A stretch of 64,000 nucleotides of DNA from assembly GCA_964016885.1 (NCBI GenBank), contig OZ024763.1, positions 3,844,001 through 3,908,000 on the forward strand, in the 5' to 3' direction. The position numbers were made by a program, and so were the translations under genes. The stretch is from Eledone cirrhosa. Lineage: Eukaryota. Position 1 is the stretch's first letter; every line of letters begins with the position of its first letter. The notes under the pieces were generated by a model. It was not told where the DNA came from. It ran no database searches and saw only the letters and a list, made by a program, of their open reading frames with translations. Positions 1 through 64,000 of the stretch are shown here, piece by piece.

Positions 1-51
1 TAGGTAACATGGAACCCATATGTAACCGGTCGACTTGCTCACAAGAACGAC

Positions 52-360
52 CAAATAAAACACATAAATGTGTGTGTGTGTTATGTATTTATATACTAGA
101 TATCCACGTCAACAGGAAGACTGTAGATGGCCAATTGAAAGTTCGAATCAACTATAAACCGATGAGGAGTTTTGAAAAACTTTAAATAAAACACATAAAT
201 GTGTGTGTGTGTGTTATATATATAACTATACTAGATATAGACGTCAACAGGAAGACTGTAGATGGCGAATTGTAAGTTCGAATCAACTATAAACGGATGA
301 GGAGTTTTGAAAAACTTTAAATAAAACACATAAATGTGTGTATGTGTGTTATGTATATAA
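52..360. repeat. ~135-bp VNTR, 2 copies
   Basis: TAGATAT..ACGTCAACAGGAAGACTGTAGATGG... starts at ~97 and ~232. Confidence 0.85.
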
Positions 361-413
361 GATATGGGAAGCCCCCTACGTTGTCGGTCGACTTGCTCTA
401 AATAGTAGCCAAA

Positions 414-1380
414 GACTGCTATTTCTAGCAGGTTTACTGCTGTCCTGTAGACGCACAAGAAAAACCGGAAGTGGCAGCCATTAAAAAACTTTAGCTTAAA
501 ATCAGGCAAAAGTTTTTAAACAATAGAAAATTTAATGTAAACAAACCGGGGTGCTTTTGCCAATAAAGATAACTCTTGTCTTACTTAATGGCAAAAATCG
601 AGACAAAAATTTTGTGTGTGTGTCTGTGTGTTATGTTTATAATTTTTAGACGCCATTTTGAAACCCGTACGTGGTCGGTCAACTTACTCGAAATAGTAGT
701 CAAAGAGAGGAGATTTTTTTCACCCGATACAAAAAGTAGGTTTATAAATATTAATTTTCACTATATTTTTAAGGCGGTCTCGTTGGCCGAGTGGTACGGT
801 GCGTTGAGTCTGCTTAGATACTGGTCGGGGTTTCGATCCCGGCCAACGTCTACACATAGGGGGTCTTATTAAACTTTTTCAGTTTTTATACTAAGAGATA
901 AAATAAAAACTGAAAAAGTTTAATAAGACCGCCTATGTGTAGACGTTGGCCGGAATCGAACCCCCAACCAGTATCTCAGCAGACTCAACGCACCGTACCA
1001 CTCGGCCAACGAGACCGCCTTAAAAATATAGTGAAAATTAATATTTATAAACCTACTTTTTGTATCGGGTGAAAAAGAAATCTCCTCTCTTTGACTACTA
1101 TTTCGAGTAAGTCGACCGACCACGTAGGGGCTTCAAAATGGCGTCTATATCTTGTAAACATAACACACAGACACACACACAAAATTTTTGTCTCGATTTT
1201 TGCCATTAAGTAAGACAAGAGTTATCTTTCTTGGCAAAAACACCCTGGTTTGTTTACATTAAATTTTCTATTGTTTAAAAACTTTTGCCTGATTTTAAGC
1301 CAAAGTTTTTTAATGGCTGCTTCTTCCGGTTTTTCTTGTGCGTCTACAGGACAGCAGTAAACCTGCTAGAAATAGCAGTC
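414..1380. repeat. Long palindrome, ~476-bp arms, 13-bp spacer (890-902)
   Basis: GACTGCTATTTCTAGCAGG... at 414 is the reverse complement of ...CCTGCTAGAAATAGCAGTC ending at 1380; mirrored ORFs appear in the track. Confidence 0.95.
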
Positions 1381-1825
1381 ATAGCAACTCACTCACATAT
1401 ATTTATTTATGAGGGATTCTCAACCGGGGGTTCACACCCCACGGGGAACAATTTGAATATAATAGGGGTCAATTTGAAAGTGATATTATACGACCTAACC
1501 TCCTGTTACACTTCGTCTACACATGCTATCGTGTAACTGGCAGCATCTACGAGAAGTTTGTTTACACTTTGCGGTTTGCTTTGATCATCGCTGAATCGCA
1601 GCTTTGTTTAAATAAAGGGTTTCTACTTTATATTACAGTAATAACACTTTTACAAGACTCGGATTGTTTTTATATTAAAGGGGGACATAAACATATTTTA
1701 AATGTTGAGGTGGGGCATGGTGCAGAGAAGGTTTTGAACCACTGATATATATATATTCTTTCTGTTGTTTTTTAAACTCTGAACTCAGCATTTTTCTATT
1801 GTTCGCCGGGATTCTAGCATGTATG

Positions 1826-1887
<62 letters not shown>

Positions 1888-3992
1888 GTCAACCTCACTT
1901 GGCACAGACTCGAAAAAGCCGCCGCTAATCGTAATCGTTGGGGTTATAATTAGACTAAAGTGCTTCCACTGGGCACCATTAGCTGGTTGTGATCATTGGA
2001 GAATTCTTTCTGTACTGAAAGAGCCTACGACTAAAAGATATATATATAGATGTCGAAACGGCACTAGCACAACCGTTGGGGTCCTGAATATTTTCACATA
2101 TATATATGTGTGTATTCTGCGACATTTATAATTACATAAGTAAACATATTTGAATGAAAATATTTGAGCTTTAAATACTTTATTTTTTACCAATAACATT
2201 AAGAAAGGCATGAACAACACCACATGTTAATTACTTTAATATTGAAAGTAGGCTTATAAATATTAAATTCAGCAGATTTTTGTAGCCTGCATGATGGTCT
2301 GGTGTGAGATACCAGAGATGGTGGGGGTCCTGGTTTGGGGCTCAATTCTGGTCATGGGTTACATATAGGGTTTCATGCTTTTTTTTTTTTTTTTTTTTTT
2401 TTTTTCCAGCTCTAGATATAAATATATATATAAGGTAATTTGGTAGAATTGTTAGAACATCAGATAGATTTCTTTGCAGTATTTTTTCCAGTTCCTTACC
2501 TTTCTACCATTCGGGGTCGATAAGTCTTGAATATGTCTAACGTAGCAATAACTGGAGCTACTTAACCAAGTTTTCCCAACCTAGTCGATATCACCTACTG
2601 GTTGGCGATTTAAACTGTTGGCTGGGACAATGACCAACTAGTCAGTAAGATTCGAACTCACTATGTTTGGCGATATATAGTCATAATTTGTTTCAAACTT
2701 CGATCGCGGTTTCAAAACAAGCTTGCTTTCATATATGTGTGCGTGTATGTTCTGCGGCATTTATATTTACAATCATATAAATAGGTATCTATTTATTTAA
2801 ATTTAAATTTAAATTAAAATACTTTATATTTGAATGAAGTTCTGTAAGTAACCTGGTGGCTTAGTTGGCAAGACTGCTCAAATATGTGGCTTCTATTATG
2901 AAGTTATAAGTTCATTCTCTACCCAGGATTGTAGAATTAATTTTATTTAGTTATTATTTAATCAATTATTTTAACAAACAAATTATATCTGTAAAACGCC
3001 AAATATAGTGAGTTCAAACCTGACTGATATGCATGGTATATGTTTATCTTTCATTATACAGCAACACAATACACAGGAACTTATAAAGTTATATATATAT
3101 TGTCCAGGAGTTTCGAGTTTAGTGGGAATTGGTATAACTCTCAATTGGAGCTAGTCTCTGCAAGATAACACCCGATAGTTTATACATGATTATTTAAAGG
3201 TGAACAAAAACCAAAGAACATTGAGCAGCGTTTTTCAACCTTTTTACCCATGTCGATCCCTTGAAATAGTTTTTTATGTCTTGGTTCCCAAATCGTGTGC
3301 TGCAAGATGAAACAAGATGAGCTGCAAAAGACTACGATTAAGTTTTAAGATGTGAAAAGTATAAAACTGAAATTTCATATAAAAGTTCAAATATCGTTAC
3401 AGCCACAAACCTAGGCTCCACACCCCGCAATGCAGAGGCGAGTAAGATAGTACCGAGGCCTGACTCACCTCTTCCACTCCATTGAGACTTCTGCCATACT
3501 TGGTCTCCATACTGCTGATTTCCTCCTTAAAGTCGGGAGGAAAGACGGCAGGAGCCTCGTGAGGAGGGGCGACTATTGTAGCAGGTGTCTCTGGCCTTGC
3601 TCCGAGGTAACGCTTTTACGTTTCTTCCACTGGTTGCGTCTGAGGGACCACTTAGACTGGGGTGAAGTGTCTGTCCCTCCCCCGACTTCTTACTTCTTTT
3701 TTTTTCTCCTTTTCATATTCTTCTCTCTTCTTGCTTATCTCTGCTATACCATGGCATCAAAAACATATATGGTATATGTATGTATGGTATAGGTGTATTT
3801 ATATTTAGGATAGTTATCGAAGGTAAATAGACTGGTTGGAAGAATAACAGTCTTGTTTATGTATATACATATATATATATATATATATGTTTGTGCTTGT
3901 ATTTCCGTAGAAAAGGTAAAGAAAAGAAGAGTGCTCTATGTATTGTACAGAGCTATTTAATTACATAATAAACAACAGAATATAATTATTCC

Positions 3993-5780
3993 ATGCAAAT
4001 AGACTTAGAATGGAAAACATTGAGACAGAGAAGAATGGATAATGAGCGTCGTAGGAGAAATTGCCCAGCAATTAATATTTATGGAAATGTAGAAGAATTT
4101 CATATTAGTGATATGAATGTTTCATGTGATCACTGTGGAGCTTTGAGATTTAGAAATGAAAATTGTAACTGTTGTAATAAAGGAAAGGTTGTGTTGCCTC
4201 CATTGCAAATATACCCTGAGAGACTGAGAAATCTCTTTGAAAGAGGCCAGGAAGCAGTTGATTTCACAGAAACATCTGCAATTAAAACTACATTTCTTTC
4301 ACTTCATTTGGTGTTAAACTTGCCTTACCACCTGGCAGAGGCCCGTATAGCTTTCATATTCAGGGTCAAACATATCACTACACCCCACCTCTGTAACCTG
4401 CAGAAAATACACTACAATATGGCCAGTTATATATTATTGATGGGAATGAAGCTGTGTAGCACAGATTGGAAGTAGCACCAAATAATTGTTTCTGGCACAA
4501 GGCCAGCAATTACCCCAGTGTATTACTGGTACTTTATTCTATCGACCTCATAAGGATGAAAACTAAGTCAACCTTGGAGGGATTTGAACCCAGAACGTAA
4601 AGGGCCATAACCCTATGCTGCAAAGCATGGTGTCTGACACTCTACCGATACTGCCAATCCACCGCCCTAGTACCAACAAATAATGACTGCTCACCACAAA
4701 AAATGACTATGATAAGAGAGGTGTTGCATGAATGTATTCCATATGTCGAAGTGTACAATACAATGCATGGCATCAAACAGCAAAGAGCAAGAAGAGAAAA
4801 TTGTTGTGTACGGAACTGTGAATTAAGATTTAGAAGAGGATCAGATATGAACTGCTATAATTTACCTAATGATAGGTGTTGTTTTGTGGGGATTGAGGGC
4901 ACACCACCTATACAAAGAGATATTATCATCTTTCCTAAAGACATCCTCCTCAGAAAATACCACATAATTCAAGCCACTTGGACCTCATGACCGACTCATA
5001 ATGGTGAATTTTGATGGCATAGTGACATGGAGAGGAATGCAGGACCTGTGTTTGCAATAGACTGACAATGCAGGAGTATTACATATACTGTATAGATTAT
5101 AGAGGAGGATTTAGTGCGATATATAGGGCAGGCAAGTTATTTTAGCAGTATTTAGTGGATGCCTATATGAAGTAGAGGGATGCAGGCTTCAATATTTGAG
5201 GAACAATCAAGCCCAATTGTGAGTGGATGAGTATAATGGTTTAATGAATTATCTAAACAGATGATAACACTGAGCCTTAAGAAATGAAGACAAGATAAGA
5301 AACAGAGAAGACATTGACAGAATTGTGTCAGCAGAAATACCTGCATTGGAAGATGATCCAGTACTACATGAGCAGGTTTAAAAGTTTATGATCCATGGGC
5401 CATGTGGTTCTGGAAACCCTTTTTCCCCATTTATACAAAATGGATTTTTCCAAAAGAACTATCCAAAAACCTACAGAAGGAAAACATTATTGAACCTAAA
5501 TGGATACCCAGAGTACATGAGGTGCAAGACAGGAACTGCAGTGTAAATTGGATGACATTCAGTAGATAACAGGAATGTTGTGTCATTTAATGCCTTTTTG
5601 CTTAAGAAATATTGTGCACATATTAATGTTCAAGTTTGCCCTTCTGTAAAAAGTGTCAAATACCTCTTTAAATATGTTACATAGGGCATGATTGTACATC
5701 TATAGAAGTAATGAATAATGCATTACCTAATGAGGCTCAGAACCAACACAACCATGATGAAATAAGAACCTACCTTTGAG
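3993..5780 (+). mobile_element. Decayed Helitron Rep fragment, interrupted by a SINE-like insert at ~4480-4670
   Basis: CDHCGALRF..CC.KGKVVLPPL N-terminal Cys motif, GRGPYSFHIQGQTYH, YLVDAY..EGCRLQYLRNNQ, EDIDRIVSAEIP..MIHGPCG, LKKYCAHINV.VCPSVKSVKYL, all across frameshifts and stops. Confidence 0.88.
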
Positions 5781-8700
5781 GAGTTTGGCCCCCTCAGCCC
5801 GACGTGCAGCAGAACCTGGGTCAGTCGTAGACTACACCAGGTTGTGGCTGCAGAAGGTGTCGGTGCAAGTGGCATCCCACACGAGGGGTTTGCTGTATAC
5901 TACCAGTAATATGTACAGTGTATATACACTATAATTAGTAAAAAATACACATTATTTTCCTGCAAAAATTTGATTGCAATGTTTTGTTTTCACTGATGTA
6001 TTTTTTGAAAATGTTATTTATTCATTATTAAAATTAAATAATAGCATTCTATATGTGGGTGGGTCCCCTTTATCTCCTGGCAACCAATATTTTTAGACCC
6101 AGTCTGCCACTATATATATATATATGACGTATAGGCACCAAGGAAAAAAAGCACCCAACACTCACTGTAAATGAGGTTGGTGTTTGAAGGGCATCCAGCT
6201 GTAGAATTCAAGCCAGAATCAGTTCCAGTATGAACAAGGCATGGTCAGCCGACCGGACAACAGGACAACCCATCTATCCCATGCTAGCGTGGAAGAACGG
6301 ACGTAAAATGGTGATGATGATTTATATATATTGAGCTTGTTTATCAAGAAACACAAAATTCTAACATATTTGATGTTTTGAATCATTACATTTGTATATA
6401 ACAGCTCCAAATCTCATGTTGGGATGGGGTGACTATAATTTCCACACCTATCTCTAGTGGAAAGAATGCAGGGAAAAGCAGACGTAAAATGATGATGATG
6501 ACACCATGTGGTCTTCAACATGGTGGTTACGTTAGCAGTCTCTATGGATATTGGCAAGTATATTGTATTTTGATTCTATATTTCTCTTAGAATTCTGAGA
6601 CTATAACCTCTGATGATAATTCTGAGTCTCCTGTGGTTTAATTATAATTGATAGTTTGTCTTCGATGATCGATTACATAGATTGATTTTCAACCACACTC
6701 TACAGAATATGAAATAGTGCTATAAGGTCTCTCTAATGACTCCACCGTAAGTACATATTCCTATCTGAAATATATACTTAGTATATATACAATATACTAT
6801 GTTTCCTCTAAGGTATATGGCTCTTTCTCTCTATATATACATATATATTTTTCATTTGATTTATTATGGCTCTGGATAATGATAATAATAATAATAAAAG
6901 ATCAATCTGATTAGTTTCAATTTTTATTAAAAACTCATCAGCTGTCAAGGAAAAAGTGTGTGTGTGTGTGTGGGGGGGGCAGAGAGGAATGGTGCTTCCT
7001 TAATCAGCTTTTCATGGGAATGAGGCTGGGGTATATAGCATTTACTCCTTCCCTATCAGACTCTCATGGACATTAGAGTAGTGAAGGGCATACTAACCCA
7101 TACTGGGGTCACCAAGGCTTTTAGATATTTTAGGAGCTGTCTGGCATTTCAATCATTCTCCCCCCACCAAAAAAAAAAAAAAATAATCATAATGTTCTAC
7201 ATGTGAATGGAGTTTCACTGGAGCAGAAAGAGAAGTTCAAGTACCTCGGGGCTGTGTTCATGAGTGATGGAAGGAAGGAGGCTGAATTTAGTACAAGTAT
7301 TGCACTTATTAGAATATGTGTATGTCTATTGTTGTTATACAGTTATACAAGATTTTTGTGATCCACAAAATCTACAAAATCAAGGCAGATCCAGAAAGAT
7401 TTACAAAAATTCCACAAAAATCCTACAAAAACCTCGCCAAATCCCACAACAATTCCACAAATCTGAGAAATCTGTCAACTTACTTGAAATCCCCATTATC
7501 ACCTTCTGGTTTTATGTCAGTTTCCTCACCTTTGAAAGCCTTGACTTTATATCTAAAACTCCAGAAAACAAAACAAGAGACACAAAGAAACAAGAAAATA
7601 TAATGAACAAGAGAAAACAAGATCTTCACCTCCTCTAATGATTTAGTCAGAAAATATCTATAAAGAGGTTTGTTAATTCGAATGTTTACAGCAGAGGTTC
7701 TCAAAATGGGCACTAAGTGGGGACATTGAGAAGGTCTGAGTGGACGCTGGGGCCTACAGTGGCGGTAGATATGATATAATAGTATATTAAATATCAAATG
7801 ATACATATTATATATAAATATAGTAAAATATAAAATATATAATATCTATTTATACATAGTATATATTATATTATATTATTATATATAAATTAACGATTTC
7901 ATTTATTATATATTATTTACAATTTGTGTGTAGGTAAGTCTCTGTAAATATGGTTGGGGACATGCTGAGTGTATTACATGACCGTGAGGGGGCGGGGTAG
8001 TGGCCCAAACAGTTTGACAACCTCTGGTTTACACTATCTTTACTAGTGGATAGATCATTGTGAATATTTGCAGTGATAGAATAAAGACTTTAATATTTAA
8101 TGTCATGCTATCATAATACTGTTTTCTACTTTTTAAGAATGTCTTGCTAATGGGTTTATGTGGTTTGTTAATTCAAATGTTTATAGCATCTTTACTAGGG
8201 TACAGATCATTGCGAACATTTGTAGTATAAAAGTAAAAACTTCAATATTTATTAATGTGATACAGTAATAATGTTGTTTTATATGTTTAAGCAATATTTT
8301 GCTAATGTGGTTTCATGTGGGACAGGACGTTAAGAGCCAATCTATCTCTATATTACTAAATGTCTGTGATTGCTTGCTGTGATTGCAGTAGGTGATAAGA
8401 AAGCGGAAGTAACAGTAGTAACAGTGGCAAAAAGAAAGGGAGGCGACAGTGGAAAATACAAAAATAGATAGAGTGAAGGAGAGAAAAAGAGACAAAATAA
8501 GTAGATAGATAAAAATGTAAAGTATTGTAGGAAGCTGATGATTCAGATGATGCTAAAGTTCCATTTTCTTGTTAGTTTACTCTCTCGGAGAATAAATGAT
8601 GTACGAATGTGACAAGTAGAGAGATGCTGTGCTTAAAAGTACCCATCTAACCCATGCAAGCGTGGAAAAACAGACACAAAAATGATGAGGACGATGATGA

Positions 8701-9139
8701 TATATGTATATGTATGTATATATATATATATGATACAATACATACATACATATATACCTATATACATATATAGATATACTCACCGCAAGGTGACACACTT
8801 GGCCACAAATGTGTAGGCTAGAAGGGTTCCTATAGACATCATATTCACCAGTTCAGTGAGATCAAACATGAGAGCTGTCAAACCTACATTGATGGTGTTT
8901 TGGGTGAGGTAGAACAAAGAGAGAAAGTTTGATATTAAGTTGGGTCACAAGGTTACAGAGAAGGGGGCTGTATTAAAGTTGGGGTCACAAGGTTACAGAG
9001 AAGGGGGGTGGCTGTATTAAAGTTGGGGTTGCAGGTTACAGAGAAGGGGGGGGACTGTATTAAAGTTGGGATCACAATGTTACAGAGAAGGGGGGGGGGG
9101 CTGTATTAAAGTTAGAATCAGAGAGTATGGGGCGATATA

Positions 9140-9505
9140 TCTATGCAGTGTAAATGTACGTGAAAGACCCAGCATAAATGTGTTGAGTGAGAAACTGTGT
9201 CTGAGAGGGATAGAATGTAGTGTATGGGAGAGGGCACTGAGGTGGTATGGACATGTGATGCGCTTGGAGGATGACTGATGGGTGAAGAAGTGCCAGGAAA
9301 TGCCAGTTGAAGGAAGACGTGGTAGAAGTAGACCATGAAAAACATTGTCGGAGGTGGTGAGAACAGACCTCAGATCATTGAAACTCACGGTGGAGATGAC
9401 GAAGGACCGTGACGAGTGGAGAGATGCTCTTCTGAATAAGACCCGTCCCACCCTTGCAGGCAGGGAAAAGCGGACATAAAATGATGATGATGATGATGAT
9501 GATGA
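9140..9505 (+). mobile_element. LINE (RTE-like) 3' fragment with (ATG)n tail (copy at ~25585-25945)
   Basis: RLRWYGHVMRM...EGRRGRSRP.KT...DRDEWR, the C-terminal pattern of non-LTR RT ORFs. Confidence 0.75.
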
Positions 9506-9519
9506 TATATATATCATCA

Positions 9520-9851
9520 TCATTTCATTTTACGTCCGCTTTTTCCCTGCTTGCAAGGGTGGGACGGGAACTGATTCTGGCTTGATTTCTACAGCTGGAT
9601 GCCCTTCCTAACACCAACCTCATTTACAGTGAGTGCTGGGTGCTTTTTTGCCGTGGCACCTCCACAACCACTTTGCAGTGGAATGATATGGACCCCAGTC
9701 CCTATCATCTCATTTCTACAGCTGAGTAAACTGGAGCAATGTGAAATAAAGTGTTTTGCTCAAGGAAACAACACATCACCCGGTCTGAGAATTGAACTCA
9801 CAACCTTTCGATTGCAAGGTCAATGCTCTAACCACTAAGCCATGTGCCTCC

Positions 9852-9855
<4 letters not shown>
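9520..9855 (-). mobile_element. Composite SINE, near-identical to 56845-57176
   Basis: ORFs 9599..9838 and 56923..57162 are almost identical; tRNA-like A/B boxes on the minus strand (TGGCTTAGTGG, GTTCAATTC). Confidence 0.8.
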
Positions 9856-9884
<29 letters not shown>

Positions 9885-10723
9885 AAGAGAGAGAGTATTA
9901 GTTTAACTTAGAGCCACAAGATCACAGAGAAAGGTTATAGTGGTGTAAAGAGGCAAGCAGACAGGCAGCCAACCACACAGACAGACAGACAGATAGCTAA
10001 TCAGATAGACTGATAGACAAACAGATGGACATCTAAGCAGACAAACAAATAGTCGGACAGACAGACAGATATGGCCCTAAAGGTACAAAAGAAATGGAAT
10101 GACCTGAAAACAATCCAGCTACCAATGTTGCTAAAACAGGGGTCTTGAATCTTTCGGACACACTTGAGAGTTGACCAAAGATGATTCGGTCCTCTGCCAT
10201 GGCATATACCACCCTGGGTAGGGGAAATATTGAACCAACCATGCTGAAATATAGTGGGGTGGATATATAGAGTAATACAACGGTTGACATACTATATATC
10301 CCTTGTATAATGTATTAAATGAATCGATATATAGTATATATATATATATATATATATAGAGATATATTTATTTTTTTATGTGGTTTACCCCTGGTGGTAG
10401 GGTCCGTACCGTAGATAGAAGTCAATGTAATCTGATGGCGAGTAATCCAGTGAAATCCATAGAAAGGTTCCGTGTTCCACTGAGTTAATTCCTTAGATAC
10501 AGAGTCAGATATTAGGTATTAATTTAACAATGAAAATAAGGAGATGGTCTGATCGAACCTATATATGAAGTCTGATAGTATACGGTAATATAACTGCTAT
10601 AGATCAGACAATATGTCAATATGATCAACCCTCTGAAATGATTGTAAAACAATGATAAATAGGTAAAATAACCTGACTTGATTTTGGCTTGGTTTCTCCG
10701 ACTGGACATCCTTCCTAACGCCA

Positions 10724-11075
10724 ACCACTTCACAGTATGTACTGGGTGTTTTTTACTGCTCACCTACACGACTACTTTACAGTGTGTACTGGGTGTTTTT
10801 TACTGCTCACCTACACGACTACTTTACAGTGTGTACTGGGTGTGTTTTGCTGCTCGCCTACACGACCACTTTACAGTGTGTACTGGGTGTGTTTCGCTGC
10901 TCGCCTACACGACCACTTTACAGTGTGTACTGGGTGTGTTTCGCTGCTCGCCTACACGACCACTTTATAGTATGTACTGGGTGTGTTTTGCTGCTCGCCT
11001 ACCCGACCACTTTACAGTGTGTACTGGGTGTGTTTTGTGCTCGTCTACACGACCACTTTACAGTGTAGACTGGAC
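10724..11075. repeat. 47-bp minisatellite derived from a SINE segment, ~7.5 copies (copy at ~26872-27215)
   Basis: CTTTACAGTGTGTACTGGGTGTGTTTTGCTGCTCGCCTACACGACCA units follow a CCTTCCTAACGCCAACCAC SINE motif. Confidence 0.9.
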
Positions 11076-11349
11076 GCTCACTTTTGTCATGACACCTATA
11101 TGACCATTACAGTGTGGGCTGGGCTCTTTTGGTGTGACTCCAGGGGGTGGGGGATCACTTTATAGAGGAGGTGGGAAACTTGGGAGGGGTAGAGAATATG
11201 CTTTGGGAAATTGGGGACGTAGGTACAAGAGAGGTTTATGAGAGGAGAGATGGTAGGGAATGGCGTTGCCAGCTAAGTATAGAGGGCGGGTCTTCTGTAA
11301 TACTTCACAACACCAGAGGTGACGGTCCTGTGAGGTGTAATTGTGAAAG

Positions 11350-11630
11350 GTCAACTCTTATTACCTCATCCCAAGTTTTCCTAGGCCTGCCTACTCCATG
11401 GCTACCACCAACTTTGAGTACTCTGCATCTTTTTATACAGTTGGCATCCTTTATACGCATCACATATCCTTACCAACACAATCTCCTTTCCTGCACACAA
11501 CATCTGATCCCTCTTATGTCTAATTTATCGCGTATTTCATTAATGTTTTGTCATTTGCGTATATTGCTATTACACATCCATCGAAGTATGGAGGCTTCAT
11601 TTCTTTCCAATCTTCGCAGGTCCTATTTTT
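11350..11630 (-). mobile_element. LINE 3' fragment (copy at ~27500-27780)
   Basis: Minus-strand frame resembles the RT C-terminus (..RRLCW.G.V.R...GSHGVGRPRKTWDEV). Confidence 0.55.
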
Positions 11631-12840
11631 TCGCAATATTAGGACAACATGACCCTCCCCAAATATAACATTAAGTTTAGATTATTCGTAACTTGTGTGT
11701 GTCTACGTTTAATTAAGACATTGCCTTGTTTACTGCTATCGTCACACATTAAAATATGGCTGTGATTGTCTTTGCTTTCGTCTGTTTGTTTCAAATCATT
11801 TAATACTGTTTGTTTTTCTTCAAATATTGTTTACTTTTTATAAACTAAATTTAGATTAACGGCGTTATTTGTTTTAAAGGTTTTTTTTTAAATATGAAAT
11901 CGTGTGTTGAAAGAGATATTGTTATATTCGGGGAAGGTCGTGTTGTCCTCATATTGCCCCAAAATATATCAATAAGTTTATATTATTCGTAATTCGTCCG
12001 TGTGTCTACGTTTGATTAAAACACCGCTTTATTTACTGGTGTTGACACTTTTGTTGTAAACAGGTTAAATTTGATATATTAACACATCAGACATTTTTCT
12101 TCAAAATTTGGTTTGTCTTATATTCCAAATATTACTGCTAGATGTCTCTGTAAAGGTTCCATTTAAATCAATTTCTAATTTCAATTGTATTACTGTTGAA
12201 GATGAAGTCATTTGTCCTTACAATCACCAGCTTGTCTCAAATTAATTCATTTTGTTGCTTCCTTCATTCCACGTTCTATATTAATTTAGGATTTTGTTCT
12301 AATGTAATAACATTTTTATTTTCAAAGACTTACATTCTGTGTGATTCTTTCTCGTGTGTATTGTTATCTGTTGTATAAAAAATGTATGTGAAGGGGAAAA
12401 AAATAACACGACTTTCTTTAACCGCTGCACAAAGCTAACTGACGGTGTTTAGTAAGACTGGTAAGTACTCGACAGTGGTAAACATCATTTATATACCGTG
12501 TAAATCGGAGAGATGAACCAAACCTGGATATATTACTCTTTTTTCCCCCCAACATTTTCCGAGGCCCTTTCCTTCATGATTCAGCAGTGAGACAGAGTGA
12601 CAGGGTTTCAAGCGCTACCAACAATTGCAATAGGCTATATTTAACAAGAAACTGTTATGTCGTGGTTATTGCTATAATGTGTAGTGTGTGTTTCCATCTT
12701 TAGCTGGGATTGTAGAATTACTTTTATTTAATTATTTAATTGTTAACAGAGATATGATGTATATAGCGTTGTTGTACGTTTAAATCATACAGACACACAC
12801 TTACTCACGTATGTGTACAAACACACACACACACACACAC

Positions 12841-12925
<85 letters not shown>

Positions 12926-13068
12926 GATTGTGGGATGACAGAATTGGGGAGAAATATTTGCTGAGCACATCACTGTAGCATCAATTCTACAACACACACG
13001 TATATATTTAGGGGCACGGCAGATCAGATTGTTGTGAAATCAACCCTTAAAAGATGACAAATTGAATC

Positions 13069-13602
13069 GAGTTATGTTTTATCAAAGCCCCAGATAATTA
13101 AAACCCAATGTTGACCCCTTTTGTAGTATGAATTAGACGGAGAATGCCATGAACGTCGCCACGTAACTTTTGCTTTGAAATAGAAAGTAGGTTTATAAAT
13201 ATTAATTGTCAGTATGTATTTGAAGTTGTCTCGGTAGCCTAGTGGTATCAGGGACGGTGGAGATCCTGGTCTGGAGTTCAATCTCGGGTAAGATCTACAC
13301 TGAACATTTTAATTTTTTGTCTCATAAGATAAAAAAAATATTAACAATTAGTAACATCCTCTAAATGTAGTTGTGGACCAAGCTTAAACCCCCGGCCAAG
13401 TTTCCCACCATCTCTTATACTTTCCACTACGCCACCAAGGCGCTTTTAAAAACAGACTACATATTATTATATATAAACCTACTTTCTGTTTCGAAGCGAA
13501 ATTGATGTGGTGGCCTTCATGGCTTTCCCGTCTCTGTTAGTCTCGCAACAAAGGGGTCGACCTTGTCTTTCATCCCACTGGAACTTTGATAAATTATAAC
13601 TT
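13069..13602. repeat. Degenerate ~530-bp palindrome sharing the AAAGTAGGTTTATAAATATTAATT core with the large palindrome (second copy 29195-29729)
   Basis: GAAATAGAAAGTAGGTTTATA pairs with TATAAACCTACTTTCTGTTTC; GACCCCTTT pairs with AAAGGGGTC; TTTATCAAAG pairs with CTTTGATAAA. Confidence 0.75.
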
Positions 13603-14589
13603 GCTTTTGTTATTCATAGCTCTAGGGTTTATTTGAACCTACATTGACTACCTGCAATAATCTCTACTAACTTCAAATCTGCCATACCTAAGTATTGTGT
13701 GGGAGAAAGATTTGAACTTGATGCGACGTTCTCGTAAGTTGATAAACCTGATTCCTATATAATATAATATACATATAATTATAATATGTATATAATTGTA
13801 ATGAAAAATAACTTATTAAATAAATTTTAATTATATTTAAAAACGATAACAAAAACAAATGAATGAAAGTAAGGAATTATTTTTATTTAGTAATTATATT
13901 TTTATTGTTTGTTTTACTGCATTAACTGCTGAATGTGTCTTTTATTTTTGTTTTTTCTTACCATTTACCATGGCTGCAACGAAACTGGATTATTATCAAG
14001 GATTACTAGATGATGGCATTTCTTTATTGTACTATTTTTCAAAACAATGGACATCGAGACATTTGTCAAAATACCTAGGATAAAGGTAACGTCTGTCTGT
14101 ATGCAACATTTCATTTTTAAATTCTTGTGTTCTTATGGGTTAAATTTAAGCCGCCCAGAACAGCAATGCCAGAACCAATAATCAAGGCAGGGAGTCAGTA
14201 TCGAAAGTAACCATATTCAGGAGGTACGAATAATCTAAAAAGAATTTTTTTTAATAAGTTAAACAATGTTCTTTAAAAAAAAAAAAAAAAACGATTAAAG
14301 TTTCATTATTGCTGAAAAGACCTCCATAGCATCAAATCTACAACACTCACACACAAAAAGATTTAAATCAAACACTCTAATGTAAAGACAATCATAGCCA
14401 CAATTTAATGTCTGACAACATTTCACGATATAAATAAAGCCACATAAGTAGAGTTTAATGATTCACAATTAATTTGCTCATATCTATTTTAATCATACAT
14501 ATGCTGCAGATATATATTTTCAATGGTTTACGTTTACATTATGATTTTGTTGAAAGTTTCTGATGTATTTAGTGTCTTAGAGTTACGTC

Positions 14590-14780
14590 CCTTAATGTCT
14601 TCGCGGCGTGGAGTTATGTCCTTTTAAATTCTGAGTTCAAATCCCGCCGAGGTTAGCTTTGCTTTTCATCTTTAAGCTATCCATAAAATAAAGTACCAGT
14701 AACGCACTGGGGTCGATTTAATCGACTTCCCTTCCCCCCAAAATTGCTGGCCTTGTGTCTATTGTAGAAATCAATATTTC
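14590..14780 (+). mobile_element. tRNA-derived SINE remnant (copy at ~30710-30905)
   Basis: GAGTTCAAATCCCGCC B-box followed by ATAAAGTACCAGT..ACTGGGGTCGAT; the same family is inserted in reverse in the Helitron remnant. Confidence 0.6.
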
Positions 14781-16383
14781 TTATAAGCAGCCAAATAGAT
14801 TTCAACTTTCTTTTGGAATAATGTATTAACATTTACAAGTTTATTCAGAATTCGTAGTTATAGAAATGACATTGTTTCGTGTAGAAAATCTATGATATTA
14901 TCCCGATTAATATTATACGCTGTCAATATGAAATAGGAAGGCATGGTGAATAAATGTCCGACTTTATATTTAGCCTACTACAAACACACATCGAAAGTGT
15001 TCAGTAAATAAAAGCACTATCGAACGGAACTGTATACAATTGTAAGCTGTATCATAGCAAAATTATCTCTGTAAAATATCATTAAAAAATTATGAGGAAA
15101 TAGTTTAATAGAGCGTAGACTAAACCATAGGTATATCCAAGACAGTTGAAGTGTTGCGAGATTCACTTTGCTTTTTCCTTTGAAACTACATATTGTATGT
15201 TCAAATATTCGAAGTTGAAATCAACGTTAGTTCAATGAGATATGAACTTGTGTAGGTAACATGGAACCCATATGTAACCGCTCGACTTGCTCACAAGGAC
15301 GACCCAATAGAACACACAGATGTGTATGAGTTATGTATAACTATACTAGATATAGACGTCAACAGGGAGACTGTACATGGCCAATTGTAAGTTCGAATCA
15401 ACTATAAACCGATGAGGAATATTGAAATACTTTAAATAAAACACAAATGTGTGTGTGTGTTAAGTATCTCTCTCTCTCTTTCACACTTCTTAATGTGACG
15501 AGTTGATCTTTTTATATGGTCGTATAGTTTGAGTACTCTTGACTTACACACACACATATATATATATTTATATATATACACATAGGAGAAAGTATGACCC
15601 CCGATGGCAGAGCTCAAGCCGTTTCGACGGCTATTTCTGCCGTCGGGGGTCATACTTTCTCCTATTACCGACTCTGTTACCCTAAGTATTGAGTACTCTG
15701 GTGCGATATGGTCCATCTGGTTCCTTACCACAACTCGTTCGTTATATATATATATATGAATGACGCATGGCAAATTTAATTTACGATACATTAGTGCAGT
15801 ACTGCCAATCCCGTTGTTGTGGCATCGAATAAACACTAAACTGTTAAGAAGAAAGTTTGAAAAGGTGTCTTAATATATTAAAAAGCATATTCGTGTGTGT
15901 GTCTGTGTGTTATGTGTAACTATACTAGATATAAACACTAAATTCCCCTCTTTAAACTATCTCTCATACACACGTTTTCACGCATTCCTATGTATATAGG
16001 TATTGTAGTTATGAAGTAACTACATACTGTATGATCAAATATATTCGAAGTACTGTCAATCACGTTGTGGTTTCCACTAAACATTAAACTCTTAACAAAA
16101 AAGTCTGAAAATGTCTTAATATAATCAAAGGCATACTTGTGTGTGTGTCTGTGTGTAATGCATAACTATACTAGATATAAACACGGATCTCCCTTTCTCA
16201 CACAAACACATCCTTTGTATAGGAATGGCGTAATGACAGGAGTTGTATTTATGAAGCATCTGTAACTACATATTGTATGTTCAAATATTCGAAGTTGAAA
16301 TCACCGTTAGTTCAATGAGATATGAACTTGTGTAGGTAACATGGAACCCATATGTAACCGGTCGACTTGCTCACAAGAACGAC

Positions 16384-16832
16384 CAAATAAAACACATAAA
16401 TGTGTGTGTGTGTTATGTATTTATATACTAGATATCCACGTCAACAGGAAGACCGTAGATGGCAATGGAAAGTTCGAATCAACTATAAACCGATGAGGAG
16501 TTTTGAAAAACTTTAAATAAAACACATAAATGTGTGTCTGTGTGTTATATATAAATATATTAGATATAGACGTCAACAGGAAGACTGTAGATGGCAAATT
16601 GTAGGTTCGAATCAACTATAAGCCAATGAGGAGTTTTGAAAAACTTTAAATAAAACACATAAATGTGTGTGTGTGTGTGTATGTTATATATAACTATACT
16701 AGATATAGACGTCAACAGGAAGACTGTAGATGGCGAATTGTAAGTTCGAATCAACTATAAACGGATGAGGAGTTTTGAAAAACTTTAAATAAAACACATA
16801 AATGTGTGTGTGTATGTGTGTTATGTATATAA
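16384..16832. repeat. ~135-bp VNTR, 3 copies
   Basis: Unit starts at ~16428, 16561, 16700. Confidence 0.88.
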
Positions 16833-16885
16833 GATATGGGAAGACCCCTACGTTGTCGGTCGACTTGCTCGAAATAGTAGCCAAA

Positions 16886-17851
16886 GACTGCTATTTCTAG
16901 CAGGTTTACTGCTGTCCTGTAGACGCACAAGAAAAACCGGAAGTGGCAGCCATTAAAAAACTTTGGCTTAAAATCAGGCAAAAGTTTTTAAACAATAGAA
17001 AATTTAATGTAAACAAACCAGGGTGTTTTTGCCAAGAAAGATAACTCTTGTCTTACTTAATGGCAAAAATCGAGACAAAAATCTTGTGTGTGTGTCTGTG
17101 TGTTATGTTTACAATTTTTAGACGCCATTTTGAAACCCGCACGTGGTTTGTCGACTTACTCGAAATAGTAGTCAAAGAGAGGAGATTTTTTTCACCCGAT
17201 ACAAAAAGTAGGTTTATAAATATTAATTTTCACTATTTTTTTAATGCGGTCTCGTTGGCCGAGTGGTACGGTGCGTTGAGTCTGCTGAGATACTGGTCGG
17301 GGTTTCGATTCCGGCCAACGTCTACACATAGGGGGTCTTATTAAACTTTTTCAGTTTTTATTTTATCTCTTAGTATAAAAACTGAAAAAGTTTAATAAGA
17401 CCCCCTATGTGTAGACGTTGGCCGGAATCGAAACCCCGACCAGTATCTCAGCAGACTCAACGCACCGTACCACTCGGCCAACAAGACCGCCTTAAAAAAA
17501 TAGTGAAAATTAATATTTATAAACCTACTTTTTGTATCGGGTGAAAAAAAATCTCCTCTCTTTAACTACTATTTCGAGTAAGTCGACCGACCACGTACGG
17601 GTTTCAAAATGGCGTCTAAAAATTGTAAACATAACACACAGACACACACACAAAATTTTTGTCTTGATTTTTGCCATTAAGTAAGACAAGAGTTATCTTT
17701 CTTGGCAAAAACACCCTGGTTTGTTTACATTAAATTTTCTATTGTTTAAAAACTTTTGCCTGATTTTAAGCCAAAGTTTTTTAATGGCTGCTTCTTCCGG
17801 TTTTTCTTGTGCTTCTACAGGACAACAGTAAACCTGCTAGAAATAGCAGTC
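16886..17851. repeat. Long palindrome, unit B copy, spacer 17362-17374
   Basis: Same arms as 414-1380, spacer in the opposite orientation. Confidence 0.95.
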
Positions 17852-18305
17852 ATAGCAACTCACTCACATATATTTATTTATGAGGGATTCTCAACCGGGG
17901 GTGCACACCCCACGGGGAACAATTTGAATATAATAGGGGTCAATTTGAAAGTGATATTATACGACCTAACCTCCTGTTACACTTCGTCTAGACATGCTAT
18001 CGTGTATCTGGCAGCATCTACGAGAAGTTTGTTTACATCTTGCGGTTTGCTTTGATCATAGCTGCATCGCAGCTTTGTTTAAATAAAGGGTTTCTACTTT
18101 ATATTACAGTAATAACACTTTCACAAGACTCGGATTGTTTTTATATTAAAGGGGGACATAAACATATTTTAAATGTTGAGGTGGGGCATGGTGCAGAGAA
18201 GGTTTTGAACCACTGATATATATTTATTTATGCCCTTCTTTCTGTTGTTTTTTAAACTCTGAACTCAGCATTTTTCTATTGTTCTCCGGGATTCTAGCAT
18301 GTATG

Positions 18306-18346
<41 letters not shown>

Positions 18347-20415
18347 CATGGCAGTCAACCTCACTTGGCACAGACTCGAAAAAGCCGCCGCTAATCGTAA
18401 TCGTTGGGGTTATAATTAGACTAAAGTGCTTCCACTGGGCACCATTAGCTGGTTGTGATCATTGGAGAATTCTTTCTGCACTGAAAGAGCCTACGACTAA
18501 AAGATATATATATATAAATGTCGAAACGGTACTAGCACAGCCGTTGGGGTCCTGAATATTTTCACATATATATATGTGTGTGTATTCTGCGACATTTATA
18601 ATTACATAAGTAAAGATATTTGAATACTTTAATTTTTACCGATAACATTAAGAAAGGCATGAACAACACCACATGTTAATTACTTTAATATTGAAAGTAG
18701 GCTTATAAATATTAAATTCAGCAGATTTTTGTAGCCTTCATGATGGTCTGGTGGGAGATACCAGAGATGGTGGAGGTCCTGGTTTGGGGCTCAATTCTGG
18801 TCATGGGTTACATATAGGGTTTCATGCTTTTTTTTTTCTTCTCAGCTCTAGATATAAATATATATATAAGGTAATTTGGTAGAATTGTAAGAACATCAGA
18901 TAGATTTCTTTGCAGTATTTTTTCCAGTTCCTTACCTTTCTACCATTCGGGGTCGATAAGTCTTGAATATGTCTAACGTAGCAATAACTGGAGCTACTTA
19001 ACCAAGTTTTCCCAACCTAGTCGATATCACCTACTGGTTGGCGATTTAAACTGTTGGCTGGGACAATCACCAACTAGTCAGTAAGATTCGAACTCACTAT
19101 GTTTGGCGATATATAGTCATAATTTGTTTCAAACTTCGATCGCGGTTTCAAAACAAGCTTGCTTTCATATATGTGTGCATGTATGTTCTGCGGCATTTAT
19201 ATTTACAATCATATAAATAGGTATCTATTTATTTAAATTAAAATACTTTATATTTGAATGAAGTTCTGTAAGTAACCTGGTGGCTTAGTTGGCAAGACTG
19301 CTCAAATATGTGGCTTCTATTATGAAGTTATAAGTTCATTCCCTACCCAGGATTGTAGAATTAATTTTATTTAGTTATTATTTAATCAATTATTTTAACA
19401 AACAAATTATATCTATAAAACGCCAAATATAGTGAGTTCAAACCTGACTGATATGCATGGTATATGTTTATCTTTCATTATACAGCAACACAATACACAG
19501 GAACTTATAAAGTTATATATATATTGTCCAGGAGTTTCGAGTTTAGTGGGAATTGGTACAACTCTCAATTGGAGCTAGTCTCTGCAAGATAACACCCGAT
19601 AGTTTATACATGATTATTTAAAGGTGAACAAAAACCAAAGAACATTGAGCAGCGTTTTTCAACCTTTTTACCCATGTCGATCCCTTGAAATAGTTTTTAT
19701 GTCTTGGTTCCCAAATCGTGTGCTGCAAGATGAAACAAGATGAGCTGCAAAAGACTACGATTAAGTTTTAAGATGTGAAAAATATAAAACTGAAATTTCA
19801 TATAAAAGTTCAAATATCGTTACAGCCACAAACCTAGACTCCACACCCCGCAATGCAGAGGCGAGTAAGATAGTACCGAGGCCTGACTCACCTCTTCCAC
19901 TCCATTGAGACTTCTGCCATACTTGGTCTCCATACTGCTGATTTCCTCCATAAAGTTGGGAGGAAAGACGGCAGGAGCCTCGTGAGGAGGGGCGACTATT
20001 GTAGCAGGTGTCTCTGGCCTTGCTCCGAGGTAACGCTTTTACGTTTCTTCCACGGGTTGCGTCTGAGGGACCACTTAGACTGGGGTGAAGTGTCTGTCCC
20101 TCCCCCGACTTCTTACTTCTTTTTTTTTCTCCTTTTCATTTTCTTCTCTCTTCTTGCTTATCTCTGCTATACCACGGCATCAAAAACATATATGGTATAT
20201 GTATGTATGGTATAGGTGTATTTATATTTAGGATAGTTATCGAAGGTAAATAGACTGGTTGGAGCAATAACAGTCTTGTTTATGTATATACATATATATA
20301 TATATATATATGTTTGTGCTTGTATTTCCGTAGAAAAGGTAAAGAAAAGAAGAGTGCTCTATGTATTGTACAGAGCTATTTAATTACATAATAAACAACA
20401 GAATATAATTATTCC

Positions 20416-22202
20416 ATGCAAATAGACTTAGAATGGAAAACATTGAGACAGAGAAGAATGGATAATGAGCGTCGTAGGAGAAATTGCCCAGCAATTAATA
20501 TTTATGGAAATGTAGAAGAATTTCATATTAGTGATATGAATGTTTCGTGTGATCACTGTGGAGCTTTGAGATTTAGAAATGAAAATTGTAACTGTTGTAA
20601 TAAAGGAAAGGTTGTGTTGCCTCCATTGCAAATATACCCTGAGAGACTGAGAAATCTCTTTGAAAGGGGCCAGGAAGCAGTTGATTTCACAGAAACATCT
20701 GCAATTAAAACTACATTTCTTTCACTTCATTTGGTGTTAAACTTGCCTTACCACCTGGCAGAGGCCCGTATAGCTTTCATATTCAGGGTCAAACATATCA
20801 CTACACCCCACCTCTGTAACCTGCAGAAAATACACTACAATATGGCCAGTTATATATTATTGATGGGAATGAAGCTGTGTAACACAGATTGGAAGAAGCA
20901 CCAAATAATTGTTTCTGGCACAAGGCCAGCAATTACCCCAGTGTATTACTGGTACTTTATTCTATCGACCTCATAAGGATGAAAACTAAGTCAACCTTGG
21001 AGGGATTTGAACCCAGAACGTAAAGGGCCATAACCCTATGCTGCAAAGCATGGTGTCTGACACTCTACCGATACTGCCAATCCACCGCCCTAGTCCCAAC
21101 AAATAATGAGTGCTCACCACAAAAAATGACTATGATAAGAGAGGTGTTGCATGAATGTATTCCATATGTCGAAGTGTACAATACAATGCATGGCATCAAA
21201 CAGCAAAGAGCAAGAAGAGAAAATTGTTGTGTACGGAACTGTGAATTAAGATTTAGAAGAGGATCAGATATGAACTGCTATAATTTACCTAATGATAGGT
21301 GTTGTTTTGTGGGGATTGAGGGCACACCACCTATACAAAGAGATATTATCATCTTTCCTAAAGACATCCTCCTCAGAAAATACCACATAATTCAAGCCAC
21401 TTGGACCTCATGACCGACTCATAATGGTGAATTTTGGTGGCATAGTGACATGGAGAGGAATGCAGGACCTGTGTTTGCAATAGACTGACAATGCAGGAGT
21501 ATTACATATACTGTATAGATTATAGAGGAGGATTTAGTGCGATATATAGGGCAGGCAAGTTATTTTAGCAGTATTTAGTGGATGCCTATATGAAAGTAGA
21601 GGGATGCAGGCTTCAATATTTGAGGAACAATCAAGCCCAATTGTGAGTGGATGAGTATAATGGTTTAATGAATTATCTAAACAGATGATAACACTGAGCC
21701 TTAAGAAATGAAGACAAGATAAGAAACAGAGAAGACATTGACAGAATCGTGTCAGCAGAAATACCTGCATTGGAAGATGATCCAGTACTACATGAGCAGG
21801 TTTAAAAGTTTATGATCCATGGGCCATGTGGTTCTGGAAACCCTTTTTCCCCATTTATACAAAATGGATTTTTCCAAAAGAACTATCCAAAAACCTACAG
21901 AAGGAAAACATTATTGAACCTAAATGGATACCCAGAGTACATGAGGTGCAAGACAGGAACTGCAGTGTAAATTGGATGACATTCAGTAGATAACAGGAAT
22001 GTTGTGCCATTTAATGCCTTTTTGCTTAAGAAATATTGTGCACATATTACTGTTGAAGTTTGCCCTTCTGTAAAAAGTGTCAAATACCTCTTTTAATATG
22101 TTACATAGGGCATGATTGTACATCTATAGAAGTAACGAATTATGCATTACCTAATGAGGCTCAGAACCAACACAACCATGATGAAATAAGAACCTACCTT
22201 TG
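20416..22202 (+). mobile_element. Decayed Helitron Rep fragment (unit B copy)
   Basis: Near-identical to 3993-5780. Confidence 0.88.
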
Positions 22203-23387
22203 TGGAGTTTGGCCCCCTCAGCCCGACGTGCAGCAGAACCTGGGTCAGTCGTAGACTACACCAGGTTGCGGCTGCAGAAGGTGTCGGTGCAAGTGGCATC
22301 CCACACGAGGGGTTTGCTGTATACTACCAGTAATATGTACAGTGTATATACACTATAATTAGTAAAAAATACACATTATTTTCCTGCAAAAATTTGATTG
22401 CAATGTTTTGTTTTCACTGATGTATTTTTCGAAAATGTTATTTATTCATTATTAAAATTAAATGATAGCATTCTATATGTGGGTAGGTCCCCTTTATCTC
22501 CTGGCAACCAATATTTTTAGACCCAGTCTGCCACTATATATATATATATGACGTATAGGCACCAAGGAAAAAAAGCACCCAACACTCACTGTAAATGAGG
22601 TTGGTGTTTGAAGGGCATCCAGCTGTAGAAATCAAGCCAGAATCAGTTCCCGTATGAGCAAGGCATGGTCAGCCGACCGGACACTGCCCACAACAGGACA
22701 ACCCATCTATCCCATGCTAGCGTGGAAGAACGGACTTAAAATGGTGATGATGATTTATATATATTGAGCTTGTTTATCAAGAAACACAAAATTCTAACAT
22801 ATTTGATGTTTTGAATCATTACATTTGTATATAACAGCTCCAAATCTCTTGTTGGGATGGGGTGACTATAATTTCCACACCTATCTCTAGTGGAAAGAAT
22901 GCAGGGAAAAGCAGACGTAAAATGATGATGATGACACCATGTGGTCTTCAACATGGTGGTTACGTTAGCAGTCTCTATGGATATTGGCAAGTATATTGTA
23001 TTTTGATTCTATATTTCTCTTAGAATTCTGAGACTATAACCTCTGATGATAATTCTGAGTCTCCTGTGGTTTAATTATAATTGATAGTTTGTCTTCGATG
23101 ATCGATTACATAGATTGATTTTCAACCACACTCTACAGAATATGAAATAGTGCTATAAGGTCTCTCTAATGACTCCACCGTAAGTACATATTCCTATCTG
23201 AAATATATACTTAGTATATATACAATATACTATGTTTCCTCTAAGGTATATGGCTCTTTCTCTCTATATATACATATATATTTTTCATTTGATTTATTAT
23301 GGCTCTGGATAATGATAATAATAATAATAAAAGATCAATCTGATTAGTTTCAATTTTTATTAAAGACTCATCAGCTGTCAAGGAAAA

Positions 23388-23419
<32 letters not shown>

Positions 23420-23749
23420 GGGCAGAGAGGAATGGTGCTTCCTTAATCAGCTTTTCATGGGAATGAGGCTGGGTATATAGCATTTACTCCTTCCCTATCA
23501 GACTCTCATGGACATTAGAGTAGTGAAGGGCATACTAACCCATACTGGGGTCACCAAGGCTTTTAGATATTTTAGGAGCCGTTTGGCATTTCAATCATTC
23601 TCCCCCCACCAAAAAAAAAAAAAAATAATCATAATGTTCTACATGTGAATGGAGTTTCACTGGAGCAGAAAGAGAAGTTCAAGTACCTCGGGGCTGTGTT
23701 CATGAGTGATGGAAGGAAGGAGGCTGAATTAAGTACAAGTATTGCACTT

Positions 23750-25945
23750 ATTAGAATATGTGTATGTCTATTGTTGTTATACAGTTATACAAGATTTTTG
23801 TGATCCACAAAATCTACAAAATCAAGGCAGATCCAGAAAGATTTACAAAAATTCCACAAAAATCCTACAAAAACCTCGCCAAATCCCACAACAATTCCAC
23901 AAATCTGAGAAATCTGTCAACTTACTTGAAATCCCCATTATCACCTTCTGGTTTTATGTCAGTTTCCTCACCTTCGAAAGCCTTGACTTTATATCTAAAA
24001 CTCCAGAAAACAAAACAAGAGACACAAAGAAACAAGAAAATATAATGAACAAGAGAAAACAAGATCTTCACCTCCTCTAATGATTTAGTCAGAAAATATC
24101 TATAAAGAGGTTTGTTAATTCGAATGTTTACAGCAGAGGTTCTCAAAATGGGCACTAAGTGGGGACATTGAGAAGGTCTGAGTGGACGCTGGGGGCCTAC
24201 AGTGGCGGTAGATATGATATAATAGTATATTAAATACCAAATGATACATATTATATATAAATATAGTAAAATATAAAATATATAATATCTATTTATACAT
24301 AGTATATATTATATTATAATATATAAATTAACGATTTCATTTATTATATATTATTTACAATTTGTGTGTAGGTAAGTCTCTCTGTAAATAGGGTTGGGGA
24401 CATGCTGAGTGTATTACATGACCGTGAGGGGGCGGGGTAGTGGCCCAAACAGTTTGACAACCTCTGGTTTACACTATCTTTACTAGTGGATAGATCATTG
24501 TGAATATTTGCAGTGATAGAATAAAGACTTTAATATTTAATGTCATGCTATCATAATACTGTTTTCTACTTTTCAAGAATGTCTTGCTAATGGGGTTTAT
24601 GTGGTTTGTTAATTCAAATGTTTATAGCATCTTTACTAGGGTACAGATCATTGCGAAAATTTGTTGTATAAAAGTAAAAACTTCAATATTTATTAATGTG
24701 ATACAGTAATAATGTTGTTTTATATGTTTAAGCAATATTTTGCTAATGTGGTTTCATATGGGACAGGACGTTAAGAGCCAATCTATCTCTATATTACTAA
24801 ACGTCTGTGATTGCTTGCTGTGATTGCAGTAGGTGATAAGAAAGCGGAAGTAACAGTAGTAACAGTGGCAAAAAGAAAGGGAGGCGACAGTGGAAAATAC
24901 AAAAATAGATAGAGTGAAGGAGAGAAAAAGAGACAAAATAAGTAGATAGATAAAAATGTCAAGTATTGTAGGAAGCTGATGATTCAGATGATGCTAAAGT
25001 TCCATTTTCTTGTTAGTTTACTCTCTCGGAGAGTAAATGATGTACGAATGTGACAAGTAGAGAGATGTTGTGCTTAAAAGTACCCATCTAACCCATGCAA
25101 GCGTGGAAAAACAGACACAAAAATGATGAGGACGATGATGATATATGTATATGTATGTATATATATATATATATGAGACCATACATATATACATATATAC
25201 ATATATACATATATAGATATACTCACCGTAAGATGACACACTTGGCCACAAATGTGTAGGCTAGAAGGGTTCCTATAGACATCATATTCACCAGTTCAGT
25301 GAGATCAAACATGAGAGCTGTCAAACCTACATTGATGGTGTTTTGGGTGAGGTAGAACAAAGAGAGAAAGTTTGATATTAAGTTGGGTCACAAGGTTACA
25401 GAGAAGGGGGCTGTATTAAAGTTGGGGTCACAATGTTACAGAGAAGAGGGGGGGGGCTGTATTAACATTGGGATCCCAAGGTTACAGAGTAGGGGGGGGG
25501 GGCTGTATTAAAGTTGGGGTCAGAATGTTACAGAGAAGGGCGGGGGACTGTATTAAGGTTAGAATCAGAGAGTATGGGGCGATATATCTATGCAGTGTAA
25601 ATGTGCGTGAAAGACCCAGCATAAATGTGTTGAGAGAGAAACTGTGTCTGAGAGGGATAGAATGTAGTGTATGGGAGAGGAGACTGAGGTGGTATGGACA
25701 TGTGATGCGCATGGAGGATGACTGATGGGTGAAGAAGTACCAGGAAATGCCAGTTGAAGGAAGACGTGGTAGAAGTAGACCATGAAAAACATGGGCGGTG
25801 GTGGTGAGAACAGACCTCAGATCATTGAAACTCACGGTGGAGATGACGAAGGACCGTGACGAGTGGAGAGATGCTGTGCTGAATAAGACCCGTCCCACCC
25901 TTGCAAGCAGGGTAAAGCGGACGTAAACTGATGATGATGATGATG

Positions 25946-26041
<96 letters not shown>

Positions 26042-26827
26042 TATTAGTTTAACTTAGAGCCACAAGATCACAGAGGAAGGTTGTAGTGGTGTAAAGAGGC
26101 AGGCAGACAGGCAGCCAACTACACTGACAGACAGACAGATAGCTAATCAGATAGACTGATAGACAAACAGATGGACATCTAAGCAGACAAACAAATAGTC
26201 GGACAGACAGACAGACAGATATGCCCCTAAAGGAACAAAAGAAATGGAATGACCTGAAAACAATCCAGCTACCAATGTTGCTAAAACAGGGGTCTTGAAT
26301 CTTTCGGACACACTTGAGAGTTGACCAAAAATGATTCGGTCCTCTGCCATGGCATATACCACCCTGGGTAGGGGAAATATTGAACCAACCATGCTGAAAT
26401 ATAGTGGGGTGGATATATAGAGTAATACAACGGTTGACATACTATATATCCCTTGTATAATGTATTAAATGAATCGATATATAGTATATATATATATATA
26501 TATAGAGAGATATATTTATTTTTTTATGTGGTCTACCCCTGGTGGTAGGGTCCGTACCGTAGATAGAACTCAATGTAATCTGATGGCGAGTAATCCAGTG
26601 AAATCCATAGAAAGGTTCCGTGTTCCACCGAGTTAATTCCTTAGATACAGAGTCAGATATTAGGTATTAATTTAACAATGAAAATAAGGAGATGGTCTGA
26701 TCGAACCTATATATGAAGTCTGATAGTATACAGTAATATAACTGCTATAGATCAGACAATATGTCAATATGATCAACCCTCTGAAATGATTGTAAAACAA
26801 TGATAAATAGGTAAAATAACCTGACTT
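23750..26827 (-). pseudogene. Duplicated CAT gene fragment with exon copies 26254-26393, 25227-25326, 23926-23994
   Basis: Second copy of 46730-50060, with the same 3-nt deletion and substitutions as 7308-10679. Confidence 0.9.
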
Positions 26828-28967
26828 GATTTTGGCTTGGTTTCTACGACTGGACATCCTTCCTAACGCCAACCACTTTACAGTATGTACTGGGTGTTTT
26901 TTTTGCTGCTCGCCTACACGACCACTTGACAGTATGTACTGGGTATTTTTTACTGCCCGCCAACACGACCACTTTACAGTGTGTACTGGGTGTGTTTTGC
27001 TGCTCGCCTACACGACCACTTTACAGTGTGTACTGGGTGTATTTTGCTGCTCGCCTACACGACCACTTTACAGTGTGTACTGGGTGTATTTTGCTGCTCG
27101 CCTACCCGACCACTTTACAGTGTGTACTGGGTGTGTTTTGTGCTCGTCTACACGACCACTTTACAGTGTGTACTGGGTGTTTTTTGTGCTCGTCTACACG
27201 ACCACTTTACAGTGTAGACTGGACGCTCACTTTTGTCATGACACCTATATGACCACTACAGTGTGGGCTGGGCTCTTTTGGTGTGACTCCAGGGGGTGGG
27301 GGATCACTTTATAGAGGAGGTGGGAAACTTGGGAGGGGTAGAGAATATGCTTTGGGAAATTGGGGACGTAGGTACAAGAGAGGTTTATGAGAGGAGAGAT
27401 GGTAGGGAATGGCGTTGCCAGCTAAGTATAGAGGGCGGGTCTTATGTAATACTTCACAACACCAGAGGTGAAGGTCCTGTGAGGTGTAATTGTGAAAGGT
27501 CAGCTCTTATTACCTCATCCCAAGTTTTCCTAGGCCTGCCTACTCCATGGCTACCACCAACTTTGAGTACTCTGCATCTTTTTATACAGTTGGCATCCTT
27601 TATACGCATCACATATCCTTACCAACACAATCTCCTCTCCTGCACACAACATCTGATCCCTCTTATGTCTAATTTATCGCGTATTTCATTAATGTTTTGT
27701 CATTTGCGTATATTGCTATTACACATCCATCGAAGTATGGAGGCTTCATTTCTTTCCAATCTTCGCAGGTCCTATTTTTTCGCAATATTAGGACAACATG
27801 ACTCTCCCCAAATATAACATTAAGTTTAGATTATTCGTAACTTGTGTGTGTCTACGTTTAATTAAGACATTGCCTTGTTTACTGCTATCGTCACACATTA
27901 AAATATGGCTGTGATTGTCTTTGCTTTCGTCTGTTTGTTTCAAATCATTTAATACCGTTTGTTTTTCTTCAAATATTGTTTACTTTTTATAAAACTAAAT
28001 TTAGATTAACGGCGTTATTTGTTTTGAAGGTTTTTTTTTAAATATGAAATCGTGTGTTGAAAGAGATATTGTTATATTCGGGGAAGGTCGTGTTGTCCTC
28101 ATATTGCCCCAAAATATAACAATAAGTTTATATTATTCGTAACTCGTCCGTGTGTCTACGTTTGATTAAGACACCGCTTTATTTACTGGTGTTGACACTT
28201 TTGTTGTAAACAGGTTAAATTTGATATATTAACACATCAGACATTTTTCTTCAAAATTTGGTTTGTCTTATATTCCAAATATTACTGCTAGATGTCTCTG
28301 TAAAGATTCCATTTCAATCAATTTCTAATTTCAATTGTATACTGTTGAAGATGAAGTCATTTGTCCTTATAATCACCAGCTTGTCTCAAATTAATTCATT
28401 TTGTTGCTTCGTTCATTCCACGTTCTATATTAATTTAGGATTTTGTTCTAATGTAATAACATTTTTATTTTCAAAGACTTACATTCTGTTTGATTCTTTC
28501 TCGTGTGTATTGTTATCTGTTGTATAAAAAATGTATGTGAAGGGGAAAAAAATAACACGCCTTTCTTTAACCGCTGCACAAAGCTAACTGACGGTGTTTA
28601 GTAAGACTGGTAAGTACTCGACAGTGGTAAACATCATTTATATACCGTGTAAATCGGAGAGATGAACCAAACCTGGATATATTACTCTTTTTTCCCCCCA
28701 ACATTTTCCGAGGCCCTGTCCTTCATGATTCAGCAGTGAGACAGAGTGACAGGGTTTCAAGCGCTACCAACAATTGCAATAGGCTATATTTAACAAGAAA
28801 CTGTTATGTCGTGGTTATTGCTATAATGTGTAGTGTGTGTTTCCATCTTTAGCTGGGATTGTAGAATTACTTTTATTTAATTGTTAACAGAGATATGATG
28901 TATATAGCGTTGTTGTACGTTTAAATCATACAGACACACACTTACTCACGTATGTGTACACACACAC

Positions 28968-29035
<68 letters not shown>

Positions 29036-31666
29036 GAGAAATGATTGTGGGATGACAGAATTGGGGAGAAATATTTGCTGAGCACATCACTATAGCATCA
29101 ATTCTACAACACACACGTATATATTTAGGGGCACGGCAGATCAGATTGTTGTGAAATCAAGGAAATCAACCCTTAAAAGATGACAAATTGAATCGAGTTA
29201 TGTTTTATCAAAGCCCCAGATAATTAAAACCCAATGTTGACCCCTTTTGTAGTATGAATTAGACGGAGAATGCCATGAACATCACCACGTAATTTTTGCT
29301 TTGAAATAGAAAGTAGGTTTATAAATATTAATTGTCAGTATGTATTTGAAGTTGTCTCGGTAGCCAAGTGGTGTCAGAGACGGTGGAGATCCTGGTCTGG
29401 AGTTCAATCTCGGGTAAGATCTACACTGAACATTTTAATTGTTTGTCTCATAAGATAAAAAAAAATATTAACAATTAATAACATCCTCTAAATGTAGTTG
29501 TGGACCAAGCTTAAACCCCCGGCCAAGTTTCCCACCATCTCTTATACTTACCACTACGCCACCAAGGCGCTTTTAAAAACAGACTACATATTATTATATA
29601 TAAACCTACTTTCTGTTTCGAAGCGAAATTGACGTGGTGGCCTTCATGGCTTTCCCGTCTCTGTTCGTCTCGCAACAAAGGGGTCGACCTTGTCTTTCAT
29701 CCCACTGGAACTTTGATAAATTATAACTTGCTTTTGTTATTCATAGCTCTAGGGTTTATTTGAACCTACATTGACTATCTGCAATAATCTCTACTAACTT
29801 CAAATCTGCCATACCTAAGTATTGTGTGGGAGAAAGATTTGAACTTGATGCGACGTTCTCGTAAATTGATAAACCTGATTCCTATATAATATAATAGACA
29901 TATAATTATAATATGTATATAATTGTAATGAAAAATAACTTATTAAACAAATTTTAATTATATTTAAAAACGATAACAAAAACAAATGAATGAAAGTAAG
30001 GAATTATTTTTATTTAGTAATTATATTTTTATTGTTTGTTTTACTGCATTAACTGCTGAATGTGTCTTTTATTTTTGTTTTTTCTTACCATTTACCATGG
30101 CTGCAACGAAACTGGATTATTATCAAGGATTACTAGATGATGGACTTTCTTTATTGTACTATTTTTCAAAACAATGGACATCGAGACATTTGTCAAAATA
30201 CCTAGGATAAAGGTAACGTCTGTCTGTATGCAACATTTCATTTTTAAATTCTTGTGTTCTTATGGGTTAAATTTAAGCCGCCCAGAACAGCAATGCCAGA
30301 ACCAATAATCAAGGCAGGGAGTCAGTATCGAAAGTAACCATATTCAGGAGGTACGAATAATCTAAAAAGAATTTTTTTTAATAAGTTAAACAATGTTCTT
30401 AAAAAAAAAAAAGAAACGATTAAAGTTTCATTATTGCTGAACAGACCTCCATAGCATCAAATCTACAACACTCACACACAAAAAGATTTGAATCAAACAC
30501 TCTAATGTAAAGACAATCGTAGCCACAATTTAATGTCTGACAACATTTCACGATATAAATAAAGCCACATAAGTAGAGTTTAATGATTCACAATTTATTT
30601 GCTCATATCTATTTTAATCATACATATGCTGCAGATATATATTTTCAATGGTTTACGTTTACATTATGATTTTGTTGAAAGTTTCTGATGTATTTAGTGT
30701 CTTAGAGTTACGTCCCTTAGTGTCTTCGCGGCGTGGAGTTGTCCTTTTAAATTCTGAGTTCAAATCCCGCCGAGGTTAGCTTTCCTTTTCATCTTTAAGC
30801 AATCCATAAAATAAAGTACCAGTAACGCACTGGGGTCGATTTAATCGACTTCCCTTCCCCCCCAAAAAATTGCTGGCCTTGTGTCTATTGTAGAAATCAA
30901 TATTTCTTATAAGCAGCCAAATAGATTTACACTTTCTTTTGGAATAATGTATTAACATTTACAAGTTTATTCAGAATTCGTAGTTATAGAAATGACATTA
31001 TTTCGTGTAGAAAATCTATGATATTATCCCGATTAATATTATACGTTGTCAATATGAAATAGGAAGGCATGGTGAATAAATGTCCGACTTTATATTTAGC
31101 CTACTACAAACACACATCGAAAGTGTTCAGTAAATAAAAGGCACTATCGAACGGAACTGTATACAATCGTGAGATGTATCATAGCAAAATTATCTCTGTA
31201 AAATATCATTAAAAAATTATGAGGAAATAGTTTAATAGAGCGTAGACTAAACCATAGGCATGTCCAAGACAGTTGAAGTGTTGCGAGATTCACTTTGCTT
31301 TTTCCTTTGAAACTACATATTGTATGTTCAAATATTCGAAGTTGAAATCAACGTTAGTTCAATGAGATATGAACTTGTGTAGGTAACATGGAACCCATAT
31401 GTAACCGCTCGACTTGCTCACAAGGACGACCCAAAAGAACACACAGATGTGTATGAGTTATGTATAACTATACTAGATATAGACGTCAACAGGGAGACTG
31501 TACATGGCCAATTGTAAGTTCGAATCAACTATAAACCGATGAGGAATATTGAAATACTTTAAATAAAACACAAATGTGTGTGTGTGTTAAGTATCTCTCT
31601 CTCACACTTCTTAATGTGACGAGTTGATCTTTTTATATGGTCGTATAGTTTGAGTACTCTTGACTT

Positions 31667-31709
<43 letters not shown>

Positions 31710-32499
31710 CACATAGGAGAAAGTATGACCCCCGATGGCAGAGCTCAAGCCGTTTCGACGGCTATTTCTGCCGTCGGGGGTCATACTTTCTCCTATTACC
31801 GACTCTGTTACCCTAAGTATTGAGTACTCTGGTGCGATATGGTCCATCTGGTTCCTTACCACAACTCCTTCGTTATATATACATATATATGAATGACGCA
31901 TGGCAAATTTAATTTACGATACATTAGTGCCGTACTGCCAATCCCGTTGTTGTGGCATCGAATAAACACTAAACTGTTAAGAAGAAAGTTTGAAAAGGTG
32001 TCTTAATATATTAAAAAGCACATTCGTGTGTGTGTTTGTGTGTTATGTGTAACTATACTAGATATAAACACTAATTTCCCCTCTTTAAACTATCTCTCAT
32101 ACACACGTTTTCACGCATTCCTATGTATAGGTATTGTAGTTATGAAGTAACTACATACTGTATGATCAAATATATTCGAAGTACTGTCAATCACGTTGTG
32201 GTTTCCATTAAACATTAAACTCTTAACAAAAAAGTCTGAAAATGTCTTAATATAATCAAAGGCATACTTGTGTGTGTGTCTGTGTGTAATGCATAACTAT
32301 ACTAGATATAAACACGGATCTCCCTTTCTCACACAAACACATCCTTTGTATAGGAATGGCGTAATGACAGGAGTTGTATTTATGAAGCATCTGTAACTAC
32401 ATATTGTATGTTGAAATCACCGTTAGTTCAATGAAATATGAACTTGTGTAAGTAACATGGAACCCATGTGTAACCGGTCGACTTGCTCACAAGAACGAC

Positions 32500-33078
32500 C
32501 AAACAAAACACATAAATGTGTGTGTGTGTTATGTATTTATATACTAGATATCCACGTCAACAGGAAGACTGTAGATGGCCAATTGAAAGTTCGAATCAAC
32601 TATAAACCGATGAGGAGTTTTGAAAAACTTTAAATAAAACACATAAATGTGTGTCTGTGTGTTATATATAACTATATTAGATATAGACGTCAACAGGAAG
32701 ACTGTAGATGGCCAATTGTAGGTTCGAATCAACTATAAACCAATGAGGAGTTTTGAAAACCTTTAAATAAAACACATAAATGTGTGTGTGTCTGTGTGTT
32801 ATATATAACTATACTAGATATAGACGTCAACAGGAAGACTGTAGATGGCCAATTATAGGTTCGAATCAACTATAAACCAATGAGGAGTTTTGAAAAACTT
32901 TAAATAAAACACATAAATGTGTGTGTGTTATATATAACTATACTAGATATAGACGTCAACAGGAAGACTGTAGATGGCGAATTGTAAGTTCGAATCAACT
33001 ATAAACGGATGAGGAGTTTTGAAAAACTTTAAATAAAACACATAAATGTGTGTGTGTATGTGTGTTATGTATATAAGA
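32500..33078. repeat. ~135-bp VNTR, 4 copies
   Basis: Unit starts at ~32545, 32678, 32814, 32944. Confidence 0.88.
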
Positions 33079-33129
33079 TATGGGAAGCCCCCTACGTTGT
33101 CGGTCGACTTGCTCGAAATTGTAGCCAAA

Positions 33130-34093
33130 GACTGCTATTTCTAGCAGGTTTACTGCTGTCCTGTAGACACACAAGAAAAACCGGAAGAAGCAGCCATTAA
33201 AAAACTTTGGCTTAAAATCAGGCAAAAGTTTTTAAACAATAGAAAATTTAATGTAAACAAACCAGGGTGTTTTTGCCAAGAAAGATAACTCTTGTCTTAC
33301 TTAATGGCAAAAATCGAGACAAAAATTTTGTGTGTGTGTCTGTGTGTTATGTTTACAAGATATAGACGCCATTTTGAAACCCGTACGTGGTCGGTCGACT
33401 TACTCGAAATAGTAGTCAAAGAGAGGAGATTTTTTTCACCCGATACAAAAAGTAGGTTTATAAATATTAATTTTCACTATATTTTTAAGGCGGTCTCGTT
33501 GGCCGAGTGGTACGGTGCGTTGAGTCTGCTGAGATACTGGTCGGGGGTTCGATTCCGGCCAACGTCTACACATAGGGGGTCTTATTAAACTTTTTCAGTT
33601 TTTATTTTATCTCTTAGTATAAAAACTGAAAAAGTTTAATAAGACCCCCTATGTGTAGACGTTGGCCGGAATCGAACCCACGACCAGTATCTCAGCAGAC
33701 TCAACGCACCGTCCCACTCGGCCAACGAGACCGCCTTAAAAATATAGTGAAAATTAATATTTATAAACCTACTTTTTGTATCGGGTGAAAAAAATCTCCT
33801 CTCTTTGACTACTATTTCGAGTAAGTCGACCGACCACGTACGGGTTTCAAAATGGCGTCTATATCTTGTAAACATAACACACAGACACACACACAAAATT
33901 TTTGTCTCGATTTTTGCCATTAAGTAAGACAAGAGTTATCTTTCTTGGCAAAAACACCCTGGTTTGTTTACATAAATTTTCTATTGTTTAAAAACTTATG
34001 CCTGATTTTAAGCCAAAGTTTTTTAATGGCTGCTTCTTCCGGTTTTTCTTGTGCGTCTACAGGACAGCAGTAAACCTCCTAGAAATAGCAGTC
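33130..34093. repeat. Long palindrome, unit C copy, spacer 33606-33618
   Basis: Same arms; mirrored 98-aa ORFs 33292..33588(+) and 33636..33932(-). Confidence 0.95.
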
Positions 34094-34551
34094 ATAGCAA
34101 CTCACTCACATATATTTATTTATGAGGGATTCTCAACCAGGGTTGCACACCCCACGGGGAACAATCTGAATATAATAGGGGTCAATTTGAAAGTGATATT
34201 ATACGACCTAACCTCCTGTTACACTTCGTCTACACATGCTATCGTGTATCTGGCAGCAACTACGAGAAGTTTGTTTACACTTTGCGGTTTGCTTTGATCA
34301 TCGCTGCATCGCAGCTTTGTTTAAATAAAGGGTTTCTACTTTATATTACAGTAATAACACTTTTACAAGACTCGGATTGTTTTTATATTAAAGGGGGACA
34401 TAAACATATTTTAAATGTTGAGGTGGGGCATGGTGCAGAGAAGGTTTTGAACCACTGATATATATATATTCTTTCTGTTGTTTTTTAAACTCTGAACTCA
34501 GCATTTTTCTATTGTTCTCCGGGATTCTAGCATGTATGTATTATATATATA

Positions 34552-34588
<37 letters not shown>

Positions 34589-36674
34589 GTCAACCTCACT
34601 TGGCACAGACTCGAAAAAGCCGCCGCTAATCGTAATCGTTGGGGTTATAATTAGACTAAAGTGCTTCCACTGGGCACCATTAGCTGGTTGTGATCATTGG
34701 AGGATTCTTTCTGCACTGAAAGAGCCTACGACTAAAAGATATATATATAGATGTCGAAACGGCACTAGCACAGCCGTTGGGGTCCTGAATATTTTCACAT
34801 ATATATATGTGTGTGTATTCTGCGACATTTATAATTACATAAGTAAACATATTTGAATAAAAAAATTTGAGGTTTAAATACTTTATTTTTTACCAATAAC
34901 ATTAAGAAAGGCATGAACAACACCACATGTTAATTACTTTAATATTGAAAGTAGGCTTATAAATATTAAATTCAGCAGATTTTTGTAGCCTTCATGATTG
35001 TCTGGTGGGAGATTCCAGAGATGGTGGAGGTCCTGGTTTGGGGCTCAATTCTGGTTATGGGTTACATATAGGGTTTCATGCTTTTTTTTTCTTTTTTTTT
35101 CTCAGCTCTAGATATAAATATATATATAAGGTAATTTGGTAGAATTGTTAGAACATCAGATAGAATTCTTTGCAGTATTTTTTCCAGTTCTTTCTACCCA
35201 TTCGGGGTCGATAAGTCTTGAATATGTCTAACGTAGCAATAACTGGAGCTACTTAACCAAGTTTTCCCAACCTAGTCGATATCACCTACTGGTTGGCGAT
35301 TTAAACTGTTGGCTGGGACAATCACCAACTAGTCAGTAAGATTCAAACTCACTATGTTTGGCGATATATAGTCATAATTTGTTTCAAACTTCGATCGCGG
35401 TTTCAAAACAAGCTTGCTTTCATATATGTGTGCGTGTATGTTCTGCGGCATTTATATTTACAATCATATAAATAGGTATCTATTTATTTAAATTAAAATA
35501 CTTTATATTTGAATGAAGTTCTGTAAGTAACCTGGTGGCTTAGTTGGCAAGACTGCTCAAATATGTGGCTTCTATTATGAAGTTATAAGTTCATTCCCTA
35601 CCCAGGATTGTAGAATTAATTTTATTTAGTTATTATTTAATCAATTATTTTAACAAACAAATTATATCTATAAAACGCCAAATATAGTGAGTTCAAACCT
35701 GACTGATATGCATGGTATATGTTTATCTTTCATTATACAGCAACACAATACACAGGAACTTATAAAGTTATATATATATTGTCCAGGAGTTTCGAGTTTA
35801 GTGGGAATTGGTACAACTCTCAATTGGAGCTAGTCTCTGCAAGATAACACCCGATAGTTTATACATGATTATTTAAAGGTTGAACAAAAACCAAAGAACA
35901 TTGAGCAGCGTTTTTCAACCTTTTTACCCATGTCGATCCCTTGAAATAGTTTTTATGTCTTGGTTCCAAAATCGTGTGCTGCAAGATGAAACAAGATGAG
36001 CTGCAAAAGACTACGATTAAGTTTTAAGATGTGAAAAATATAAAACTGAAATTTCATATAAAAGTTCAAATATCGTTACAGCCACAAACCTAGGCTCCAC
36101 ACCCCGCAATGCAGAGGCGAGTAAGATAGTACCGAGGCCTGACTCACCTCTTCCACTCCATTGAGACTTCTGCCATACTTGGTCTCCATACTGCTGATTT
36201 CCTCCATAAAGTCGGGAGGAAAGACAGCAGGAGCCTCGTGAGGAGGGGCGACTATTGTAGCAGGTGTCTCTGGCCTTGCTCCGAGGTAACGCTTTTACGT
36301 TTCTTCCACGGGTTGCGTCTGAGGGACCACTTAGACTGGGGGTGAAGTGTCTGTCCCTCCCCCGACTTCTTACTTCTTTTTTTTTCTCCTTTTCATTTTC
36401 TTCTCTCTTCTTGCTTATCTCTGCTATACCACGGCATCAAAAACATATATGGTATATGTATGTATGGTATAGGTGTATTTATATTTAGGATAGTTATCAA
36501 AGGTAAATAGACTGGTTGGAGCAATAACAGTCTTGTTTATGTATATACATATATATATATATATATATATGTTTGTGCTTGTATTTCCATAGAAAAGGTA
36601 AAGAAAAGAAGAGTGCTCTATGTATTGTACAGAGCTATTTAATTACATAATAAACAACAGAATATAATTAATCC

Positions 36675-38462
36675 ATGCAAATAGACTTAGAATGGAAAAC
36701 ATTGAGACAGAGAAGAATGGATAATGAGCGTCGTAGGAGAAATTGCCCAGCAATTAATATTAATGGAAATGTAGAAGAATTTCATATTAGTGATATGAAT
36801 GTTTCGTGTGATCACTGTGGAGCTTTGAGATTTAGAAATGAAAATTGTAACTGTTGTAATAAAGGAAAGGTTGTGTTGCCTCCATTGCAAATATACCCTG
36901 AGAGACTGAGAAATCTCTTTGAAAGGGGCCAGGAAGCAGTTGATTTCACAGAAACATCTGCAATTAAAACTACATTTCTTTCACTTCATTTGGTGTTAAA
37001 CTTGCCTTACCACCCGGCAGAGGCCCGTATAGCTTTCATATTCAGGGTCAAACATATCACTACACCCCACCTCTGTAACCTGCAGAAAATACACTACAAT
37101 ATGGCCAGTTATATATTATTGATGGGAATGAAGCTGTGTAGCACAGATTGGAAGTAGCACCAAATAATTGTTTCTGGCACAAGGCCAGCAATTACCCCAG
37201 TGTATTACTGGTACTTTATTCTATCGACCTCATAAGGATGAAAACTAAGTCAACCTTGGAGGGATTTGAACCCAGAACGTAAAGGGCCATAACCCTATGC
37301 TGCAAAGCATGGTGTCTAACGCTCTACCGATATTGCCAATCCACCGCCCTAGTACCAACAAATAATGACTGCTCACCACAAAAAATGACTATGATAAGAG
37401 AGGTGTTGCATGAATGTAATCCATATGTCGAAGTGTATAATACAATGCATGGCATCAAACAGCAAAGAGCAAGAAGAGAAAATTGTCGTGTACGGAACTG
37501 TGAATTAAGATTTAGAAGAGGATCAGATATGAACTGCTATAATTTACCTAATGATAGGTGTTGTTTTGTGGGGATTGAGGGCACACCACCTATACAAAGA
37601 GATATTATCATCTTTCCTAAAGACCATCCTCCTCAGAAAATACCACATAATTCATGCCACTTGGACCTCATGACCGACCCATAATGGTGAATTTTGGTGG
37701 CATAGTGACATGGAGAGGAATGCAGGACCTGTGTTTGCAATAGACTGACAATGCAGGAGTATTACATATACTGTATAGCATATAGAGGAGGATTTAGTGC
37801 GATATATAGGGCAGGCAAGTTATTTTAGCAGTATTTAGTGGATGCCTATATGAAAGTAGAGGGATGCAGGCTTCAATATTTGAGGAACAATCAAGCCCAA
37901 TTGTGAGTGGATGAGTATAATGGTTTAATGAATTATCTAAACAGATGATAACACTGAGCCTTAAGAAATGAAGACAAGATAAGAAACAGAGAAGACATTG
38001 ACAGAATCGTGTCAGCAGAAATACCTGCATTGGAAGATGATCCAGTACTACATGAGCAGGTTTAAAAGTTTATGATCCATGGGCCATGTGGTTCTGGAAA
38101 CCCTTTTTCCCCATTTATACAAAATGGATTTTTCCAAAAGAACTATCCAAAAACCTACAGAAGGAAAACATTATTGAACCTAAATGGATACCCAGAGTAC
38201 ATGAGGTGCAAGACAGGAACTGCAGTGTAAATTGGATGACATTCAGTAGATAACAGGAATGTTGTGCCATTTAATGCCTTTTTGCTTAAGAAATATTGTG
38301 CACATATTACTGTTGAAGTTTGCCCTTCTGTAAAAAGTGTCAAATACCTCTTTTAATATGTTACATAGGGCATGATTGTACATCTATAGAAGTAACGAAT
38401 TATGCATTACCTAATGAGGCTCAGAACCAACACAACCATGATGAAATAAGAACCTACCTTTG
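36675..38462 (+). mobile_element. Decayed Helitron Rep fragment (unit C copy)
   Basis: Near-identical to 3993-5780. Confidence 0.88.
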
Positions 38463-39869
38463 AGGAGTTTGGCCCCCTCAGCCCGACGTGCAGCAGAACT
38501 TGGGTCAGTCGTAGACTACACCAGGTTGCAGTTGCAGAAGGTGTCGGTGCAAGTGGCATCCCACATGAGGGGTTTGCTGTATACTACCAGTAATATGTAC
38601 AGTGTATATACACTATAATTAGTAAAAAATACACATTATTTTCCTGCAAAAATTTGATTGCAATGTTTTGTTTTCACTGATGTATTTTTTGAAAATGTTA
38701 TTTATTCATTATTAAAATTAAATGATAGCATTCTATATGTGGGTGGGTCCCCTTTATCTCCTGGCAACCAATATTTTTAGACCCAGTCTGCCATTATATA
38801 TATATATATATGACGTATAGGCACCAAGGAAAAAAAGCACCCAACACTCACTGTAAATGAGGTTGGTGTTTGAAGGGCATCCAGCTGTAGAAATCAAGCC
38901 AGAATCAGTTCCCGTATGAACAAGGCATGGTCAGCCGACCGGACAACAGGACAACCCGTCTATCCCATGCTAGCGTGGAAGAACGGACGTAAAATGGTGA
39001 TGATGATGATGATTTATATATATTGAGCTTGTTTATCAAGAAACACAAAATTCTAACATATTTGATGTTTTGAATCATTACATTTGTATATAACAGCTCC
39101 AAATCTCTTGTTGGGATGGGGTGACTATAATTTCCACACCTATCTCTAGTGGAAAGAATGCAGGGAAAAGCAGACGTAAAATGATGATGATGACACCATG
39201 TGGTCTTCAACATGGTGGTTACGTTAGCAGTCTCTATGGATATTGGCAAGTATATTGTATTTTGATTCTATATTTCTCTTAGAATTCTGAGACTATAACC
39301 TCTGATGATAATTCTGAGTCTCCTGTGGTTTAATTATAATTGATAGTTTGTCTTCGATGATCGATTACATAGATTGATTTTCAACCACACTCTACAGAAT
39401 ATGAAATAGTACTATAAGGTCTCTCTAATGACTCCACCGTAAGTACATATTCCTATCTGAAATATATATTTAGTACATATACAATATACTATGTTTCCTC
39501 TAAGGTATATGGCTCTTTCTCTCTATATATACATATATATTTTTCATTTGATTTATTATGGCTCTGGATAATAATAATAATAAAAGATCAATCTGATTAG
39601 TTTCAATTTTTATTAAAGACTCATCAGCTGTCAAGAAAAAAGTGTGTGTGTGGGGGAGGGGGGGGGACAGAGAGGAATGGTGCTTCCTTAATCAGCTTTT
39701 CATGGGAATGAGGCTGGGGTATATAGCATTTACTCCTTCCCTATCAGACTCTCATGGACATTAGAGTAGTGAAGGGCATACTAACCCATACAGGGGTCAC
39801 CAAGGCTTTTAGATATTTCAATCATTCTCCACCCACCAAAAAAAAAAAAAAAAAATCATAATGTTCTAC

Positions 39870-40490
39870 ATGTGAATGGAGTTTCACTGAAGCAGAAAGA
39901 GAAGTTCAAGTACCTCGGGGCTGTGTTCATGAGTGATGGAAGGAAGGAGGCTGAATTAAGTACAAGTATTGCACCAACTTCAGCATTCAGTAATCAGAAG
40001 GGAGGTAGGTGTAAAAGCCAAACTCGCTATCTTCAATTCAGTTTTTGTGCCAACCCTTATCTATGGTTATGAATCTTGGGTAATGACCGAAAGAATATGA
40101 TCACAAATACAAGCGGCCGAAATGGGGTTCCTCTGGAGGGTTTTTGAAGTAATGTTACTTGATAGAGTTTGTATCTAGGACATCAGAGAGTCATTCTAGG
40201 TAGAGCTTTTACTTCTCTGAATTGAAAGATCTCAGCTTCAGTACTATGGGCATGTAGTGAGAATGTCTCAGGAAAGAACCGCTAGACAGATTTTACAGGC
40301 AAAACCAATCGACAGGAGACCCAGGGGTAGAGTCTGTACAAGATGGTTGGATAACATCCATGAGTTTGGCTAGTCTGACTTGGGGATCCAGCTGGATCAG
40401 TTTGAAACAGTTGCTTCTGACAGCACCTGCTGAAAGGAGTGTTTGAGAACTCTGGCCCCATGACCCACTCAGTAATAAGTGGGCAAAGGA
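39870..40490 (+). mobile_element. Decayed LINE RT C-terminal region; truncated at the junction in units A and B
   Basis: FKYLG, PTLIYGYESWVMT, QAAEMGFLWR, YYGHVVRMSQER, RRPRGR..TRWLDNI with stops; related piece at 63050-63190. Confidence 0.82.
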
Positions 40491-41604
40491 TAAGTTATTT
40501 CAATACTGGATATAGCATTATCTAATGTTCCTTTAAAATAGAGTGAAGTGATTTGAAGAAACGTTATTACAGTATCAGATGTGCCATTATCTACTACTTA
40601 AAGAACCATTATCTGAAAATCAGGGTGTTCAGGTAGAGAAAATACCTTGTTGCTTGGTAAACAGGTACACTGGTTCTCACCTGACTCTCACATTTGACTC
40701 CAGGACGTTATAGCAACTACTTCTACCAGCAGGTTAAACTCAGTGAGAGACTGGGCATTTGGAAAGGAAACGGGCACCACTAAGCATTTTTAAGGCCCAC
40801 TGAAATCCTATGATGGACAAACAGTCCAACATCTCAAGGGGAACTTCAATGACGGGTTACACCAGATATGGAAAGTTGATTGATTGATTGCTATTGATGG
40901 TCTCGTTCTGAGTCAGCCTCCTGTTTTGCTTGCTCCAGCTGGGCTAAGAAATATTTTAAGATGTCATTTTAAGAGAATTTAACTCTTTTGAGACCAAAAC
41001 ACCAGAACCCCTGCACCTCTGCTTCTACATTAAAAAGCGTTTATATTTATCTAAATACTTTCTATAATAATTTTCTGTTAGAAACTTTATGTTCCAAACA
41101 CCAGCTTAGTAATGAGGAAGTTGTGTTACTAAATCCTTCCAAATAATTTAATTTCAGAAGTATTTAAAAATCACAGGCAGCGTCTTTCAGTAGAAATATA
41201 TATAGGTTGTTTTCTTTTTTTGTTCAGAGTGGACAGCATAGTTGGTTGGGACTTGTTTCCTACATTGTAATTAAATAATTAATAATTATAGTAAATCCTT
41301 CTTCATTGATAAATAAAAATAAGAGTATATTTCACTAGAAGTATGGTAACAAAAAGGGATGGGATCTCTGGGTATTGATACCATATTGATCTGTGACAGT
41401 AGTCAGGTCTTCAGCATTGAAAAGTCTTTCCAGCACAGACATCTTACTACAACCTCTGCTTTCTCTAATAATTATTTGGTGTAGTATTTATCATGAGATG
41501 TAAGGAAATGTTGTTGATCAAGTAGTCTATATTGGTTCATGATGGCAGAAAAAACTGTTAACAGCATTCAACTTCTGTGGTTAATCTTTGCCATATTTAA
41601 ATAG

Positions 41605-41935
41605 GTGTGAAGGTGCATGGTTTAGTAGTTAGGGTATTCGATTCATGAGCATACAGTCGAGAGTTCAATTCCCAGTGGCATGTTGTGTTCTTGAGCTAGA
41701 CACTTTATTTTATGTTGCTCCAGTCCACACAGCTGGCAAAAATGAGTTGCACTTGTAATTCTAAGGGCCAGCCTTGTCACATTCTGTATCATGCTGAATC
41801 TCCCTGAGAACTATGTTGGAGGTACACATGTCAGTGGAATACTCAGCCACTTGCATGTTAATTTCATAAGCAGGCTGTTCCGTTGATCGTATCACCTGGA
41901 ACACTCATTGTCATAATCTATGGGGCGCCAGTTTT
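41605..41935 (+). mobile_element. tRNA-derived SINE
   Basis: TGGTTTAGTAGTT A-box and GAGTTCAATTCC B-box, then a body similar to the SINE at 56845-57176. Confidence 0.7.
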
Positions 41936-42154
41936 ATTTAAATAGGTCTAAAAATTGCAGGTTTCCTTTAACTGAGAAGATAAATATATATATATACACG
42001 TCTCTCTCTCTCTCTCCCCTCTCTCTATGTGTTTATAAATAGTAGTTGATTCAAGTTTCAGTAGATGATCGACAATGCTGGCAATAATATAATAATACAA
42101 TAATAAAATTCTTTTGGTTAAAACTCTGCTCAGATCTATTTAGTCCACCTGGAT

Positions 42155-42210
42155 TCACTGCTCAGAAAGCTTGCTCTTTCGGAAACCATAACCAAAGTAT
42201 ATGATGAATC
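42155..42210 (-). CDS. SLC7A1/2/3-like: CAT terminal coding exon: [18 protein letters not shown]
   Basis: TTTTTCAG acceptor, IYFGYG motif, TGA at 42155-42157. Confidence 0.92.
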
Positions 42211-45200
42211 CTGAAAAAGAAGAATCAAACCAAAAATATGAAGAAATTGCAAGCAATCATGGTGGAGGAGATTAGGGCCTGGTTGGCATTCCTTAATTTA
42301 AGGGCTGTAGGTCACAAATGACTGTTCCCCACAGAGAGGGCTTTTCATTTGGGACCGACTGTTGGTGCCACAAACATAAACCCAGTACACTGTGAGGTGA
42401 TTGGTGTTAGGAAAAATACCCAACTGTCGAAACTGACAAAAAGGATTGAGAGGATCCTCTCTAGTGTTGATGATCTACATCAGAGGTTCTCAAACTTTTG
42501 CCTGTCTCTCACAGCCACGTAATACCTTCAGTGCCCCACAACCCTATTTCCAGAGATAACTGCCTACACTAAAATTGTAAATAATATATAATAAATAATA
42601 TAATATATACTATGTATAAATAAATATTATAATTTTTATTTTACTATATTTATATATAATATCTATCATTTGTATACAGAAGACCCGCCTTTCCTATGCA
42701 CAAAGCGAAACCTACAGTCAGTAGGCACCTCTTAACCAAATATATACCCCATCCCACTACCCCAACTCCCCCACCTCACCCCCACCAACACCACCCCTTT
42801 CTCTATAAAGTTATGCTGGTACCACAACATCCAGTAATGTGGCCGTGTAGGTAACACGGTAAAAACTTCCCAGTCCACACTGTAAATGTGGTTGGTGTTA
42901 GGAAGGGCATCCAGCCGTAGAAAACCTGCCAGACAGTCCTATATGAGTGAGACACGGTCACCCGACCAATCTTGCCTCAAGTGGGACAATTCCCATCTAA
43001 CCCATGCTAGTGTGGAAGATAGACGTTAAACAATGATGATGATTTGATATTTAATATACTATTATATCATCTCTACCGCCCCCTTAGGCCCCAGTGTCCC
43101 CGTGAACCTTCTCAATGGAAGAGCATGTAGCCATAAAACGATTGCCACACAAAGGATTAGGAGAGTGTGGTCTATTTACTTCTAGACATAATTTTTTATG
43201 TATTTATTTGTTTTTGTCGAAAGACCCCTTAAATTATTCTGTTCATTCTTTGCTTTGTTGTTGTCTCATATTATCTTATCCACAGAGTGATCCTCCAATC
43301 TGTTGTGCAGTATCACCTTAATGCATGAAATTGCATGCTAGCAAGGTGGTTGATGAGGCAAAGATGCAGCTGTCTGTCTTATGTAACTGTGTGCATATTC
43401 TGATATATATATATATGTATATATATTTATATTTATATACATACTGACATTAAAAAGGGTATTCTACCCTGCCAAAAATGGAATGTAGTGAATGAGACAT
43501 GCCCCATGTATTTAACCAGTGAAGGAAGACTGTAGTTCCAATTAAGATGATGATGATGAGTATGATGACAATGATGACAACACTACAAATGGGAAGGGTC
43601 AAATATCAGCCAATTGTTAAAGGTGAGAGAGAAAGGTGGGTACAAACCTATAACCATCCATATACAAAATCGTATCCATGTGGAAACTGGTAATTTCAAC
43701 ATGAGATAAATGTTCATAGCGGCACTAAACTCTGGCAAAAATGGCACAAGTGGCACCTGAAAAAATAAATTATTGGAATTTTAAAGCAAGGGAAGGGGAA
43801 GAGGGGGCCCACATACAGGGGGAGTCAAAAGTAGCGCCTGGTTCCTGTTTTAGGGCTGTCATTTTGTTGTTTGTTTGCCATTTGTATTAGAATGTGCAAA
43901 AAGGTAGAAATAAATGAAAGACAGGTCTCCAAATTAATTATTTCAAATTATTCCATTTATTGAGGAATAAGGAATTGAAAGCGACTGATTTACTTTCAAT
44001 GCTGAAAGTGTCCTTCCTCGTGATTGATGTACAACTAAGCAGGCAGAGAGAGACACACTTGCAGAGTTTGCTATCCCTTCAAACAGAGAAAAGGGATTGA
44101 CAACATCCAGGCAGCAGCAGCAGTAACAGCAACAGCAACAACAACAACAGCAACAACAACATGAGTACAACTTCCCAGACCCAGTATGTCGATGTGTTTT
44201 GACATATTTCTAATGAAAGAAACTGTTTATAATTTTCAAATCCTTTTTTAAATTAATAATAAAAATTTGAAGGGCTTTCACTTCCTTGTGGTTATTAGAT
44301 ACATATAAACATTTTAACCCTTTCATTCTCATATTTCTAATGAAAGACACTGCCAATGATTTTCAAATAATTTTGAAAGTAATTAAGAATTTTGGGGGAT
44401 TTAGTGATATAACTTTCAAGAGAAGGAGAAGGATTAGTGTTTTTCTACTTACTTTGAATGGAATGATTGCAGTGTTGCTTGGTTGCATGGCAATAATTAT
44501 TATTAAGATGATGATGATGATTACAAATTGGACGATTAGGTAAATGGCCCAACCTCTGGACAGGTCAGCATTGACCAGGACCAGGCAGAAAGCAATTACA
44601 AACAGACCTGTATAATAATAATAATAATAATAATAATAATTTCTTTCTTTATTAGCCACACAGGGCTCACATTAAGGAAACATTAAAGACGGTACAGGAT
44701 GATACAGGGGGGGGGGGGGGGTAAAATAAAATTATAAAAGAGATTAAGAAAATAAACATTTAAAAACAAACATAACAACTTCCCCAAAGGTGAGGAGACT
44801 CTAAGGGTTACTAGTGTAGAAATCCCACAAAAGCCACAGTCACCCTGTCCGCTAGGGCAAAGTACCCTCTCCCAGTCTTTCTACTCCAATCTACAGGTGT
44901 ATGCTCAAGGCAGGCCCATTCACAAGGACCAGGCTCGCCACTCTCACCCACCTTTCAACAAACTGGTTGCAAGGCAGCACTTCCCTCTCAACCCTGATTT
45001 TCCTCTTCATGTGAAAGCTAAAAAAATTATTCAGGGCTTCGCCGAAGAGGAAAATGGCTGTCTTCAACCCTTTCAAACGTGTCCACCACACAACCTTTTC
45101 CACTAGGCAGATAAAAACTGCACTTCCATGCCTGTAGAATCTATCTCAAACTGGCAAAGCTCCTCAGTAGCACTACCAGACCAGGTATTTCTGGAAGTTA

Positions 45201-48200
45201 TCCATGAGCCCTGGACTGAAAATCCTCTGGAAAAGAGTGGCTTGAGGATTTCCATCAACACCCAGAGTCATAAACATACATTAGATAGTGTGACAAATTG
45301 AAAACTGTGGTTAAGGGGACAAAGCCATAGAAGCCACCACAACAATGAAAATACAATCAGGTTAAATTACAAACATGGACTGTATTGTAGGGTATTATAT
45401 ATTGGTTTCCTTGAATTCAAAATCAACAATCCGACTTGCGCATTATGCAAGATTTTGGTAATTGTAGACTGAAACGGGGACTCATGTTATCAACAGGTTT
45501 CTGTTCTGTGCCTGAGACCAGTATATATACATATATATATATTGTGTTCCGAAGAGATTGTTTTGGTAAAAAACAGGAGCAAGCAGGAGAAAGCTCTCAA
45601 CGTTCGTAGTGTGTAGTTACGATGGAGTTTCAGTTTAATAACATTAATAAAGATGCTGATGTTAGATAAATCGTTTATTCATTATAATTATTTCAACGGT
45701 TCTCCCATGCAATCAAGATGTAATTCATGCATTTGTTGTTGTTATGAGAACAGTAGCCTCAGATGAAATTTGATTTTGTGATCTTCTGCCGGCAGGAAAA
45801 AACACGTCCTTCTGCTTGTGCATCCAGCAGACATAACAACAAATACATGAATTACATCTTGATTGCATGGGAGAACCGTTGAAATAATTATAATGAATAC
45901 ACAATTTATGTAACATCAGCATCTTTATTAATGTTATTGTTAATGTGTGTGTGTGTATGTGTATGTGTGTGTGTGTGTATTTATTTATTTATTTATATAT
46001 ACTTACTGAGTAATGATGAAACTGCCACCACAATGGTTTCACTAACTTTGGTAGGAAAGGGATAATCTGGTTTTATCAGTTGCTTCAAGTGAAATGTGTC
46101 ACCAAACTCTGTCCCATCATTCTCTACACTAACAGAATAGAAAAAAAAATGACATGTATTTATTAATATCAGACTTTACAGAAAGTTGAGAGAAAAAGAA
46201 ATTAAACATGGCTGTGTGCTTAAGGAGTTTGTTTGGCATTCATGTGGCTTAGATTTCACTCCCACACATGGCACCTTGGGTAAGTTCTTCCTCAGATTTA
46301 CCAATGTCTTCTGAGTGCAATTTGGTGGACAGAAATTGCAAAAGCCCGTAATATATAAATTCTTCAATAACACACACTTTATATATCACATGACACATGC
46401 TTCACATATCATATGCTTCACAAATGACCGGTTCACTGATTTAACCCATTAGCATTTAAACCGGCTGTATCCGGCCAGAATTATCTCACCTCTTCCTGTT
46501 CAAACTGGCTGTAATGAGCCACTCAAACTTACGTTAAGGTATTGTTCTTAAAATAAATAATATCAAAATCTCATAGATTCGATATTATGTAAGATAACTA
46601 TGTGAAGTAAAGTCTTTACCGTGAAGATATAATAGTAAATATAGATTACTGTAAATGCTAAAGGGTTAATCAGTTGAATTCAGCTTGACTCTAGAATCGA
46701 TTTGCTCATTAAATGCAATGGAGATTAGAATTAGAATATGTGTATGTCCATTGTTGTTATACAGTTATACAAGATTTTTGTGATCCACAAAATCTACAAA
46801 ATCAAGGCAGATCCAAAAAGATTTACAAAAATCCCACAAAAATCCTACAAAATCCTCGCCAAATCCCACAACAATTCCACAGATCTGAGAAATCTGTCAA
46901 CTTACTTGAAATCCCCATTATCACCTTCTGGTTTTATCTCAGTTTCCTCACCTTCGAAAGCCTTGACTTTATATCTAAAACTCCAGAAAACAAAACAAGA
47001 GACACAAAGAAACAAGAAAATATAATGAACAAGAGAAAACAAGATCTTCACCTCCTCTAATGATTTAGTCAGAAAATATCTATAAAGAGGTTTGTTAATT
47101 CGAATGTTTACAGCAGAGGTTCTCAAAATGGGCATTAAGTGGGGACATTGAGAAGGTCTGAGTGGACGCTGGGGGCCTACAGTGGCGGTAGATATGATAT
47201 AATAGTATATTAAATATCAAATGATACATATTATATATAAATATAGTAAAATATAAAATATATAATATCTATTTATACATAGTATATATTATATTATATT
47301 ATTATATGTAAATTAACGATTTCATTTATTATATATTATTTACAATTTGTGTGTAGGTAAGTCTCTCTGTAAATATGGTTGGGGACGTGCTGAGTGTATT
47401 ACATGACCGTGAGGGGGCGGGGTAGTGGCCCAAACAGTTTGACAACCTCTGGTTTACACTATCTTTACTAGTGGATAGATCATTGTGAATATTTGCAGTG
47501 ATAGAATAAAGACTTTAATATTTAATGTCATGCTATCATAATACTGTTTTGTACTTTTCAAGAATGTCTTGCTAATGGGGTTTATGTGGTTTGTTAATTC
47601 AAATGTTTATAGCATCTTTACTAGGGTACAGATCATTGCGAACATTTGTTGTATAAAAGTAAAAACTTCAATATTTATTAATGTGATACAGTAATAATGT
47701 TGTTTTATATGTTTAAGCAATATTTTGCTAATGTGGTTTCATGTGGGACAGGACGTTAAGAGCCAATCTATCTCTATATTACTAAACGTCTGTGATTGCT
47801 TGCTGTGATTGCAGTAGGTGATATGAAATGATGCTAAAGTTCCATTTTCTTGTTAGTTTACTCTCTCGGAGAATAAATGATGTACGAATGTGACGAGTAG
47901 AGAGATGCTGTGCTTAAAAGTACCCATCTAACCCATGCAAGCGTGGAAAAACAGACACAAAAATGATGAGGACGATGATGATATATGTATATGTATGTAT
48001 ATATATATATGAGACCATACATACATACATATATACCTATATAGATATATAGATATACTCACCGTAAGATAATGACACACTTGGCCACAAATGTGTAGGC
48101 TAGAAGGGTTCCTATAGACATCATATTCACCAGTTCAGTGAGATCAAACATGAGAGCTGTCAAACCTACATTGATGGTGTTTTGGGTGAGGTAGAACAAA

Positions 48201-48890
48201 GAGAGAAAGTTTGATATTAAGTTGGGTCACAAGGTTACAGAGTAGGGGGCTGTATTAAATTTGGGGTCACAAGGTTACAGAGAAGGGGGCTGTATTAAAG
48301 TTGGGGTCTCAAGGTTACAGAGAAGGGGGCTGTATTAAAGTTTGGGTCACAAGGTTACAGAGAAGGGGCTGTATTAAAGTTGGGGTTACAAGATTACAGA
48401 GAAGGGGGTTATATTAAAGTTGGGATCACAATGTTACAGAGAAGGGGAGGGGGGGCTGTATTAAGGTTGGGATCACAAGGTTACAGAGAGGGGGGGGGGG
48501 CTGTATTAAAGTTGGGGTCACAATGTTACAGAGAAGAGGGGGGGGGACTGTATTAAGGTTAGAATCAGAGAGTATGGGGTGATATATATATATATATAAA
48601 TATATATGAGATTCTACAGGACTAGAACCGTTTCATTCTTTAGAAATCATCACCTCCGATTCAACCCGGAATAACGTATATATATATATATATAACAAAG
48701 GAGATGTGGTAAGGAACCAGATGGACCATAACGCACCAAAGTACTGAATACTTAGGGTAGTAGAGTGGGTAATAGGAACGAGTAGGACCCCGACGGCTGA
48801 GCTCAAGCCGTTTTGATGGCTAATTCTGGACTGAATTAGCCGTCGATACGGCTTGAACTCAGCCGCCGGGGTCCTACTCGTTCCTATATA

Positions 48891-48925
<35 letters not shown>

Positions 48926-50482
48926 AGAGAGAGAAAGAGAGAGAGTATTATTTTAACTTAGAGCCACAAGATCACAGAGGAAGGTTGTAGTGGTGTAAAG
49001 AGGCAGGCAGACAGGCAGCCAACCACACAGACAGACAGACAGATAGCTAATCAGATAGACTGATAGACAAACAGATGGACATCTAAGCAGACAAACAAAT
49101 AGTCGGACAGACAGACAGACAGATATGGCCCTAAAGGAACAAAAGAAATGGAATGACCTGAAAACAATCCAGCTACCAGTGTTGCTAAAACAGGGGTCTT
49201 GAATCTTTCGGACACACTTGAGAGTTGACCAAAGATGATTCGGTCCTCTGCCATGGCATATACCACCCTGGGTAGGGGAAATATTGCACCAACCATGCTG
49301 AAATATAATGGGGTGGATATATAGAGTAATACAACGGTTGACATACTATATACCCCTTGTATGATGTATTAAATGAATCGATATATAGTATATATATATA
49401 TATATATATATAAACGGAAAAAATGAAACGAAATTTCATTTCCCACTCTTAGTACGGCTGTTACTTAAATATGACGATAGCTAATAAGCTTGAAACTAGT
49501 ACAGCGTTCCTTTGTCAGTGTTGAACAAACGAGCAACGATGGTTGCTAGACACTACGGCTTAATACGGATGTTTGTTTACAAACACACCGAGCATTATAA
49601 TAAATGTTCGGTGAATCCATACGTACATATATATGTGTGCATGTATGTATATATATATATACATACTACTGTACGTCTGTATACATATATGTATGTACGT
49701 GTACATACTTATACATATATATATATATACATATATATATAGATATATTTATTTTTATATGTGGTCTACCCCTGGTGGTAGGGTCCGTACTATAGATAGA
49801 ACTCAATGTAATCTGATGGCGAGTCATCCAGTGAAATCCATAGAAAGGTTCTGTGTTCCACTGAGTTAATTCCTTAGATACAGAGTCAGAGATTAGGTAT
49901 TAATTTAACAATGAAAATAAGGAGATGGTCTGATCGAACCTATATATGAAGTCTGATAGTATACAGTAATATAACTGCTATAGATCAGACAATATGTCAA
50001 TATGATCAACCCTCTGAAACGATCGTAAAACAATGATAAATAAGTAAAATAACTTGACTTTGTTGTTATTATTTTCATTGTTAAATTAATATCTAAGTAT
50101 ATATATATATATTCTCTAAGGCGGGTAAAATTCCCAAGATCCATGGACGAGTTCTCTCCAGCGGTCTCTGTCCCTCATTTTCGCTGCCATGTCCTGCGTC
50201 TCCAACAGACCAGTGTCTGTCCTTAGGGCATCAACATACGTTAACCTTGGTCTTCTTCTTCCAGTGTGTCCATGTAGGGGCTCCCAAAGGAGCACTGAGT
50301 GCAATGTCAACTCTGGATGTCGGTGAGCATGTCCAGCTAACCTCAGTCTCCTCTGTATCACTTTTGAGCTGACTTTTGGGAGGCTCCCGTACAGCTCTGA
50401 GTTGGACACTGACCAAGAAACTCACTCAGATGGCGGATGGGTGCTACACGAGAATGCTGAGGATGGCTCTGAACATTAATCA

Positions 50483-50525
<43 letters not shown>

Positions 50526-51072
50526 ATATTAACAAATGGAAACTATATTTATAAAACCATATTTATTTTATTATATATATTTCAAGGGCCACCAAGGCAA
50601 ATTATGGTGCGCTTTCATCAGATAAAATACAATACAGATTTGTTTTATAAATAAATATTGTCATACCCTGAAAAAAAGACAACCTTAACTTGGTGGCCCT
50701 TGAAATATGTATAATAAAATAAATATGGTTTTATAAATATAATTTCCATTTGTTAATATATTGTATATTTACTCCACTAATATGTTGAGTGCTTTATATC
50801 AGTTATAAAAATGTTTAAGCTTGCTGAATCCCAACAAATTAAATATAACCTCTGCATATATATATATATAATTGGTTATGCACGAGTGCATTAATGTTTT
50901 CCAGGACACAGAGTTATGTACCGATTGGGATCGATTGTGCATTGGATATCGAATGCTCTACTAAATATATAATATTATAGATCTAGCGAGATCTAGGCAA
51001 ATAGATGTCTATTGAAACGTACGTAAGAACCGAATAAATCTCTTTTACTGCATCTTTCTGTTCTTTTTAATT

Positions 51073-51112
<40 letters not shown>

Positions 51113-54100
51113 TTTAGTACAGCATAGACGAAGCTCTAGTATACGGCCAAGCTAGCGTGTATGCTTATTCGGTTTGTAGCTTTAGCACTCAGATGAGGTA
51201 AGACCCCAGAGTAATAACATTATGTTCAGACAGCTTAGCAAATTAGATATAGCAGTTGGCAGTCCGACCGCATTACCAGAGCAACGAAAATACAGGACCC
51301 AGGAAAAGATTATATATATATATATATATATTTATATCTATTAAAATAACAGATTAAAGTTTAAGCAAAGAATCGCTGCTTTCACCCTTAACGGGATCTT
51401 CTGAAACTAACAAAGTCAATCTGTAAACGCAGAAGTGGATATTTCAAAAAACGTAGCAACCGGAGGAAGACAGGAAGACGATACTTTGGTTCGAGCCCTC
51501 TTTGGATTTTAGTCTTGAAATTTATTATTATTACTATATATATTTATATATAGTTGTCCCCTGGTATTTGCAGGGGTTATATTCCTAGAACACCCATGAA
51601 GTGTGAAAAACTGCAAATATTGGACGTGGTCCATAAAAATGCCTATAAACGTCAAAACCTAACATAAAATAAAGGCTGCTAAATATGATATATTGTTATT
51701 AATAATTTAACGTTAAAAAAGCGTGGAGAAATATATATATTGCCACGGAAAAAAGCATAAAAAAACTCCGAAGATATTTACGATTCCGTGAATATGTGGT
51801 GGTTTCCGGAAACAATTATTAGTTAGGTTCTGAGGACAATTCCTTGAATAACGGGGACTGTGAATGCTGGGACTGCAAATGCCACGGGTACGCTGTATAT
51901 ATATATATATATACCCTAAAAAGGGACACATTGACAAAGACAACACCAAAAACAACCGAAAAATGGACAGTCCTAATCTCTTCAATCAACCTCTGGAAAT
52001 CAGTAAAGTTTCAGTAAAATTAAGGTTGGTATTGTTCATTCAACGCTGGGACATAACAAAACTAGTAGAGACAAAAACAGGATAAGTGTTACCTTTCAAA
52101 GAATTACACAAAGACAAAAAAAGAAAAAATGCTGAATGTCAAAGGTGTGTGTGGAGTCTGTTTACCTGGATGTCAAAGGTGTATGGAGTTTGTTTACCTG
52201 GATGTCAAAGGTGTGTGTGGAGTCTGTTTACCTGGATGTCAAAGGGGTGTGTGTGGAGTCTGTTTACCTGGATGTCAAAGGTGTGTGTGGAGTCTGTTTA
52301 CCTGGATGTCAAAGGTGTATGGCGTCTGTTTACCTGGATGTCAAAGGTGTATGGAGTTTGTTTACCTGGATGTCAAGGGTGTATACATTCTATTTACCTG
52401 GATGTGGAAGGTGTATGAATTCTATTTACCTGGATGTCAAGGCACAGATGCCACCAATTGTGATTACATATTTGGCAATGGTCCAACCAATTCTATTAAA
52501 GACAAATGGTAAAGAAGCACTGGTGTCTAGTAGATAGTAGGGACACATTGTTGTTAGAACAAGTGATATGAGGCAATAGAAGACAAACACGATAGTCAAA
52601 CTAATAATTATACTAATCGGGATGGACTTCTGTGGATTTTTCGCTTCTTCACCTGCAAAGAATAGAAAATTAATGTAAGATTGGAAATAAAGTGGAAACC
52701 AGATAAAATGAAAAAAATGATATTTTTTCTTGTGATTTTCCTCAATAATTTATCATATGTATATATATATACATGTATGTATGTGCATATATATATATAG
52801 TTAATTATGTGTGGGTGCATGTGCGAGTGTATGTACGTATATGTGTATATATATATATATATAAGTATGTATATTATCATCATTGTCATCGTTTTCAACG
52901 TCATCACCATTTTGCGTCCTTTTTCTATGCTGAGTGGTGACAGTAACAGCAGCAGCAGTAGTAGTAGTAGTAGTAGTAGTAATGGTGGTGTGGGAAGTAG
53001 TAGTAGTGGAAGTAGTAACAGTAGTAGTAGTAACTCACCTGTGGTGGCAATACAGTCAAAGCCTACGAATCCATAGAAGCATGTCGCAGCACCAGACAAC
53101 ATTCCTGAGACACCATATGGCATGAAACCACCCTTACCATACCCTGGGGGTACCTGTAATGTATAAAGGTACCAGACAACATTCCTGAGACACCATATGG
53201 CATGAAACCACCCTTACCATACCCTGGGGGTACCTGTAATGTATAAAGGTACCAGACAACATTCCTGAGACACCATATGGCATGAAACCACCCTTACCAT
53301 ACCCTGGGGGTACCTGTAATGTATAAAGGTACCAGACAACATTCCTGAGACACCATATGGCATGAAACCATCCTTACCATACCCTGGGGGTACCTGTAAT
53401 GTATAAAGGTACCAGATAACATTCCTGAGACACTATATGGCATGAAACCACCCTTACCATACCCTGGGGGTACCTGTAATGTATAAAGGTACCAGACAAC
53501 ATTCCTGAGACACCATATGGCATGAAACCACCCTTACCATACCCTGGGGGTACCTGTAATGTATAAAGGTACCAGACAACATTCCTGAGACACCATATGG
53601 CATGAAACCACCCTTACCATACCCTGGGGGTACCTGTAATGTATAAAGGTACCAGATAACATTCCTGAGACACTATATGGCATGAAACCACCCTTACCAT
53701 ACCCTGGGGGTACCTGTAATGTATAAAGGTACCAGACAACATTCCTGAGACACCATACGGCATGAAACCACCCTTACCATACCCTGGGGGTACCTGTAAT
53801 GTATAAAGGTACCAGACAACATTCCTGAGACACCATACGGCATGAAACCACCCTTAGCATACCCTGGGGGTACCTGTAATGTATAAAGGTACCAGACAAC
53901 ATTCCTGAGACACCATATGGCATGAAACCACCCTTACCATACCCTGGGGGTACCTGTAATGTATAAAGGTACCAGACAACATTCCTGAGACACTATATGG
54001 CATGAAACCACCCTTAGCATACCCTGGGGGTACCTGTAATGTATAAAGGTACCAGACAACATTCCTGAGACACCATATGGCATGAAACCACCCTTACCAT

Positions 54101-57100
54101 ACCCTGGGGGTACCTGTAATGTATAAAGGTACCAGACAACATTCCTGAGACACTATATGGCATGAAACCACCCTTACCATACCCTGGGGGTACCTGTCAT
54201 GTATAAAGGTACCAGACAACATTCCTGAGACACCATACGGCATGAAACCACCCTTACCATACCCTGGGGGTACCTGTAATGTATAAAGGTACCAGACAAC
54301 ATTCCTGAGACACCATATGGCATGAAACCACCCTTACCATACCCTGGGGGTACCTGTAATGTATAAAGGTACCAGATAACATTCCCGAGACACTATATGG
54401 CATGAAACCACCCTTACCATACCCTGGGGGTACCTGTCATGTATAAAGGTACCAGACAACATTCCTGAGACACCATACGGCATGAAACCACCCTTACCAT
54501 ACCCTGGGGGTACCTGTAATGTATAAAGGTACCAGACAACATTCCTGAGACACCATACGACATGAAACCACCCTTACCATACCCTGGGGGTACCTGTAAT
54601 GTATAAAGGTACCAGACAACATTCCTGAGACACCATATGGCATGAAACCACCCTTACCATACCCTGGGGGTACCTGTAATGTATAAAGGTACCAGACAAC
54701 ATTCCTGAGATACCATACGGCATGAAACCACATATATGCAGTATACCAGATATATATATATACATTAAACTATATATATATACAATACAGTAGATATATA
54801 CATAGTACAGCAGAGATACATACAGTATACTGAAATATATAGACGAGGGGTGTACCACATATTCCATTGGTGGGCCACTTTTGAACATTGGAACAACTAT
54901 TAGGGCCATTAATTAAGCACTATTCCAAAGACTCACCACAACTTCTTTCCATAACATGGAACAGGGAAATTATAACACACATAACCCTATCAGTGAAGCC
55001 CTTTAGTATAGGTCAACTGTGAAATTATAACACACATAACCCTATCAGTGAAGCCCTTTAGTATAGGTCAACTGTGAAATTATAACACACATAACCCTAT
55101 CAGTGAAGCCCTTCAGTATAGGTCAACAGAAAATTGTATTACGGTTACGAAAACATATCTAAATAAGCCTACAAGGTAAAAATTAAAAATGGTCATCGCG
55201 GGCCACTTTGACTGGTCTGGTGGGTCGGATTGTGGCCCGTGGGCCGCCTGTTGCATGACCCTGATATAGACAATAAATATATACAAATATGGCAGATGTA
55301 AGGTATGTCAGATGTAAGGTATGTCAGATGTAAGGTATGTCAGATGTAAGGTATGTCAGATGTAAGGTATGTCAGATGTAAGGTATGTCAGATGTAAGGT
55401 GTGGCAGATGTAAGGTGTGGCAGATGTAAGGTATGTCAGATGTAAGGTATGTCAGATGTAAGGTATGTCAGATGTAAGGTATGGCAGACGTAAGGTATGG
55501 CAGATGTAAGGTATGGATATATGGTAGATGTAAAATAAATGTGTAAAGACTTACATTTTGTTCGTCAATGTTCCAATTTTTAAATTCAACATTGAAGAAG
55601 CCACAAATGATGACATAGGTAAGTACGAATAGGTTGAGAACTGTGAAAACACTGTTGAATGTTGTTGACTGTTTCACTCCAACTGAGAGAAGAACTGGTA
55701 AAGAAAGAGATTTCAGACACTCCATATATATATATCTTCATTTGGTATACCCTCAAAAACCCTGCGAGAGTCAAGTCTGTTGGTTCGAGGGGCACAACTA
55801 TTCAACTCCATTCCGGTACATGTCAGAAATCTATCAGGATGCAGTGTGGAATCATTCAAATTGCAGCTGGATAGATACTTAAGCACCATTAGAGATGAAC
55901 CCCATCTCCCAGGATATACACAACGAGCACAAACTGACTCAAACTCGCTCCTACACATGTCAAAATTAAACAGAGAATCCAACCTGGCAACCACACCAGA
56001 CTCTGAGGGTGGAGTCTTCGACTTGGCCTGAGCATGGACTCAAACTCAAATGAAATGAAATGAAATGAAATATATATATATATTAAAGAGTTAAACAAGA
56101 TTCAATGTGTACATCAAAGAATGAGTTTTACAGTAGATTGGAAGCACTCTACAAAAAATAATTTTCCAGAGTTATTAATATTAAAATACAAATATTAATA
56201 AAATAGATGTTCTTTTGATCAATTAAATTTTATTATACATATTTCGGAGGTACAACAGTACGTCCTCATCAGACAAAATATAACATCTCAGGGTATGTCA
56301 TGTATCATTATATTTTGTCTGATGAGGACGTACTGTTGTACCTCCGAAATATGTATAATAAAATTTAATTGATCAAAAGAACATCTATTTTATTAATATT
56401 TGTATTTTAATATATCATCACTGTTTAGCATCCATTTTTTCATGCTTGCATGGGTTAGACACATCATCCACACCGAGAGACAAGTCTAGCCAGAATTGGC
56501 CTTGCTGTACCTTGCTCCAACAGGACTGTAAATTTGGTCAGGGATTTTGCAGCTGAATGCCCTTCCTAACACCAACCACATTTACAGTGTGGGACTGGCT
56601 GCTGGCTGGCATTGTTAGGAAGAGTGACAGGCCAAATGGCCACGCCGAACTCATTCCACAGTGGAGCCAATGGTTTTGGCGTCCAGAAATCGATGGCACT
56701 ATTATGTATATATCTGTGTTTATCTCACTTTATTATATTGAATTATATTACACGACCCGGAAAAATTGTTTTCCTTGAGCTATTTAATTGTAAGTGACTA
56801 TTTTGAGTTCCTAACTCAATATATACTTTTGATATTCATTTCATTCATTTCATTTTACGTCCACTTTTCCCTGCTTGCAAGGGTGGGACGGGAACTGATT
56901 CTGGCTTGATTTCTACAGCTGGATGCCCTTCCTAACACCAACCTCATTTACAGTGAGTGCTGGGTGCTTTTTTGCCATGGCACCTCCACAACCACTTTGT
57001 AGTGGAATGATAGGGACCCTAGTTCCTATCATCTCATTTCTACAGCTGAGTAAACTGGAGCAATGTGAAATAAAGTGTCTTGCTCAAGGAAACAACACAT

Positions 57101-60100
57101 CACCCGGTCTGAGAATTGAACTCACAACCTTTCGATTGCAAGGCCAATGCTCTAACCACTAAGCCATATGCCTCCACTATATATATATAAACTTGTTTTA
57201 CATACCTGTCAGTAAAGCCACAAGACCCAATGCAAAGAAATCTGGATATTCTGCCAAGAAGTGCACATGTATTGACATGGTAGAGTTGAAATAATTGGAA
57301 ATTTTGTAGTCGACTAATGTATCAAAATTGGCTGTCCATGCTCTTGCCACACTGGCAGTTCCTGCCGTAGAATTAATAAGGGAATTAAGGGTTCAAACCA
57401 AACAATGACATTTTTTTAAAGAGACACTACAGAAAATAGATATATTGCTGTTAACATTTTAAACCAACTTTAATGGCTTCCTATTTTAATTAAAATCATA
57501 ATTTTATATAAGACACTGCCTGTGATTTTCAAATACTTTCGAAAATTATAAAGAAATTGGAAATATATAACAAACTTTCTCATTATTAAACTGGTGTTTG
57601 GAACATAACTTAACCCTTTAGCATTTAAACCGGCCGTATCTGTCCAGAATTCTCTCACCTCTTTCTGTTCAAACCGGCCGTAACTGGCTGCTCATACTTA
57701 AGTTAAGGTATTGTTCTCAAAATAGATAATATCAAAATATCATAGATTCAATATTATGTGAGATAATTATGTGAGGTAAAGCCTTTACTGTGAAAATACA
57801 ATAGTATATATAGAGTAATGTAAATATTGTGTGAGGTAAAGCCTTTACTGTGAAAATACAATAGTATATATAGAGTAATGTAAATGTTATGCGAGATATT
57901 ATGTGAGGTAACGACTTTACTGTGAAAATACAATAGTATATATAGAGTAATGTAAATATTATGTGAGGTAAAGCCTTTACTGTGAAAATACAATAGTATA
58001 TATAGAGTAATGTAAATATTGTGTGAGGTAAAGCCTTTACTGTGAAAATACAATAGTATATATAGAGTAATGTAAATGTTATGTGAGATATTATGTGAGG
58101 TAACGACTTTACTGTGAAAATACAATAGTATATATAGAGTAATGTAAATATTATGTGAGGTAAAGCCTTTACTGTGAAAATACAATAGTATATATAGAGT
58201 AATGTAAATGTTATGTGAGGTAAAGCCTTTACTGTAAAAATACAATAGTATATATAGAGTAATGTAAATGTTATGTGAGATATTATGTGAGGTAACGACT
58301 TTACTGTGAAAATACAATAGTATATATAGAGTAATGTAAATATTGTGTGAGGTAAAGCCTTTACTGTGAAAATACAATAGTATATATAGAGTAATGTAAA
58401 TATTGTGTGAGGTAAAGCCTTTACTGTGAAAATACAATAGTATATATAGAGTAATGTAAATGTTATGTGAGATATTATGTGAGGTAAAGCCTTTACTGTG
58501 AAAATACAATAGTATATATAGAGTAATGTAAATGGTAAAGGGTTAACAGAGGTTCATATCTAAAATTATGATGGAAAGATTTTAGATAAATGTAAGCTCT
58601 TTAAAATAAACAGTTTTGTATTATTGAACTTGTTGTAAATTGGCAGAGTCAGATAAAATGTTTTGTAGGGTTCAAATACTGCTGAGGTCAACTTTGTTTT
58701 TCATCTTTTCAAGGTTGATAAAAGTAAAGTACCAGTTTAGTACTAGGGTTGATTCTTTCTCTATATCTCTTTTTCACATCATCTTTATCACACTTTCTCT
58801 CATTCCCTGGAAGAAATCAGTGGTGTTCAAACCTGGAAACAGAATGGTCTCTGCCAAGCTTAATCCTTTAGCATTTACATTACTCTATATATACTATTGT
58901 ATTTTCACAGTAAAGGCTTTACCTCACATAATATCTCACATAACATTTACATTACTCTATATATACTATTGTATTTTCACAGTAAAGGCTTTACCTCACA
59001 TAATATCTCACATAACATTTACATTACTCTATATATACTATTGTATTTTCACAGTAAAGGCTTTACCTCACATAATATCTCACATAACATTTACATTATT
59101 CTATATATACTATTGTATTTTCACAGTAAAGGCTTTACCTCACATAATATCTCACATAACATTTACATTACTCTATATATACTATTGTATTTTCACAGTA
59201 AAGGCTTTACCTCACACAATATTTACATTACTCTATATATACTATTGTATTTTCACAGTAAAGGCTTTACCTCACACAATATTTACATTACTCTATATAT
59301 ACTATTGTATTTTCACAGTAAAGTCGTTACCTCACATAATATCTCACATAACATTTACATTACTCTATATATACTATTGTATTTTTACAGTAAAGGCTTT
59401 ACCTCACATAATATCTCACATAACATTTACATTACTCTATATATACTATTGTATGTTCACAGTAAAGGCTTTACCTCACATAATATCTCACATAACATTT
59501 ACATTACTCTATATATACTATTGTATTTTCACAGTAAAGGCTTTACCTCACATAATATCTCACATAACATTTACATTACTCTATATATACTATTGTATTG
59601 TCACAGTAAAGACTTTACCTCACATAATATCTCACATAACATTTACATTACTCTATATATACTATTGTATTTTCACAGTAAAGGCTTTACCTCACATAAT
59701 ATCTCACATAACATTTACATTACTCTATATATACTATTGTATTTTCACAGTAAAGGCTTTACCTCACATAATATATCACATAACCTTTACATTACTCTAT
59801 ATATACTATTGTATGTTCACAGTAAAGGCTTTACCTCACATAATATCTCACATAACATTTACATTACTCTATATATACTATTGTATGTTCACAGTAAAGG
59901 CTTTACCTCACATAATATCTCACATAACATTTACATTACTCTATATATACTATTGTATTTTCACAGTAAAGGCTTTACCTCACATAATATCTCACATAAC
60001 ATTTACATTACTCTATATATACTATTGTATTTTCACAGTAAAGGCTTTACCTCACATAATATCTCACATAACATTTACATTACTCTATATATACTATTGT

Positions 60101-63100
60101 ATTGTCACAGTAAAGACTTTACCTCACATAATATCTCACATAACATTTACATTACTCTATATATACTATTGTATTTTCACAGTAAAGGCTTTACCTCACA
60201 TAATATCTCACATAACATTTACATTACTCTATATATACTATTGTATTTTCACAGTAAAGGCTTTACCTCACATAATATCTCACATAACCTTTACATTACT
60301 CTATATATACTATTGTATTTTCACAGTAAAGGCTTTACCTCACATAATATCTCACATAACATTTACATTACTCTATATATACTATTGTATTTTCACTGTA
60401 AAGGCTTTACCTCACATAATATCTCACATAACATTTACATTACTCTATATATACTATTGTATTTTCACAGTAAAGGCTTTACCTCACATAATATCTCACA
60501 TAACATTTACATTACTCTATATATACTATTGTATTTTCACTGTAAAGGCTTTACCTCACATAATATCTCACATAACATTTACATTACTCTATATATACTA
60601 TTGTATTTTCACAGTAAAGGCTTTACCTCACATAATATCTCACATAACATTTACATTACTCTATATATACTATTGTATTTTCACAGTAAAGGCTTTACCT
60701 CACATAATATCTCACATAACATTTACATTACTCTATATATACTATTGTATTTTCACAGTAAAGGCTTTACTTCACATAATTATCTCACATAACATTTACA
60801 TTACTCTATATATACTATTGTATTTTCACAGTAAAGGCTTTACTTCATATAATTATCTCACATAATATTGAATCTATGAGATTTTGTTATTATTTATTTT
60901 GAGAATAATACCTTAACATTAGTATGAGTGGCCAGTTACAGCTGGTTCGAACAGAAAGAGGTGAGAGAAGTGTGGCTGGATAATGCCTGTTTTAAATGCT
61001 AAAGGGTTAAAATGCCCAAGACACCATATGTCACTACAACACCACATGACTTGAGTATAGTAATTGCTTGAAGTTTTCAAACTCGGTGTGTAGCACAGAT
61101 GTTACTTTTTAGGCCAGCAAGATTCCTACATTCTCTGACAGATGTTACAGACCTGGCTTTTGGCAATAAAAATCAATATCTGGTTGCCATATTCTTTTAT
61201 GTGCCACCTCAGACCTCCTGCTGATTGGTAGACTTTGACAGATTGATGACAGATTGATGACAGATTGATATACCAGATGCAGCAATGTAATCTGTATCAG
61301 CTCTTTTTACATGGCCCCTTTTGTGACTCTTTAACCCAGCTTGGCCGACTCAGGCTCTCCCACACTCATTGCCTGTCAGTTCTCCTTGGTCTCCCATGCT
61401 TTCTGGCAATTTCACTTTCAAACCCCTCTTCACATCCCTTTTTAACCTTTCATCATTTCTTCAGGCCATTTCAAAGTGTACTTTCCCTTCATATACAGCT
61501 TCCTTCCACAGAGTTTCATCATTGGCAGTGTGTTCCCAGTCTCCATCAAAGATACCAGCTTTCATCAGAGTTTTTTTCACATAGTTTTTGAACCCTCTTA
61601 GGTTTATTAGGTAGACGTTTGTCATCCCTCGTTTCTCCCCATAAAGGAGTTGTTTGGGTAACAGACTACTCACCAATAGCATATTCCAGGACTAGGGTAG
61701 GCCACCATACCACCAAACAACACCCTAACCACCGAGGGAGGCCACCATACCACCAAACAACACCCTAACCACCGAGGGAGGCCACCATACCACCAAACAA
61801 CACCCTAACCACTGAGGGAACCCACCATACCACTATACAACACCCTAAACACTAGGGTAGGCCACCATACCACCAAACAACACCCTAACCACTGAGGAGA
61901 CCCACCATACCACCAAACAACACCCTAACCACTGAGGGAACCCACCATACCACTATACAACACCCTAAACACTAGGGTAGGCCACCATACCACCAAACAA
62001 CACCCTAACCACTGAGGGGACCCACCATACCACCAAACAACACCCTAACCACTGAGGGAACCATACCACCCAGTAACACAACAGACTACTCACCAATAGC
62101 ATATTCTAGGATGAGATTCCAACCAATGATAAAAGCAATCAGTTCACCAACTGTGATGTAGCTGTAGACATAAGCAGAGCCAGTCTTGGGTACACGGGCC
62201 CCAAACTCAGCATAACAAAGCCCTGATAAAAAAAAAAAAGCAAAGAAAAAAACTGACTGTTGGAATATGTACTTATAACTACAACAAACAGTTTGGCAGC
62301 AGTGAAACCAGATTTGGTTTGGTATTATATCAGTATTTATATCTGTAGGAGGGCATTTACATCTGGTTCTGTACTGTGGGAGTATGTTCAACTTGCAATG
62401 ACTGCTTATCCGCACCAAAACACTGAATGAGTTAATCATGGATATGCTGTTTGCAGACAACTGTGTCCTTCTGGTGCTCACAGCGGAAGATCTCCAGGTA
62501 GCTGTCAGCTGGTTTTACTTAGGCTGCCAAAGCCTTTGGCCTGACCATCAGCCTCAAGAAAACTGAAGTCATGTGCTAAAGCCAGCAAATGAAGAGTACC
62601 ATCCTCTGCAGATTAACATCGATGGGAACCCCCTCAGTTCAATGGAGTGCTTTACTAACTATACAAATTTAGCCTTGTGGGACTCCCGTAAAAAGATTTT
62701 TATGTTCATCATCATTATCATCATCTGTCTACCATACTAGAATGGGTAGTACAGGATGTCTCTTTGTGAGAGATCAGGTTGGGGGACCATGATTTGCTCA
62801 CACAGAACTGATTTTGGCTTGGTTTCTATGGCTGGATGCCCTTCACGCCAGTCACATTTACAGTGTGGGCTGGGCGCTTTTTGTCATGAGAAAATGTTTC
62901 ACAGCCACATTCTCTTCCTGGCACTGATCTTTTAATCACTTCTTACAACACACAGAGATATGGTGTCTCCATTCTAGACCGGATACCCCCCCCAATAACC
63001 ACACCAAAAACAAATAGAAAATTTAATTTTGCCAAAACTATTGAATGAATGATTAGAATGTCTCAGGAAAGAATCGCTGGACAGATTTTACAGGTGAAAC

Positions 63101-63347
63101 CAGCAAGATGGTTAGATAACATCTATGGCCTTGGTTGGTCATGCTTGGGGATCCAACCAGATCAGTTGCAGACGGTTGCTTCTGACAAGAAGAAGAAGAA
63201 GAAGAAGAAGAAGAGCTGTTTACAAACCTGCAAGTACTGACACAATGGCTGCTATAAAGAAAGACAAAATAATCGATGGACCTGCCTTGGTTTTCGCAAC
63301 TTCTCCTGATAATACGTAGGCACCGGCCCCCAGGGTACTTCCCACAC
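42155..63347 (-). CDS. SLC7A1/2/3-like: Cationic amino acid transporter (CAT/SLC7A1-3 family, APC superfamily); 13 coding exons visible, first coding exon outside the window
   Basis: Manual splicing of 13 GT-AG exons (120,129,156,140,115,223,140,103,69,122,155,109,56 nt) keeps frame throughout. It gives CAT motifs [82 protein letters not shown]...NIYLM...[14 protein letters not shown]. The exact paralogue cannot be assigned by eye. Confidence 0.95.
43648..43756 (-). CDS. SLC7A1/2/3-like: CAT exon: [36 protein letters not shown](G) (AA_permease_C region)
   Basis: TTTTCAG acceptor, GTTTGT donor, VPLVP/NIYLM/TWIRF motifs. Confidence 0.94.
44453..44607 (-). CDS. SLC7A1/2/3-like: CAT exon: [52 protein letters not shown]
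   Basis: ATACAG acceptor after a (TAT)n tract, GTAAGT donor; TM segments followed by QP...FK|VP. Confidence 0.88.
44640..45110 (-). mobile_element. Non-LTR retrotransposon 3' end fragment (L1/Tx1-like, tentative)
   Basis: [11 protein letters not shown]...KRKIRVERE...FVERW frame followed by a UTR-like region and a (TAT)n tail. Confidence 0.5.
45636..45939. repeat. Foldback element, ~105-bp arms, ~90-bp loop
   Basis: ATAATTATTTCAACGGTTCTCCCATGCAATCAAGATGTAATTCATG and its reverse complement. Confidence 0.85.
46007..46128 (-). CDS. SLC7A1/2/3-like: CAT exon: [41 protein letters not shown](S)
   Basis: TGTTAG acceptor, GTAAGT donor; phase 2-1 bridges both neighbours; FxLKxL...PT..S pattern. Confidence 0.87.
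46441..46669 (+). mobile_element. piggyBac-like MITE, unexpanded copy
   Basis: TTAA-CCCATTAGCATTTA ... TAAATGCTAAAGGG-TTAA termini. Confidence 0.8.
46906..46974 (-). CDS. SLC7A1/2/3-like: CAT exon: [23 protein letters not shown](N), variable cytoplasmic loop
   Basis: Long polypyrimidine tract plus TTTTAG acceptor, GTAAGT donor; completes the conserved LR|Y; phase 2-2. Confidence 0.85.
47114..47451. mobile_element. hAT-like MITE (copies at 7692-8026 and 24134-24466; related fragmented copy ~42481-43110)
   Basis: TIRs CAGAGGTTCTCAAA / TTTGACAACCTCTG with an 8-bp TSD GTTTACAG/GTTTACAC. Confidence 0.8.
48063..48165 (-). CDS. SLC7A1/2/3-like: CAT exon: [34 protein letters not shown](R)
   Basis: TGTAG acceptor, GTGAGT donor, MSIGTLLAY motif. 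Confidence 0.93.
48215..48562. repeat. ~40-bp G-rich minisatellite, ~9 copies (~5 copies at ~8930-9115 and ~25375-25562)
   Basis: CTGTATTAAAGTTGGGGTCACAAGGTTACAGAGAAGGGGG units. Confidence 0.9.
48695..48886. mobile_element. Small TA-embedded element ending in a ~115-bp hairpin; related copies at ~15580-15745 and ~31712-31878
   Basis: TAGGAACGAGTAGGACCCC...GGGGTCCTACTCGTTCCTA palindrome; shared GTGGTAAGGAACCAGATGGACCATA segment. Confidence 0.65.
49158..49297 (-). CDS. SLC7A1/2/3-like: CAT exon: [47 protein letters not shown](G)
   Basis: TTTCAG acceptor, AG|GTCATT donor (weak consensus but phase-consistent), [10 protein letters not shown] motif. Confidence 0.92.
50116..50480 (-). mobile_element. 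LINE RT 3' fragment with an inverted 5' segment
   Basis: Minus strand SNSELYG...RRLRLAGH...[11 protein letters not shown]...DRDRWR; plus strand SWTLTKKL...[14 protein letters not shown]. Confidence 0.8.
50520..50766. repeat. Foldback element, ~78-bp arms
   Basis: TACAATATATTAACAAATGGAAA...CAAGGGCCACCAAG and its reverse complement. Confidence 0.85.
50565..50628 (-). ncRNA. Candidate type I hammerhead ribozyme (Penelope-type minimal HHR)
   Basis: AUUUUAU-CUGAUGA-AAGCGCACCA..UGGUGGCCCUU-GAAA-UAUAUA-UA-AUAAAAU: perfect 7-bp stem I, intact core, imperfect stem II. Confidence 0.62.
52135..52442. repeat. 32-36-bp minisatellite containing 9 copies of the exon 52430-52652 splice donor
   Basis: TTTACCTGGATGT (sense ACATCCAG|GTAAA) at 52161, 52193, 52227, 52263, 52297, 52329, 52361, 52393, 52425. 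Confidence 0.93.
52430..52652 (-). CDS. SLC7A1/2/3-like: CAT exon: [74 protein letters not shown](S)
   Basis: TTTGCAG acceptor, AG|GTAAAT donor (first of 9 tandem copies), [11 protein letters not shown] motif. Confidence 0.94.
53039..53153 (-). CDS. SLC7A1/2/3-like: CAT exon: [38 protein letters not shown](G)
   Basis: TTACAG acceptor (last of 20 tandem copies), GTGAGT donor, GGFMPYG and GFVGFD motifs. Confidence 0.93.
53091..54730. repeat. 80-bp minisatellite, ~20.5 copies, each = 17 nt of intron end with acceptor + first 63 nt of exon 53039-53153
   Basis: Exact 80-bp period; sense unit ACCTTTATACATTACAG|GTACCCCCAGGGTATGGTAAGGGTGGTTTCATGCCATATGGTGTCTCAGGAATGTTGTCTGGT. Confidence 0.97.
54966..55128. 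repeat. 55-bp tandem repeat x3
   Basis: GAAATTATAACACACATAACCCTATCAGTGAAGCCCTTTAGTATAGGTCAACTGT. Confidence 0.9.
55288..55533. repeat. 16-bp minisatellite, ~15 copies
   Basis: CAGATGTAAGGTATGT units. Confidence 0.92.
55555..55694 (-). CDS. SLC7A1/2/3-like: CAT exon: [47 protein letters not shown]
   Basis: TACCAG acceptor, GTAAGT donor, phase 1-0. Confidence 0.93.
55737..56072 (+). mobile_element. LINE 3' end with (AAATG)n tail
   Basis: [15 protein letters not shown]...[20 protein letters not shown], a C-terminal motif of non-LTR ORF2. Confidence 0.75.
56227..56279 (-). ncRNA. Candidate type I hammerhead ribozyme, sense to the CAT pre-mRNA
   Basis: AUUUUGU-CUGAUGA-GGACGUAC(UGUU)GUACCUCC-GAAA-UAUGUA-UA-AUAAAAU. 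Confidence 0.7.
56312..56364 (+). ncRNA. Candidate type I hammerhead ribozyme (mirror copy)
   Basis: Identical motif on the other arm: intact CUGAUGA/GAAA/UH core, 7-bp stem I, stem II with one mismatch, short self-complementary stem III. Confidence 0.7.
56845..57176 (-). mobile_element. Composite SINE
   Basis: Same element as 9520-9855. Confidence 0.8.
57206..57361 (-). CDS. SLC7A1/2/3-like: CAT exon: [52 protein letters not shown]
   Basis: CAG acceptor, GTATG donor, SVARAW and YPDFFA motifs; not in the ORF track. Confidence 0.93.
57610..58546 (+). mobile_element. piggyBac-like MITE with internal 60/75-bp minisatellite (~12 units)
   Basis: TTAACCCTTTAGCATTTA ... TAAATGGTAAAGGGTTAA termini; body homologous to 46441-46669. 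Confidence 0.85.
58860..61010 (-). mobile_element. piggyBac-like MITE in opposite orientation with internal 75-bp minisatellite (~27 units)
   Basis: TTAATCCTTTAGCATTTA ... TAAATGCTAAAGGGTTAA termini; source of the spurious 741-aa and 631-aa ORFs. Confidence 0.85.
61380..61660 (-). mobile_element. LINE (RTE-like) 3' fragment
   Basis: LPKQLLYGE...[18 protein letters not shown]...FE pattern. Confidence 0.65.
61691..62075. repeat. 40-bp minisatellite, ~9.5 copies, flanked by a 31-bp direct duplication of the exon end and donor
   Basis: CCACCATACCACCAAACAACACCCTAACCACTGAGGGAAC units; ACAGACTACTCACCAATAGCATATTCYAGGA at 61661 and 62081. Confidence 0.92.
62094..62222 (-). CDS. SLC7A1/2/3-like: CAT exon: [43 protein letters not shown](G)
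   Basis: TTTATCAG acceptor, GTGAGT donor; strongly conserved CAT motif (end of ORF 62086..62481). Confidence 0.96.
62360..62660 (+). mobile_element. LINE RT fragment (RTE-like)
   Basis: [10 protein letters not shown]...EDLQ...[16 protein letters not shown], a degenerate LFADD region. Confidence 0.75.
63228..63347 (-). CDS. SLC7A1/2/3-like: CAT exon: (G)[39 protein letters not shown](G)
   Basis: TTGCAG acceptor, GTTTGT donor, phase 1-1, TM1 GSTLGAG motif. Confidence 0.93.
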
Positions 63348-63370
63348 CTGCAACAGAGAAAGGAAAAACA

Positions 63371-63744
63371 ATTAACCCTTTAGCATTTACATTACTCTAT
63401 ATTTACTATTGTATTTTCATCTTTGATGTTATTTATTTTGAGAACAATACCTTAACATCAGTATGAGTGGCAAGTTACAGCCGGTTTGAACAGAAAGAGG
63501 TGAGAGAATTCTGGCCGGATACAGCTGGTTTAACCTCTTCAGAGCCATAGATGAGATAACTCATCCTAACATGTATGAACTCTTTTCCAACAGTTCATAA
63601 CTTCAAATCTAGGTGGAGCTACTAGTTTATTGATGTGACATTTATCAATCAAAATAGTCATTTTACTGAAAACAAACCCAGCACAGCAACTGTAAATGTG
63701 TAAAATATACACGGCAGTCAACAGGTTACATGCTAAAGGGTTAA
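63371..63744 (-). mobile_element. piggyBac-like MITE of the same family, internally deleted and interrupted by ~200 bp of other sequence
   Basis: TTAACCCTTTAGCATTTAC at 63371, body to ~63533, ATGCTAAAGGGTTAA at ~63730. Confidence 0.65.
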
Positions 63745-63806
63745 ATAATATAATCAGAGCCATTATACAGCCTGTTCTCCCAAAGAAAATGTCTAATCTA
63801 TAATAT

Positions 63807-64000
63807 CTGACATACAACATAGGACACAGAAGTATGACATGTAATATACACAACATAGGACACAGAAGATATGACATGTAATATAGGACATACAATGTCT
63901 TATACACAACATAGGACATACAATGTATTATACACAACATAGGACATACAATGTCTTATATACAACATAGGACACAGAAGGTATGACATGTAATATAGGA
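63807..64000. repeat. Composite minisatellite running off the window end
   Basis: Repeated ACAACATAGGACAYA and TATGACATGTAATATA blocks. Confidence 0.85.

What the first reader, a model, noticed from the sequence alone, without database searches (positions are those of the whole stretch)
890..33618. Flip-flop spacer in a 1-kb palindrome
Seen: the 13-bp centre reads ACTAAGAGATAAA in unit A (890-902) but its exact reverse complement TTTATCTCTTAGT in units B (17362-17374) and C (33606-33618), while the flanks keep the same orientation. Established: spacer inversion results from crossover between inverted arms, or from hairpin nicking and re-copying like the flip/flop termini of parvoviruses and poxviruses. 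Inference: this palindrome has undergone inversion since the duplication and may be an invertible or cruciform-resolving site.
Basis: partly seen in the sequence, partly recalled or inferred. Interest (0 to 1): 0.75.

Follow-up and report, generated by a model that had tools for sequence, protein, structure and literature searches.

The report
Flipping loop in a repeat palindrome
The 13-base centre of a 1-kb mirror-image repeat points both ways among its copies, likely because ordinary DNA copying and repair swap strands between the two near-identical arms, a known effect here seen in a high-copy family of predicted small-RNA gene pairs that we found no description of.

Summary
Observation confirmed; the flip is a known kind of event. 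The genome holds 16 full young copies. Of 11 tandem units with the same right flank, 7 read ACTAAG and 4 read TTTATC, both forms in both clusters; this needs 2-3 inversions. Arms are more alike within a locus than at random (p=0.0008). An older subfamily with ~72%-identical arms has 1 of 109 centres flipped, with a template-switch signature. So flips track arm identity, not a programmed cycle. No enzyme gene was found in the unit (0 of 53 ORFs hit Pfam), and 0 of 21 loci of the flanking Helitron carry the centre; the parvovirus/poxvirus analogy is unsupported. Each arm holds a predicted Pol III gene (TATA-like motif, A box, B box, T-run) from a family with 3,047 exact motif hits. Solo copies mostly end at the T-run, so the flip is likely silent. 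No read spans unit A; one short-read contig supports the phase of a sister haplotype. The scan had no note on this sequence.

The parts
414..889 (+). Unit A left arm (476 bp)
890..902 (+). Unit A spacer, ACTAAG orientation (majority state)
903..1380 (-). Unit A right arm (478 bp)
732..750 (+). Conserved upstream motif ending in a TATA-like stretch about 30 nt before the predicted start; mirror copy at about 1042-1060
   Evidence: the TATA label is recalled knowledge
771..879 (+). Predicted ~108-nt Pol III unit: A box 784-794, B box 829-839, T-run 875-879; mirror unit at about 913-1021 on the minus strand, so the two converge on the spacer
   Evidence: transcription inferred, no RNA data
414..621 (-). 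Inverted copy of the Helitron 5' region forming the outer left arm
1172..5778 (+). 5' part of a high-copy, broken Helitron-family element; supplies the outer right arm and the right flank
   Evidence: relatives continue into a Pif1 2B domain, E 1e-14, and a CTAG-like 3' end
53..364 (+). ~135-bp tandem array, part of the longer (up to ~3.8 kb) arm sequence shared with dispersed copies
16886..17851 (.). Unit B palindrome; spacer 17362-17374 inverted; inner arms identical for 108 bp
33130..34093 (.). Unit C palindrome; spacer 33606-33618 inverted; inner arms identical for 61 bp
13037..13634 (.). Older member of the same family with diverged arms (66%); repeated at 29163-29761

Best explanation
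The spacer lies in both orientations among copies, and it most likely flips passively when host DNA synthesis, in replication or repair, jumps from one arm to the near-identical opposite arm, copies through the 13-base loop backwards and jumps back. Shown: both orientations, repeated events, arm homogenisation, dependence on arm identity, and one old copy with the footprint of such a switch. Inferred: the template-switch route for B and C; further shuffling by unequal exchange between tandem units; that the arms are Pol III genes ending at T-runs before the spacer, so the flip changes no transcript; and that hairpin formation or Pol III fork stalling promotes the switch. A passive host route of any kind (this plus the crossover rival) has about 0.85 probability.
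For: 7 vs 4 orientations in 11 units. 3 parsimony changes on the right-flank tree, 2 if mosaicism is allowed. One-way copying between arms: within-locus distance 3.06 vs 4.22 for random pairs over the inner 170 bp, p=0.0008; 41 positions where both arms carry the minor allele; the C24:4.795 Mb copy has 0 arm substitutions over 438 bp and a deletion in both arms. C's left arm carries right-arm-type alleles out to 437 bp. Old copy L034 has an inverted spacer plus about 30 bp of the left arm re-copied on the right. Old subfamily 1 of 109 flipped vs young 4 of 11 (Fisher p=0.0002; p=0.02 counting 2 events). PMC8604942 (passages) describes intermolecular template switching giving reversible spacer inversion with arm homogenisation.
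Against: Outer-arm markers are swapped reciprocally between A and the 3.829 Mb unit although both have the same spacer orientation, which fits crossover or inter-unit exchange better. A's inner arms differ at 5 of 100 positions, so A shows no fresh switch. Many of the 41 symmetric alleles are shared by descent. Young units are not independent samples, and L034 entered through a search with the young sequence. B and C are not clearly sisters or non-sisters (bootstrap 51-91). No reads phase A, B or C.
Confidence: 0.57

Rival explanations
1. Reciprocal crossover between the two arms on one chromatid (non-allelic homologous recombination, possibly after cruciform cleavage) inverts the spacer together with part of the arms; conversion is a separate process.
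For: Reciprocal placement of G223 versus AAA244-247/A326 in A and the 3.829 Mb unit; A64 stays on the 3' side of ACTAAG in 4 loci, one with different flanks. Several arm types occur in mixed pairs around the same centre. PMC8327919 (passages): about 50% spacer inversion between primate X palindromes, ascribed to this route.
Against: B and C show non-reciprocal, homogenised arms. The one flipped old copy has a duplicated arm piece, not a clean swap.
Confidence: 0.28
2. A dedicated nickase or resolvase (for example the HUH Rep of the adjacent Helitron) cuts the hairpin and regenerates it in flip or flop form, as in parvovirus or poxvirus ends.
For: AT-rich 20-bp inner stem with a 13-nt loop (-16 kcal/mol). 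The centre is conserved across old subfamilies. A Helitron-family element abuts the right arm.
Against: 108 of 109 old centres keep one orientation. 0 of 21 Helitron loci carry the centre. 0 of 53 ORFs in one period hit Pfam at E<=0.001. 0 matches in viral contigs. The hairpin is internal, with variable outer ends.
Confidence: 0.07
3. The orientation in one or more units is a consensus or phasing error caused by the palindrome.
For: No read set laid here phases A, B or C; both RAD runs laid have about zero depth at the centre. B's inner arms are identical for 108 bp.
Against: Both forms occur in both clusters, in runs of neighbours. Arms carry private variants 29-75 bp from A's spacer. A 156-bp short-read contig (depth 68) has the same spacer phase with the 8- and 31-bp variants as the 5.914 Mb copy (3 differences from it, 6 from A).
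Confidence: 0.06

Closest known systems
Inverted-repeat spacer inversion by intermolecular template switching (yeast; PMC8604942, passages read)
   Same: Exact reversal of a short spacer, arm homogenisation, recurrence in parallel lineages, preference for perfect arms.
   Different: There the arms are about 9-16 bp with 2-5 bp spacers in coding DNA; here 0.3-1.1 kb arms in a multicopy non-coding repeat, with paralogues available as donors.
Spacer inversion in primate X palindromes (PMC8327919, passages read)
   Same: Frequent, apparently neutral inversion of the spacer between near-identical arms; rearrangements concentrated at the centre.
   Different: Arms over 8 kb and over 99% identical with testis genes; here 0.5 kb arms at 96-98% and a 13-bp spacer.
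Chloroplast small hairpin inversions, 5-50 bp (as summarised in PMC12928735, passages read; the primary paper was not read)
   Same: A loop of this size flips between stem arms and gives flip-flop orientations.
   Different: 11-24 bp stems in plastid DNA; here nuclear, with long arms.
AAV inverted terminal repeat flip/flop (PMC11575299, passages read)
   Same: Two mutually inverted forms of a hairpin centre.
   Different: There it is a terminal origin with a terminal resolution site, random orientation and rep/cap genes; none of these is met here.
snaR Pol III RNA genes of great apes (PMC3337139, passages read); analogy for the arm module only
   Same: Small-RNA units that spread mainly by DNA-level duplication into tandem arrays, including two inverted clusters, with few retrocopies.
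   Different: snaR is Alu-derived and shown to be expressed. Here the units are convergent pairs, expression is untested, no common fold was found, and homology is not claimed.

Membership tests
Palindrome with recurrent spacer inversion | Spacer is the exact reverse complement while flanks stay collinear | tested here: met
Palindrome with recurrent spacer inversion | More than one event | tested here: met
   Both forms in both clusters; 3 parsimony changes, at least 2
Palindrome with recurrent spacer inversion | Arm-to-arm homogenisation | tested here: met
Palindrome with recurrent spacer inversion | Orientation polymorphic at one locus among individuals or cells | not testable with these tools
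   No long reads; RAD runs do not cover the centre
Template-switch inversion | Non-reciprocal copying that accompanies the flip | tested here: inconclusive
   Clear in L034, compatible in B and C, but reciprocal marker swaps also occur
Parvovirus/poxvirus flip-flop terminus | Hairpin at the end of a linear replicon | tested here: not met
   Internal centre with arms on both sides and variable outer ends
Parvovirus/poxvirus flip-flop terminus | Linked nickase, resolvase or viral genes | tested here: not met
   0 of 53 ORFs of 60 aa or more (low-complexity ORFs excluded) hit Pfam; 0 viral contig matches; an enzyme acting in trans is not excluded
Parvovirus/poxvirus flip-flop terminus | Random orientation among replicated copies | tested here: not met
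   108 of 109 fixed in the old subfamily
Helitron terminus or origin | Centre present in Helitron copies | tested here: not met
   0 of 21 loci
Pol III type-2 gene (arm module) | A box, B box and T-run at fixed spacing | tested here: met
   84, 59 and 88 of 97 modules chosen only on the upstream 16-mer; shuffles 1.4%, 0.3% and 32%; box patterns recalled
Pol III type-2 gene (arm module) | Transcript detected or Pol III occupancy | not testable with these tools
   Indirect only: 5 of 6 solo copies end at 876-883 and 2 of 6 begin at 771
tRNA or known Rfam RNA | Cloverleaf or Rfam match at threshold | tested here: not met
   ARAGORN 0 at default; only sub-threshold hairpin hits among the rows shown; 0 at gathering score
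SINE | Spread mainly by retrotransposition without upstream sequence | tested here: not met
   3,047 exact hits of the upstream motif show it travels with the unit; only 6 solo copies of the young arm
TIR MITE (carrier of some old copies) | Short TIRs flanked by TA | tested here: inconclusive
   A 14-bp TIR, mostly beside TA, bounds both ends of several old copies such as L080, L118, L122; others lack it, and none bounds the young palindromes
Penelope-like inverted insertion or retrozyme | Fixed outer ends with variable inner junction; hammerhead motif | tested here: not met
   Fixed centre with variable outer ends; no hammerhead among the 150 of 221 Rfam rows shown

The most novel reading that the evidence does not exclude
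The palindromes belong to an undescribed high-copy family of convergently paired Pol III small-RNA genes. Their head-on geometry stalls a replication fork from either side just past the central hairpin, so the element keeps rebuilding itself as a palindrome: overwriting one arm with the other, flipping the loop and swapping flanks. The spacer orientation would then be a built-in counter of transcription-driven template switching in an animal germline.
Probability: 0.15. Interest if true: 0.62.

Novelty: new member of a known kind. Interest (0 to 1): 0.3.

Why it matters
The flip itself is expected behaviour for a short loop between near-identical arms and probably changes no transcript. Its value is as a natural experiment. 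The homologous hairpin is almost frozen when the arms are about 72% alike and flips roughly 100 times or more faster per unit of divergence when they are about 97% alike (rough arithmetic). The host family is more interesting than the flip: thousands of predicted Pol III units, paired, carried in MITEs and Helitrons, and arranged in 99%-identical 4.6-kb arrays. Three library searches found no description of it, but most subscription papers and repeat databases were not searched.

Tried and rejected
Penelope/retrozyme reading (lead from earlier scan notes and PMC8557442): dropped, because the flanking element proved to be a Helitron and the architecture is the reverse of an inverted 5'-truncated copy; hammerhead-like motifs seen by eye had no Rfam support. 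A Mb-scale palindrome centred on the 4.795 Mb copy: rejected, the inverted repeat ends about 1.14 kb from the centre. tRNA gene: none at default, and relaxed ARAGORN calls are as common in flanking DNA. Conserved RNA fold across 19 hand-cut modules, some imperfectly trimmed: 0 pairs. Expression: no RNA holder listed. Reads: 3 contig sets from one sample and 2 of 3 RAD runs were laid; none phases A, B or C. Protein search with the Cys-rich ORF at 4008-4472: no hit among longer proteins and no Pfam hit; its Helitron label rests on collinear relatives. The first 6.5-kb flank tree was distorted by non-homologous sequence and was redone on 1,891 and then 1,733 columns. The ancestral orientation and the exact number of flips could not be fixed. 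bioRxiv 10.64898/2026.07.22.740005: a term search returned only one reference-list passage. No supplements were read.
Full report
Observation. The palindromes span 414-1380, 16886-17851 and 33130-34093. Their arms differ by 21 of 482, 15 of 482 and 8 of 481 bases. The unique right flanks are collinear at about 97% over 5.9 kb. The window lies in a 3.0-Gb genome. An earlier scan note calls it an octopus genome; I did not check this.

Other copies. A search with the centre returned 16 full young copies, from 40 of 59 candidates scored; a search with the inner arm scored all 22 candidates and found the same set. Five form a tandem cluster that includes A, B and C, six form a second cluster in the opposite orientation 1.6 Mb away, and five are single. 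Of the 11 tandem units, 7 read ACTAAG and 4 read TTTATC relative to the shared right flank: 3:2 in the first cluster and 4:2 in the second. The two TTTATC units of the second cluster also have a shorter left arm. On a right-flank tree (1,733 columns, length 0.105) orientation changes 3 times by parsimony. The units are mosaics, so 2 is the safe minimum. A has the majority state, so B and C are the likely derived ones.

Arms exchange sequence. Over the inner 170 bp, arms of one locus differ by 3.06 bases on average against 4.22 for random pairings (p=0.0008, 5,000 shuffles). At 41 positions both arms carry the minor allele, against 145 arm differences; many of the 41 are inherited through duplication. 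The copy at 4.795 Mb has no arm substitution over 438 bp and a deletion in both arms, which points to one-way copying. Against a pure copying model, outer-arm markers sit reciprocally in A and the 3.829 Mb unit, which fits crossover or unequal exchange between units. Several arm types occur in mixed pairs, and arm length runs from 0.3 to over 3 kb.

Natural control. The centre belongs to a far larger family: a 16-base arm motif has 3,047 exact hits against 3 for the control. An older subfamily has two distinguishable arms, 138-154 of 200 bases alike in four measurements. I scored 120 such loci after dropping 10 duplicates. Sixteen had no scorable centre, and the rest gave 109 centres: 101 standard, 7 standard with one arm unscorable, and 1 flipped. 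The flipped copy, L034, also carries about 30 bases of its left arm re-copied in reverse on the right, the expected footprint of a template switch; it came in through a search with the young sequence. Young versus old is 4 of 11 versus 1 of 109 (p=0.0002, or 0.02 if the young flips are 2 events). Old copies average 84.9% identity to one copy (70 of 82 loci). Assuming a star-like history, my rough arithmetic gives a flip rate per unit divergence 100 times or more higher in the young set. A programmed flip-flop would not leave 108 of 109 homologous centres fixed.

No dedicated machinery. None of 53 ORFs in one period hit Pfam at E<=0.001, and the centre pattern has no match in viral contigs. The outer right arm and right flank (1172-5778) are the 5' part of a high-copy element whose relatives continue into a Pif1 2B domain and end in a CTAG-like terminus, so I read it as a Helitron. 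None of 21 loci of this element carries the centre, so the junction is chimeric. An enzyme acting in trans is not excluded.

What the arms are. Each inner arm has a conserved upstream motif with a TATA-like end, an A box, a B box and a T-run just before the spacer (box patterns recalled). In 97 modules chosen only on the upstream motif, 84 had an A box, 59 a B box and 88 a T-run at fixed offsets, against 1.4%, 0.3% and 32% in shuffles. Six solo copies of the young inner arm lack the upstream motif; 5 end at 876-883 and 2 start at 771. I infer a ~108-nt Pol III transcript that was occasionally retro-copied. If so, both transcripts stop before the spacer and the flip is silent. There is no tRNA or Rfam identity and no shared fold. 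Modules also occur inside a TA-flanked TIR element, singly in the Helitron and in 4.6-kb tandem arrays at 98-99.7% identity.

Artefact. No data here phase A, B or C. One 156-bp contig from a public short-read run spans the centre, with 6 differences from A and 3 from the 5.914 Mb copy; it shares that copy's variants at 8 and 31 bp on the same side of the spacer. That supports the assembly's phasing at one related haplotype only, and the run may come from the assembled sample.

Comparison. Reversible spacer inversion by template switching (PMC8604942), about 50% spacer inversion in primate X palindromes (PMC8327919) and 5-50 bp hairpin inversions in plastids (PMC12928735) cover the phenomenon; I read passages of each. 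AAV flip/flop needs a terminal origin and a resolution site (PMC11575299, passages). PMC11790251 (passages) mentions fork stalling at tRNA genes as a stimulus of copy-number change; that it acts here is inference. snaR (PMC3337139, passages) is an analogy for the module. PMC8557442 (passages) gave the Penelope structure that I tested and rejected. Searches found no description of this family; one search listed 15 of 34 papers and I saw only the listing.

Verdict. The flip is real with high probability, recurrent and passive, a new instance of a known kind. The host family deserves a separate look. Interest 0.30.

Noticed in passing
G000 C26 3.19-3.24, 10.93, 18.52-18.93 Mb; C18 29.02-29.03 Mb (L295-L297): 4.56-4.59 kb tandem arrays at 98-99.7% unit identity that carry several Pol III-type modules and are related to window 12.1-14.2 kb; no Rfam hit and no ORF of 110 aa or more passing the filter. 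They look like a concertedly evolving small-RNA gene array.
   Followed up: partly
window 1172-5778; relatives L307-L317: High-copy, internally deleted Helitron family (1,835 candidates) in tandem arrays, carrying a single Pol III-type module near its 5' end and often an inverted partial copy of that end.
   Followed up: partly
window 10036-10314, 26147-26464, 49051-49368, 52429-53213, 62089-62514 (minus strand): Exons of an amino-acid permease gene (Pfam AA_permease; cationic-transporter-like by recall). One exon lies inside the 16-kb tandem unit, so part of the gene is multiplied.
   Followed up: no
L118:562-2424 and others (L054, L080, L121, L122, L126): A TA-flanked element with a 14-bp TIR has captured the old asymmetric palindrome, once or in tandem; the same TIR ends also occur without it.
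   Followed up: partly
L017-L019, L021-L023: Solo copies of the inner arm, some fused at the T-run to other repeats; two are joined to the same tRNA-like repeat head, as if reverse transcription switched templates.
   Followed up: partly
L020 / L224 (C21:6.854 Mb): A second symmetric subfamily, 75% identical to the young one, with its own near-perfect arms; suggests symmetric palindromes arose more than once.
   Followed up: no
L029 (C18:40.73 Mb): 282-bp tandem array of one module plus the central hairpin and a stub of the second arm.
   Followed up: no
window 57750-60869: A 72-bp satellite that switches orientation near 58540-58870, forming an inverted array.
   Followed up: no
window 15581-15666: An 86-bp hairpin repeat, also seen in arms of dispersed copies.
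   Followed up: no
L318:6454-8462 (minus strand): Broken reverse transcriptase plus GIY-YIG element (Pfam), Penelope-like, unrelated to the finding.
   Followed up: no
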